A DNA stretch of 64,000 bases, taken from Diplonema japonicum. Lineage: Eukaryota > Protista > Euglenozoa: Diplonemea. This document shows positions 1 through 64,000 of this stretch, one piece after another. The notes below the pieces were generated by a model. That model saw only the letters and a program-made list of their open reading frames with translations, ran no database searches and had not been told where the DNA came from. The stretch is taken from the NCBI GenBank assembly GCA_964019335.1, contig OZ025678.1, forward strand, positions 62,001 to 126,000, written 5' to 3'. Every line of letters begins with the position of its first letter. Position 1 is the first letter of the stretch. The position numbers and the translations under genes were made by a program.

Positions 1-17
1 AGGAGACTGACCCGGTC

Positions 18-821
18 ATGAGGGAGCTGAGAAAAGCACGCAGAGGCGACGTGGTGAAGATAAAGGCACATCTGCTGAACGAAGAGAATCAAGAGAAGGT
101 GAGGCAATACGCGGAAAAGTGCAGCGATGTAAGCATCTTGGACGTCCAAGGGAGCATTGGGATGTTGGGGTTTCAAAGACTGTCACCTATGATCTGTGAC
201 CATGTCAGTACCCTGAAGAGGGTGATGCTTCGAGCAAACGACCTGCGCGTACCCGCCGTGCTGGACTTGGTGAGAGCATTGAACTTACCTTCCAACAAGA
301 CACTACAGCTGCTGGACTTGTCGTCGAACCCTATTGGGAACGAAGGGTTCAAAGTTCTGATGTCGAACACTCTTCACAACGACACCCTGTCCGCCCTCCT
401 TGTGTCCAAATGCAATATTTTTGATGAAGGTGTTGTTTCATCTCAGCCGTACATCGCTCACAAGACGCTGCCCAGCTCGGGGCGTTTTTATCTCAACCTC
501 TCACACAACATGATCGGGGCCAAAGGGCACACCATCATTGCCTCTTCGCTTCCCACTTGGATGTCCCTTTCCCTCACACGCCAACGCCCCCCTCTGCTCC
601 TCCCGTCCAGCCCCGTCAAGTCCCCGCCAAAGCCTGTCCCGGCACCTGACGACATGGACCTTGACAAAGACGATGCCTCGTCTTCGTCTTCGTCTTCTTC
701 TTCTTCGTCGTCTTCTTCAACCTCTTCCACCTCTCAGACCCGTCGCAGATATGTGTCTAAACATAGGCCGGCCATGATCCCCACCAGACCCGTGTGCCAG
801 CTTGTTCCCGTTAAGGTATAG
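18..821 (+). CDS. RNI-like leucine-rich-repeat protein with Pro/Ser-rich tail (may extend 5' of the window)
   Basis: LRR motifs TLQLLDLSSNPIGNEG, LSALLVSKCNIFDEG, YLNLSHNMIGAKG; frame is open upstream of the ATG to the window edge. Confidence 0.75.
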   Translation: MRELRKARRGDVVKIKAHLLNEENQEKVRQYAEKCSDVSILDVQGSIGMLGFQRLSPMICDHVSTLKRVMLRANDLRVPAVLDLVRALNLPSNKTLQLLDLSSNPIGNEGFKVLMSNTLHNDTLSALLVSKCNIFDEGVVSSQPYIAHKTLPSSGRFYLNLSHNMIGAKGHTIIASSLPTWMSLSLTRQRPPLLLPSSPVKSPPKPVPAPDDMDLDKDDASSSSSSSSSSSSSSTSSTSQTRRRYVSKHRPAMIPTRPVCQLVPVKV

Positions 822-1089
822 AGAGGAGGGTGGTTGGGGGGGAAAGTAATAACACAGATGAACAGCGGGGCCACGCGAATGACTGTCTTCACCGCGAACC
901 CGAAGCGGCGGCTGTACGTTGCTGAGGTGTGAGACGAAAGGAAGAGGAAGGGCGGAGGAGGAGGAGGAGGAGGGAGGGAAATCGAAAAACACACATTCCA
1001 CCCACCCCTCATTAAAAAAATTGGAAAACAAAAAAAACAAAAAACCAGTGTTACATCATTAATTATTTGTCATTCACATTCCACAAGTC

Positions 1090-1788
1090 ATGACAGCCAT
1101 GGGAGGACACAAGGCATGGGATGTGGTGAGCAGTGATTCCGATGAAGAACCAAGGGCACCGCGTAGCGGGAGGGTGGAACGGAGAAGGAAAGTAGGGGAG
1201 GAAGGAAAGCTGATGGAGTTGTTGAAGTGCGCTGGTGAGGCGATCGCCAGGCTGCAAAAAGAAAACGATGCGTTGAGAGAAGAGAACGAAGAACTGAAGG
1301 GGAGAAGGTGCAGCGATGGCACGGCAGAGGCAGTGGAACAGGCAATGACCCTGAATAACATGCTGAGAAAAAAGGTAGAAGAGCTGAAGCGGAAGAACGA
1401 AAAAGTAACCCGCTTGAAAGAAACCATAGAAGAGCTGACGGAGGAGAACAGCGAGGCAGTTAGACAGATTGCGCGTCTTAAGCTACAAGTGCAAGAAGGT
1501 ACCACGTCAGCACCTGTCCTCTCCTCAAGAGTGGTCCGGGCATATGCCCCACCTCACTCCAAGGAAGAGGCCATTATCAAACGGAAGATTAAGGATCTTG
1601 ACCTCCCCTTGGAGAGGGTCACTTCTACCACTTACACGTTGAATGCAAGGAAGAAGATATCGCTGACCACCAACCCTTCCGGTACCGTTCTTGTGAGGAC
1701 GGGAGGGGGGAATGAGGAACTTGAGTCGTTTGTGCGGAGGACGCAGCGCTCGCTTTCAGCGCCGAAGAAGAAAAAAATCGAGAGATAG
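1090..1788 (+). CDS. Coiled-coil protein with C-terminal GAR (Gas2-related)-like motif
   Basis: Long heptad-rich E/K/L region; C-terminal VLVRTGGGNEELESFV resembles the GAR consensus VMVRVGGGWxxLxEFL. Confidence 0.65.
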   Translation: MTAMGGHKAWDVVSSDSDEEPRAPRSGRVERRRKVGEEGKLMELLKCAGEAIARLQKENDALREENEELKGRRCSDGTAEAVEQAMTLNNMLRKKVEELKRKNEKVTRLKETIEELTEENSEAVRQIARLKLQVQEGTTSAPVLSSRVVRAYAPPHSKEEAIIKRKIKDLDLPLERVTSTTYTLNARKKISLTTNPSGTVLVRTGGGNEELESFVRRTQRSLSAPKKKKIER

Positions 1789-3343
1789 AGAGCTTTTTTT
1801 TTATTTTTTTATTTTTGTGCGCAAGGAAAATTAAAAAAAAAAAGGCATGATTTGTCTTTTTCTTATTCTTTCTTCCTCCTTCCCCCATCGTTACGTGGTT
1901 TCTATTTTTTTTTTAAACCCGGAAAGAACGAGAAAAAGAAATACAAAGAATCGGCCGCAAGCAAACAAAAGTTCTTTTTTTTATTATAGAAAAAAAGAAT
2001 TATACATTGACACGTCTATAAAACTCAAAGCATTTACAAATCACCAAAAAAAAAAGTGGAGTGGAAATTAAAAAAAAGAGGAAAAAATCCATTCCATGAT
2101 TTGTCCACCCCCCCCCCCCCCCCCCCCCTCCCCTGACCTTTCTGAAATATGGGCCGTTGCTAACCATTTCGTTTCCTATCACATAGTGAATTTAATTATG
2201 TTCGGGTGATGAAGGTTAAGGGGAGATGCTGTTAAAAAAAAGAAAAAAAAAAAGAGAAAAAAAAAAGGGATGTGCAGTGCAAAGTTTTTCTAATTTATTT
2301 CACCTCATCCGTTTTTTTCTAAATTATAATTTTTTTTTCTTTTTTTTTTTCAAGAACCACAAGAAAAAAAAATGAAGAAAAAAAAAAAGTGATACACCCT
2401 ACTAACCGGAGGGGAAAAAAAGGGGACATTCCCTACTTTATTTTATTCTTGTGGAAATTATATGGATTTGTCCTCGAGCCCTTCCCTGCTGCCTGGCTCC
2501 AAAAAAAGAAGTCCATTCCATCCACTTTTATTCTTTTTCTTAACTTGAGTCTCCTCTTCTTGCAGGCAAAACACCCACAAGTAAACTTGTCTATCTCCCT
2601 CTCCTTCTTCTCTACTACACTTTTGAGTTTTTTTTAAAGGACGAGCCTTTGCCTTGTCTAAACTAAAGGGACCGTTAACATTGTATTTACATGTCAACTT
2701 CTCCAGTTTTTTAACAAGTTCCTCCTCCAAAAGGGGTCACAGTAGCTGAAATAAAAGAAAAAAAAAAGGACGGGGAGGGGGAAGAGGAGCGGCCAAAAAG
2801 CAACCTCTCTCCCACCCCTCTCCCTCTCTTTCCTCTCTTCTCTTTCTTTCTTCTGCTCCGTCCCATTTTGGAAGAAAAGAAAAAAAAAAAGTCAACAAAA
2901 AAAAATCACTTCTCTCTACTTGCAAATATTAACAGAGTGACCTTTCTGTTGTTGCTGTTTGTCTTTTTTTTTTTTTTTTTTTTTTTATTTCTTTATACCC
3001 TGAAAACGAATTGGGGAGAAGTGTTTAGATGGAGGATGAGAGCGGCTAAGCTTTTTTTCTTCTTCTTCTTGTTCTCTGGGGGTAAAAGAGAAAAAAAAAA
3101 GCAGAAAGAGGTTCTGCCACAGCAAGGAAAAAACAAATACAAAAGGGACAAGGAAGACCAAAAGGGGGGCAGGGAAAGCGGAAGAAATGAATAGAGTGGC
3201 AAAGGGGACACATTTTCTCTCTCATCTACTGTGTTTTACACTTTTTTCCCCCATCTTTTTCCTTTTACCACCATTACCCCCTTCTTTATTTTTTCCCCCC
3301 CTTCCCCTACAGGCAGGGCGGGCGACCCCCACGCGATATCAAA

Positions 3344-6300
3344 ATGGGTGAGACGGAACAAATGCACGCCGCGCTGCTTAACAGCTTCAACCCGAATGCG
3401 CAGCTTAGAAAGCAGGCGGAGGACTTCGTGATGCAAGCATCCAGCATGCCGGGTGCGGTGAAGGCCTTCTATGAGATCGCAGCGGCAGGACACGTGGAGG
3501 TCCCCGTGCGCCAAGCGGCCGCCATCCGCCTGAAGAGAATCATTGAAAAACACGATTGGAACTCCGAACAGTCGATGAAGATAGTGAAGGAAGAGGAGAA
3601 GACACTCATGAAAGGCACCATCTTGGAATGTGTGTCCAACGCCCCGAAGGCCATCCAGAAGCAGCTCCTGGAGGTGGTGCGTCACATCGTGTCGTACGAC
3701 TTCCCTGCAAAGTGGCCCACGCTGGGCAACGAACTCGCCGTGTTCCTGAAGTCCAACAACATGGACAAGACAGTCGGTGCGTTGGCCATCCTTCGGAAGC
3801 TTGTGAAGAGATACGAGGCATGGGGCAAGGAGCGCCGTGCTGCAGAGGTGAACGACGTGACAGGTGCCTTCTTCCCCCTCCTCGTCGACATGTTCGAGCA
3901 CGTCAACAGGATGGGCCCCAACGCCACGGAGAGCGTCGCGGAGATCCAAAAAACGCTTCTCAAAATCTTCTTCTCCTCCAACTACAACGAGCTGACATCG
4001 TGCCTAAAGGACAGCCCTGAGCTCCTCGACAAGTGGATGACCTGCCTCCTGTTCGTCTTCAAGCAGCCCCTCGACCCCGCCTCCCTCGACGAGGACTCCG
4101 CCGCATGGAAGGCCAAGAAGTGGGGCGGCTATGTTCTCAAGTCCTTCATCGAGAAAGGCTGTGGACACAAGAAGGCCGACAAGACCTTCGTTCAGAAGTG
4201 GTACTCCAAGTATGGTGTCCCGCTGGTGGTTGCGTGTGCCGACCTTCTGGAGGTGACACGCACGATGAGCATGCCGCAGAAGACCGCGTGCAGGTTGATT
4301 TACTGCCTGCAGCTTGCGTTAGGTGTGCAGGCCCTTCACACGCCTCTTGCCCCGCGACTCGACCAGCTTGTTCAAGAGATCCTCTTCCCCTTCCTGTGCT
4401 TCTCTGACGATGACTTGGAGTTGTGGACAAGCAACCCCCACGAGTACACCAGAAAGAGCCACTCCGTCTCTTTCGAGTCTGACTTCTCCAGCGCCTCTGT
4501 CTTTTCGATGACCTACGTCATCAACTTGTGCACGGCAGACGGGAAGTACCACGACAAGAACACTATCTTCCGCTTCCTGCAGTTCCTCGACAAGGTTCTC
4601 AACGAGACCACGAACATGGCCGACCTTGTGCAGATGAAGAGGCGCTACGGTGCTCTCATCTGCATCGGGGGTCTGCGTTCTGTGCTGCTGGGTATCCCGA
4701 CGGTCAACAAAACACTGGAACAGCTGGTCGTGACACATGTGTTCCCTTCATACACCTCGCAGTTCGGGTTCATGAGGTGCAACTCCATCTGGGTGGTGTC
4801 GAGGTTCTCGAAACTGCAGTGGACTAGTGCCGAGAACTTCAAAACCGCACTGAATGCGAACCTTGCAATGATCAGGGACACCGAGATGCCTGTGCGGATC
4901 CAGGCGGGGATGTCCATTGCGAAGCTGGTGGCCAACAAGAACGCCATCGACATCATCAAACCCATCCTGGGGACGCTGGTGCAGGGCATGTTCACGTTGA
5001 TGAATGAGATCGACGCCGAAGAGCTGGTGCAGACGCTGGAGATCATCATCGGGAGGTACGGGGAAGACCTTGAGAAGGAGAGCATCCAGATCTGCCAAGA
5101 GCTGATTACCCACTTCCTGAAGATCACGAACGGCGTCTTCGACACCGACGAGTACGACATGGAAGCGATTGCCGCTGGGGAGAGGTGCTTGGGGACCATC
5201 TCCGCCCTCGTCTCTGCTGTCGTCGAGAAGGGTGACACTGTGACTAGCCTGCAGGTTGTGTGCATCCCGCTCCTGCAGCGCCTCCTCACATCTGACTATA
5301 TCGAGTTCTTCGACGAGACCATGAAGCTCATCACCATCCTCACCGTCTACTGCAGGAAGATCGCCCCTGAGTTCTGGGTTGTCTACGACAGCCTTCACAC
5401 CGCTTTCATGACCTACGCTGACGACATGACGAGTGCCCTGGCGCCCTTCGACAACTTCATTTCCAAGGAGCCCGAGGTCTTCCTCCGCTCGCAGGACAGG
5501 ATTATAAAGCTGGGCACACTGTGCGAGAAGATGCTCACCAGCGGCGACATGCACGAGAGGGATGTCATGATCGCCCCGAAGCTCATTGAGGTCTTGCTGC
5601 AGCATGCCAAGCCGTACACTGCACTGCTGGACCCTGTGGTGGGGACGTTCTACGACTACGCCTTCCAGAGGCTTAACCAACCAAAGACCGGTAATGCCCT
5701 AAAGGTGCTGCTGTGCAACGTGATCCTGAACGGGTTGTGGTACAACGCACCCCTGACGCTCGAGTATCTGGAGCGTAGGGGTATCACTGCCACGTTCTTC
5801 AATGGCTGCTTCTCTCTCCTCTCTAAATACCAGAAACCATCAGACTTGAAGGTTGTCGTGCTCGGCATGGTCAACACGTTGGGTGTGGGCGTCTCGGCAC
5901 CACTCCCTGCCTTCTTCACACCGGATATGGTGCTGCGCATTGCTAACGAGTGTTTAACCCTCACGATGAAGAGGTACGAGATTTGCTTGAAGATCGACGA
6001 GACCAAAATCGAAGAAGAGTCTGAAGAGGACTCCGAAGGCCCCCTCGGCATGGGGATGTTCGGGGGTGCTGGTGCTGGCAACTTTGAGGACGACGATGAT
6101 GATGATGATGACGATGAAGACGGGATGGATGAGAACGCCTTCCAAATCCTGTGCCAGAAGGTATTATTATCTAGTTGCGAGACAACACACTCTTACAGGC
6201 ACGTGAGCAAGAGGACGACTACGACGACTATGATGAAGAGCAAGAGGTGTGGTCTGTCATCGACGAGGTATGGTAGTGTGGTAGGTTGTTTAAAAAAAAA

Positions 6301-6554
6301 CCTTTTTTTTTAAAGGTGAGCGAGGCAGCCTTCATGAGGGACTATCTTGAACAGGTGAGGACAGGTAACCCTCAGCTCTTCCAAAGTTTTGCGGCGGCGG
6401 CGAACCAAACCCACCTGAGCAGCCTCACCAAAGCTGCTGAATATGGAGAGAAGCAAGCAAGGTTTGTTTTAACATCAAAACAAAACGAAACAAAAAAAAA
6501 AAAAATAGAGAAGCCACTGAAGCGAATCAGGACCCCGTCAACTTTGTGAGTTAA
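3344..6554 (+). CDS. IPO7: Importin-7/8 family (importin-beta-like HEAT protein); introns 6161-6198, 6268-6315, 6462-6508
   Basis: IBN_N motif LRKQAE...VRQAAAIRLK, YDFPAKWP, WKAKKW, DDDLELWTSNPHEY, acidic C-terminal loop; removing three GT-AG introns gives a continuous C-terminus ...QDPVNFVS*. Confidence 0.88.
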
Positions 6555-6879
6555 AAGAAAGTTTTTTTTTAAAGTATCAGTACACGCGCCTCCTATTCAT
6601 TTTTTTTCTTCCATGCCTTTATCATGCCTTTTCTTCTTTATATTTTTTTCTTTTTTTTTTATTTTTTTTCCTTTCTTCTTTTCACTCTCGTATTCTTCAA
6701 TCATCATCCGGTTATATTTCTTTTTTTGTTTTATGTATTATCTTCGTTCTTATCTGTTCGAATTGTGGGAAACAAAACACAAAAAAAAAAAGGAACCTCC
6801 CCCCTCCAGAGAAACAAAAAAGAATAATAATAATCGAGTCTCTCGTTTATTCATCTCCCATTTTATCTTTTATCAAGCA

Positions 6880-9800
6880 ATGAACGACCACGACGATGGA
6901 GTTGAGGTCGGTGAGTTTACAAAACCCAACCTCCTCGTGTCGATTATGTTCGTCACACACAAGAACTTTGTGTTGAAGTTGAGGCAGCTGGTGGGCACGC
7001 TCGTGGAGGTGATAATCCCGACCTTCTTCATGGTCGCACTGATCCCCGCATACATTGCAGCAGGCTCAAGTGATTATGACAACAGGGAATTCTACGGAAA
7101 TCATTTCGACATTGATGCATTTTACAAGCCCTGGATGTGCAGAAATGCAAGCATTGACGCACGTCTTATGGAATATCCCCTCTGCAACACTAGTGCTCCT
7201 GCGACTCACTGTCTCGGGGACCTCTGTTTAAACAGTTCTGTCCCTTTGAACGACGACGACGGGACGCTCAGCAGGATGCTGGACCCTTTCTACTTTGTCG
7301 AGAACTCTACCACCATCCCTAGCTACGACACTATTGCGTTGCTGCGCCACTTTTCAATGTATGCGGACATACCAGGGACCAACAACTTCGGTGTCAATGT
7401 AGCGAACGCGCTCCGTACTGGTGACGGTGTTGCATTCGTTCCGCAGAACCCTGACGTTGCTCATGTTGTCGCGGACTACAACGAGTGGTTCAACAGCAAA
7501 ACTTACACCTACAACTTCACAAAACGCTCGTTCTCCTCCGAGAGGGACGCTACAAACTACGCCACCTCACGCGACGGGTCCAGCAAGATCTGGGCCCTTG
7601 TTGTCTTCAGGAGCCGCACCGACTTCGTCATCAGGATGAACCGTACCGCGACCCCCAGTACTGACGACTACGACTCCGAAAGCATGGGGCTCAACAAGCA
7701 GTTTCGCCAGTACATTGGTGGTGGGTTCTTGTCCATCCAGACTCTTCTGAACGCTTACATCACGAATGGTACCGACGACCAAACCGCCACCATCATGCCG
7801 ATGCCCATCCAAGGGTACTCCAGGAACGGCTTCCTTGACGCCGCGGGTGACTTCCTTCCGATCATCCTCACCCTTGCCTTCCTGTTCCCCATGTCGCAGA
7901 TCGTGTCGAATATCGTCAAAGAGAAGGAGGCCAGAATCCGTGAGGCGATGCTCATCATGGGGCTGTCGTCATGGTCGTTCAAGCTCTCGTGGGTCCTGAC
8001 CACCATGCTTCAGATGTCGTTCACTGGTCTGCTGCTTTCCATCGTGGTGAAGGCGTCGTACTTACACGAAACGGACTACGGGATCATCTTCATGCTGTTC
8101 TGGAGTTACTGTCTGTCGCTTGCTTCCGCTGGTATTCTTTTGTCGGTGTTCTTCTCAAAGGCTTCGCTTGCCAGCATTGTGAGTCCTATGGTCTTCCTGT
8201 TCTCTGCCATTCCTTCTTTCGTCCTCCAGAGCTCGTCAACAGGCACGAAGTCCATGCTGTCCTTCTTCAACACCTTCGCCTTCAGCGAGGCTGTGTCTCT
8301 TGTGTACAAGGCTGCTGGTAAGGGCGCCCCGATGACCTGGAGCAACGCAGGTGATGGGTCGTTCTCGTTCTCCACCGCCCTTGCATTCCTGTGGATCGAC
8401 ACCATTCTTTATCTGCTCCTTGCCGCGTGGCTGGACCAGGTTCTGCCCAGCGAGTGGGGTGCCAAGAAGCCCTTCTGCTACTACTGCTGGCCTCCCTACT
8501 GGTTCAAGAAGAACTCTTCGTACGAGGAGCTGGACGCAGTGGACGGGATGATGGACCGCAAGAACCTCGAGAGCATCACTGACCAGAGCCTCCTCAACAT
8601 GGAGAGGATCAAGATCACCAACCTGCGCAAGGAATTCAAGAGCGACGGGTTGACGAAGGTGGCTGTGAACAACGTGAACCTCACGCTGTACGAGGGGCAG
8701 ATCCTTGCGCTGCTGGGACACAACGGTGCGGGGAAGACGACGCTCATCAACATGCTGACCGGCATGCTGCCTGTGTCCGGTGGTGACGCCACCGTGTTCG
8801 GGAACTCTATCCGTTACGACTTGAACGAAGTGAGGCGCGACATCGGGCTGTGCCCGCAGCACAACATCCTGTGGGACAACATGTCGTGTGCCGAGCACCT
8901 CCGTTACTACGGGCGCATTAAGGGCATCCCGCAATCAGAGCTTGAGGACCACGTGGACAAGATCCTCAAGAAGGTGGAGCTCGATGACAAGAAAGACGTG
9001 TACTCCGCATCGCTCTCCGGTGGGATGAAGAGAAAGCTCAGCGTTGGTATTTCCTTGATGGGAGGACCTAAGTTCATTATCCTCGACGAGCCCACCGCAG
9101 GGATGGATGTGCAAGCAAGGAGGGCGATCTGGGACCTGCTCAAGACTGTGAGGGCCGGTAGGACCATCATGCTGACGACGCATTTCATGGACGAGGCAGA
9201 CTTGCTGGGCGATTCTATCGCCATTCTGCATGGCGGGCGTGTGAACTGCTGGGGGTCTTCGTTCTTCTTGAAGCAGAGGCTTGGCGTTGGGTACAACCTC
9301 ACGATGGAGTTGGAAGCAAACGCGAACATTGAAAAGATCACGAACACCATCAAGGGTGAGATCGAACCGCTGAAGAAGGACAACTTACAGGAGGTCGAGC
9401 TACTGTCGTCTGCAGGGTCGGAGCTGGCATACAGGGTGCCCATGTGGGGGCTTCCGAACTTTTCGCACATGTTCGAGCAGTTTGAAAAGTATGGTAAGGA
9501 TCTTGGTGTCAACTCGTTCGGTATGAGCGTGACTACCTTGGAGGAGATCTTCATCAAAATCGCTCACGATAACGAGCACCACGAATCTGAGCCCCAACCT
9601 CAGATCCAGACTGAGGTAAATTCAAAACTGCTGTCCAACGAGCAACCTGTGTACGACGACCATCACGCACAGCTGCTTCAGGGCATCGACATCGACCCCA
9701 ACGACAGGCTGCACGAGAAGGAGCTGTTCCGCTCGCAGTGGCGCGGTCTCTTCTACAAGAGGTTTAAGTACAGCAAGCGTGACAAGTGCACCATCGCCTT

Positions 9801-12126
9801 CCAGCTTGTGCTGCCTGTTGTCCTGATCGCTTACACCCTGCTGCTGGCCAACATCCCCATCAATGACCTGCCTTCCATCGACTTGTCGCACTACGATGAA
9901 GACTCTATCTTCCCCATGAACCCTGTCAACAACCCGTATGGAGACAACAAGCTGGATGGGATCGCACCCATGCCTGGCACGTACAGCTCAGTGGAGAACA
10001 TGAGCAACTATTTGCTGCACAGGAACGACAACGACACTAGAAAGTGTTGGCAGGCACTGTTCCAGACGGTTCCCTCCTTCGATGCTGAAAAGATTATTTT
10101 CCACAACGCGAGCAGTCTGCACAGTCTTCCGATCTCTCTGAACAGCTTCACCTCGTTGGAGGAGATGGCTGGGGACCGCAGCGCCGTCAAGCTCACCAAC
10201 AACCCCCTCCCGTTCAGCGACTACTTCAGAGATCAGATCAAAGGGATGCAGGCCATCAGCATTGCCATCAACATCATGCTTCCCTTCTGTTTCATCCCCG
10301 CCAACTACGTCGCCTTCCTTGTCAAAGAGCGTGTCTCGAAGTCGAAGCACGTGCAGGTTGTGTCTGGGGTGAACCTCACTGCCTACTGGCTGTCGAACTT
10401 CTGCTGGGACCTTGTGGCCTTCATGATGAGCACCTTCCTGTCCATCATCGTCTTCTTCATGTTCGACAGGACGGAGTACATCGGTAGCATGGAAGCCTTC
10501 ATGGCGGTCGTGTTGTTGTTCTTCTTCTACGGTATTACTGCTATCTTCGCGGCGTACCTTGCGTCCTTCTACTTCCAGAAGGCGACGACGGGGCAGAACA
10601 CAGTGCTTATGGGCAACTACATGTCGGGCTTTGTGCTTGTGATTGTGATTGGTATCCTGCAGATCATCGAATCTACAAAGGACGTGGCGAAGGTGCTGAG
10701 GTTCTTCTTCAGGATCATCCCTGCCTTCTGCCTTGGGGACGGTATCCTCGCACTGTCGCAGCTGCCGTCAAACAGGAACATGGGGATCACCAGCGACACG
10801 CCCCTCTCGATGGATGTTGTGGGGTGGGACATCCTCTTCATGTCCATCATGTTCCCTGTTTACGCCGTTCTCGCTATGTCTCACGACTTCCCGCAGATCT
10901 GGTACAAGCTGGGCATCAAGTCACCCCCTGCCACAGACGGTGAAAGCAGCGAGCTGACCGCCACAATGGACGACGACGTTGCCGCTGAGAAGAACGCCGT
11001 GATGGCAGGCAGAGAAAATGATGTTGTCTCGGTGCGCAAGCTGAGGAAGGTGTACCCCTCGCAGAACGGGCTGCCTCCTAAGGTCGCTGTCAAGGAAGTG
11101 ACATTCGGTGTTAAAACCGATGAGATCTTCGCGTTCCTGGGAACGAACGGCGCGGGCAAGACGACAACCATCTCGGTGCTTGCGGGTGACTTCCCACCCA
11201 CAACAGGGACTGCATCCATCAAGGGCTTCGATGTTGTGACGCAAGCTGCGGAGGCGAAGAGGGAACTTGGGTACTGCCCGCAGTTCGACGCACTACTGGA
11301 CCTGCTGACACCGAAGGAACACATTGAACTGTACGCCGCGCTGCGTGGTGTACCTGTGTCCATGAGGGAGACCATGTCGGTGAGCCTCATGAAGATCTTA
11401 GGCTTGGACGAGCATCAGAACACGGTTTGCAAGTCGCTGTCCGGCGGGAACAAGAGGAAGACGAGCATTGCGATTTCACTTATCGGTGGACCGTCGTGTA
11501 TTCTTCTTGACGAACCGACCGCAGGGATGGACCCTGTTGCCAGGAGGGGGATGTGGACAGCACTTCAGTCGATCGGGAAGGGAAGGTGCGTCGTGTTGAC
11601 TACCCACCACTTGGAGGAGGTCGAGGCCCTCGCGCACCGCACTGCCATCATGGTTGACGGTGGGCTGCAGTGCTTAGGAACGCTGACCCACTTGAAACAC
11701 AAGTTTGGTGGTGCGTATGAGATCCAGGCCAAGGTGACCCCAGACAAGGAAGCGGAAGTTATCGCGTTCTTTGCATCCACATTCCCGGAATCGGTTCTGA
11801 TCGAGCAGACGAACCACCGCCTCACCTACCAGATGCCTTCGGGGCAGAAGCTTTCTCAGATGTTTTCTGTCATCCAGGGAGTCCGCGAGTCCCTTGAAAT
11901 CATCGATTACTCCATCAGTGAGACTTCGTTGGAGCAAGTGTTCATCGCCATCTGTAAGAAGTACATTGACCAAAGCCATGCGGAGGCCGAGAAAGTGCAT
12001 GAAAGTATCTCTGAGGTATGCGATTTTTTTTTTTTTGAGGGAGAAAAAAAAAAAAAAATACAGCAGCAATCTCTGAACCCCATCAAGAGGAGTATCCAGA
12101 GTATTAAAAGCTCTCTTGGTGCGTAG
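6880..12126 (+). CDS. ABCA: ABC transporter subfamily A (full size); probable in-frame intron 12016-12063
   Basis: Two NBDs (GHNGAGKT/LSGGMKRKL/LDEPTAGMD; GTNGAGKT/LSGGNKRK/LDEPTAGMD), two TMDs, IVKEKE, TLEEIF and SLEQVF motifs; ORF-track N-terminus upstream of 6880 is low-complexity leader. Confidence 0.95.
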   Translation: MNDHDDGVEVGEFTKPNLLVSIMFVTHKNFVLKLRQLVGTLVEVIIPTFFMVALIPAYIAAGSSDYDNREFYGNHFDIDAFYKPWMCRNASIDARLMEYPLCNTSAPATHCLGDLCLNSSVPLNDDDGTLSRMLDPFYFVENSTTIPSYDTIALLRHFSMYADIPGTNNFGVNVANALRTGDGVAFVPQNPDVAHVVADYNEWFNSKTYTYNFTKRSFSSERDATNYATSRDGSSKIWALVVFRSRTDFVIRMNRTATPSTDDYDSESMGLNKQFRQYIGGGFLSIQTLLNAYITNGTDDQTATIMPMPIQGYSRNGFLDAAGDFLPIILTLAFLFPMSQIVSNIVKEKEARIREAMLIMGLSSWSFKLSWVLTTMLQMSFTGLLLSIVVKASYLHETDYGIIFMLFWSYCLSLASAGILLSVFFSKASLASIVSPMVFLFSAIPSFVLQSSSTGTKSMLSFFNTFAFSEAVSLVYKAAGKGAPMTWSNAGDGSFSFSTALAFLWIDTILYLLLAAWLDQVLPSEWGAKKPFCYYCWPPYWFKKNSSYEELDAVDGMMDRKNLESITDQSLLNMERIKITNLRKEFKSDGLTKVAVNNVNLTLYEGQILALLGHNGAGKTTLINMLTGMLPVSGGDATVFGNSIRYDLNEVRRDIGLCPQHNILWDNMSCAEHLRYYGRIKGIPQSELEDHVDKILKKVELDDKKDVYSASLSGGMKRKLSVGISLMGGPKFIILDEPTAGMDVQARRAIWDLLKTVRAGRTIMLTTHFMDEADLLGDSIAILHGGRVNCWGSSFFLKQRLGVGYNLTMELEANANIEKITNTIKGEIEPLKKDNLQEVELLSSAGSELAYRVPMWGLPNFSHMFEQFEKYGKDLGVNSFGMSVTTLEEIFIKIAHDNEHHESEPQPQIQTEVNSKLLSNEQPVYDDHHAQLLQGIDIDPNDRLHEKELFRSQWRGLFYKRFKYSKRDKCTIAFQLVLPVVLIAYTLLLANIPINDLPSIDLSHYDEDSIFPMNPVNNPYGDNKLDGIAPMPGTYSSVENMSNYLLHRNDNDTRKCWQALFQTVPSFDAEKIIFHNASSLHSLPISLNSFTSLEEMAGDRSAVKLTNNPLPFSDYFRDQIKGMQAISIAINIMLPFCFIPANYVAFLVKERVSKSKHVQVVSGVNLTAYWLSNFCWDLVAFMMSTFLSIIVFFMFDRTEYIGSMEAFMAVVLLFFFYGITAIFAAYLASFYFQKATTGQNTVLMGNYMSGFVLVIVIGILQIIESTKDVAKVLRFFFRIIPAFCLGDGILALSQLPSNRNMGITSDTPLSMDVVGWDILFMSIMFPVYAVLAMSHDFPQIWYKLGIKSPPATDGESSELTATMDDDVAAEKNAVMAGRENDVVSVRKLRKVYPSQNGLPPKVAVKEVTFGVKTDEIFAFLGTNGAGKTTTISVLAGDFPPTTGTASIKGFDVVTQAAEAKRELGYCPQFDALLDLLTPKEHIELYAALRGVPVSMRETMSVSLMKILGLDEHQNTVCKSLSGGNKRKTSIAISLIGGPSCILLDEPTAGMDPVARRGMWTALQSIGKGRCVVLTTHHLEEVEALAHRTAIMVDGGLQCLGTLTHLKHKFGGAYEIQAKVTPDKEAEVIAFFASTFPESVLIEQTNHRLTYQMPSGQKLSQMFSVIQGVRESLEIIDYSISETSLEQVFIAICKKYIDQSHAEAEKVHESISEVCDFFFFEGEKKKKIQQQSLNPIKRSIQSIKSSLGA

Positions 12127-13369
12127 AATTATCATAGAAAAAAAAAAAAAAAAAAAGACCACCCTCATTTTTTTTTTCTTTTTTCGTTAACACTTTTTCC
12201 CTATCCCGTTTTTCTTTTTACCCCTTATTTCTTTTTTCCATTTAAACTCTCTCCCTGTACTGCATTTAAAAAAAAAAAAAAAAAAGAGGGAGCAATAAAA
12301 AAATTCCTGAAATAAAAAAAAAAGAAAAGGGAGGGGAAATAAAGCAGAATTCGCCGTAGATGTATTGCCCTCAAGGCTACTTAGCTCCCTGTTTTTCTCT
12401 CTTTTTTTTTTGTTCCCTCAAAGTATCCGATTAAGATGTTAGTTGCTACATTATCTTTAAAGCTGAAGGACTGAACCAAACCCCGCTCACGAAGGAGGGA
12501 AAAAAAATGAAAAAATAATAATGGAGAACAACAAATGAGAAGCATTTTTTTTTTAAAATGTTTTTTTTTCTCTATCTTTTTATTTTTCTCTTCTTACTGC
12601 AGTTTTTTTTTCCCCCCCTCTTTTTTTTTCTTCAAGGGAAGTAGACGTGGAAAAAAAAAGGGGGGGGGGAAAGGAGAAGAAAAGCATCAGACACAATTCG
12701 CCAGATGTTTCACTCAATGAGGTAGGAGTAGAAGTTTCGTCTTATCTTTGTTTTTTTTTTTTTTTATTGTTCTTTTCTCTCTCTCCCTTCATTACCGCCT
12801 AGCCTGACCAACATTTTTAACTTTTATTGTTTCTTTCAATTGCTAACTTCCCCTCCCCATTGGTTTCCCTTTTTTTTTTCTTCTTTTTTTCTTTTTTTTT
12901 TTCTTCCTCCTTTTTTTTTCTTTTTTTTTTTCCATTATCACAACTTTCCTATCCCCTTTCTGGAGAGGGGAAAGAAAAAAATTCTTCATTTTTTTTCCCA
13001 CCGGTTTACCCCTTCTTACTGACAATGCTCCGCCCATTCCAGAGAAAGTAAGCTGGCAGAGTGCAAAATTTACGAAAACACCGAGGAGGAAAAAGAAAAA
13101 AGAAATGGAGAAAAAAGAAAACCCTCCCATCTAACCCTACTCTCGGCTCTTTTTTTTACCCCCCCACCCTTCCCCATCCACACCTATTCCTCCCTTTTGT
13201 TCCATTTTATTTTGAAAAAAAGAAAAAACTTTCTTTCTTCTTGCGCCATTCCCCTTTGCTTCCCCACTTTTTATTTCCCCCCTCTTTCGAGTACTTCATT
13301 TTATTCCCCCCCCCCCTTCTTTTCCAAAGACAAAGAGAAAATACGTAGGGTTAAAAAAAGAAAAGGCAA

Positions 13370-13588
13370 ATGACAAACAGTGGGAACAAGCAAAAAATAG
13401 AAGAAATCCTGCCCAAGGCAGGTCTGGTGTATTCTGAAAAGAGTACGCTCAGTGAAATTCTGTCGAAACCAAAAATTATGCCGATTAAATCCTTGACATT
13501 GGAGAAGCTGGAAGAAATGGAGAGAGAGCTCCGAAAGGCGTGTGCCGCGCAGAGGCCGGAATCGGCTGTAGGCCGAGATGTAAAATAA
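13370..13588 (+). CDS. BBIP1: BBSome-interacting protein 1 (BBIP10/BBS18)
   Basis: EILPKAG...KPKIMPIKSLTLEKLEEME matches the BBIP10 signature. Confidence 0.88.
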   Translation: MTNSGNKQKIEEILPKAGLVYSEKSTLSEILSKPKIMPIKSLTLEKLEEMERELRKACAAQRPESAVGRDVK

Positions 13589-13697
13589 TAGAAAAAAAAA
13601 ATAAAATAAAAGGAATAAAGTGTTTCTTAAACTATTATTCACCACATTCAAAAAAATAATAATAATAATAATAAAGGGAGAGGGGGGTAATAAAAAA

Positions 13698-14428
13698 ATG
13701 CCCCGCACAGCAGTACCCGTGTGGGGCTGGGCACTACTCTTCTCTATTTTGACGGTTCTCGATGGTGTTCTGCTATACTGGTGGTTGGTGGCGCGGAAAA
13801 GAAAATCAAAAACAGTTCGTGAACCCGCTGAAGAAATGCAGGAAATCCCGTCCGCTGAGGTCTACGAGGAGGAAAGAATTGATCCACAACAACATGACCC
13901 TTTGCCCGGATGTGAGACCCCAGAGAGGCATCAGACAGTGGCAGTAGCCACACCGACACCCCCTCCGAGGGTGAGAGTTCCTGTCATCCCAGCACCGCCT
14001 GCAACAGCCACACCAACACCAAACAGGGAGACTAGGAGGGTTAGGATTGTCTCGCCGAAGGCTACTGAAATGTATTCTCCAAGCCCACTCCAAGCAACTC
14101 CTCAACATGCTGCGGTTGATATAACTGGGGACCTGAATGACTCGTGGTGGCTGAGCCCTGCACAGTCTGCTGGAGCCATTCTCGGGCAGGGGCTCCAGGT
14201 TCCTACAAAGCTTTTCGACTCACCACCCCCGTCCCCTATAGCCTCTGCTGCTCCGGGACCTCCTGTCTCTAATCCTTACATCACACGGTTGATCCCGCCA
14301 CAGCCCCCAACTAAGCCCCAGCCTTCACCGCCTCCTGAAATTCCTGGTATGTAGGGTTGTCAAGAAGAAGAAGAAAATGTTGTACAGCGCGGACGAGCAC
14401 CTTCCGTCTATCGCCTTCGATACTTTAG
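13698..14428 (+). CDS. Single-TM, proline-rich hypothetical protein; probable 3' intron 14347-14387
   Basis: ATG after A-run; N-terminal hydrophobic helix followed by basic residues; GTATGT...TACAG removal extends the frame to TAG at 14428. Confidence 0.6.
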
Positions 14429-14608
14429 AATACCTCCCCCCCCTTCCTCTAGATAGATATTGTGATTCTTATTTTAAAAGTTTATAAAAAGAAATTGAAG
14501 ATAACACTCATCTCTTTTTTTATTATTATTCTTACGTTTTTCTTTCTTTCCCTTCCAAATAGCTTGAGCTAATATGAGGAGGAAAAAAAAAAAAAGCAGT
14601 GCGGTGCC

Positions 14609-15169
14609 ATGGTGCTCACAAGGGATGTGGTGTGCGAGGTGGTTGACGGGTACGGGGTGGCGTGGAAACGGCAGGATGAGGACAGGATAGCGGCACTGTT
14701 CACAGAAGACGGGGAATATGTCGAAAGGATAGGGACAAAGGTGGGGACCTTCGTGGGGAGGGACGAGATCAAGGGGTACTGGAGACGGCAGATAGAGTCC
14801 AAGCAGAGCGACATCTCCTTCGAACACATTGTGGACGACATGATATTGAACTCAGCTGAGGCGAGTGCTGTGGTCAAGTGGGTGGCGAGCTTCACCAACC
14901 AACAGACACACACGGCAGCACGTGATCTTGGTGCAGTGACATTTACTCAAATCGCCATTCTGCACTTTCGGGAGGTGGAGGGGGCCTGGTTGGTGTCCAG
15001 GCTCGAGGAGTACTGGCATTCACCAACTACTGACAGGAACGCCAAGGGGCATGTGTACCCACCGTCAAAAAAAATTCGGAACCGATCGAAAAACCTTCAC
15101 GCTAACCTAGCCAGAGTGAAGGCCACCAACAAGCAGGTGCCCAGCTTGGCAGAGTACGTCATGCAGTGA
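14609..15169 (+). CDS. SnoaL/NTF2-like domain protein
   Basis: YGVAW...D.DRIAALFTEDGEY, GRDEIKGYW, RLEEYW pattern of SnoaL-like folds. Confidence 0.8.
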   Translation: MVLTRDVVCEVVDGYGVAWKRQDEDRIAALFTEDGEYVERIGTKVGTFVGRDEIKGYWRRQIESKQSDISFEHIVDDMILNSAEASAVVKWVASFTNQQTHTAARDLGAVTFTQIAILHFREVEGAWLVSRLEEYWHSPTTDRNAKGHVYPPSKKIRNRSKNLHANLARVKATNKQVPSLAEYVMQ

Positions 15170-15556
15170 ATAGAGAAGGGGAAAAAAGAAAGAAAGGCAA
15201 AGTGGTCTTTCACAAGGCAGTTTTCTTTCATTTTTTGTTTATTTTTCGTTTTTTTTTTTTTTTTTTTTTTTCATTCACAAAAGAAAAAAAAAAAAAAAAT
15301 AAAGCACAGGACAAAAACAAGAAGGAAAAAAAAGGGAGGAAGGGGGCGGGCGGGAAGGAAAAAAGAAAGAGAAAACAACAACAAAACACACAAATACCCC
15401 CTCCCCCCTCCCCCGAATTTTTATAAACATCTCAAAAAAAAAATAAAAAAAATAAAGTAACACTATGTGCGTTATTTAAAAAAAAAAAATAAAAAAAAAA
15501 GAAACAAGAAAAAAATACAAATCCCCCCTGTTCCCCTCACAAATTCTTATATATAA

Positions 15557-16176
15557 ATGGGCTGTGGTGCGAGTAGAAATAAATATGTGGATAATGGGAG
15601 TAGGGTATGTTTTTTTTTTTTTTTCCAAAAAAAAAAAAAAAAAAAAAAAACTAGTCTGAATTACCCGACACAGTGTCGAAGCCCCTTACCATGGATGAGA
15701 GAGAGGGTAATATGAATAACACCACTGCCGCTTCGTTGGGGTGTAGTCAAGTAGAGACGTCTCAGAGGGAACGGGAAAAGGGGGAAATGATGTCGCCAAC
15801 ATCTTACGCTGAATCCCCCCCTGCATCTATGGATGGAGACCGGTCCTTTAGTCTAGATGAGAACGATCCTGAAATTGACATTAAAGCAAGCTACCAAAAA
15901 CTCCTGGAACAGGCTCTGGAGGCCGCGCGGAGCAAGGGGGCTACGACTGTGAAAGTCGGGTTGGTCCCTATTCAAAATATTGGGCCGTCAGTTGAGCTAA
16001 CCCACTCCGAGCTTTCTCGGATTCGGCAATGGTGTGATTTCAACCCGCCCTTCGAGCCTATCTTGACCCTTGAAGGGCACCAGTCCAACTCTGGCCGAGC
16101 CCCACGTGATCACAATCTGCAACAAAACCAAGATTTGTTGGACAATCATTACCTTCAAAAAAAAAAAAAACCTTGA
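15557..16176 (+). CDS. Hypothetical protein with MGCGAS dual-acylation N-terminus; intron 15605-15654
   Basis: 16-codon exon MGCGASRNKYVDNGSR splices in frame to the 15673 ORF. Confidence 0.7.
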
Positions 16177-16568
16177 AAGAAAAAAAAAATGTGTAAAATA
16201 TGAGGGCAAGAAAGGAAAAAAAAAAAAAAAAAAAAACCCTGGAAAAAAAATGGGGAGAAAACAAAGACGGAGCGGGGGGGGGGAAATTTTTGAAATGAAA
16301 AAAAAAGTGTTTCTTTTTTTTTTTCTCTCTCTCTTTTTTTTTTCTTCTTCTTTTTACAAAGTTCCCCCACTCCCTCACCCCCAAGTTCTTAGCGTCTACA
16401 CATTTTTTTTCCCTTCCTATTTTTGGTCTTCCCCTACTAATGCAAAAAAAAAGAGTAAACACCCCCCCAAAAAATGAATTCTGATACTTAAAAGCCATAC
16501 TACATGGGAAAACCTTCGAACGAACCTAAATGGCGTTTCCTCCTTGGTACTTTTCGATATTGGGGTCT

Positions 16569-16604
<36 letters not shown>

Positions 16605-16605
<1 letters not shown>

Positions 16606-17857
16606 CATCTACCAACGGACCATTTTTGCCCACCAGGGGGTAAATTTTCAAAACTTCAAAAAAACTATTCTAGCGCAACGCTGGGGCTATATGCCCCCCG
16701 GAAATGCCTCCAGATGTCCCAATTCTAGAGAGAGGGTGCCCACAGCAGGGCCCACCCCCACAACATTGTCAAAAATATCGTTCCCGAAGTGCTCGAGAGG
16801 TACAAAAAACAAGTCAAAAAAAATCGTCTGTGAAATTCTATAAAAAGCTATTCAAGGCCTTCTTGACGCGGTTCGTACGTGCCCCAGGGCTGGGGGACTT
16901 CTTTTTTGACCCCGAGAGGGGTTTCTGGGGGGTATCCCCGGCAAGGTGGTAGTCTTTGAAGCCCGGAGTCACGCAAAGTTGTACCAAGCAGGCTGAACAC
17001 TGAAATAGGGGTCTTTTCGACTTGCAATGCTTGCACCGCACGTTGCGCTACTTTTTCGGGAAATGGTCCCAGAAGGTGCTGTCGCGGCACATTGGGGTCT
17101 CAGGGCACTCGTTCTGTGTTTCGGGGGCATGGTATTGGGGCAGCCTGCTCTGTAGTTGACTTTAGCTGTTGTTTGGGCAGCCTCCCTAGTAGCCCTTCGA
17201 TGACTGCCTCTTTGAAAGGCGTGAATCCACTGTCGTTCGTACTCAGGGTGTTGGGGGGCAATGCTTCTTTCCAAACAAACCGGGCATTTGCCAGAGATTT
17301 ATCTAACAAGTACGAAAATACTTTCAGGGGCCACTTCGAAGTCATAAGGGTGCGTTTATGGCGTTTTGTCACAGCGTCACCCAGCGTCGGTTCCGCCCAT
17401 TGCGGTGTTGTAAATATGCACTTGAGGGATGTCCTTTCTGGAGGGCCTCCGGCTTTCATTCTCTTTTGGTCGACACGCCAAATTTGACTTCACCAGAACA
17501 TCCAACGTCGACAGAAAGCGCACAGGCTTGATGGCATGCCACGTTGTGGTGCAAAGGATGCTCACGTGCTGGTGGAGGGATGAGCCATCAGTGCTGCCAT
17601 CGCTCATAATGTCCTCTTCCGGCCTCTTTCTGGGTGCCATTTTTTGAAGTGATTTTTAAGGGTAAATTTGGGCTGGCGTTTTTTTTTATTTTTTCATTTT
17701 CTTGCAAAGTTAGGGCAGCATTTAGTTTATATTTTTCATATTTTCCGCGCAGGGCCCCGGATGCGAGAAGTGGCCGGGCTGTATTGCATTGAAAGCCCTT
17801 TGCGCAAAAGATTTTTTTTTTCAAATCGTCTCTATAAAGACGCTCGTTGGTAGATGG
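16605..17857 (-). mobile_element. piggyBac-family DNA transposon, internally deleted and frameshifted
   Basis: Perfect 13-bp TIR CCATCTACCAACG at both ends, flanked by TAAA (left) and TTAA (right); minus-strand fragments KPVRFLST, YNTAMGGTD, KWPLKVFSYLLD..LANA and C-terminal Cys-rich RCKHC...CSACLVQLC...FKDYH. Confidence 0.92.
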
Positions 17858-18800
17858 TTAAATAAAAGAACGAAAAAAAAAAAAGCTATTTTTTTACTCG
17901 AGACAAATCCTTTTGAATAAATTTCACTGGGCGTGCATATAGTGGCTTTTTTTTTTTCTTTAAAAATATTTTTTTAAAGGAGACTCGACACCTATCCCCA
18001 ATACACCGTGCTAGCGCCGGTACTCGTTGTGCACTTTTATACAAAATCACGGAACACAATGGAGGTGGGGGGGTTTTTTTTTTCTTTTTGTCTGAAAAAT
18101 AAAAATCGGGTGGTGAAAGAAGTACTAAAGAAAAAAAGGATTATATGAAGACGAATGTCTTCTGTTCTTCGAGAAAGTTATTATTATTTTCTCTTTTTTT
18201 TTTTGTTTTTTTAAAATATTTTTTCTTCCACCCCCTCTTTTTTTTTTTTACTATGTTTTGTCAGTTCTGGTTTGTTAATTTCTTTTTTTTTTATATTATT
18301 TTTTTATCTTCTTTTTCTTCAATGTCCCATTCACATTCCTTCATTACCACGCATGCTCTTTTCTTCTTTTTTTTCCCCGACCTGGTGAATGTATGTACTG
18401 TTTGGGGGGGGGGGAAGAAAAAAAGAAAGTGTCCGCCGCTACCACACAATTTCACGGCGGTGAGGTGAAGAAAAAAAAATGGGAAAGGGGAAGCTTTGGT
18501 ACTGATTCACATGTGCCATAAGCTTTTCGGGGTAAAGAGGAAGGGGAATAAAAATAGGGGAGGAACGGGAGGAACTTTAAAAAGAAGGAAAAAAAGAAAA
18601 GAAAAAAAAGGGAACTTCACTTTTTTCTGACTTAGCTTTTTTTTTTTTTTCTTTTTTTTTTTCTTCCGTATTTCCTTGTGCTCTTGGGGACTGTGAAAAA
18701 AATCTTTTTTCTTCCCTCATTGTAATCTTTTGATTCCCCCCCTTTTGTGTCAAACAAAAAAAAAAAAAAAAAAAAAAAGAAGAAGAAAACTACGCAGCAA

Positions 18801-18838
<38 letters not shown>

Positions 18839-20675
18839 GATGTGCGAGATTCCGTCCCCCCCCCTCCACTCTTCTTCCTCTCCTCACATCACGAAGCGGA
18901 AGAAAAGTTTCAAGGGTGTGTCTTGTGTGGAAAAAAAAAAAAAAAAGAACGTGATTCTGTTAAGGGAGAACAAAGGGGTAGGGTGTAAAAAAAAAAATAA
19001 CCCCACTCTCGCCTAAATGCACGTTCTTTCTCTTTTGTTTTCTTTTTTTTTTAAAAAAAAAGTTGCGCCATGGGCCTCTTGCCCAAGCCTGGTGTTAAGG
19101 TCCCATAGGGACCCAAGGACCTTGTCTGGGGAGTCCTTTAAAAAAAAAAAAAAAAAAATCTAATCCCTAACAAGACTTTTTTTCTTTTTTTTTTTTTTTC
19201 TTTTTTCACTCCCCCGTTTCTCTTTTGTTCAGGAAAAATTGCATATTACTCCTCCCTACTTGGCCTCTAGGTGGCTGTAAGTGCTTATGATGCAGGAAAC
19301 CAAAAGGTAAAACAGAAAACTAGTTACGTAAATTATCGCGTGATTTATTTCGATAAATTTTTGGAAACCCGCGACCGTATTGCATTTGAATTTGAAAAAA
19401 AAAAACTTTTTTTTTTCTTTTGGGTCTCTTCTAGTACTTTTATTCCCCCCCCTTTTTTTTTGTTCTTCTTCTTTCCTCTCCCTCTTCTTCTTCTTCTTTT
19501 TTTTTTTTTACGAGAGTTTTTTGTTTTTGTTTTTTCCGCACATAGATATAGCAACGCTAGGAAACGGAGAAAAATTAAGCGACATTTGTAAATCTTTTTG
19601 CCAGGGAGAGGGGGGGGGGGGGGGGGCAGTTTTAAAAAAAAGAAGAAGAAAAAAAAAGAAAGTGATAATTGTAAAAAAAAATTTTTTTTAAAAGGGAAAA
19701 TAAAGGAAATTACTTTTAAGATCTTGATACCACAGTTGACATGAGTCATGCATCAGAAAGCTCAGTCCTCAGTGGGGGGTTTGCCGGGTAGATCTTCAGA
19801 AGGACCTGGCTCTGCTCCTGGCTCTACAGCTGGCCAATTCTACTGCCTAAACTACGGGGTGTGATACATAAAGTTAAATTGTGATGATAACACTGACAAA
19901 AAAAAATTACCCCCCTTGACTGTTGGGGGGGGGGGGGGGGAGTAAGAAGGAACAAACGACCCGGTCATGAAAAAGCTGACAGTGCTATTTTTTTTTTCTC
20001 TCTTTTTTTCTTCCGTTTTTTTCTTTTTTATATCCTTCCTTCGCGCACTTCACCCCTCATTTTTTTTTTTCTTCCATAAAAAAAAATATGGCCCTAAATC
20101 TCCAGAGGTCATGTGAAAAAAAAAAAATTTGACCATGCCCCCCTGCCCGTTAGAGTGTATGTTTAAAAGTTTTCCTTTTTTTCCAGGTATATATATAGGT
20201 TACCCCAGGTAACCCAACCAACCAGAGTTTGCATCAACCTGTTTTTTTTTTTTTTTTTTTTTTTTTTTTGTTTTTAACAAAAACAACATGTTGCCTTTCT
20301 GGAGATTTAGGGTCATATGCTTTTTCTTATTTTTTATTTTTTTTTTTATACTCCCTCCTTCCCTTCCCCTTTCTTTGATACCCCTCCGTCTTTTTTTTTT
20401 TTTTTTTTTTGTTATTTGTTTTTTTTTTTTGTTGTAACTTTTAAAAATATATTCAGGAAGCACATGGGGAGAGCGACAAAATTTTCGTTGGGGGAAAAAA
20501 AAAAGAAAATAAAAAAAAAAAAAAAATGCATGTCTTAAACTTGCCGATAAAGACGTCGGGGTGCATTTGTAGCCCGCTGGGCTACGGCGGTGGGAGGTGG
20601 GACGAAAAAAACAGAAAGAACAAATGTAAAAAGGTGTTTCTCGTGGTGTATTGTTGTGTGAGATTCACATCTGAA

Positions 20676-22817
20676 ATGAAAACACAGAAGGAAAAACGAA
20701 GAAAAATCGCAAATGTGACCAAAAAAAGAGAACAAGTAGGCCTCTGCCCAGGCTGGATGCTAAAGTCGCTTTCCAGAGTCGCTGCCGAAGTTGTAAAAGC
20801 CGAAGCCCTCCGACGGCTGCGTTCTGCTCTTGGACTCTGGCTCGCTATGAAACTGAAATGGATCCACCGCAAGGCTTCTGCCAGCAGCATCAAGATCAAC
20901 CACCCGCCAAAAACAACTTTGCACCAATCGCTCCTCTTCAAATTCTGGCCAGACCAAACAATCGCCTCTGCCTTCTCGCAAGCTTCCCCGTTGTTGTATC
21001 GCCAAACCGAGACCATTCTCTACCAGGGAGAGAGATGCCCTCCTGGAGTGTATTTTGTGTCCTCCGGAACTGTCGTGTTAACAGACAAGTACAATCCTCT
21101 TCATGCCAAAGAGGTGCACGCTCCAGTCTTCTTCGCAGACACCTGCTTTGCCATTAATGAGCCGCTCCCCACTACCGTCAAGGTTGCGTCGCCCACCGTT
21201 GAAATCGGTCTCATTCCTAGCCCTGCCATCTACGCCGCGCTAGCTTCGTTGCCCCCTGAAGCAAGGTCCAGCATGGCTAGCTCCTGTCTTGCCTACCGCA
21301 AGGCGTCGCTTCCAGAATCGTTTCCAATGACACCCGCGCTTGTCTGCCTCTCGCCTCTCTTCCAAAAACTGTCTGTAGAGTACCTCCGCAAGATCTGTGG
21401 GCTTGTCACCCCCTTCGCTGTTGATGAGGGCGTCACGCTCCTTCACCCAAAACAGACACACAAGGTCTCCATGTACTTCCTACGGAAGGGTCGGTGCGTC
21501 GTTGTAATGGACACCGGTGGCGAGAGCTCCACGCTGAAATGGTTGCAAGCGCCCTGTTCGTTCGGCGAGCCTGCCCTGTTGGACTATGGCACCGTGCACC
21601 ACGTCAAGTCACACACACCATGCGACCTTTGGGCACTGTCCCGTGATGACGTGTGGCGGCTATGCGAGTCATATAACAACGTAAAGGCCAACATTATGTA
21701 CGCGGCGACCGAAAGCCGCAGGAAATGGATGGCAGCGTCCCTGCAGTCGCGGCTGCTGCGTGCGGTGCCCTTCTTCAACGCTGCCTTGCGCGAGGGATTC
21801 ATCAATGAAGAGGCCTTCGTAGAGCTGTGCTACCTGTTTGCAGCACGGGTCATCCCTCCCGGGGGGTTTGTCGCGTCTTGCGCTGAGCAATGCAACGACG
21901 TGCTGATCTTCGTGAAGGGCCACGCCACTGCGAGGTACCTCAACATCACGCGGCGTGTCGGGTACGGTGAGTGCTTGGGTGCCACATGCCTTGTGACCAC
22001 AAGGTGGATAGCCTCTGTGATGGCACGGAACAACTGCGACTGCTGGGCTTTGCCACGCGCAGTCTTTAAGAACTTCATCAAAACCCACCCTGGGGTGTCC
22101 GAAGCGGGGTTTCTCAGCTTGACGCGGCAGCAGTTCCGCGAAGAGCGGGTGCTCTTGTTGCAGCACCGCTACGGGGCGTCAGGGCTGCCGCAGGACCTGT
22201 ACTTTCCATTATCACATAGACACCCGAACGACCGCGCACCAGTTAAGCAGGCATGCACCACGCTGGCACCGCGGCCCGTCACTGCCGTAGGCGCGCTGCT
22301 GAGCAGGGCTGCGAAGAATTTTCGCCACGTGAATATGTTTGCCAGGAACAGTCCAAAAGGCCCGATGGGGAAGCTGCGAGACATCATCGTGAAGCACGAG
22401 CGGAAAATCAACACTACGAGAAGCCGTACTTGCGAAGGAGCAAGAGACAGATTCCTGTCGATGGCATCTGAGAAAGATATGCGGGTCATGAAGAAGTCTG
22501 TCTATGTGGTGCGGACCAGAGGCAGCATGCATGAGGAGCAACTGGAGCCTAACGAGAGCGAGGAGCTGGGTGTTTCGCACGGGGTGAACATCATCGGGGG
22601 CTCTGCACCCTCTAGCCCGTCTAGTGCGGGAACCACGCCACCCAAGAAGGCGTGCCTAGCCCCCTTGCGGTGTTCGGAAGGTCTCAGCTTCCCAACTAGG
22701 TACCGCTTCGAGAGTCCCCCCTCTGCCGCAGCACCTCTCGCAAGCAACATGGTCACGAAGATGTTGAAAAAGTGCGGGCCCAGCAGGTCCATGGTCATCG
22801 CCTTCCCGTCGGCGTGA
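20676..22817 (+). CDS. Multi-domain cyclic-nucleotide-binding (CNBD) protein; start uncertain
   Basis: Three CNBD-like repeats: ILYQGE...VYFVSSGTV, MYFLRKG...SFGEPALL...CDLWALSR, IFVKG...GECLG...CDCWALPR. Confidence 0.8.
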   Translation: MKTQKEKRRKIANVTKKREQVGLCPGWMLKSLSRVAAEVVKAEALRRLRSALGLWLAMKLKWIHRKASASSIKINHPPKTTLHQSLLFKFWPDQTIASAFSQASPLLYRQTETILYQGERCPPGVYFVSSGTVVLTDKYNPLHAKEVHAPVFFADTCFAINEPLPTTVKVASPTVEIGLIPSPAIYAALASLPPEARSSMASSCLAYRKASLPESFPMTPALVCLSPLFQKLSVEYLRKICGLVTPFAVDEGVTLLHPKQTHKVSMYFLRKGRCVVVMDTGGESSTLKWLQAPCSFGEPALLDYGTVHHVKSHTPCDLWALSRDDVWRLCESYNNVKANIMYAATESRRKWMAASLQSRLLRAVPFFNAALREGFINEEAFVELCYLFAARVIPPGGFVASCAEQCNDVLIFVKGHATARYLNITRRVGYGECLGATCLVTTRWIASVMARNNCDCWALPRAVFKNFIKTHPGVSEAGFLSLTRQQFREERVLLLQHRYGASGLPQDLYFPLSHRHPNDRAPVKQACTTLAPRPVTAVGALLSRAAKNFRHVNMFARNSPKGPMGKLRDIIVKHERKINTTRSRTCEGARDRFLSMASEKDMRVMKKSVYVVRTRGSMHEEQLEPNESEELGVSHGVNIIGGSAPSSPSSAGTTPPKKACLAPLRCSEGLSFPTRYRFESPPSAAAPLASNMVTKMLKKCGPSRSMVIAFPSA

Positions 22818-22893
22818 GACATTTACACCGAAGTTATAACAGTAATGCTATGTTTCTTTTGCACCTGCACTCGCACCACCACGCCTTAGGAAG

Positions 22894-23436
22894 ATGACAA
22901 GCATCGTTGGGAACAAGTGGCGTCATTCGGTGCTGAATGACGTGAAGGAGGTAGACGCCAAGGTTGCAAGGTGGGTATACGTGAGGAGAGAGGGACAGCC
23001 GAGCACAGTGTACGTGGGAGAGTGCAGGCGGCTGGGCATCCAGGAGAACAAGGGAATCCTGCGGATATTGGAGAGGAAGGAAGTGACAGAGCTGGACCTG
23101 AGCAAGATGTACTTGGGGCCCATGGGAATACTTCCTGTGCTCAGCGTGGTGCACCTTCTCCCCTCCCTGCGGACCCTCGACCTCTCGTACTGCCAGACCA
23201 CTTCGTCACATGTTGTGCTTCTTGCTGCTAGCATACGTGGCCACCCGTCCCTCACCTCCCTCAACCTGTCGCACAACCCTTGTTCGTCTCTGGGCCTGCA
23301 AGTCTTGTACGAGGCACTTCTTGCCACGTCTTCCGTTACCACCTTGGCACTCCACGGGGTGGAGATAGTCCCTACACTAAGAGATAAGATAGAGCATATC
23401 TTAGCGGCGCACGGCAAAGGTGCAGGAGGTTCTTAG
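22894..23436 (+). CDS. Leucine-rich-repeat protein
   Basis: ELDLSKMYLG, LRTLDLSYC, HPSLTSLNLSHNP. Confidence 0.8.
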   Translation: MTSIVGNKWRHSVLNDVKEVDAKVARWVYVRREGQPSTVYVGECRRLGIQENKGILRILERKEVTELDLSKMYLGPMGILPVLSVVHLLPSLRTLDLSYCQTTSSHVVLLAASIRGHPSLTSLNLSHNPCSSLGLQVLYEALLATSSVTTLALHGVEIVPTLRDKIEHILAAHGKGAGGS

Positions 23437-23569
23437 TTACACTTTAAATACAGGAAGGGAGAAAAAAAAATATATATGTAAAGAAAGTTGCTAGAAATAA
23501 TTTTTTCGTCCACCATAAAGAAAAAAAAAAAACTAGGTGGGAAGGGAGAGGATGGAGTGACCCTGCAAC

Positions 23570-24037
23570 ATGGAGAGGCTGGTGTTGTGCGACGGTGTTG
23601 AGGAGGAGGTGGAGCGGCTGCTCGAAGAGGACCGGTTGAACGAGGCGAAGGCAGCGGAGATGAAGGCGAGGCAGGAGGCAGAGAATGCAGAGAAACAGAG
23701 TCCAGCACCTGTCTTAGATAACGTCGAGAAAAAGAACAGAAAGAAGAGAAAGGTCCGACCCCCACGTGAGCGCCCCCTTATCATTCTTGACCAGATGCTG
23801 GAGTACCCTTCAGTGAAGTATCACACCCCAGAGCAAATGGCGTGCCCTGTGTACCCACCCGTGCGTACCTTTTTTGCCCTGTCAGGCCGTCCGGCTTCTT
23901 TTGCAAGCCGGCAAGCTAAACGGCTCACAACCCCGATCCTCACTGCACACCAAAAACTCTGCAACGCGAGGCCGGTGTTGCTGCCGATGGGAACCGGGTT
24001 TTGCAGAAGGAGCAACATTGTGACAGGGATGCGGTGA
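23570..24037 (+). CDS. Hypothetical protein
   Basis: 155-aa coding-like ORF on the common strand; no motif recognised. Confidence 0.5.
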   Translation: MERLVLCDGVEEEVERLLEEDRLNEAKAAEMKARQEAENAEKQSPAPVLDNVEKKNRKKRKVRPPRERPLIILDQMLEYPSVKYHTPEQMACPVYPPVRTFFALSGRPASFASRQAKRLTTPILTAHQKLCNARPVLLPMGTGFCRRSNIVTGMR

Positions 24038-24224
24038 AGGAAAAGAAAAAAAAAAGAAAAAAAAAAGGAGGCCACTTCCGTGCTCCTTACCCCCCCTCTC
24101 CCCCCGGGCTTTGCATCCATTGATTTTCAAGAAATTTGCGAGTTATAAAACGAAACAAGAGCGAAAGAAAAACGGGCAAAAGAGAAAAAAAAAATACGAA
24201 AAAAAAAAAAAAAAAAAAAAAAAA

Positions 24225-25049
24225 ATGCAAAATGGAATCCGGCATTTAAGAGCGATTAAAATCTGGTACCGACCCGACGTGCCCGTGCACGACCAGTGGC
24301 ACGGAGGGATGAGGGATTGGGTGGAGAACTGGTTGCCGGAGTTCGAGAGGAAAAACCCCGACGTGAAGGTGGACGTGGTGACACTGACGGACCCCATGGA
24401 GATGACCGGCGACGTGGTATGTCAAAAAAAAAAAAAAAAAAAAAAAAAATACAGAAATTCCCCCGGATGTCGGGGTACTACCTCAACGGAACTGCGATGA
24501 CATACGCTTGTAAAAAATTCGACGTAGAAGCCATCAACATGATGGTGCACGAGATGCGGAACACGTGTAACGACTGCGAACCACGGCCGCATCAACACGC
24601 AGTTATAGAAACACACACCGAGTCCATCCAAGGCAGGTGGACCCCCTACCTGTGGATGAGTGACACCACAGTCCCTGAGGAGGTGGATCACGAAGACGTG
24701 TGGAAAAAGGACATCAAAGATATTGCAAAATACGTGAGATTGAAGAAAGAACACAGAGAAGCGGAGTTCGAGAAGCAAAATTACGTCAACGTCGACACCA
24801 GGCGGAAGATGGAAACAAGGTGGGCAGAGCAGGTCTTCCCGTATACAGTTGGTGCTGAAACCACAGCGGTACCGGGCCGTCTTTTCTTAGAAGAGACGAA
24901 AACGTTGTTTCCTGAATCGGGCCAAACCCCTGGAGCATCTAGACTTGAACACGGAGGTGGGGGTTTCATGGGTGGGTTCACCCGCCCTTACTCTAAATCA
25001 GAACTCTCAACACTGTCGAACCACTTGAAAGATGACGATGTATGGAGGG

Positions 25050-25089
<40 letters not shown>

Positions 25090-25343
25090 AGTACGGTGCC
25101 TCAACCACGCAAGCTGGTGGTACGATCCCGCCTTTTGCTGGTGCGCCCTTTTCCGAAGGTTACGACAAGTACGAAAATTTCTGGAAAAATTGGGATCTTT
25201 TCAACCACACCTCCTCCACCTACCGGCCCCCTCTCACTTCTTTACCCAACGCAAAACTCGCAAAGCACAGAGCAATGGTCAATGATTCGCTCAAGAGGCA
25301 GATGCGAAACGATAGGCAGCACCGCCAAGACAATGAATCATGA
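24225..25343 (+). CDS. MRPL43: Mitochondrial ribosomal protein mL43-like (L51/S25/CI-B8 domain) with long C-terminal extension; introns 24417-24454, 25040-25091
   Basis: GMRDWVENWLPEFERKNPDV...FPRMSGYYLNG...TESIQGRWTP; both introns are needed to keep the frame. Confidence 0.8.
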
Positions 25344-25472
25344 GGGTCCGGTTCATAATCTCAGTGTTTCTTTTTTTTTTTTTTTTTTTTTTTGTTTCTT
25401 CTTCCTTGCACCCCCCAAAAAAAAGAAGAAGAAGTGGAAATTACAACACACACAACAAATAAAAAAAGAGAG

Positions 25473-25719
25473 ATGTCGACTTCATTCACACCCGGATCCA
25501 TCTTCGCTGAGGAGCAGCAGAGGGAGGAGGACTTGTGTCAGATGTCCCTTGATGACCACAGGGAGTATGGTGAAGAATAACAAGGAGAAGGGAAAAAAAA
25601 AAAAAAAAAAAAAAAACAGGAGACTCCGCACTGAAGCCGTTGAATTCGCAAACTCTGTGAGCCCACAGAGACAGGACAGGTACGGGTCCATGCCTCCTTC
25701 CCAGAGCCCTGGTTACTGA
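25473..25719 (+). CDS. Small (63 aa) hypothetical protein; intron 25565-25619
   Basis: MSTSFTPGSIFAEEQQREEDLCQMSLDDHRE|RLRTEAVEFANSVSPQRQDRYGSMPPSQSPGY* after removing GTATGG...(A)nCAG. Confidence 0.6.
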
Positions 25720-25993
25720 TCTAAAAAAAAAAAAAACTTGCCCTCTTGAACCCCCCTTCCCCCCCACACTGCCTTCATTTTTTTGGACATTTTTCTTATA
25801 AGTCCATTGAAGCCTGAAGAGATTGTTTGTACGTACCCCCTTTACCTTACCTTACCTTACCTAAACACCCCTCCCCACTTTTTTTTTTTCTTCCTTCTCT
25901 CTGGTTTTTGACAGACGTTGCTTTATTTTTTCATTAAAAAAAATATATATTACAACACCACCGCGGAAAAAGGGAAGAAAATAAAAATAAAAA

Positions 25994-27122
25994 ATGGCAA
26001 TGTCGTCTGAGCCCAAAATGGACAATTTCAGTTATTGTCTGATTCCGTGCAGCTCGGAAAAGGCCGTGGAAGAGATGGTGTTCAAGGGAAAGACCGACAA
26101 GGAGCTGAGGGACGGTGTGGCGGCACACTTCACGAAGAGCACGTTCACAGCCGGTCAACAGGAAGAGTTCACGGAGAAAATGGGCGAGCAGATCAAAGAA
26201 AACGCAAAGAAACACTCAGTCGGTGACAACCAGGCAGACGCGGGCACGACTAACAAAGTCACCGACGACGTCCTAAAACAAGCCATGATGTCCCAAACCA
26301 GCGCAGAGATCGTCCCCGTCATCTACCCCGACTCCACCAACAGCTACAAAGGGATCTCCCTCTACATCGACTCGGTGGGAAGGTTCAAAGAGCTTCCTTT
26401 GAACGAACGTGCCTCCAAAATGGCCCAGAGAGACATACGTGGCGACGCGTTTGTGATATCGTCTTATGACGATCCCATTCAGGATGACTGGGCACGGATT
26501 TCCTGTACAAAGAAGCAAATTGAAGGTTACATTGCAACGCCTCCTGTTAAGGCGGCGGACCCAACAGCTAAGGCATCGTCAATGGGTGCTGCCGAGACAA
26601 AAGAAGTTACGCTTGAGAATATGTGTAAGGCAAAATCGTTGAAGGAAACTGGAAACGCGTGTTTCAAAAAGGAAGATTATGAATCGGCGGAGCAAAAATA
26701 CGACGAGGGTGTGACGGAGCTGCAGGGCCGTGCGCTGCCGGGGAAAATCGACGCCGCGGAACTGACTTCTTTGACAACAACCCTGATTTTAAACAGAGCG
26801 CAGGCAAGGTTGAAACTCAACAAGCTCAAGGAAGCTGAGCTTGACTGCACCGCCGTCATCACCTCCGAACCCACCCTGCTCAAAGCATGGTACCGCCGTG
26901 CCACTGCACGCAAGGCCATGCACGAGTACGACCTTTCTCTCAGCGATTTAAAGAAAGCGCTTGAGATTCAACCCGGCGACGCCGCCGTTACAAAATTGAT
27001 CTCTCAGGTATAAGAAAGAAAAAAAAAAAATATTAATAATAAATAATAATAAAAAGGTCGAAGCGGAGAAAATTAAACAGGAGAAATCCGAGAAAGCTGT
27101 ATACAAGAAGATGTTCGCATGA
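25994..27122 (+). CDS. TPR-domain protein (Hsp90 co-chaperone-type TPR); intron 27008-27056
   Basis: LKETGNACFK, LNRAQARLKL, KAWYRRA TPR clamp; spliced terminal exon ends EKAVYKKMFA*, like FKBP/Cyp40 tails. Confidence 0.82.
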
Positions 27123-27275
27123 AGTAGTAGGGTAAAAAAAAAAGGGGGGAGGGGGGAAGGGGGGACATCATATTTCATTCTTCTTTTTCTAGCGCACTCC
27201 CTTTTTTTTTTTTATTTATTTTTTTTTTCCCCCTTCAAAAAAAAATTTTTTTTTCCCCAGGGCTCCCCATATGCA

Positions 27276-28244
27276 ATGGTGGCACTCAACGAAACAGACC
27301 ACCTGGGTGAGAGTGGTGTAAAGGGATTAAAGATAAAAAACGCTGCTGTAACGTCGGCGGTAGTATCCTACGGAAGCGGTGAGAGCGACACAAACAAGTG
27401 CGTCGTGGGTTTTGTTCTGGAATCAGTGATAAAAGACGCGTCCGGTGAAGAGACTAAGTGGAAGGTTTGCAAAAGGTACAGCCAGTACAGAAAGCTGATG
27501 AAAACAGTGAAGCACCACTTCGGGGGGGAGATGAAATTCCCGGGCAGACACCTATTCAAGGCCACAAACAGATCTAAAAAGATGATAGAAGACAGGAGAA
27601 AGGATTTGAACCTATTCATTTCAGCGTCGATTCTAAAGTGCAAATCAAACCGAAAATTGTTACGTGAATTGGTGAAGTTCATCTCCCCTTCCGGGTCCGA
27701 CATTAATGTAAGTTGTAAATGCGGTGAAACTCTGCCAGGGCAGCCGGGGAAGTTTATACACAGCCTATGGACTTCGCCTGACTGCAGCCTCATGAATAAT
27801 AATCTTATAATAAAAATACCATGGGCAGTTTCATATCCTGCTTTAAACAATCTGGTGGTGAAGAGCCATCGTAATGGGCAAGTGTCAAAAATACGCTGTG
27901 AGACATTTACCTCTCTGCTGAAATGGGTCGCCGGTCTTGGTGACGTCGTTCCCACTAACAAGGAAGCGCTTGGTTTTTTAAAATCCCGAAAAAAACCGCA
28001 AGCATCAGATCGGCCTCGAAGTGTGAGGGCAGGCTGCCCGTCTGGAGGTGCTATCTTGACAGATACCACACCCTTTGTCTATGCACTGCCATGTGGGGCG
28101 CAATTTACTATCACACTGGAACAGGACGAAGGAGAAGGTGCCGCACCGCTCAAGGAAAAGAAACCAGACCTTGCCCCCCATAATCTTGCTGGTGACAACA
28201 CCGTTCTGTCCGTAGATGCTGTCCGATCGTCGAAACGAGATTAA
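27276..28244 (+). CDS. PX-domain protein
   Basis: WKVCKRYSQYRKL...KFPGRHLF...IEDRRKDLNLFI. Confidence 0.75.
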   Translation: MVALNETDHLGESGVKGLKIKNAAVTSAVVSYGSGESDTNKCVVGFVLESVIKDASGEETKWKVCKRYSQYRKLMKTVKHHFGGEMKFPGRHLFKATNRSKKMIEDRRKDLNLFISASILKCKSNRKLLRELVKFISPSGSDINVSCKCGETLPGQPGKFIHSLWTSPDCSLMNNNLIIKIPWAVSYPALNNLVVKSHRNGQVSKIRCETFTSLLKWVAGLGDVVPTNKEALGFLKSRKKPQASDRPRSVRAGCPSGGAILTDTTPFVYALPCGAQFTITLEQDEGEGAAPLKEKKPDLAPHNLAGDNTVLSVDAVRSSKRD

Positions 28245-28286
28245 TGTTGTGGTCATGGGTTGTTGGTGAAACAGTACTTTTCAGTC

Positions 28287-28330
<44 letters not shown>

Positions 28331-29531
28331 CCCCGACATGAGACAGGCAAATTCTCCAAGTTCCCGAACAAGAAAATATATTTCTTTTTTTTTTTTTTTT
28401 TTTTTTTAAATCCGTTCTTTCTCTGTTTAAAATCATTGAGGAACCCACCCTCCCCCCTCCTTTTTTTTTTTTACCTCTTGGCATATGAGAGTGGCTAGAA
28501 AGAAATCGTTTTTTTTTTTTCCGTGTGATGCAAGAGGGGAAAAAAAAGGGGGGGGATCCTTTCATACCCCCATGTCATGTAAGGAGGAGAAATACAACAA
28601 GAAAAGAAAGAGAAAAAAATCGTGTTTCTTATGTGACGGGGCGCTGATCCTTTTTTTTATGTTTTGTTGTCCTATTTTTCCCTTCTTATTTCTTTAAATT
28701 TGTTCTATAGTCGGGGGGGGGGGGGGGGGGGGGCACCGTTTCTTCTCCCTCCTCAATTTCTCACAAATTTATCTCAATTTTTTTTCTTTTTGCTGGGGAA
28801 AAAAAAAAGGCTCTTTCCCTTCCCATTTCCCTGCTGTCCCCCTTTTTTTTTTCTTGCACCAATGGTAAAAAAACAAAAGAAAACACCGTCAGTTCCTATG
28901 GGTGTTTGTTTTTCTTCTCCCCCCCCCCTTTTTTTCTCACCCCGGTAACCTTTTTTAAAAAAAAAGTCACTGAGGGGACGGCTGTCATCGGAGGGAGGGG
29001 GACATCATCCAGCACTTTGTATTAACAATGGTATATTGGTCCAATACCCAATTAGACTATTCCACTGCACAAACGAGAAAGAGTCAGAATGGTTCTTTTT
29101 TTTCTTCTTCTTCTTCTCTCCTTCTTCTTTTCGCCTTAGACATATAATGCACACTTTGAGTACTTTCCAGAATAGGCTTTTGCTTACATTGACGTGCTGA
29201 AACTCGGCTTAAAATGTGTGTGGTATGCTGGGCCCCTCCCTCCATCCAAGAAAAAATTTCTCATGTATTTTTTTTTTTTTTTGGGAGGGGTAAAAAAAAA
29301 AAAGAACTACCAAAGAACATTTCCCCCTCTCCCCCTTCCGTTTTTTTTTTTTTTGTATTTTTTTTCCCCTACCAACATCTGTTTCAGTACGGTATTTTCC
29401 CCCTCCCCCCTCTTTTTTTTTTTATCCATCGTATCATTCATCAAAAAGGAGGGAGGGGGGAGGAGGGGGAGAGAGGAGAGTTCCAATAATAAGAACGGGC
29501 TACACAAACACACCTTAATAATAATAACAAA

Positions 29532-32064
29532 ATGTCTTATCGGGAGTTGAAATCGTTTGCCGAAATAATGCGGATGCTGGGGTACCCTCGGCCTATCAGC
29601 TTAGAGAGCTTCAGACTGCCCAACTTTGAACTAGTTGCCGACTGCACGCTGTGGCTTGTTACGCAATTCGAACCTTCAATAGAAATCGATGATAATATAG
29701 CAACAGCCCAGAGGCGGGTGGCCTTCCTGAAGGACGCCTGCGCCATATGCCTCAACAAGGCCAACGTGAAACTCAACATGAAACGCCTCTACGCGGCTGA
29801 CGGGAACGCAGTCCGAGAGTTGCTTAAGATGGCCTCCTTGCTGCACAGAGCCATCACTCTGCACGACGCACCCGACGACGAGGATGAGGTCTGAATTTTT
29901 TTTCTTTTTTTTTCCGATTTAAACACAGACCCATGACACCATCCGCCCTGGTGACCCGCAAGATACCCGAAAAACAGCAAGCGAGCTTACTGAAGAGGGG
30001 TACAAGGTATATATTTTTTTTTTTTTAACCAAAGAAGCGTCCCCCTGGCACCAGAAGGTGACGGCACCGAAGAAGTCGAAGAGAGCATAAGCCAAGTCCC
30101 AACAACGACAGTACCACGCACAAGGGTTCAGGTGCGACCTGTGTGAATCACCGTACCCGGACACGGTAACCCTACTCCGCCATCAACTCTACGAGTGCGC
30201 CTGCGCACAGGAAGAGCTAGCACAGGACGGCTTGGAACCACTGCGCAACAGGACAGGATGGCCCCTGTGTCTGGAATTGCACGCGATTCTGCCGAGAGGA
30301 CATGACTTTGCGTACCTAGAGAAGCTGCAACGATACTTAGCCGTGGTGGTTGAGAAACGAGACGTGGAGCTCATGCAGAAGGAGGATGTCAACACACAGC
30401 CGCTACCGTGGATACGAAATGTGGTAGGTAAGAGATGCCCCGTTCCGATAGCTGGTGAGCTCGAAGGAGTGGGTGGGGTCCTGTCCCAGTACCTAAACCC
30501 GCTGCTACAATGGTTGTCACAACTGCGCTGGGTGGAGAAGGACACCACCTCGGAGGTGTCGGCGGAACTGGCCATTGACTTCGAATGGACGACCGGAAAG
30601 TCTTTGGGAGGCCTGCTGGAAGGTAGGGCGCGCAGAATCAAAGCTCTCATCGTAAAGATAAACACAGCATGCAGGGCACGGAAGAAGCGACGCCCCTTCC
30701 CAGCGGACGAGAGAAAAAGAGTGAAATCCCTCATCGCCATTGGAGGAAAGGCGGCTATTGGTTTCTCCAGGAGGCCTATTTTCGCCACCCGCTCCACGCA
30801 CGACAAGCTAATGGAATTGAAAGCCGACTACAAGCGGGACCGCATCACACGACTCCGCAAGACGCTCACGACTTCAATCGGAATGAAAGCAATGCTCCAG
30901 AAGGGGAGTATTAACAGATAGACCCCCCCCCTCCCTTGGGCGGCCCTCTAGCGGGGGGCTTGTCCTGTACTTTGAGTTTTTTTTTTTGAAAAATAAAAAA
31001 AAAAAAAGTTACACGAATTATTGGAAGCGGAGTTGAAAAACAGAGATCTGAGGAATAAAATAGTAGCACGTCCTCCGGAGGTATTTTTTTTTTTCAAATT
31101 CAAAAAAATAAAAAAACTTTCTCCTAATTTTATTCCAGATGAGCGAAATCGAACGCGCCCTCAACATGACGCTCGAGGCCGTGAGGGAGCAGGTGACGCA
31201 GCTGACAAAGGCGTGTACCTCCCTGGCAGCGGATGAGGCTTCTCTGGAGTCGAAGATCGAGAACAAAGCGGCGCAGCTGGAGAGGAACCAAAAACGACTC
31301 TCCTCGTTGATGAGCGTCCGGCCCGCCTTCATGGACGAGTACGACGCAATGGAAGCAGAACTGCACAAGCAGTACAAGCAGTACTTGGAACAGTTCAGAA
31401 ACCTGGGCTACCTGGAGTACGAGCTTGCTAAATACAACAAAAAAGAAGACATTCTCGTGGAAGAACAAGAACACCGCCTCCACGCCATGCGGGAAAAACT
31501 AAGAAAAGAAGAGTTAGAGGTACTACGCGGTCAACGTGCTCCCGAGGACTCAATTCTAGACATGAAACGCGATAGAGAACTGGAGGCACAGCTGGAGAAC
31601 GAAGAGGCAGGAAGGGTGGTCAGAGCTGAACAACAACAGGACGGGGTTCTCAATGGGACAGTGGTTGAAGAACGAAAGAGAGGAACCTCTGCAAGAGGTA
31701 CAAAGAGACAACGCCCTGAATCTGGAAGACCACAAGTAAAACCCCGCAACGCGCAAGCCATGGGCAACATGTATGGGGGTAATGAAAGTGATGACAGTGA
31801 TGAGAGTGGTATGAAAAAAAAAAAAGAAAAAAAAAAAAAAAAGACGAAACGTCCTCTGACGGTGCGCTATCCCTAAACGACGGTACTGATAGTGATGATG
31901 ACGATGAAACAGATTCGGGAGATGATGATGACAGCGATGATGACGACGATGAGACTGACGATGATGATGACGACGATGAGACAGACGAAGACGAAGATGA
32001 TGATGATGATGACGATGATGAGACAGACGACGATGATGACGACGACGATGACAGTGATATGTAG
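29532..32064 (+). CDS. CLUAP1: Clusterin-associated protein 1 / IFT38 (qilin); introns 29889-29928, 30007-31008, 31081-31138, 31809-31843
   Basis: MSYRELKSFAEIMRMLGYPRPISLESFRLPNFELVA, LYAADG.AVRELLK, VRPAFMDEY, acidic tail; all five exons join in frame. Confidence 0.93.
30027..30987 (+). mobile_element. 5'-truncated LINE-like retroelement (copy 1) inside CLUAP1 intron 2
   Basis: Zn-knuckle RCDLCESPYPDT...HQLYEC and WPLCLELHAILP; one in-frame TAA; 3' ~420 nt nearly identical to 45156-45565; T-runs on both sides. Confidence 0.8.
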
Positions 32065-32370
32065 GGGGTGAAGGAAGGACAAAGCCTGTAAAGGCCGTTC
32101 TATTCTTTTTTTTTTTTAAGCCATAGATTTTTTTTTTTTTTTTGCTTTGTGAAAAGTTTTTTTTTTCAAAAGAAAAGAAGAAAAAAGAAAGGACGGAAGG
32201 AGGGTTTAAAAAAAAAAGAAATTGTTTTGTTATTTTATAACCTTTTTTTTTTATTTCTGTTTTTTTTTTTTTTTTATTTCTGCTAACTTTTATTCCACCC
32301 GGGAAAAACAAAAAAAAAAATCAATACATCACAGGAAGGAGGGTGTGGGAATTTTGACACCCCCGAAAAA

Positions 32371-33639
32371 ATGTTCAATTGGATATTGGGAGGAAATGCG
32401 AACACCGCGGTGAGGCAAAAATCGAAAGAAAACCAGATAACAGAAGTAACGTCCGCGTTCATGGGGACTATAAGACAGGAGGTATTTTTTCCCTCCCCCC
32501 TCCCCCCACACACACATCAACAACTAATCACAGAACAGCTTGGAAGTCCCGTTCAGCCTTAACGGAGTAGGCGGGGTATCGCTACTGGTAACGTGGGGCC
32601 CAGGGTTCCCAGGGGTCTGCCCGGATTTCCTGTTCAAAGGTTTGAATTCAAAAAAAAAAAAAAAAAAAAAAAAAAACCAGGCAAAGGCGTAATGCAGCAC
32701 CCCATCATAGGCACGAATGGGATCATCACCAAGAACCTCCCATGCCTCGCACAATGGGGGAAGTCGAGCGATATGTTCAGCGTGATTAGAATAATCATCG
32801 ACGACCTCCGGACGAGGCACCCTGTTGTGTACTTCAATGGGGAGACTCCTGTATTGATCCAAAAGGGCATCGGGGAGACATTGGGGTGCACCTTTGTCGA
32901 CTCCAACCGCGTCTTGAAGTCGGTGGCCCCGAACAGCGTCGCGGATAGGTCAGGGATGGCAAAATTTATAGGAAGAGTCTGTTCAAAGGTCAACAATCTT
33001 CCTGTAGCCAGAACGGAGCAAATCGTCGAGCGCGGGAGGGACCCTTACATCGTGTTCTCCTTTTTGGGAGAGGACAGAGCAAATGTACCTGTGCCTACCC
33101 CCCAGCCGCAACAACAACAACAACAACAACAACCTCCTGCGGAATTGTATACTGCTCCAGCTGTCCCTTCTTCATTTGGGTTGGAGGTCAAAAACTGCAC
33201 GGAGCTGCAGCAGATGTCAACGGATGAGGTTGCCCTCCAAAAACACTTTCTCAGCCTGCCCTTCGTGAAGAAGTGTGAGGAGGTGACCCTGCAGCAAAAA
33301 TCAGAAGGGTGCCAAGTAGAATCAGAGTTCATGCATGTCAACCAAACGCTTCTGCGCTCCGTCGCCAAACGCGACTCTTTGAGATCTAAAAAAGCGGTTC
33401 TTGAAAAAGATATGACAGAGGCAAACGCACTGGCAGCAGACATAGCTGCAAAAACTTCGAAACCTGCTATGTTGGCCCTACTCAATGAGAAGCTTGCTGA
33501 AACAGAACGCGAGTCTGAAATCTTGGAAGATGCGATGAAGGCAGGCGACGCTTCAAAGCAAGACCAGTACAGAAAGCTCAGAATGGAATACCACCTCACC
33601 AACGAGAAAAAAAAATCGCTGGTTTCCATGGAGGGGTGA
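32371..33639 (+). CDS. VPS37: VPS37A-like ESCRT-I subunit (UEV + PDZ-like insert + Mod(r) C-terminus); introns 32482-32533, 32640-32680
   Basis: Spliced UEV-like LLVTWGPGFPGVCP...HPIIGTNGII...LAQW; C-terminal ERESEILED...YRKLRMEYH..EK. Confidence 0.7.
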
Positions 33640-34479
33640 ATGAAGACCGGGCTGGGGGGATTTTTTTTTTTCGCTCTATTTTTTTTTTTAAATCGAATAG
33701 TAGTGTTTCTTTGTTTCTTAGAACTAAGGTTGAGGTTTTTTTTTGGGGGGGGGAGGGCAGAAAGATGGCCCTTTCCCCCTTCTTTTCCCCCAGGTAGGGG
33801 GGGAAAAATAAACTCAATCCTTTGTTTCTTATGATCTCTTCAAAATCGTCCCCTTGCATCCGTCTTTCTTTTTTTTTTTGTTTTTTTTTTGTTTTTTAGG
33901 ACGAACCGGAAAAAAAAAAAGAAGAAATGAAAACAGAATATTATAGTAATTATCGAGATTATCGAGAAGAAGAAAAAGAATGTTGAGTAGATGTTATGCT
34001 GTTTGTCTAGAAGTTTTAACTGGTTGGCCATTTGACTTTCTATGGGGGAGGAAAAAAATTAATTGCCGCACAAGGGTTGAAGTCTTTGTATTTTTTTTTC
34101 TTATCAGCAACTCGTGTTTTACAGTCGGGTAGAAAATCTTTTAAAAACCCCCCCACTCGTTTCGTTCACATTAAACAAAGAAGCCTCACTTGCCATATTT
34201 TATTCTTTACCCCTCCATTTGTTCCCTACCCTTTTCACAAAGAGGTCTGTCCTCGAGTGAAGTGGCCTTTTGAGTTTTTTTTTTTTTGTTCTTTTTCAAA
34301 TACGTGTCTGTCTACATTCGCTCTCTCATTATTCCAATTTTTTTTTTTTATATTTCGTCTTAATTTGTTGCTGCGTTACTGAAGCCCTTATAAGGTGGTC
34401 GGGGGAGGTGGGGAGGGGGGGAGGGTGAGAGTGTAAAAAAAAAAAAAAAAAGAAAAAAAAAATACTCAAAACTCGAAAT

Positions 34480-35184
34480 ATGAGACATGTATCGCAAGAC
34501 AATGCCCCCACTCCGCGCTGCAACATCCCAATCCCCGTGAGTCGGAAAGCAGGCCAAGGAGACACCCAGGTGATGCGACTCGTTGGGGAGCTATACAAAG
34601 CGAGAAGCACGAATATTATGATAAAAAAAGAACTGAAGGCCGCTCAGGAACACACCGCAGCTTTACAAGCCGGGTTGAGAAAACTCCCTAGGAGTGCGGG
34701 GGCCACGGGAGAAAGAGAAAGAGAAAGAGAAAAGGAAAAAGAACCAACAAGGGGTAAAAGCCTCGACCCCGTGTACAGACGAGTCTACCCGCGGTCACCA
34801 CGATGTGTACCGCGACAAAATTACTACAATAAAGAACGTGACAGGGAAAGGTACCGGGAAACTGAGCTTAATCGTAGCAGACAGCCCGTTTTGGTAAGGC
34901 AGCATTCCTACACTGAGCGGTTACCCCAACGGAGAAGCTTCCACCACAGGAGAGCTGAGCAGAACCCTCATCATCTGCGGAAAGATACGTTCGATGAGCT
35001 ACGGGGAGACTGGGAGACGGGCAGCGAAGCTGAGATGGCACGAACACGTCTCCGAACTTGGTTCGATCCTTCAGAACACCGCCCCAGCTCTCCCTCACCC
35101 AGCGACCCCCCTCCTGTCCTCCCTGTGGGTACCTCATGGTGCGACCTGCCTTACTCCGGAGATGGTGATTCACACGGGTCATAG
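34480..35184 (+). CDS. Hypothetical protein (short coiled coil, Arg-rich)
   Basis: 234-aa ORF on the common strand. Confidence 0.55.
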   Translation: MRHVSQDNAPTPRCNIPIPVSRKAGQGDTQVMRLVGELYKARSTNIMIKKELKAAQEHTAALQAGLRKLPRSAGATGEREREREKEKEPTRGKSLDPVYRRVYPRSPRCVPRQNYYNKERDRERYRETELNRSRQPVLVRQHSYTERLPQRRSFHHRRAEQNPHHLRKDTFDELRGDWETGSEAEMARTRLRTWFDPSEHRPSSPSPSDPPPVLPVGTSWCDLPYSGDGDSHGS

Positions 35185-35546
35185 TAATTTTTTTTTTTTT
35201 TTGTAACTAGAGTTTCCATTTTTTTTTTATTTTTTTTATATATATATCCCCTCCCCCACTCCCTCCATCTTTTAAGTTCCGATTTTTTTTTTATTTTTTT
35301 TTTTGTTAAATAAGAAACATTTAAGAGAAAAAAAAAAAGATATTCCTTCATATCCCCCACCACCCACCCATCCTTTGGTTTTGTTTTTCTATTTTGTATC
35401 TCATATTCTTTTTTTTTTTTGTCGTCCGTCGTCATGTCATGTCTTTCTGTCAACTGCCGTTGTCTATGACCATTTTGTAAAAATAAATAACTCTGATTTT
35501 TACAACAAATACAACTTATAGAACACGGAGGGGGAGGGTATAGAGA

Positions 35547-36242
35547 ATGCTGGCACGGCATGGGAGATCCCTGCGGCGGTGCCACCAGATTACGAACGAA
35601 GCGTTGATGGAAGAGGTACGAAGGGTGATGGAAAGAGGAGGCGAACCAGCGAGAAACCTGCAACAGGCAACACGAGGAAGCAGGACAGCGATGAACCATG
35701 AAGAAGAGTTCAAACAAATGGACCTCGACAGAGACGGTCTCGTGTCCCCGAACGAGTATGCAGCATGGAGGAACAGCAGGTCTACGTGGATTAACGGAAT
35801 ACCCAAAGCGAAGAAGAAGGTGGAAGAAGCCATAGTTGACGGGGCTGAGTCCACTGTGAGCGCAACACAGCTCTACAGGCTCGCAATGTTGATAGGTGTG
35901 CCTATGGTTGGGTTTGGTTTTGTCGACAATTTTCTGATGATTACATTTGGAGACGTCATCGAGTCCTCCATAGGAGTCACCATGGCCCTCTCCACTATGG
36001 CCGCTGCAGGGCTTGGCAACCTTTGCTCTGATGTAGCCGGTCTTGGGCTGTCCAAAGCCATTGAAGACTCTGCTGCAAGAATCGGTTTGAAACCCCCGAA
36101 CCTCACTGCAGCGCAGTCCGCAACCCTTCAGGTCCGGCTTGTCTCTCTCGGTGCCTCGGTCCTCGGGGTGAGCATCGGGTGCATCCTTGGAATGGTCCCG
36201 CTGTTGTTCAAACCCGATAAACCTAAAAAAAAGGACGCGTAA
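35547..36242 (+). CDS. TMEM65: TMEM65-family membrane protein with an EF-hand
   Basis: PMVGFGFVDNFLMI.FGD.IE, STMAAAGLGNL.SDVAG, IGCILGMVPL; EF-hand DLDRDGLVSPNE. Confidence 0.9.
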   Translation: MLARHGRSLRRCHQITNEALMEEVRRVMERGGEPARNLQQATRGSRTAMNHEEEFKQMDLDRDGLVSPNEYAAWRNSRSTWINGIPKAKKKVEEAIVDGAESTVSATQLYRLAMLIGVPMVGFGFVDNFLMITFGDVIESSIGVTMALSTMAAAGLGNLCSDVAGLGLSKAIEDSAARIGLKPPNLTAAQSATLQVRLVSLGASVLGVSIGCILGMVPLLFKPDKPKKKDA

Positions 36243-36336
36243 CAAAGCTGGAAGCTTATTCCTTTTTTTCTTCTATTCTTTTTTTTTTTAAGTACCATCC
36301 ACCACGACACTATGGTCAAGGGAATAGAAGACCAGC

Positions 36337-36972
36337 ATGCTCCAGCCCGGTGATGTTGTTGAAATAAAAGGCCTCAAAACCCGCCCTGAGCTGAACGGGA
36401 AGAAAGGGACCGTGGTCACGAAAGGAGAAGGAGGAAGTGAAACGAGATGGGGCATAGAAATCGACGAATCCACAAAGGTCAAGGTAAAAAGAGAGAATCT
36501 AATGACAGCCGGCGAGTGGCTGACAACACAGCGCGAGCTTTGGGAAGCCGTTGACACCGACAACCTGGAAAAGGTGAAGGAGCTCCTGCAGCAGGGAGGG
36601 TGCCCCATGAGCGTGAATCAGATGAAACGGACGTCGTTGCACAGAGCAGCAGCCTTGTGCGACCCTTCGGCCATGCTGCCGCTCCTTCTCTCCACCCGCA
36701 GTGCCGACCCCAACGTTGCTGATATTTCAGGAATAACACCGTTACACATAGCCGCTGCGTCATCGCTTTCGGCAACCAGTATACTTCTCTCCGCGCAAGC
36801 ATCCCAGACGCCTTCACACTCTTCCCGCACGCCCTTGCACCATGCCGCACTGTCCCCTGCCCTCACCCCTAGAACCCGAACGAACATTTACAACACTCTT
36901 GTTGCCGCTGGCGGGGACGAAACATGCAAAGATGAAGATGGAGTATCACCCGCCGAAATCTTTCACAAATAA
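36337..36972 (+). CDS. Ankyrin-repeat protein with N-terminal SH3/KOW-like module
   Basis: VEIKGLKTRPELNGKKGTV; ankyrins TSLHRAA, GITPLHIAA, RTPLHHAA. Confidence 0.85.
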   Translation: MLQPGDVVEIKGLKTRPELNGKKGTVVTKGEGGSETRWGIEIDESTKVKVKRENLMTAGEWLTTQRELWEAVDTDNLEKVKELLQQGGCPMSVNQMKRTSLHRAAALCDPSAMLPLLLSTRSADPNVADISGITPLHIAAASSLSATSILLSAQASQTPSHSSRTPLHHAALSPALTPRTRTNIYNTLVAAGGDETCKDEDGVSPAEIFHK

Positions 36973-37069
36973 TTTAAAAAAAACTGATAGGTGTTTATTT
37001 GTTTACTTTTGCAAACCCGGTCGTTTTTTAAGTAAAACAAACTAAAGGAGGGGAGGGGAGGGCATATAA

Positions 37070-38451
37070 ATGCGGGTCTTAGATTACGTCGTTCCGATAC
37101 TGAGCGTGCTGCCCGAAATCGAGAAGCCTCGGAGGAAGCAAGATGTGACAGACAAGCTCATCTGGACGGGCATGGCGCTCTTTATTTTTCTGATATGTTC
37201 GCAGCTTCCCGTGTACGGGATACGACCGAAGGAGGGCTCCGACCCTCTGCACTTCATGCGAATGGTACTCGCCTCCAACAAGGGAACCCTCATGGAGCTG
37301 GGAATCTCACCTATTGTAACTGCATCGCTCGTGATGCAGTTTCTACAAGGAGCCAGACTAATTTCATACAATGAAAACAGCAGCAGGGATAGAAAGGTGT
37401 TCAGCGGCGCACAAAAGGCATTCGGTCTCATCATCACCGTTGTAGAAGCCGTAGCGTATGTATTTAGCGGTGCCTATGGCGATGTAAGGGACATTGGGTC
37501 CTTTTCTTGTGTGTTGATTGTGACACAGTTGGTCATAGCAGGTGTGATCTGCCTCCTCCTTGACGAGATGCTGCAGAAAGGCTATGGTTTCGGGAACGGG
37601 ATCTCCCTGTTCATCAGCACAAACATCTGCGAGGCTATATTCTGGAAAGCGTTCTCCCCGTTCATGGTGAACACGGGACGGGGGCAGGAGTTCGAGGGTG
37701 CGATTGTCTCCCTCTTCCACCAGCTTGTGCAGAGCACGAACAAGGTGAAGGCTCTGAAGGACGCGTTTTACCGCCCGCACCTCCCGAACGTGATGTCCCT
37801 TCTGTCCACCGGTGTCGTGTTTCTCATTGTGATCTACACGCAAGGCTTTGCTGTGAACATCGGCCTGCAACACGAAGCTACCCGGCAGATGGTCCCCCAG
37901 AAGATCAAACTCTTCTACACATCAAACATGCCTATAGTCCTGCAAACTGCGTTGATATCGAACTTGTACTTCATAAGCTCCATGCTTCACAAGAAGTTCG
38001 CTGACAGTCCGATTGTTGGGTTGCTTGGGACGTGGGGTCCGAGCCATAGTGGGGCAGGGCCTGCGGTGCCGTTGTCGGGGTTGGTATATTACGTGTCCCC
38101 CCCTCAGGGCTTTGCTGATGCTGTGTCGGATCCTGTGCACGCTGTGTTTTATGTGGTGTTTATGGTGTTTGGGTGCGCGTTCTTTTCGAAGTCGTGGGTG
38201 GCAGTCAGCAACCAGACGAGCAAAGAGCTTGCGCAGGAATGGCACCGCAACGGGCTGATCCTCCCGGGGAGGAAGTCGCGCGACAATCTACAACAGGTTG
38301 TGGAGAGATACGTCCCTACCGCTGCCGCGCTGGGTGGGATTTGTATCGGCCTCCTCACCATTCTTGCCGACCTGCTCGGCGCCGTTGGGAGTGGTACCGG
38401 GGTTTTGCTTGCGGTTACTTTTATTTATTCGTATGTTTGGAATATGAACGG

Positions 38452-38483
<32 letters not shown>

Positions 38484-38545
38484 ACAGATACTACGAGCAA
38501 CTCGAGCAGGAGAAATACCTTCCTACCTTCCTTTCTAAGAAATAA
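37070..38545 (+). CDS. SEC61A: Sec61 alpha subunit; in-frame intron 38431-38487
   Basis: ASNKGTLMELGISPIVT, LLDEMLQKGYG, IKLFYTSNMP, GSGTGVLLAV; intron removal restores IYSYYE. Confidence 0.96.
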
Positions 38546-38871
38546 AAAATTTAACACGGAGGTGGGGGGGGGGGGGGGGGGGGGGGTAGTGTTTAGCTGA
38601 ACCGAACAGGGATATTTAAAAAAAAGATGATTCGAGAATTATTTTTTGCCCCCCCCTCTATTACGTTCACGCAGTGTGGTTTTTTTTTCTCTCCCTTTTT
38701 TTTCTTCGAGTTAAAAAAAACTTTTATAAATGAATAACAACAAAATAACCCCCCCCCCCTTTATTCCTTTTAAAACCCCCCCTTTATTGTCTTTCCTCAT
38801 TTTCCCCGGCAAGAAAAAAAAAAGTAAAGTGAGCGGGGCAGCGGGGGCTCGGAGAAAACCAAAAAAAAAAA

Positions 38872-40661
38872 ATGTCTGAAGACCCGACTCAGTGCTTGAG
38901 TCCTAGGAGCAAAGAATATGCCGATAAAACCCAAAAATGTTTGGAGCTGCACTTGAGCGATATGAAGATGGAAGCAGGAAAGAGACTACTAAAAATGTCA
39001 AAGAAAGAAGATAAGCTCTCCTTGGAGTACCGGGTCATCAGATGGATATTCCACGCAACGGTGGACATCTTCTACCACTACACGGAAGTAGCAGGCGCAG
39101 AGAACATCCCACCACCGGGAAACGCAGCCATTCTATGCCCGAACCACGGAAACTCCCTTACAGACGCTGTTGTATGTGTGTCACAAACCCCACGAATGGT
39201 TCGCCTCACCGCGAAAGATACGCTTTTCAAGGTTCCCTTTTTCGGGTTGTTTGTCCGAAATGTAGGGACTATACCGTTGCAGCGAAAGGACGAGCATACG
39301 GAAGGTGTTGACAACAAGCAAGCTGTGTCGCAGCTCAACCAGGAACTTCTTAAAGGGTCTCTTGTTTGTTTGTTTCCAGAAGGACGTTCTCGGTTTCATT
39401 GGAAGGTTGATTCACCTCAACGTGGGGTGTCGTCCATAGCCTACAACTGTCTGAGCACCGCGAAGGAACAAGGTGACAATGACTACACACTGTCTCTATG
39501 CCCGACTGCTTTCAACTACCTGCACAGAGAAAAATTCCGGTCAGGCCTTGTTGTGGAGTACGGGCCTCCCTTGGTGCTAACACCAAACGACGACATCATG
39601 AAGCTCGACAGGCAAGATGCGATCGCCAAAATCTCCGAACAAGTCCACGAGCTCATGTCGCTGACGGCGTTCAACGCGGAAGATTGGAACACGCTCCGCA
39701 TCGCACACACTGCCAGAAACATCTTCGCCCCGTTGGGCACCAGAATGACCATTGTCGAGTTCGTCCGATTGACGAAATACTGGGGAAACGCTCTTTCCGT
39801 TAACGACAAGAACGACCCCAACCTGCGGGAGGATCTCACGTCTTATCAAGAAAAACTTGAAAAGATTGGTCTTAAAGACACACGTGTTTCAAGAACCCGT
39901 GGGTCAACACCATACCTCTTGTGGTGTGTGCTTTTGAGAATGATACAGTGCAGTGTGATCCTAGTCCCTGCGCTCTTGGGTGCTGTGCTGTGGGCGCCAA
40001 TTTTTTACGTCACAAAACGGCATGAGAAAATCGTGATGAAGCGAACAAAGAAGCCCACGCATGTGGACGAGGTCGCTCAGTACAAAATGATGTATGGGAC
40101 GGTCCTGCTGCCGACCACAGTGGTTACGGTGTGTATGTTGCTGTTGTTTGCAAACGGATGGCCTTTCTACTACCTGTTGGTGCTGTTGCCTTTGGTTGCC
40201 TTCTACATGTGGATGAGCATTAGAATTATAGAAGATGGCATCGCGTCATTGCGTAGTCTTGTGTCCTTGAAAACACTCCTCTTGATTTCTAAAGAAGAAT
40301 TGGACGAGCTTGTAAAGTATGTGTTGTGGGTTGGGGAACAAAAAAAAAAAAAAAAAAGGATGCGTGCGGATCTTGTTCCTCGTGTTCACAAGAGGGCCAC
40401 GTTGTGTGGGAATTTGAAGCCTCCTGTGGTCCCCTCCGAGAAGAGGGGCTTTTGGTTTGAGTTTATTTCAAAGTTTGACCTTAAGAGGAGGAGGAAGAAG
40501 GATTGGAACGAAGTGCTAAGGTTTGTTTTAAAAAAGATTTAAAAAAAAAAAAAAAAAGGCTTCATGAAGTGCTCCCTGTGGACTACGCGGCCATACAGAG
40601 AGAGCGCTCTGCATCTCTTGGTAAATCGGTGAACAAGGATGATGATAAGAAGACAAACTAA
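38872..40661 (+). CDS. PlsC-family glycerolipid acyltransferase (GPAT-like); introns 40317-40358, 40521-40558
   Basis: NHGNSLTD, TAKDTLF, LFPEGRS blocks; C-terminal TMs; RRRKKDWNEVLR|LHE. Confidence 0.87.
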
Positions 40662-42045
40662 AAAAAATGAGCCCCCTTTTTTTTCTTTCTTTTTTTTTTA
40701 GTGGGTTTTTGCTAAACACATATATATTTTTTTTTTCTTTCTTTCTTTCTTTTTTTTTTTTTCTTTTTTTTTTTTTTGATTCACAACACATTTGTTTATT
40801 TCGTAGTTTTTTTTTTTATTTCTTTCTTCATTTTCCCCTTGGATTTAAGGTTTTTTCTTTTCTTTTTTTGCTCCATCTGTAATCCCATCACCCTCGCAAG
40901 ATGGCCCTTGGTTCCCCCCGCAGGGTCACCTCTTGGTGAGCACAGGTGGGCAAGAAAAACAAAAAGAAAAAAAAAAGCAAAGGTCTCGCACGTTGTGACT
41001 GCAGCAGTGTTATCAGTCTGGTTCTTTCTTCTTTTTCCCCCCGTTCTCCAGGAGGGGAAAGGGGGGGGGGGGGCATTTTTCATTGCGCTGTTTTCATTTC
41101 CCCCCCCCTCTTTTAATTCTTATGGTCTAGCCAAAGAAGGGACATTTAAAAAAAAGAAGGGGGGGGGGAAAGAAGCAACCGTCTCTTCCTCTTCTCATAT
41201 TTAATTCTTTTCTCACTCACTATTTCTCTCTCGTTTTGTTTTGAAAGGTTCTCCCCCCCCCCCCCCCCCCCCCCACCCAAGTAGTAAGGCCTTTGTTTTT
41301 TGTATTCTTTTCAGCCTTTTCCAAAAAAAAAAAAAAAAACAAGAGGGAAAATCAAACCGAGGAGAAAGAAAAAAATTTATTTATCGTAGAGTGGAGATTG
41401 TCGTGTTTTCTTTTCTTTTTTTTTTCTTTTCTTTTTTTTTTCTTTTTTTTTTTCTTGCTTTCTTTTTTTTTCTCTTTTTTTTTCTGTCCTTTCCCTCCCT
41501 TGTTGGGGTGTTGTGAGAATTTAAAAAAAAAAAAAAAAATGACTACTGCAAAGCGAAAAATACCGGAAGAGAAAAATGCCCGGATATTTTTCTCCAGCAT
41601 TTTCGGCTTGGGGGGAGGGGGCCCTGGCGTATTCCCCAATCTTCATCTTGGCTTCCTTTGGGACTGCAGGGCCTTTCTGGGGGCATCTCGCTTCGTGCAA
41701 GGAAATATCTTGCAATTCTTGGGGCAACTAGTGGTGTCGACAGCGGCCAATGAGTCTTCACGAACCACTTGCTCAGGGTACTTGCTTCGATTTGGAGGAG
41801 AAAGGGCATTAGAAACAAAAGAAATATCGTCCCCCACAGCATCACGGCGGCTAAGGTTACTTTGCTGGGGAGGGGGCACAACAGGTCCCGTGTATAGTTT
41901 CTTCTGTTCCCCATGCCCCTAGGCGGAGGCCCTTCTTGGATTTAGACTGTCAAAACAAATTCGGCGATTTTGCGGAAGTAAATTGGGAGAAAAAAAAAAA
42001 GGAAAAAAAAAAAGAAAAAACAGGGGGATAAAAAACGGGGGTAAA

Positions 42046-42801
42046 ATGTCAGTTCAAGCCAAAGTAAAGACTTGGAACAGGGGTTATGGATTTGCAGAGG
42101 CGGAAACAGGTGAAGTCGTCCACGTGCACGGCTCCGAGATTCCTGAAATGAGGATGAAGGTGGGAGAAGTTATATTTTGCGATTTAATCCCCGTAGAGGG
42201 TCATGGGGGGAGGGTCAAGGGGACAAATGTCAGCGGCCCCGGGATAGTCCCCAAGGAAGACCTTCCCAGTGCGGAAGAGCGTGCTCAGGAAAGGCAAGAA
42301 TGGGCTCGGTTCAAGGAGGAAAAAATCGCCGTGGAAGGGGCCCCTCCTCCAAGGACAAAAACCCAAATTTCCCGCCCAGCGAGAGTTGCCGGAAAAGGCG
42401 GCAAAGGTGGCAAGGGTTCAAAAGCCAGGGGTGTTTCTAACTCCCAAGAAACCCGGATAGACCCGGCCGATGGCAGGTCTTACACTAAACAAGATTTCAT
42501 TCAATGTTACAAAGGCACCAGGCAATGGGATGATGCTGCCCCCAAAAGACCCGTCTCAACAGGCAGGGGCGCAGGCAGAGGCGCAGGAAGGGGTGCACCT
42601 GTACTCCCTGAGACCCGTATTGATCCTGCCGACGGGGGTTCGTATACCAAAGAAAACTTCTTCTCCTGCTACAGAGGTTACAAGGAATGGGATAAGGCTG
42701 CTCCTTACACCGCGCATGGCCGCGGAAGGGGTGGTGGTGGCGAGGGTGGTAAGGGTGGTAAGAAAGGCAAGGGAAAAGCAGCAAGGGGTGTAAGGAGATG
42801 A
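42046..42801 (+). CDS. Cold-shock-domain/RGG protein, paralog 1, with two RIDPxDG..YTK..F..CY.G..EWD repeats
   Basis: VKTWNRGYGF...VHVH (RNP1/RNP2-like); GRG/GKGG repeats. Confidence 0.85.
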   Translation: MSVQAKVKTWNRGYGFAEAETGEVVHVHGSEIPEMRMKVGEVIFCDLIPVEGHGGRVKGTNVSGPGIVPKEDLPSAEERAQERQEWARFKEEKIAVEGAPPPRTKTQISRPARVAGKGGKGGKGSKARGVSNSQETRIDPADGRSYTKQDFIQCYKGTRQWDDAAPKRPVSTGRGAGRGAGRGAPVLPETRIDPADGGSYTKENFFSCYRGYKEWDKAAPYTAHGRGRGGGGEGGKGGKKGKGKAARGVRR

Positions 42802-43182
42802 GCGAACGAAAAAAAAAAGAAAGAAAAAAGAGAAAAAAAGAGAAAAAAAAAGTGTTGTACTCAATAACCGGTTATTTACAGGAAAAGAGTGTTTTTTTTT
42901 GATCCCCCTTTTTAAAAAAAAAAGAAAAAAAAAGAAAATGAAAAAAGAAAAAAAAAAATGGTGGTGGGGATAACATGAAAATATAAGAAAAGCATCAGAT
43001 GCTGTTGTTCGCTGTTGACCTCCTCGTCGGTCATCACCGGTAGCACCCGAGTGGAAGAACGTAACGCAGATGCTCAGGGTGACGAACAGGCAGCAAACTG
43101 CACGAGCGCAGAATCTTGGTTACCCGGGACGCCCCTGCTGGGGTTGAGCTGTACACGCAAACCCGCAAACCCGTATATATAT

Positions 43183-44671
43183 AAAGGGGGGGCCTGAATA
43201 ATTCCCTCCCAAATAATGTGTTTTTTCCCAAATAATTCTTTTTTTTTTTGGGGATTTTTCCACTCCAAATTTCCCAAATAATTCCCAACCCCCTTTCTTT
43301 TTTTTTTTTGGGGACCAGGGTGGGGGGGTCACATGGTAGTCATGCAATGGGCTTTTCTCAGTTATGCCTGTGCAGGGTACTAGCCTACCTAACCCATTAT
43401 GACACCCCTTTTTTGACCAAAAAGTCGATTTTCACCTGGTTTTGGGCACTTATGAGCAATTCCTTTGCATTTTGAACAGGGACCACAGGGTTTGGCACCT
43501 GGGTTATTGTGGGGGACTATTTTTCTTAATGCAAGAAGCTAACTGGTTTGTGATGAACGGTTCAAAATTTCACAGAACCACTTAGTTCAAAGGCGCTTGT
43601 GGGTGGCCTGGGTGCTTCTGCATTGCCAGAAGGGCATGTGCATTCATGTGTTGACAACTTATCCAGTATTTGCTTTGTTTCATGGCCCACAATGTCAATA
43701 TTCCATTCCTGAGCAAGATCCCAAAGTTGTGTCGTAGCCCACTGGCAGTATTGTGAGGCTGCTTACACAAGTAAGAGTGCTGGCCCAGTGAGCCATAGAA
43801 GATGAGAAATATTATAATATTATAGTGTGACATGATCAGACTGGAACGGCCACCCTGGGGCATCCTCTGCTCAACCCAGCAGACGTGGGAGGCCCTTCTT
43901 CAGAAGGTGCCAGTTGCTTGATCAGTGCCATCATGCACGCTATATTTTATTAGTACAAATATAACAATCGATTGAAAAGGAAAAGTCTGTATTGTAAGGC
44001 TGCTTCTCACCATTTTGAGGGGTTAAGGGGGGCTGTGGCATGCCCCAAGCAGCCGAGGTGGGACGTTGATGACTGCAGCAGAGTGCCGAGTCAACGTGGC
44101 ACTGTGGATAGGGCAAGCACATGAGAAAGGTCATGCAACTGCTCAACACCTTTAGCTATATGCAATCTCACGGCTACCTTCCAGGTAGTTCTGAGGAGGC
44201 CATACAGCTAAGGGCACTTAGCAAAGTTTAGACAGTGCAGCACAGAATGTTGTTGCAGGTGTTACAATGGACACTACACCTGATGAGACTCCAGCAGCCT
44301 CCCAAGCCCTTGCAGCTTCTCAAGCCCTGACAGTTTCTCAAGCCTCTCAGACCCCAGCAACCTCCCAGCAACCACCTAATGCCAAAACCAGGCAGTTTGT
44401 CTGCAACGTTTGTGGGTTCTCCACAGCCTGGGAGAAAAACTGTTAAAATTTCCCTTGGAAAAAAAAAGGGCATGAAAAAAGTCTTGGCACGATTTGGCAT
44501 GTTAAGATTTCCAAAGTGCTCTAAGCCCTGCTCCCTGCTTTCCATGTGGCAGGCCCCCCAGCCCAAATAAATACAACCCAAATAAGTGTATTCCAAATAA
44601 TTCTTTTTTTTTGGAGCCCTAACACCCCCCCTCCACTGCCCAAATAAAGGGATTATTCAGGGGGCCCCTTT
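43183..44671. mobile_element. Degenerate DNA transposon with imperfect ~24-bp TIRs in a TA-rich site
   Basis: Left AAAGGGGGGGCCTGAATAATTCCCT vs right reverse complement AAAGGGGCCCCCTGAATAATCCCT; repeated CCAAATAA near both ends; broken + strand ORF remnants (CQKGMCIHVL, FVCNVCGFST). Confidence 0.7.
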
Positions 44672-44791
44672 ATATATTTATATATTTTTTTTTTAAAGAG
44701 TCGGCTGATTGTTGTATGTGCACAGCTGGGGTTAACCTGTAGAAAGATAAGCCCAAACAATGCCTACCACCACTCTTTTTTTTTTTCTTTT

Positions 44792-45565
44792 CAAGGGTAA
44801 CGTGCAACCTATGGGGCCCGTGGACGCTCTCCTACCGCAGTGAGCACAGTCCTCTTGAAGGGGCACACCAACGATCCCCTCTCCTATGTGATATACCACT
44901 CCCTGAAGGTAGTGTCCGGAGCGCTCGACGACTACGAGAGATGCATGCGGATCGCTGCGGGGTACGGCACGGGGTCCACCCCGATGGGACCAGTAGGCAA
45001 CCTGGTCTGTCGGTGGCTCCCCTATATAGGATGGAGCTGGGCGCAATTGCTAGACTGTGGGAACAAACCCTGGGCCGAACGCGGACACGTCTTTAGGGAC
45101 GCGGTGAGGAAAGCCCGGAGCAGGTCGCTGGCGAACGAGAGGAACACAGCCTGTAGAACTGGCCATTGACTTCGAATGGACGACCGGAAAGTCTTTGGGA
45201 GGACTGCTGGAAGATAGGGCGCGCAGAATCAAAGCTCTCATCGTAAAGATAAATAAACACAGCATGCAGGGCACGGAAGAAGCGACGCCCCTTCCCAGCG
45301 GACGAGAGAAAAAGAGTGAAGTCCCTCATCGCCATTGGAGGAAAGGCGGCTATTGGTTTCTCCAGGAGGCCTCCACGCACGACAAGCTAATGGAATTGAA
45401 AGCCGACTACAAGCGGGACCGCATCACACGACTCCGCAAGACGCTCACGACTTCAATCGGGATGAAAGCAATGCTCCAGAAGGGGAGTATTAACAGATAG
45501 ACCCCCCCCTCCCATAGGGCGGCCCTCTAGCGGGGGGCTTGTCCTGTACTTTGAGTTTTTTTTTT
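44792..45565 (+). mobile_element. LINE-like retroelement (copy 2), 5'-truncated and apparently internally deleted; left boundary approximate
   Basis: 45156-45565 matches 30565-30987 except a 4-nt insertion, a 16-nt deletion and a few substitutions; upstream part encodes different coding-like sequence (VLLKGHTNDP...GHVFRDAVR). Confidence 0.78.
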
Positions 45566-45659
45566 AGCAATAACGATTTCATTATCAATATATTGTTTTT
45601 CTTGGGTTATCCCGGGAGGGGAAAAAAAAAAACCAAAAAAAAAAAGGGGGGAAACAAAA

Positions 45660-46412
45660 ATGTCAGTCCAAGCTGAAGTAAAAAGATGGATCCGGAGCCA
45701 TGGCTTCGCAGAAGCGGAGACCGGTGAAATAGTATATGTGCACGTCTCTTCCATCCCAGGGATGAGATTGAAGGTCGGCGAAACCATCTTCTGCGACTTG
45801 ATACCTGTGGAGGGGCACAGCGGAAGGGTAAAAGGTGACAATGTAAGCGGCCCTGGTGTAGTCCCCGCAACCGAGCGACCGGAAAGAGAGGAAATGATGA
45901 AGGAACGAGACGAATGGAACCGATTTAAAATGGAGAAAATTGCGGTAGGAGGTGCACCCCCTCCAAGGAGACCACCGCGAATCGCCGGAAAAGGAGGAAA
46001 AGGTTCAAGACACCCCCCTGAAAGATCCCTCCCCTCAGCGCGACGTGACCCGTATGACGATTTCCCGCTAAGGGGACAAGGTGCACTTCCTCTGATATCT
46101 GCTCGACAGAGCAGCAGCAGAAGCACAGAATCAACCCGTATAGACCCTGCTGATGGGTGTGCTTATACTAAGGAAGAGTTCAGAATGTGCTACAAGGGTT
46201 ACAAAGAATGGGATGATGCTGCTCCTAAACCCACCTCCTCGCGTGGTAGGGGCTCCTCTTCCCGGCCACTGTCGCCTGAGAAGCGTATCGACCCTGCAGA
46301 CGGCTGTTTTTACACAAAAGACAACTTCTTCTCTTGCTACGGAGGTTACAAGGAATGGGACAAGGCCGCCCCCAGTTCAGGCTCAGGAAGGGGAAGAGGT
46401 GCAAGGAGATAA
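45660..46412 (+). CDS. Cold-shock-domain/RGG protein, paralog 2, two repeats
   Basis: Clear paralog of the 42046 gene (GFAEAETGE...IFCDLIPVEGH). Confidence 0.85.
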   Translation: MSVQAEVKRWIRSHGFAEAETGEIVYVHVSSIPGMRLKVGETIFCDLIPVEGHSGRVKGDNVSGPGVVPATERPEREEMMKERDEWNRFKMEKIAVGGAPPPRRPPRIAGKGGKGSRHPPERSLPSARRDPYDDFPLRGQGALPLISARQSSSRSTESTRIDPADGCAYTKEEFRMCYKGYKEWDDAAPKPTSSRGRGSSSRPLSPEKRIDPADGCFYTKDNFFSCYGGYKEWDKAAPSSGSGRGRGARR

Positions 46413-46524
46413 AATTTATTAGGGGGAATGAAGGGGGGAAAAAAAAATTCCCGCTAAAGTGAGATTTATTATTATTATTTTTCTTTTTAGAAAAGGGGAT
46501 ACCGGGGTCTTGCATACCAAGTGT

Positions 46525-46565
<41 letters not shown>

Positions 46566-46577
46566 CTCCTCTCTTTT

Positions 46578-46613
46578 GGCGATCCTGTCACATACTGCAG
46601 GTTCCGTCCACAA

Positions 46614-46644
<31 letters not shown>

Positions 46645-47364
46645 GTCTCGTTTTCTCCATTTTGAACACCCCCACAGATAACAATGACAACTTGCACCGT
46701 AAAGACATGGATGAAAACCTACGGCTTCGCCGAGGCGGCGTCAGGCGAGGTTGTTTACGTCCACAGGACGAACCTTCCTGAGGGCATGCGTCTCAAGGTG
46801 GGCGGAAAAATCACCTGCACGATGGTTACTATTGACGGGCATTCTGGAAGAGTGAAGTGCGAAGATGTGAAGGGTGACGCTGTGGTCCCGATCAGCGAGA
46901 AGCCCACGAAGGAGGAACTGAAGGCCGAGCGGGAAGACTGGTCAAACTTCAAGAAAGAAAAAATCGCTGTTGAGGGAGCAGACCCCCCCAAGAAGAGGAC
47001 GAAAAATGTTGAAAAGAAAATCCCCAAAACCTCTATTTCCCGAGGTGGGCGCGGAATGGGCGGCGGTGGCGGCGGCTTCAATGGAAGGGGGGGCCGTGGG
47101 GTGGCAAGAAACCAAGGTAGGTTCGCTGGTGCCGGTCCTCTACCTATCATCTCTGCAAGAACTACTACGGAGCTCAGAATCGATTCTTCCGATGGCCAAG
47201 CCTACCCTAAGTCCAGCTTCAAACAGGTGTACGGTGGTTATGCCGAGTGGGACAGAGCCCTTCCTTTGGGCAGAGGCAGGGGTCTTGCCACTAGGGGTGG
47301 AAGGGGCCGTTACTAGGAAAAAAAAAAAAAAAGAGAACAGGGAGGCCTAGTGTTTGTGGGGAAG

Positions 47365-47399
<35 letters not shown>

Positions 47400-47637
47400 C
47401 TTAAATTCATCTTGTAAGTGTGAAGGTTAAAACGAGAATAAGGGGGGGGGTGTCTTTTTTAATAACAACAAAAAAAACCAGCAAGGATGCAAAAAAAAAA
47501 AACTTTTTTTTTCAAGAGTGGGGTTTTTTTTTTTTTTTTTTCTTTTTTTTTTTCATCCACAATCCCCTTTTTCATGCCCCAGCACGTGTTTTTTTTTTTT
47601 CAGGCGTCCTGTCACATACCGCAGGACCCTTAAATGT

Positions 47638-47678
<41 letters not shown>

Positions 47679-47717
47679 AGGCGATCCTGTCACAACTGCA
47701 GGTTCCCTTCAAGGACA
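46578..47717. repeat. Three copies of a ~28-nt non-coding hairpin motif (46578-46605, 47603-47629, 47680-47706)
   Basis: GGCGATCCTGTCACATACTGCAGGTTCC / GGCGTCCTGTCACATACCGCAGGACCC / GGCGATCCTGTCACAACTGCAGGTTCC, each embedded in poly(T). Confidence 0.85.
46684..47316 (+). CDS. Cold-shock-domain/RGG protein, paralog 3, one repeat
   Basis: VKTWMKTYGFAEA..GEVVYVH; RGG box; RIDSSDGQAYPKSSFKQVYGGYAEWD. Confidence 0.85.
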   Translation: MTTCTVKTWMKTYGFAEAASGEVVYVHRTNLPEGMRLKVGGKITCTMVTIDGHSGRVKCEDVKGDAVVPISEKPTKEELKAEREDWSNFKKEKIAVEGADPPKKRTKNVEKKIPKTSISRGGRGMGGGGGGFNGRGGRGVARNQGRFAGAGPLPIISARTTTELRIDSSDGQAYPKSSFKQVYGGYAEWDRALPLGRGRGLATRGGRGRY

Positions 47718-47833
47718 TCTTTTTTTTTTCTCCACCCTCTACCAAGTAATAAAAATAAGATGAACGGGGAATAAAAAAAAAGGGAGGCATGGGCGTGCTA
47801 CACTTTTCCCTTTCCAGCTTTTCTCAAATTAAG

Positions 47834-47864
<31 letters not shown>

Positions 47865-48021
47865 CAAAAGAGAAAAAAAAAACCCCCCTGCTCCTTTCCC
47901 CCTCCTTTTTTTTATTTACGGAATGGCAGTCCCGAGAAACGTTTTAAAAAAAAACGAGGGAAATACTAAAAAAAAAAAAAAATTAAGGGGAGGAGAAAAA
48001 AAAAAAAGAGAAAAAGAAAAA

Positions 48022-48900
48022 ATGGGTTGTAGTGAAAGCAAACCGCCGCCTAGGAACGAAAGGGCGCGCAGGCCTAGCAAGCAGCTGATCGACAAGAAAA
48101 AACGGGAACAAAATCCGCCAGCGATTATAAAGGAGAAAAAGTGCACGGAAAGAAAAACGAGCGGGAAGCTCCTAACGAGGGACGAGAAGGCCGAACCGCA
48201 CTACATGCTGGACGACATGATGCGGAGCGGGGACCACCTCACCCAAAGCAAACAAAGGCAAGGCCATGCCGGCGCGCTCATGCTTGCAAAGGCAGTCCAT
48301 ACCTATAACGTACTCTTCTACGGCCTTTCCGAAAGTGGTAAAACCCACCTCCTGTACACTTTGATCAATGGATCCGCAGCGGAGCCGGTGGAAACAGACA
48401 CCCCGCGAGATGAAATTCTATACATAACCAAAGGCAAGGGACAAAACATGCGCGCAAACTTCAGCGTAACAGATGTCGGCGGTGCCGCTTCCCTTATCGA
48501 CCGTGTTGCCGGCGTTTTGAAAAAAAAGAATATCCAAGGGGTCGTATATGTAGTTGACCTGGCTAGCGGTGCCGACCGCATTGCAGAGTCAAGGGAGCGT
48601 TTAAATACGTTGCTTTCAAATTCAGAGCTCGATGGAAAGCCGGTGTTGATTATTGGTAGTAAAACTGATTTACCGAACGCTATTTCTTTGAAGGAACTTG
48701 AGGAAGTGTTTGAGTTCCCCGTTCTTGAGCAGAACAGGGCTGTGACAGCCACCACCTCTAACATCCAGACAGATGAAGGGCTCTGCTCTGCCGCGGAAGG
48801 GCTCACCACCCTCGCTGTGCAGATTTCTTCCATTCCCGAGATTTGCCCGACGCTTTCGTCGCCAAGAAAGCGATCCTTCAGAACCGCGAGGATGGGGTGA
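48022..48900 (+). CDS. Divergent Arf-like GTPase with MGC N-terminus
   Basis: G1 GLSESGKT, G3 DVGGA, GVVYVVD, KPVLIIGSKTDLPNA. Confidence 0.82.
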   Translation: MGCSESKPPPRNERARRPSKQLIDKKKREQNPPAIIKEKKCTERKTSGKLLTRDEKAEPHYMLDDMMRSGDHLTQSKQRQGHAGALMLAKAVHTYNVLFYGLSESGKTHLLYTLINGSAAEPVETDTPRDEILYITKGKGQNMRANFSVTDVGGAASLIDRVAGVLKKKNIQGVVYVVDLASGADRIAESRERLNTLLSNSELDGKPVLIIGSKTDLPNAISLKELEEVFEFPVLEQNRAVTATTSNIQTDEGLCSAAEGLTTLAVQISSIPEICPTLSSPRKRSFRTARMG

Positions 48901-49787
48901 GGGTGAGGGTGAGGGGTTTTATTCTATACCATTACCGCTGTCATGTGGTTGCACAATCAAAGCTTCTTTTTTTTTTGGGGGGGGGGCACACAGTTCGGTA
49001 TACTTGAGACAAGTTTATGAGAGGTGTGTGTGGCCATTGAACCCTGACATGAGATTTTTTTAATGTCGGTAACCAGGCACGGCGATTTGGTTTACGGCGC
49101 GGTTTGTTTAAAAATTTAAAAAAAAAAAAAAAAAAAAAATCTAAGATGCATTTTTAGCAAACGTTTGTCATTCTTCTTCTTTGTTTTTTTTTTCTTTCCA
49201 GGTTGAGCGCAAAAAAGAAAAAAAAAAAAGAAAAAAAAAAAACGCACACTTTCAAAGAATAGTTCTTTCTTTTTTTTTTCTCGGGAGGGTTCTCCCAGCG
49301 GAGGGGACTTTTTAAACGAAAAGAAAAAAAAATGTTGGGATAAAAATGGTCCCTATCCCTATCCCCCCCCCCCCTCCATTTTCCAAAATCAAAGGTGGGT
49401 CATAGTTTTAGCTCCAAGCAACAAGCAAGCAAGAGAAGAGGTCAAAAAAAGGGGGGGATAGCTACAAAAGGTGCTGCCGGCGCCCACTGAAATGGCATGA
49501 ACAAGAGAGGGAAAGTACGTAATTTAAATTAGCAGTCAGATTAGAGGCCCGCAGTGGAAAATTCTCCAATTTTATTTTCCCTTGCAGCTACCCCCCCCCC
49601 CCCCCCCCCTTTACAGACGTAGTTTTCCTTCTTATTTCTTTATTTATTTTTCCGGCTTTCTTTTTTTTTTCTCTTCCCTCTTCTCTTCCCCAGCCCCGCG
49701 ATTCTTTCTTATTCACCATTTGGTCAGTTTATGTTCAATTTTCTTTGGCAACATTTGGCAGCATGGTGTACTTTTGCCTGCTGTATT

Positions 49788-49826
<39 letters not shown>

Positions 49827-50427
49827 CTTTGGAGGGAGGATGCAAGGAAAAAAAAAAATTGATAGGAGAAAAAAAAATGAACAATGAGGAATTGTCTCTC
49901 TCTTTTTTTTTTTTTTTTTTTTTCCTTATTTATTAAGGATACCAATAGTGTGCCACTTTACAAGTTTTTTTATTTGTTCCTGATTCAAGGCCATTGTTCT
50001 TTGTTCTTTAAATCTTCGTGTAAGCAACTTCCTTATACCCACAACGCTCAAGCCGAGGAATTTTGCATGTCAGTTTTTCTTCTTTTTTTTTCTTTTCCTT
50101 TTAATTTTACCGGATTTGTACTTATTATGGAACAGAAATAGTTCCAAACCAAAAGAAAAAAAAAGGAAAAAAAAAAATCAAAGAGAGAAAAAAAAAAGTC
50201 CATTTCAAACATTTTTCGTGTTTGCAAATATTTTTCGTTCCATATCGAGTTCAAGAGCGGTAACCATCTTCTATTTTAAATAATCTTTTTTCTCAAAAAA
50301 AAGGGGGGGGGACATTATTTCCTGAGCCTTGTCACCCCCACTCCTCGGCTCGGAGTGTGTCGTTCCCTGAATTTTTCTTTTTTTTTCTCCCCAATCTATT
50401 TTTTTCCTTACTTTTTATACCCGATAC

Positions 50428-50495
50428 GGCTGACCATACTCACCTACCCCCGACTTAAGAGTGCTCCTGTGGGTAACTCTCAGGTCAAAACACTC
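50428..50495 (+). ncRNA. Candidate single-hairpin H/ACA-type guide RNA
   Basis: TGACC/GGTCA lower stem, internal loop, TACCC/GGGTA upper stem, ACA 14 nt after the upper stem; structure only. Confidence 0.25.
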
Positions 50496-51045
50496 CTTTT
50501 TTTACCCCTTCTTTTCTTTTCAATCTCTCCTCAGCTATGCAGCGCTTTACAAAACACCCCCCCCCCCCCCCCCCCAACAGCCACCGGCACCGCTTCCGGG
50601 GAAGGTGAGGAGAAAAGATTTTTTATTTTTATTTTTACCCCATGCTTTTTTTCCTCCCCCCTTTTTTTTATTATTCTCTTGTCATCCACCTGGGTTATTT
50701 CTTTTTTTTAAAAAAAAAAAAGGTCAAAAGCATTTGTGATTTTTAGGAGACTCACTCTTGAATGTGTCACTGAAGAACAGTATAGAAAGAAAGAAAGAAA
50801 AAAAAAAGTGGCGGGGGGGAAAAAAAACGGTATTTTCTTTAAAGCTCAGGAGGGGGGAGGGGTGGGGGGTATTGTCCATATACCATTTCCCCCCTCTTTA
50901 TCCCCCCACTCCTTTCCCTTCCCCCCTTTTTTTTTTGAAAGTTTTCCGTTTTTTTCTTCTTTTTTTTTTTCCTCACGAACTATTGAGTATTTCAATTTTT
51001 CTTTCACCCCAAAAGTTTACACACACAAAAAAAAAAAAAAAAAAA

Positions 51046-51834
51046 ATGCTGTGCACTGCCCATCACGATGCAGCAACTGTGTACCATGGTCTCGAGTTGC
51101 TTCAGAACATAAAGCTAGACGGTTGTTTTGTTCCTTGGGAACCGCTGGATGGTTTAAACCTTCAGCTACGCTATGTAAACATTGCGCAAGAAGAGCAAAA
51201 AGAGGAAATTGAAGATGACGAAGAGGCCGAGATGCGCTCAATTACAAGAACCATCGAAAGCGCGGAGAGGACAAGAATTATGACGACAGCACACAGCGAC
51301 ATGGAAGCCATAGAAAGAGAGTGGCTGGGAGTTTTATTTGAAGTGGAGATTAAAAGAATCTGGTTTGCGGAGCTCGAAGAGAGCGAAGAAACGAACAGGA
51401 AACCGATCAACGTGTATAGGGAAGATGTCTATTCATGGCTTGCCTCTCGAAAGCAATTTTTGCTGAATATTTCCGCGTTGCAGGAGGAAGAGTATCTGGA
51501 AAGAATCAGGGCTGTCCGGGGCTCGCTCAAAACAAACCTCGCTTTGAAAATCTCTTTCGACAGTGTGTTCACCTCGCTTCCACCTACCTCTCATTCTCGG
51601 TCTGTGGAACTGAGAGCCAGTATTTTGAACTCCTTGCAAGCCCCTGCACCACCGGAGGAAAAAAAAATCAGCCCCGTCCCCGCCCCGCGGTCGTTCCACG
51701 TAAAACACAACAATAACAACAATCTGCTAGAAATAGAGGAACCCACATCGCGAAACCTCATCAAAAAAGACGAAAGAGCGGGAAGACGAAACATCCTCCA
51801 AGAAAAGATTAGTTGGGAAGAACGATTTTATTGA
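51046..51834 (+). CDS. Hypothetical Glu-rich helical protein
   Basis: ATG after A-run; repeated EExxR pattern. Confidence 0.6.
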   Translation: MLCTAHHDAATVYHGLELLQNIKLDGCFVPWEPLDGLNLQLRYVNIAQEEQKEEIEDDEEAEMRSITRTIESAERTRIMTTAHSDMEAIEREWLGVLFEVEIKRIWFAELEESEETNRKPINVYREDVYSWLASRKQFLLNISALQEEEYLERIRAVRGSLKTNLALKISFDSVFTSLPPTSHSRSVELRASILNSLQAPAPPEEKKISPVPAPRSFHVKHNNNNNLLEIEEPTSRNLIKKDERAGRRNILQEKISWEERFY

Positions 51835-51930
51835 AAAAAAAAAAAAAGGGAATGGCGGAAGGAAAAAAAAAAAAGATTTATTATAGAGGGGGGAAAATTT
51901 TATTTAAAAAAAAAATAAAAAAATATTTAC

Positions 51931-52809
51931 ATGGAGTGTCATTGGAACTGCTCAGCGTGCACTTTTCAGAACCTCCCGGAGAAATTGGTGTGTGATATGT
52001 GTAGAACAGAGAGGGGTTGGAAAGAACCCGAACGCCCTGTTGAAGGTGAGAAAATATTTGAAAACGAGAAAACCTGGAGTGTGGAGAAGCACCCCTACGC
52101 CATCCGAGAGGTGAAGATTATTGACCAGTACGAAAACGATGTTTTGAAGGGGTTTGTCAAGAAACATGTTACGTGTTCAGCAATTTGCGGATATTGCTGT
52201 ACGGGGGTTGCGAGCTTCATAGCAGCCTACAATGGCAGCCCAGAGACGTTGGTGGAAAAGGCTTTATTATCGGGTGAAGAAGGGCTGTGTAAGCACATTG
52301 AGGGATCAATGATGTTTATTCAAACCGATAGGCAACGTTACATCGATCGAAACCGTGATGCGTTTTCTAGCCCGAAGGAAATTGAGGAGTATCTTAAAGC
52401 GTGGGTTGCGAACTATGAGATCTCAAGGTTTGTGGAAAAATGTGTCGAGAAAAGCTCGAGAATCGTGTTTCTGAGGACAAACCAAAATCACGAACTGGAG
52501 GAGGCAACGCACGAGGAAAAAGAGTTGATCGTCGCTGAAGAGAGTCCTTTTGGTGCGCAGCCTTTCATGTTAGAGTTCTTCTCCCCAAGGTCGTTGGTGA
52601 CCTGTTCCCGCGAGGTGTTTCGCAAGGAGTGCCGCCGCCGTGGCCATCCCCCCACCGATATCATATGGATCCTCGATCTCAAAGGTCATTACAACACAGC
52701 TATCTCTTATGAGACTAATGTTATTATCCTCGACACTTACGCTGCCAACCACTGCGGCAACCCTGCTGCCAAGACCTGCTTTGATCTTGTGTTTGGGGAC
52801 AGCGAGTGA
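51931..52809 (+). CDS. RanBP2/NZF zinc-finger protein with putative cysteine-peptidase-like domain
   Basis: WNCSACTFQN...CDMC; AICGY and GHY...ILDT motifs. Confidence 0.7.
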   Translation: MECHWNCSACTFQNLPEKLVCDMCRTERGWKEPERPVEGEKIFENEKTWSVEKHPYAIREVKIIDQYENDVLKGFVKKHVTCSAICGYCCTGVASFIAAYNGSPETLVEKALLSGEEGLCKHIEGSMMFIQTDRQRYIDRNRDAFSSPKEIEEYLKAWVANYEISRFVEKCVEKSSRIVFLRTNQNHELEEATHEEKELIVAEESPFGAQPFMLEFFSPRSLVTCSREVFRKECRRRGHPPTDIIWILDLKGHYNTAISYETNVIILDTYAANHCGNPAAKTCFDLVFGDSE

Positions 52810-52926
52810 ATTCTCTAACCCTCAATTTTTCTTTCTTTTTTTTTTTTTTTTCCCCCAAAATTCCGAGGGGTGGGGAAAAAAAAAAAAAAAAAAGTTACAC
52901 GAAAAAAAAAAAGAGGAAAAAAAAAA

Positions 52927-53745
52927 ATGGTAAACCCACAGCTCATTAAAGAAGCGTTTAGCTTTCTGAGGTTCGCCGTGTTCGGCGCTGTGGCGGTTCA
53001 AATCTTGGAATTAGTGTGGGAGGTACCGGAAGATTGGGACCCGCATTTCACGTTCGCCGTTTCCAGCATCGTGGTGTACAACGTGGTGTGGGTGACAGCG
53101 GTAACAACACTCCAGGTTCTGGAATGCGGCGGGGAGTTCCCGAGGAAACCGACCCAGGTCCCAACCGAGGAGCTGACAAGGGGCTCGTTCAAAGCCTGTC
53201 TGATCGGGCATTTCAGCACAACACCCCTGCTTCTACTCTTCGTGATCCCTAGCATCGTCGATGGCGGTCTGGGCAGCATTTTCCCATCAAACACAACCCT
53301 CGAATTTCCAAACTTCTTAACCGCTTTCACGCAGCTGTTTACATGCCATTTCAGTACAGAACTGTCCTTTTATGCAGCGCACACTTTTCTACACACGCAA
53401 TCGATGTACGCAAGGTATCACAAGAGACATCACGAGTACACCGGGACCGTGGTGCTGGGTGCGGAGCATAGTTCCTTTTTGGAAACGGTTGCCAACTCAT
53501 TGTGTACCTTTGCTGGTCCGGTTATACTTGGGGAGGTGCATCTTGCTTGTTGGCTTGTCTTCTTCACCGCTGATATGTGGGGAGTTTACGAACGGCACAG
53601 TGGGCGGGACCTCTCAAACACCTTCCTCTCAAAACTCGGTTTTTTCTATCCTGAGAACGCTCTTCACCATGACAGGCACCACACAATCAACACCGGTAAC
53701 TACGGGCACCAGTTTTTCGACATCTTGTTTGGCACTTTGATTTGA
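52927..53745 (+). CDS. Sterol desaturase / C4-methyl oxidase (fatty acid hydroxylase superfamily)
   Basis: His boxes FYAAHTFLH, YHKRHHEY, HSG, HHDRHH, GNYG. Confidence 0.9.
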   Translation: MVNPQLIKEAFSFLRFAVFGAVAVQILELVWEVPEDWDPHFTFAVSSIVVYNVVWVTAVTTLQVLECGGEFPRKPTQVPTEELTRGSFKACLIGHFSTTPLLLLFVIPSIVDGGLGSIFPSNTTLEFPNFLTAFTQLFTCHFSTELSFYAAHTFLHTQSMYARYHKRHHEYTGTVVLGAEHSSFLETVANSLCTFAGPVILGEVHLACWLVFFTADMWGVYERHSGRDLSNTFLSKLGFFYPENALHHDRHHTINTGNYGHQFFDILFGTLI

Positions 53746-54118
53746 GAGGGGAAAAAAAGGAGGGGGGGGGGTGTTCGTTTGGACCACTATTTATTGAAAA
53801 TAGGATGATCTTAGTCCTCTCGATCCCTTGCTCCCATCGCTTCTCCCTCCCCCCCTTTTTTTTCTTTTGGAATCCTTTTTCTTTTTTTTTGCCAGGAAAA
53901 AAAAGCAACCTATTCTAGACATTTCCTCCCCTCGGAAGAAAAAAAAAAAGACTCGTTTTTTTTCTTCTTTTTTTTGTGTGTGATTTTTTTTTCCCCTCCT
54001 CCAAATCGAACGGGAGGGGAAGAGAGAAAAAAAAATACGGCTCTATTACTTAAAATGTTTTTTTTTTCCTCGCGCAAAAAAAAAAGGTGAGAACAAAAAA
54101 AAAAAAAAAAAAAAAACC

Positions 54119-55279
54119 ATGAACGCAAAAATAAGCCTTGGAATTTTGCTGTTGGTGGTGGGAGCCGTCCTCAAGGACGCGTTGTGGAAGAAGGACGAAC
54201 GGGGCCCACCAGTCAAAAGCAGCAGCAGCAACAACAACAACAACAACAACATAGAGGATGTTGTTCAAAAACAAACCTACACATCGCAAAGCCGGTGCAC
54301 GTGGGTCTTTGCAGATTACAAGAGCAGCCCGTGGGAGGCAATGTGGAGAGAAAACATCGAACAATGGCAAGGCAACGACGGCCCGTACAACGACACCGAC
54401 TGGTGGAAGGCACCCGGCGCGGGGTGCGAGCAAATGCTGAAAGACAAGGAAAAAGTGGACAAATTCGAGGCGGAAAGGGTAAAAAACCTACAGGATCCAA
54501 ACTCCCCTTTTACACCGGACCTGTTCTCCACCTTTACCTATAAAAACTCGTGTAAGGAAACAGATGTTAAAACTGTTGCAATTGAACCCTTGGTCAGCTT
54601 TCTACGTCACCCACGTGCAGTTTGCTTCGACAACCTGAACAGCCCGTACAAGAGAATGAAACTTTGTCGGCGAAAAAAAAGCAACTGCCTCCTGCTCTCC
54701 AAAGATTATCTGGTGTTCCCCAGAGGGCAAGAAATGAAAACAGGGAAATCTATTTTTTTCGACATCGGTGCCTCCTTCTACGACACCGGCTTCGGCGGGG
54801 CAAGTCAAAAATGGTTTGTAGAACACTTCGCATTCCTCGGATGGAAGTTCGACCGCATCTTAGCTTGGGAGGCCATCGTGAATAAAGAACCGTCTTCCTA
54901 TTGGAACAGAGTGCCCAAAGAGGTGAAACCTATTATAACCTACTATAACATCCCCGTGCAGGCAGATCCAAAGTCACCTGACAACCCATGGTACTATGTC
55001 AAGCAGCTCTGCACGCCCGCTGACTACTGCATGGTAAAGCTTGACATCGACACACCTCTGGTAGAGGAGGCGCTGATCAAGCAGCTTTTGGAAGACACCT
55101 CTTTGCACCCTTTGCTCGACGATCTCGTGTGGGAACACCATGTGAGAAGAAATCCCCTCACGACCCCTGGTGGCTGGGACCTTGAGAACGCACAGGCCAC
55201 AACCTCCACCACTGCATCAAGTTACGGGATCTTTTACAAACTCCGGACGTTGGGCATCCGAGCACACTCCTGGGTTTAA
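54119..55279 (+). CDS. Signal-anchored FkbM-like SAM methyltransferase-domain protein
   Basis: N-terminal hydrophobic anchor; FFDIGAS, ILAWEA, VKLDIDTP. Confidence 0.65.
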   Translation: MNAKISLGILLLVVGAVLKDALWKKDERGPPVKSSSSNNNNNNNIEDVVQKQTYTSQSRCTWVFADYKSSPWEAMWRENIEQWQGNDGPYNDTDWWKAPGAGCEQMLKDKEKVDKFEAERVKNLQDPNSPFTPDLFSTFTYKNSCKETDVKTVAIEPLVSFLRHPRAVCFDNLNSPYKRMKLCRRKKSNCLLLSKDYLVFPRGQEMKTGKSIFFDIGASFYDTGFGGASQKWFVEHFAFLGWKFDRILAWEAIVNKEPSSYWNRVPKEVKPIITYYNIPVQADPKSPDNPWYYVKQLCTPADYCMVKLDIDTPLVEEALIKQLLEDTSLHPLLDDLVWEHHVRRNPLTTPGGWDLENAQATTSTTASSYGIFYKLRTLGIRAHSWV

Positions 55280-55295
55280 AATAAAAATGCGGGTC

Positions 55296-55331
<36 letters not shown>

Positions 55332-55467
55332 CCCTCACCCTCCTTAAGTATTTTTTCCCTGTAATTTATACGTAAAAATTGAGGGGGTTGGAAAAAAAAA
55401 AAAAGAGAAGAAAAAAAAAACGTTGAAAAAAGAAAAGAAAAAATAAAGAAGGGGGAAAAAAAAAAGA

Positions 55468-56214
55468 ATGGAGAAGGGAGCGTCGTGTCTTGACCGATAC
55501 AAGCTGCGCATCAACCAGCTTCGGGAACATTGCAAAGTAGAAGACGAGACTGACGAGGAGCTGCACCTCAGCGTCCAGCTGATCCTTTTGAGAGAATGGA
55601 GGCGGGGGGAGAGAGAGAACGGGACGGCCACGGCAACTCCTTTACCAACAGCAGCGGGAACGCCTCTCAAGAGGAACAACACACCACCTCAAGAAGAAAT
55701 AACTAGTGAAGCCACAAACCACCTTCAAACAAATCATGATAAAGTACGGAAATTGAGTTTTAAAGCACTGGGGCTGTCCACTGCCAGGACACTGCGGTGT
55801 GGATCACGAAAAATAACAAACCAAGAGGACATGACCGAAGCAACGGATTACGTGTTAAAAAGGCAGATCAGAGGGAAATGGTTCGACAGGGTAACGCCCG
55901 AGAAGGACGTAGCTGGCCGTGACATGCCATGGATCCACCCCCACAACACCCCTGTGCTGTCTGCTGCGTACACCATTATCAGAAACACGTTCGCCACGCA
56001 CACCGCAAGGAACACACGGGCTCGTCTACGAGACAGGGAGACAGCAATCGCTACCCACCAAGCACGTGCTGAGGCCGCGCTTATCATCCAGTCTCTATAT
56101 AGAATCTTCAAGGCGAAGAAGACGGTGCAAACCCTTCGAAATGAGACGTTCACTGCGTTCGATTTAGAAATGCAAGAGCTCAACGATGTGGCCGGACTGT
56201 CGGACGATGACTGA
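55468..56214 (+). CDS. IQ-motif protein
   Basis: AALIIQSLYRIFKAKK. Confidence 0.7.
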   Translation: MEKGASCLDRYKLRINQLREHCKVEDETDEELHLSVQLILLREWRRGERENGTATATPLPTAAGTPLKRNNTPPQEEITSEATNHLQTNHDKVRKLSFKALGLSTARTLRCGSRKITNQEDMTEATDYVLKRQIRGKWFDRVTPEKDVAGRDMPWIHPHNTPVLSAAYTIIRNTFATHTARNTRARLRDRETAIATHQARAEAALIIQSLYRIFKAKKTVQTLRNETFTAFDLEMQELNDVAGLSDDD

Positions 56215-56352
56215 ATCAAGAGAGGGGGGGGAAAAAATCTCTTTCCAGGATTTCCCCTCCCCCCCCCCCCCCCCCCTCTTTCATTTTTCCCCCCCCTCTC
56301 TTTTCTTTTACAACTTCAATTTCAAAAAAGAGCGAAGAAGGGGGGGAAAAAA

Positions 56353-57855
56353 ATGGAAGCTATAGAAGTGGACGTGTCGCTCTTCCCCAAAGAAGCAAAC
56401 AACGGGAAGGTGAACTTCTACGCGGTCCATGTTGTGAACAAAATATCGTCAAAAGGGAAGCCGCAAAAAAGGGTGTTGCTTCTGTCTTCCGTGCTGTTGA
56501 TGCAGCTGGGCGGCAAGGACTTCAGATCCGTAAAAAGAGTCGTCAGCGTGGATGAGATCGTCACGATCTCAAGAGACGAACGGCAGAAACTGTGGAGGCT
56601 GGAAGTCGTTGGCGACAGGGACTGGTTGGTAGAAGAGCTCCAAGACACACGAAATAACCCATCAACAATGGAAGAATTCCTGAATAAGTTAAAGGCTGTG
56701 AGAAAGGTAAGAACCGACGACCCACTTGACGAAAAAACAGCCCTCCTGAACTACGAAAAATGCAGTTTGAAACGAACGAAAAACACCGCCACCGTCGTAT
56801 CTAAAATGGAACGGTACGAAAAAACAAAGGGCCTCCCGAAAGCACGTTTAGAAAGCAAGAAACAAGAAGCCCAACAACTAACCATGGCGCAACCGTACAC
56901 AATCTCGCTGTCCAATCCCGACGAATCTTGGGGGCTTAAAATACATAAAACCTCTTCAGGCCATGCTAAAATTACAGAATGCTCCGGTGCAGCCGCACAC
57001 CACAACCTCCCAACTGGAATTATCTATAAAATCGACAACATCGACACCTCTTACGAAGAGGTCCTGAAAACCCTTAAAGAAACGAAGGAATCCACCACAC
57101 CGCTCAAACAACTCACAGTTTCAATCTTCGCAGAACAAAGTGCACTTAACGAGCTGAAACTGCAACAGGGCATCCGCGAATCTACCGAAAGAATTCAAAA
57201 ACAAGCTCAAGAAATCGATGAACTCCGCATGCTCCTCAAAGAAGCGGACGATGCCATCACATCAGCAAAGGTCGAAGAAAATTCATCCACCCAAACATCG
57301 ATAACGTCAGGTGAAGAAATATTGCTGCAAGACGCACTACACCTGATAGAAGACTCGGAAGAGGATGACGAAAGAGAAATGTCCGTGAATCATGTCGTTG
57401 CTCCGCCAGCTCCTGTTGTCCAGATGATGCCTCAGAGTGTCGCAGAAAAGCTTATGTATGCAATGCATTCGCCCAAAAGTGTTCGCGAGGCTGGGGGCGT
57501 CCACGCCGCATTAGAACGAGTCAGGACGAACCCGATGGACCCCGAAACTTTTAAGCTCCTACAGCTTGAGCGCCAGCTCTCAAAAGAGAAAAAATCTAAT
57601 CAAAAGCTTGTTGCTGAGAATGATGTTCTTCGGGCGGCGGTGCCCGCCGATGTCGATCCTCGTGCTTCAACAATCGGGAAAAAGGACTTTTCGTCAACCT
57701 TGCGCTCGTGGTACTCTGGTACCCTTGGTGTTCCTGTCCCTTTGGGCTCTACCACAAGGATGTTAAATAGTACTTATCCAGCCCCGTTGAAACCCACGCA
57801 GAAAAAGAGGCTGAATACCGGGTTGGGGACCGATACCGTCCGTTTGGTAGTGTAA
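56353..57855 (+). CDS. PH-like + PDZ-like + coiled-coil protein
   Basis: VNKISSKGKPQKRVLLLS (PH-like); ESWGLKI...IIYKIDN (PDZ-like); coiled coils. Confidence 0.65.
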   Translation: MEAIEVDVSLFPKEANNGKVNFYAVHVVNKISSKGKPQKRVLLLSSVLLMQLGGKDFRSVKRVVSVDEIVTISRDERQKLWRLEVVGDRDWLVEELQDTRNNPSTMEEFLNKLKAVRKVRTDDPLDEKTALLNYEKCSLKRTKNTATVVSKMERYEKTKGLPKARLESKKQEAQQLTMAQPYTISLSNPDESWGLKIHKTSSGHAKITECSGAAAHHNLPTGIIYKIDNIDTSYEEVLKTLKETKESTTPLKQLTVSIFAEQSALNELKLQQGIRESTERIQKQAQEIDELRMLLKEADDAITSAKVEENSSTQTSITSGEEILLQDALHLIEDSEEDDEREMSVNHVVAPPAPVVQMMPQSVAEKLMYAMHSPKSVREAGGVHAALERVRTNPMDPETFKLLQLERQLSKEKKSNQKLVAENDVLRAAVPADVDPRASTIGKKDFSSTLRSWYSGTLGVPVPLGSTTRMLNSTYPAPLKPTQKKRLNTGLGTDTVRLVV

Positions 57856-58065
57856 AGAAAAAAAAGGGGGAAGAAAAAATAGTTTAGTGGGGGGGGGGGG
57901 GAAAGAAAGAAAATGAAAAGAAGTAACCACATTTTATTTTGTGGTTTTCCTCTCACCGTTGCTTTGGAAAATGAGAATAAAAAAAAAAAAAAAATGGGAG
58001 GGGAAAAAATCGCTCTCCCATCACCCCCGGTCCTAACCGTAAAAATAATTTTTAAAATCAGTTCT

Positions 58066-58106
<41 letters not shown>

Positions 58107-59126
58107 TCTTCTTCCAAACGTTCTCTTATTTGTAGCCATTTTCCCTCTTTTTTTTTGTTCTTCTATTATTCTCTGTTCAGTAATTCCCACCCCAACCCCC
58201 ATCTCAGTCCTGCTGTTTTCTCTGTTGCGAGCTCCCGACTAGAGAAGGGGGGGAAATGAGAAGAAGGGGGGGAAAAAAAAAGAAAGAAATTCTTTTTTTT
58301 TCTTTTAAATGTAAACCCTCTTATTCCATTATTTCTTTTTTATTGTTACGTGTCCATTATCGGGCATATATTTGAAGTATGCTTGCCGCTAAAGCGGGGG
58401 GAAAAAAAAAGAAAAGAAAAGAAAAGAAAAGAAAAAAAATCGAAGACAATAATTAAGAGGTTTACTGTACCGTTCAATGCTTTTTTTTTTTCTCTTCTTT
58501 CATTATGTTATTATCTTCCTCTCCCACACACCCTTCCCCCCCTGAGTGAAGTTGGCGAAACGGGGTGGCAGTGTTTTGTTACCTTTTTTTTCCCCCGAAG
58601 ATTTTCCGTGTTCCTATCTGGAGCGTGGATCGGGAATTCTGTCCAAAAAAAGAAAGAAAAAGAAGAAAGAGACACCGGTACACGTGAGTGGGGTTTGCAA
58701 TAGATTGTTAATGTTCTTCTTTACCCCCCCCCCCCCCCCGGTGTCTTGGACCTGGTTTTTTTTTTAAATTACTATTGTTTTTTTTTTCTCGTGTACTTTC
58801 GCGTACAATATCAACTCTCTTGTTTTTTTTTTTTGTTTTTTTTGTTTTTTTTTTTTTTGCTCGTTTCATCTAGGTTCCGGAAGTTATCTCACACACGGAA
58901 CATTTTCTGTGCCTCTTGCGATTTCTTCTTCTTCTTTTTTTTTTTCTTTTCATCGTGATTATTCTTTGTTTTTGTGCGCATCGAGAAAAAAAAAAAAAAA
59001 GAGGTCGAAGCTTTCTCCATCTTGCCATCACTCGACTATTCTTTTTGTTTTTGTTTTCATTTTCTTTTCTGTTCTTCCATTTACTTACTGTATCAAATAA
59101 AAAAAGGGGGGGGGAGAGGGGAAAAC

Positions 59127-60518
59127 ATGGTGTCGGAATTGAGCAAAGTATTGAAGAAAAAGAACCGGGCGGCCGCGTTCACAGAATATGTACGGAAAAT
59201 ACTAGACATCACAGAATCAATTAAAGACTTCGAGTCTTACAACGAAACACAAAAAGCCGGTTTCGGGACACTGGTGAAGGAGGTAATAAAACTGGACCTT
59301 GTGAACGGCCTCTGCGACGCTGTTATCAAACAGCTCAGGACAATGCTGGAAAGGCACACCGAATTAGCCTACTACGCCATGATTGCCGTAAGAGAAGCAA
59401 TAACAGAATCGGCCGACGAGACCATCGGCGACAAAAGAAAAAGAACCGACACCACCGAACCCGTATGCTTCAAAAACATTTTCGGCCTCCTCCACAAAAT
59501 TCCGGTCCCGACAAAGAAAGGCGACACCCTTTCATTTTACCACGAAAAATTTTTAACCGCGAAAAGAGATGCCCAAAAGGAGGAGTTGAAGGAAGCAACG
59601 GCAGGGATGAAATCTAGAGCACGCAACAACAAAATGAAAGAGGGCTTCCTGATGCTTTTCACCCCATCAGCCCATCAACGGATGTTCACAGAGATGTGGA
59701 TCTCGATCTTAAACAGACAGGATCTCCCTATAGAATGTGTCATGTCCATGCTGGAGACCATGCATGTTGATGTTCTCCCATTTTTGTCATCACCGTTGAT
59801 GGTTTTCGATTTTCTTTCCGACGCGTTGTCGGAGGGCGGTCTGGAAGGCATTCTTGCACTGAACGGTCTCTTCGTGCTCATTACAGAACACAGTCTTGAA
59901 TATCCATCGTTCTTTGACAAACTGTACAGCTTGTTGACACCTGATGTGTGTGTTATGCAGCATCGGGGTTTGTTTTTCGAACTGGTTGGAAAATTTCTGG
60001 GGTCGATCGGGTTATCGTCCAACCTCCTTGCTGCGTTTGTGAAGAGGATATGCAGGTTGTCCCTCCATGCACCTACACCCGCAGTTTTCTTTCTCATCTC
60101 GTTAGTTAAAATGTTGCTCATAAAAAACCCGCAATTGATGCCGCTTATTCACCGTAGTTCGCCGGAACCTGAAGACGCTCAGCTTTGGGAAGGTCATGAT
60201 CCTTATATCGCTGATGAACCTCTTCCCGAAAGCAGCAAGGCTCTCGGGTCGTCCCTGTGGGAAGTTCGTGCGCTCATTAACCACTACAACCCCACAATTT
60301 CCTCCACTGCAAAAGAACTCCTCGATGAGCTGAAGCAGCCCATTGGTGGGTCGGCTCCAGTTGTGTTCTCACGTGCGTCGCGGACCTATGGGAAGATGAT
60401 CAACAGAGAGGTGTTAAAGGACATCACAGGTATCCCCACCACAGCCTATTCTGAACCGTTGGGCTTTAAGAGCGAAGAGTTCAAACTAACAGCAGTGGGT
60501 GCAGGGTTTACCTTTTAG
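59127..60518 (+). CDS. NOC4: Nucleolar complex protein 4 (CBF/Mak21 family)
   Basis: DFLSD, ALNGLFVLI..H.LEYP.FFDKLYSLL, AAFVKR..RLSL.AP, ALGSSLWEV....HY.P. Confidence 0.92.
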   Translation: MVSELSKVLKKKNRAAAFTEYVRKILDITESIKDFESYNETQKAGFGTLVKEVIKLDLVNGLCDAVIKQLRTMLERHTELAYYAMIAVREAITESADETIGDKRKRTDTTEPVCFKNIFGLLHKIPVPTKKGDTLSFYHEKFLTAKRDAQKEELKEATAGMKSRARNNKMKEGFLMLFTPSAHQRMFTEMWISILNRQDLPIECVMSMLETMHVDVLPFLSSPLMVFDFLSDALSEGGLEGILALNGLFVLITEHSLEYPSFFDKLYSLLTPDVCVMQHRGLFFELVGKFLGSIGLSSNLLAAFVKRICRLSLHAPTPAVFFLISLVKMLLIKNPQLMPLIHRSSPEPEDAQLWEGHDPYIADEPLPESSKALGSSLWEVRALINHYNPTISSTAKELLDELKQPIGGSAPVVFSRASRTYGKMINREVLKDITGIPTTAYSEPLGFKSEEFKLTAVGAGFTF

Positions 60519-60722
60519 TGTGTTTTTCTTCTTTCTTTTTTTTTTTCTTCTTTTTTGATTCACCCACTCTTTTTTTTTTTTTTATATTCACATCATCATA
60601 CAAAAAAAAAAGATCATATTCGGCTATTTTTTTCTTGTTCCCCTTCCATTTTATTTTATTTCCTTTTGTAGGCAACAAAAAACAGGGAAAGGGGGGGGGG
60701 GGGGGGGGGGTAGGATAGGACC

Positions 60723-61142
60723 ATGTCTGTCCCTACTCCGACAAAAATAATTCTGAAGGATGTGGATGGTGACTGGACAACAACAGGGATTTTGTGCATG
60801 GTGATTGGGTGCTCGATGTTGTGCGTGGGTATTGGTGTGGCTATTGCTGGGTTGGTCTGGCAGCACAGGTCCGTGCAAATACAGCAGGCTCTTCGCCGGC
60901 GGGGATTGATAGGATCCGGGTGGGGTATGGGCGTTGTTCTGGACTGTGACGACGAAGATAGCACCGTCTGTGCGGCTGCACAGTTCTCACACCCAGCCGC
61001 CGACCTCCCCTCCTCGGGCATCAATTTCATGCACAGTGTCAACACAACAGCGAAATCCGCTTACGAATCCATGACAGCTAAACCACCGAAGGCCTCTACA
61101 CCAGCTGACCGGGAGGCTGCGAGAATGCAACTCCTTGAGTGA
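60723..61142 (+). CDS. Small single-TM hypothetical protein
   Basis: One hydrophobic helix followed by a basic patch. Confidence 0.55.
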   Translation: MSVPTPTKIILKDVDGDWTTTGILCMVIGCSMLCVGIGVAIAGLVWQHRSVQIQQALRRRGLIGSGWGMGVVLDCDDEDSTVCAAAQFSHPAADLPSSGINFMHSVNTTAKSAYESMTAKPPKASTPADREAARMQLLE

Positions 61143-61190
61143 AACAAAAAAAAAAAGAAAAAAAATAGAAAAAAAAATTTTTGTTGTGTA

Positions 61191-61224
<34 letters not shown>

Positions 61225-61231
61225 GTTCCCG

Positions 61232-61277
<46 letters not shown>

Positions 61278-61317
61278 AAAAAATACACATTTCCACCCTT
61301 CGATTTATGTTGCGCAC

Positions 61318-62791
61318 ATGGAACGCACGGAGGAGGTGGTTCCTGACGTTGTTGGAGATGTCGCGGATGAAATAAAGACGAAGACCGCGGTCGGGATTAC
61401 AGATAACGTTGTGGAATCTGTCGGAGAATCGATATACGACAGGGAGCTAAGCTTGAAGCAGAAGATCCACGCAGTGTTCGATGCCACAGGACCGAACGAG
61501 GAGTGGTACAGCACCAGCATCAGACGGACCACGGCGGCGCTGATCTTTTCCATGTCGTTCCTGATGATCGTGTTGAGCTGCACAACCTTCACCATCGAGA
61601 CCATGCCCGAGTATTACAAACGAGAATTGATAGAATTCTATCTTATAGAAGCGGTGTGCATCAGCTGGTTCACGTTCGAGCTCCTCATCCGATTCTTCAC
61701 GTGTGACTCGAAAAAACAATTCGCCAAGGATCTTCTCAACTGGGTCGATTTAATATCCATCTTGCCTTTCTACACCGATTTGCTAGTATCGAATGTTTCA
61801 GGCTCCGACGCTAAAGCAGACGGTCTCATCGTGTTGCGGGCGGTGCGCCTCACCCGAGTATTCAGAGTGTTCAAGTTGTCGAAATACAGCGAGGGAATTC
61901 AAATGGTGTTTGTTGCAGTGAAGAGGTCCACCGACGCATTGTCCCTTCTTGTCTTCCTCATGGCGATTGCGATGGTATGGGGAGAAGGGGAGGGGTGGGG
62001 GAAAAAAAATAATAAGGTGCTGTTCGGATCTGGCATATACTTTGCCGAGCAGTCCGCCGCGTCCTGGGACCCCGTGAACAAAACGTGGATTCGAAAAGCG
62101 GAGTACGGCGGCCCTTCTGCAGAGCACAAGATCAAGTCCATTCCGTATGGGTTCTGGTGGTGTTTGGGTATGAGGATGGTTTTTTTTTCAAAAAACAAAA
62201 AAAACAAAAAAAAGTTACCGTGACCACCGTAGGGTACGGCGATATGTATCCCGTAACATTCTGGGGGCACATCGTTGGGACCATCACCATGCTGACTGGG
62301 CTGCTGTATGTTGTTCAAAAAAGAGGGTGGGGAGAAACACACACAAACACAGAATTGTGGCATTTCCTATTATAATTTTAGGGGCGAATTTCCAGGACGT
62401 GCAGCAAGAGTTCAAAGAATCAAAACGGAAGAAAAAACTTCTTTTAGAAATGACAGAAATGGCAAGGTCTCGGGTAGGGAGGATGAGGGCTGCAGCACCC
62501 AGTGACGAGCCATCGGGCGACAGCAGCAGCGGCAGTAGTAGCGAACCTCCTGCATCTTTCCTAGGCAGAGGCGGCTTCAGGAAGAAGACCGATCCCTCTG
62601 TGGATCAGGACATAAAGATGCGGCTGCAGGAGGCGCTGCTTCGTGAACTGATCGAGACTGTTAGGTGTTCGCAGCATGAAATCCTTCGCCGAGTTGATAA
62701 CATTGAACAGCACCTGTCAGTGCCACCTGTACCACTGTCCCCCTTGTCGCCCCCTTCCCGAGAACACCCTTTAGCAGTCCCCGACCAGTAG
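61318..62791 (+). CDS. Voltage-gated K+ channel (Shaker-superfamily-like, no T1 domain seen); introns 61975-62016, 62168-62214, 62306-62352
   Basis: S4 LRAVRLTRVFRVFKLSKY; pore WWCL|VTVTTVGYGD restored by splicing; S6 IVAFPIIILGANF. Confidence 0.93.
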
Positions 62792-62829
62792 ATGTGGGGG
62801 GGGGGAGTTTTTTTTCTCTTTTTTTTCTA

Positions 62830-64000
62830 TATGGGTCGATTTCAAAAAAACCCCCCCAAAATGAGGCCAATTGACACTTTCGTTGCATCTTTGGGCATGC
62901 CGCCCCCTTTAAAAAAAATTCTCCATATTTCCCGGCCCATATTAAGAAAGAACCCGTGTCAGAAATCGCTCAAGGGTGCTATTTTGACCTATGAAAAATT
63001 CAGTCTTAGGGTCAAAATCGGGTTTTAGTGGTTTTGGTAAAGTCGGAGAGTATGCTTTCAATAGCAAGAAATAGCGGAACTCACTGCTAGAAGGTGGCTG
63101 AAATGATGTTGGAAGTGGAAACCTTCATTTCCTAGTCTTCTGCGGCTGAGATGTGCTGCTGCTGAGTGGGCGACCTCGTTTCTTTTTCATACTATTAGGC
63201 CTTCTACCGCATTTTGGGGGGGTTTTAAGAGGCTCATTCGTAGGTGTACTTGGTGCTTTGGGCTTGTCATGGGGTGTCGAGTATTTTTGTAATTTGGTTA
63301 CTATTCTTTCTCGTTTTTCAAGTCCGGGAAGGCTATCAGGAACGTCCTCATACTCATCACAAGATTCTTAGACTGGGGGCCTTTTCTCTGCCCTGTCTGC
63401 ATCGAGTTCTTTGATGATGTACTTTAGTTCTTTCTAGCTCGTGGACGCGCACGTAGCAAATACACCCTCCGGTGTGCTCCTGAGCTCATATGCACCTGTA
63501 AATCCGGAAACTCAAGAATTTTCTTTTTGTACGGGCCAAAGACATCAGTAACTACATGCACGGCGCACCGTATCGTATTGGTGATGTTAGCTATTTGTTC
63601 CACAGTTTTAATTGTTGTGGAACGAGGCACCCAAAGCCAAACACGAGAGAGCACACCAAAGTGGCTGTCCCTGTTGTTTTTGCCGTGTTTCTCCCCAGAA
63701 ACCACAGGGAAAACGTCCGATCGGGATATACATAACGAAGACCAAAAGAACAAAGTAGCAAAATTCCTTTGCACGAAAGTGACGCCCACCGTCAGTCCAG
63801 AGTATCCACTCCATTTTTTTCTTTATTTTTTTCTGTGCCCATGCTACTGTGGAACAAGACTTTTCCAACAGTAAGGCCAGCTGCCCTTATTTCATCATGT
63901 GTGATGTGGTCAAGCCTCATGCCTCTGACCAATTGGCGCCGTGTGGTGTCTTGTTGGCTACTAAATCAACCAGAAAATGATAGCAGAAGTGCCGCTAGAA
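62830..64000 (-). mobile_element. Degenerate DDE transposase relic (Sola-like), runs off the window
   Basis: Frameshifted minus-strand motifs WTDGGRHF.AKE and EKHGKNNRDSHFG; opposite strand to host genes; boundary approximate. Confidence 0.6.

What the first reader, a model, noticed from the sequence alone, without database searches (positions are those of the whole stretch)
6161..62352. Mini-introns with a poly(A) tract in place of the polypyrimidine tract
Seen: 22 GT-AG introns, most required to restore conserved frames; 21 are 35-58 nt. About 15 have an A-run just before the acceptor, e.g. 24417 GTATGTC(A)nTACAG, 31809 GTATG(A-rich)AG, 38431, 40317, 25040 and 32640. A branch-like ACTAAT is evident only occasionally (32482 intron). 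Established: canonical U2 introns use a U-rich tract bound by U2AF65. Inference: 3' splice sites here are recognised differently (length-defined, or via an A-binding factor). This might separate cis acceptors (A-rich) from trans-splice acceptors (intergenic U-tracts).
Basis: partly seen in the sequence, partly recalled or inferred. Interest (0 to 1): 0.9.

Follow-up and report, generated by a model that had tools for sequence, protein, structure and literature searches.

The report
Mini-introns ending in poly(A) tracts
The window, from the marine protist Diplonema japonicum, does carry tiny 35-57-base introns whose run-up to the 3' splice site is a run of A instead of the usual U/C tract, but a 2025 paper already reported this for the species and only the mechanism is still open.

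Summary
I substantiated 18 short GT-AG introns (35-57 nt) on the + strand.

- RNA-like contigs skip two of them exactly, and an RNA-like contig stops at the donor of a third.
- Four more restore conserved Sec61 and K+ channel motifs.
- In 12 of 18, an A-run of 8 or more ends within 7 nt of the acceptor.
- G is absent from intron positions -3 to -12 and occurs twice in -3 to -17.

The genome matches Diplonema japonicum (62.5 Mb, diplonemid spliced leader). It is not new. Thakur et al., RNA 2025 (PMC12621601) report for this species:

- a 41-nt median intron length;
- the G/GTATG donor;
- few branch motifs;
- U2AF1/2 present.

First readers of this scan noted the same on other pieces of this genome.

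What I add:

- U1 pairs perfectly with GGUAUGU, and U2 keeps the canonical GUAGUA.
- U2AF65 RRM2 has lost its uridine-contacting residues (F262, G264, N289, Y302, F304). The loss is shared across Diplonemidae, so it is not specific to this species.
- A 1,429-nt intron also ends in A22-CAG.
- Two spliced-leader acceptors, inferred from contig ends, are also preceded by A5, with a T12 tract further upstream.

The clean A-versus-U split between cis and trans acceptors is only partly supported.

The parts
6161..6198 (+). mini-intron, 38 nt, A/C-rich end (TTACAG), no A-run; an acceptor at 6207 is also in frame
   Evidence: Continues the 2970-nt importin-beta-like frame in phase 0; Pfam IBN_N on the ORF
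6268..6315 (+). mini-intron, 48 nt, GTATG donor, A9 CC T9 AAAG
   Evidence: Joins open frames of 93 and 231 nt in phase 0
12016..12063 (+). probable mini-intron, 48 nt, GTATG, T13, A15 TACAG; in frame, so not needed to keep the frame
   Evidence: Motif only
15605..15654 (+). mini-intron, 50 nt, GTATG, T15 CC A24 CTAG, after a 16-codon first exon (MGCGAS...)
   Evidence: Joins to a 519-nt open frame in phase 0
24417..24454 (+). mini-intron, 38 nt, GTATGTC A26 TACAG
   Evidence: Skipped exactly in contig X1 record 1; frames of 393 and 828 nt
25040..25091 (+). mini-intron, 52 nt, GTATGGAGGG A39 CAG
   Evidence: Skipped exactly in X1 record 1 and X8 record 22
25565..25619 (+). mini-intron, 55 nt, G/A-rich 5' part, then A24 CAG
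   Evidence: X1 record 2 stops aligning at the donor, while DNA-like X7 runs on; frame kept in phase 2
27008..27056 (+). possible mini-intron, 49 nt, GTATAAG, A12, A/T-rich, AAAAAG; uncertain, because a stop at 27011 may simply end the gene
   Evidence: Motif and frame only; the RNA contigs are not decisive
29889..29928 (+). donor of a T-rich intron; the 40-nt version is doubtful and the real intron is probably long
   Evidence: RNA-like contigs X1 record 6 and X8 record 28 leave the genome at 29886, and no downstream piece is listed within 30199. DNA-like X5 and X7 run through
31809..31843 (+). mini-intron, 35 nt, GTATG A12 G A16 G
   Evidence: Joins 696- and 216-nt acidic open frames in phase 1
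32482..32533 (+). mini-intron, 52 nt, C-rich, ACTAAT 5 nt before CAG
   Evidence: Frames of 195 and 156 nt in phase 0
32640..32680 (+). mini-intron, 41 nt, GTTTGAATTC A27 CCAG
   Evidence: Joins to a 954-nt open frame in phase 1
38431..38487 (+). mini-intron, 57 nt, in Sec61 alpha, A31 CACAG
   Evidence: Removal gives ...GSGTGVLLAVTFIYSYYEQLEQEK..., the conserved Sec61 C-terminus; Pfam SecY
40317..40358 (+). mini-intron, 42 nt, GTATG, G/T-rich, A18 G
   Evidence: Frames of 1482 and 180 nt in phase 2
40521..40558 (+). mini-intron, 38 nt, GTTTG, A17 G
   Evidence: Frames of 1686 and 99 nt in phase 2
61975..62016 (+). mini-intron, 42 nt, in a K+ channel gene, G-rich, then A8 TAATAAG
   Evidence: Removal restores an S5-like ...LVFLMAIAMVLFGSGIYFAEQ
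62168..62214 (+). mini-intron, 47 nt, T9 C A6 C A8 C A8 G
   Evidence: Removal restores the pore loop YGFWWCLVTVTTVGYGDMYP
62306..62352 (+). mini-intron, 47 nt, A/C-rich end (AAACACAG)
   Evidence: Removal restores an S6-like segment; frames of 288 and 435 nt
25970..25972 (+). inferred spliced-leader acceptor (..GGAAAAAG|G), with T12 and a C/T tract 60-95 nt upstream
   Evidence: X8 record 24 aligns from 25972 with 20 unmatched 5' letters. The leader ends in G. Sequence. Inferred, not shown
29446..29448 (+). inferred spliced-leader acceptor (..CATCAAAAAG|G), with T12 about 25-38 nt upstream
   Evidence: X8 record 28 aligns from 29448 with 17 unmatched letters; sequence. Inferred

Best explanation
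These are genuine major-spliceosome (U2-type) GT-AG mini-introns of Diplonema japonicum, a diplonemid that transcribes one-strand gene arrays and trans-splices a leader.

The 5' end is strongly defined. G|GTATG(T) pairs over 7 positions with the U1 5' end, which here reads ACAUACC. The 3' end is defined weakly and mostly by position. After about 5-28 nt of variable sequence comes a tract almost free of G and poor in U, usually a long A-run. The first (Y)AG after that tract is used.

I infer that the A-tract is permissive rather than read base by base.
- It offers a branch adenosine at any register in a 35-57-nt intron.
- It contains no competing AG.
- It cannot fold.
- It lacks the U-tract that marks spliced-leader addition sites in intergenic regions.

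The family-wide loss of the uridine-contacting residues of U2AF65 RRM2 would have removed the need for a U-tract. The genome's very high load of poly(dA:dT) runs, presumably from slippage, would supply the A. Selection against U-tracts and AG inside cis-introns would fix the strand.

Shown: the introns are removed; their anatomy; canonical U2; matched U1; degenerate RRM2.
Inferred: where the branch forms, and why A.
For: Splicing.

Anatomy:
- 18 introns of 35-57 nt, with bodies 60% A.
- At intron positions -3 to -24, A is the base in 10-17 of 18 introns.
- G is absent from positions -3 to -12 and occurs twice in -3 to -17.
- In the 12 introns whose A-run (8 or more) ends within 7 nt of the acceptor, the acceptor is the first AG after that run.

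Strand bias: 27 versus 7 motif hits, with the T-run version at 1 versus 2.

One-strand gene array. Diplonemid leader 3' end in 288 copies against 4 for the control.

snRNAs: U2 has the canonical GUAGUA. The U1 5' end AUACAUACCUG is complementary to GGUAUGU.

U2AF65 (L016): the best solved-structure matches are human U2AF65 RRM2 and UHM. Residues F262, G264, N289, Y302 and F304 are replaced by V, S, Q, C and V. The same class of loss occurs in D. ambulator, R. humris and F. neradi but not in the euglenids Ploeotia and Entosiphon. F304A alone lowers poly-U affinity 73-fold, and RRM2 is the 'stringent' motif (PMC3616741).

A 1,429-nt intron in that gene (L016:2680-4108) also ends in A22 CAG. The D. 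ambulator protein runs straight across the junction. The tract therefore goes with the 3' splice site, not with small size.

The genome is dense in runs: 104 A-runs and 110 T-runs of 10 or more in 64 kb. T-rich then A-rich zones lie upstream of ATGs.

Published genome-wide picture: PMC12621601.
Against: - No branch point was mapped, so 'branch inside the A-tract' is inference.
- U2 GUAGUA pairs poorly with poly(A), so something must stabilise U2 there.
- The RRM2 loss is shared with R. humris, for which the paper reports C, not A, as the preferred tract base. It therefore permits the A-tract but does not explain it.
- RRM1 keeps its RNP aromatics and could still read the tract.
- Some introns in this genome end in A/C-rich or C-rich sequence without an A-run (6161, 32482, 62306; the sampled candidates L019 and L024, which rest on frame evidence only, have no long A-run either).
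- Earlier notes describe homopolymers of any base.
- The two leader acceptors are inferred from contig ends only.
- Runs X1 and X8 are RNA by the tool's guess, not by record.
Confidence: 0.5

Rival explanations
1. The A-tract is an instructive signal. A dedicated A-binding protein, such as a PABP-like RRM protein or a re-specified U2AF65, binds it and recruits U2. This would be a true replacement of the polypyrimidine tract, and it would also keep cis acceptors apart from U-tract leader acceptors.
For: - The tract is anchored at the 3' end, with 0-7 nt to the acceptor in 12 of 18 introns.
- It is also present at the end of a 1,429-nt intron.
- It shows strong sense-strand bias.
- PMC12621601 speaks of 'significant conservation' of A.
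- U2AF65 RRM2 is remodelled.
Against: - The RRM2 remodelling is family-wide, while the strong A-tracts are reported for D. japonicum only, with weak A in L. lanifica and R. humris.
- Run length varies 5-fold, from 8 to 39.
- Some introns lack any A-run.
- No candidate reader was identified.
- The inferred leader acceptors are also preceded by A5.
Confidence: 0.25
2. The A-runs are pure filler with no role in splicing. They are slippage-grown poly(dA:dT) that accumulates in any non-coding DNA of this genome. Only the donor, a minimum length and an AG matter.
For: - 214 A or T runs of 10 or more in 64 kb, mostly intergenic.
- Other introns are filled with T, C or G/A-rich sequence.
- Earlier notes report 'homopolymers of any base'.
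Against: - Intergenic DNA has as many T-runs as A-runs (104 against 110), yet the intron motif is A-type 27 times and T-type once on the coding strand.
- Where both run types occur in one intron, the A-run is the 3' one in 3 of 4 cases.
- The tract abuts the acceptor even in a 1.4-kb intron.

Some strand- and position-dependent selection is therefore needed.
Confidence: 0.2
3. The segments are not introns. They would be assembly or homopolymer artefacts, or they are retained and translated as poly-lysine.
For: A-runs contain no stop codon, so several can be read through, e.g. ORFs 37070-38545 and 6613-12126.
Against: - Contigs from two runs lack exactly the GT...AG segments, including their non-A ends, which homopolymer collapse cannot produce.
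- Conserved Sec61 and K+ channel motifs appear only after removal.
- RT-PCR and 10,131 junctions supported by at least 15 split reads are published.
Confidence: 0.02

Closest known systems
A-rich 'polypyrimidine tract' of Diplonema japonicum introns (Thakur et al., RNA 2025, PMC12621601)
   Same: [quoted passage not shown]
   Different: Nothing essential; the window is a local instance. The text I read contains none of the following: the loss of RNA-contact residues in RRM2, the A-tract at the end of a long intron, the AG-free or first-AG rule, or the context of leader acceptors.
Trypanosomatid trans-splicing acceptors (U-rich tract, then the first AG, coupled to upstream polyadenylation)
   Same: One-strand arrays. 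T12 or C/T tracts lie between the upstream 3' end (about 25873-25898) and the inferred leader acceptor at 25972. A T-rich zone lies 60-160 nt before ATGs.
   Different: Here many cis-introns coexist with trans-splicing, and they lack the U-tract. The inferred leader acceptors have a short A-run directly before the AG. The comparison with trypanosomatids rests on my own knowledge.
Fused branch-site and 3' splice-site motif of Trichomonas and Giardia introns (ACTAAC ACACAG)
   Same: Intron 32482-32533 ends in ACTAAT-CACAG, and many others end in ACACAG or ACAG. The branch-to-acceptor distance is presumably short.
   Different: Only 1 of 18 has the motif; the rest have a plain A-run. The motif is recalled from my own knowledge and was not tested against those genomes.
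Tiny introns of ciliates and of chlorarachniophyte nucleomorphs (15-25 nt, A/T-rich, length-defined)
   Same: Very short, narrow length range, little room for a separate branch site and tract.
   Different: Those genomes are A/T-rich overall and do not trans-splice. Here the genome is 47% G+C and the bias is for A on the sense strand. Recalled from my own knowledge.
Human U2AF65 bound to a Py tract (PDB 2G4B, 5EV1-4; PMC3616741)
   Same: The orthologue has the same domain order (RS-like N-terminus, RRM1, RRM2, UHM). RRM1 keeps its RNP motifs (LYVGN, GFAFVEL).
   Different: RRM2 lacks F262, G264, N289, Y302 and F304 equivalents, and K328/K329 are also changed. RRM1 carries a long insert.

Membership tests
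U2-type (major) spliceosomal introns | GT-AG termini and removal from RNA | tested here: met
   All 18 have GT...AG. Two are exactly absent from RNA-like contigs and one is supported by a contig end.
U2-type (major) spliceosomal introns | Donor complementary to the U1 snRNA 5' end | tested here: met
   U1 (83.7 bits) starts AUACAUACCUG, complementary to GGUAUGU. Thirteen of 18 donors are GTATG.
U2-type (major) spliceosomal introns | Branch-site motif (YTRAY) able to pair with U2 GUAGUA | tested here: not met
   U2 has the canonical GUAGUA, but a clear motif is present only in 32482-32533 (ACTAAT). Published figure: 13.9%.
U2-type (major) spliceosomal introns | Polypyrimidine tract before the acceptor | tested here: not met
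   At intron positions -3 to -24, A is the base in 10-17 of 18 introns.
U2-type (major) spliceosomal introns | U2AF large subunit present | tested here: met
   The gene on G000:C19 (L016) has U2AF65 RRM2 and UHM as its best solved-structure matches. Its RRM2 contact residues are changed.
D. japonicum A-tract introns as published (PMC12621601) | Species identity | tested here: met
   62.5 Mb in 132 contigs, against the published 62.30 Mb with 118 chromosomes. Diplonemid leader present. U2AF65 is 85% identical to D. ambulator. This is circumstantial: no rRNA comparison was made.
D. japonicum A-tract introns as published (PMC12621601) | About 41-nt length, G/GTATG donor, A-rich tract, CAG end | tested here: met
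   Lengths 35-57 nt with a median of 47 in my sample; donor and tract as published; the base before the AG is C in 10 of 18 and A in 7.
Euglenozoan nonconventional introns (no GT-AG; base-paired ends) | Non-canonical borders with the intron ends paired to each other | tested here: not met
   Borders are GT-AG throughout. Only 3-4 introns hold a T-run and an A-run that could pair internally (12016, 15605, 62168, 6268); folding was not computed.
Trichomonas/Giardia-type fused branch and acceptor motif | Conserved ACTAAC a fixed few bases before the AG | tested here: not met
   1 of 18.

The most novel reading that the evidence does not exclude
In D. japonicum the A-tract is a positive, sequence-read 3' splice-site element that has functionally replaced the polypyrimidine tract. 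It would be read by something other than the canonical U2AF65 RRM2 surface. Together with U-tracts at leader-addition sites, it would form a two-signal code that lets one spliceosome keep cis- and trans-splicing apart.
Probability: 0.25. Interest if true: 0.7.

Novelty: already known. Interest (0 to 1): 0.3.

Why it matters
The U-rich tract read by U2AF65 is one of the most general rules of 3' splice-site choice. A free-living eukaryote that uses runs of A instead shows how far that rule can bend, and it offers a natural test of what the tract is for.

The phenomenon is already in print for this species. The value here is confirmation on the chromosome-scale assembly, plus three leads for the open mechanism:
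- the uridine-stringent RRM2 of U2AF65 is degenerate in the whole family Diplonemidae;
- the A-tract also ends a 1.4-kb intron;
- the acceptor is the first AG after a G-free tract.

Tried and rejected
- Alveolate origin: the dinoflagellate/perkinsid leader pattern gave 0 hits. The diplonemid leader end gave 288 hits against 4 for the control.
- Altered U2 matching poly(A): rejected, because U2 is canonical.
- A species-specific U2AF65 change: rejected, because the same losses occur in three other diplonemid genera.
- Ab-initio intron finding: an ORF-joining scan, two dynamic-programming gene finders and a donor-anchored scan over 254 kb. Coding potential is too weak (0.1-0.4 bits per codon). 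The finders fused neighbouring genes and called spurious introns, so I used a curated list and say so.
- SF1 helix-hairpin family in the genome: no hit, and the controls were silent too, so this is uninformative.
- RRM1 exon against solved structures: no hit.
- Read laying allows one call, so only 24200-30199 was examined.
Exons were searched by reference only, and junction codons were translated only inside scripts for display.


Full report
**What the window is**

All convincing coding segments lie on the + strand. The assembly has 62.5 Mb in 132 contigs. The dinoflagellate/perkinsid leader is absent. The 3' end of the diplonemid spliced leader followed by GT occurs 288 times, against 4 for the reversed control.

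The U2AF65 orthologue is 85% identical to the Diplonema ambulator protein. A genome note describes D. japonicum YPF1604 as 62.30 Mb in 118 chromosomes. Earlier notes of this scan reached the same name. I take the organism to be D. japonicum. This is circumstantial, because I made no rRNA comparison.

**The observation**

- A contig of run X1, a relative about 97% identical, aligns to 24236-24414, 24460-25035 and 25101-25358. It has 7 and 13 letters between the pieces.
- The window has 45 and 65 letters there. The differences of 38 and 52 are exactly the lengths of 24417-24454 and 25040-25091.
- A 100%-identical contig of run X8 shows the second skip too.
- Another X1 contig stops at the donor of 25565-25619.
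- Contigs of X5 and X7 behave as DNA.
- Collapse of a homopolymer cannot remove the non-A ends GTATGTC and TACAG, so these are splices.
- The tool labels X1 as RNA only by a guess and gives no kind for X8; I treat both as RNA-like because their contigs skip the introns.

Homology supports four more. Removing 38431-38487 restores the Sec61 alpha C-terminus. Removing 61975-62016, 62168-62214 and 62306-62352 restores S5, the TVGYGD pore loop and S6 of a K+ channel. Most of the rest join long open frames in a consistent phase; 12016 and 27008 rest on motif alone and the 40-nt version of 29889 is doubtful.

My curated list has 18 introns of 35-57 nt.
- Bodies are 60% A.
- At intron positions -3 to -24, A is the base in 10-17 of 18 introns.
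- G is absent from positions -3 to -12 and occurs twice in -3 to -17.
- Twelve have an A-run of 8 or more ending within 7 nt of the acceptor.
- In those 12 the acceptor is the first AG after the run.

The motif 'donor pentamer, A10 or more, at most 5 nt, AG' matches 27 times on the coding strand and 7 times on the other. The T-run version matches 1 and 2 times. Across the whole window, A-runs and T-runs of 10 or more are equally common, at 104 and 110.

My list was partly chosen by eye, so its fractions are biased.

The T-rich candidate at 29889 is probably the start of a long intron. Both RNA-like contigs leave the genome at 29886, and no downstream piece is listed within 30199.

**It is already known**

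Thakur et al., RNA 2025 (PMC12621601) mapped RNA-seq to draft genomes of six diplonemids. For D. japonicum they report:
- 10,131 introns, 98.33% of them GT-AG, with a median length of 41 nt;
- a (G)/GTATG donor and a CAG end;
- YTRAY in 13.9%;
[quoted passage not shown] - that U2AF1/2 are nevertheless present.

They validated eight D. japonicum introns by RT-PCR. They did not test the tract, map branches or analyse leader acceptors. A search for later work found none. First readers of this scan noted the same feature on other pieces of this genome.

**What I can add on the mechanism**

1. The snRNAs. U2 keeps the canonical GUAGUA branch-binding sequence, so it has not adapted to poly(A). U1 begins AUACAUACCUG, a perfect 7-position match to GGUAUGU. 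The donor is therefore a strong signal.

2. U2AF65. The gene lies on G000:C19 (L016).
   - RRM1 keeps its RNP motifs.
   - RRM2 aligns to human RRM2, but F262, G264, N289, Y302 and F304 are V, S, Q, C and V. K328 and K329 are changed too.
   - In human U2AF65, RRM2 is the uridine-stringent motif, and F304A alone costs 73-fold in poly-U affinity (PMC3616741).
   - The same losses are present in D. ambulator, Rhynchopus humris and Flectonema neradi. The euglenids Ploeotia and Entosiphon keep the human-like residues.
   - The change is therefore family-wide. It can explain why Diplonemidae tolerate non-U tracts, but not why D. japonicum in particular uses A.

3. A long intron. The U2AF65 gene has a 1,429-nt intron (L016:2680-4108). 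It is confirmed by the uninterrupted D. ambulator protein, and it ends in A22 CAG. The tract therefore belongs to the 3' splice site and not to small size. This is a single case.

4. Leader acceptors.
   - Two RNA-like X8 contigs begin aligning at 25972 and 29448, with 20 and 17 unmatched 5' letters. These positions are not masking edges, and the leader ends in G. I read them as leader acceptors. This is inferred.
   - Both are directly preceded by A5-G and have a T12 tract 25-95 nt upstream.
   - Over 28 start codons, T is 31-36% at -160 to -60, and A is 50% at -40 to 0.

**Best reading**

- A strong donor matched to U1 defines the 5' end.
- Recognition works across a 35-57-nt intron.
- A G-free, U-poor and unstructured tract offers a branch adenosine at any register and no competing AG, and the first (Y)AG after it is used.
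- The A comes from the genome's heavy poly(dA:dT) load.
- The sense-strand bias would come from selection against U-tracts, which invite leader addition, and against AG.

I put about 0.5 on this permissive model, 0.25 on a dedicated A-tract reader, 0.2 on pure filler, and almost nothing on an artefact. That the segments are real A-tract introns I hold at about 0.97.

**Limits**

- Only 6 kb could be laid with reads.
- Automated intron finders were too noisy to give an unbiased set.

Noticed in passing
L016:4108-5211 (G000:C19:433108-434211): U2AF65 RRM2 has lost the uridine-contacting residues F262, G264, N289, Y302 and F304. The same loss occurs in D. ambulator, R. humris and F. neradi, but not in the euglenids Ploeotia and Entosiphon. 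I did not see this mentioned in the text of PMC12621601.
   Followed up: yes
L016:2680-4108: A 1,429-nt intron between RRM1 and RRM2 of the U2AF65 gene, with a GTATTG donor and an A22 CAG end. Frame 2 of its interior reads as a long P/S-rich open frame; its content was not examined.
   Followed up: partly
L036:1501-1511 and L002 / G000:C12:799002-802000: The U1 5' end is AUACAUACCUG (human has ACUUACCUG), a compensatory match to the GUAUGU donor. U1, U2 and an SRP RNA gene lie within about 3 kb of one another on C12, and U1-U2 pairs recur on C14, C36 and C81.
   Followed up: partly
whole window: Extreme homopolymer load: 104 A-runs, 110 T-runs, 10 C-runs and 14 G-runs of 10 or more in 64 kb. 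Most A-runs are followed by G, which creates an AG.
   Followed up: partly
window 30995-31024 and 52876-52912: The same short motif, an A-run followed by GTTACACGAA, occurs at two intergenic places.
   Followed up: no
window 31081-31138: A GTATT...TTTTATTCCAG segment ends directly at the ATG at 31139. It looks like a mini-intron with a conventional pyrimidine-rich end, and its acceptor may instead serve the long intron that starts at 29889.
   Followed up: no
window 25466: The X1 relative carries an 8-nt AGAGAGAG insertion and about 3% substitutions in exons. A second, closely related Diplonema is therefore present in public runs and could serve for intron comparison.
   Followed up: no
G000 genome-wide (e.g. 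L009:1483-1520): The leader 3' end plus GT occurs 288 times, dispersed over most contigs rather than in one array.
   Followed up: no
window 15557-15604: A 16-codon first exon begins MGCGAS, a likely N-myristoylation and palmitoylation signal, and is followed by a T15 CC A24 intron whose two runs could pair.
   Followed up: no
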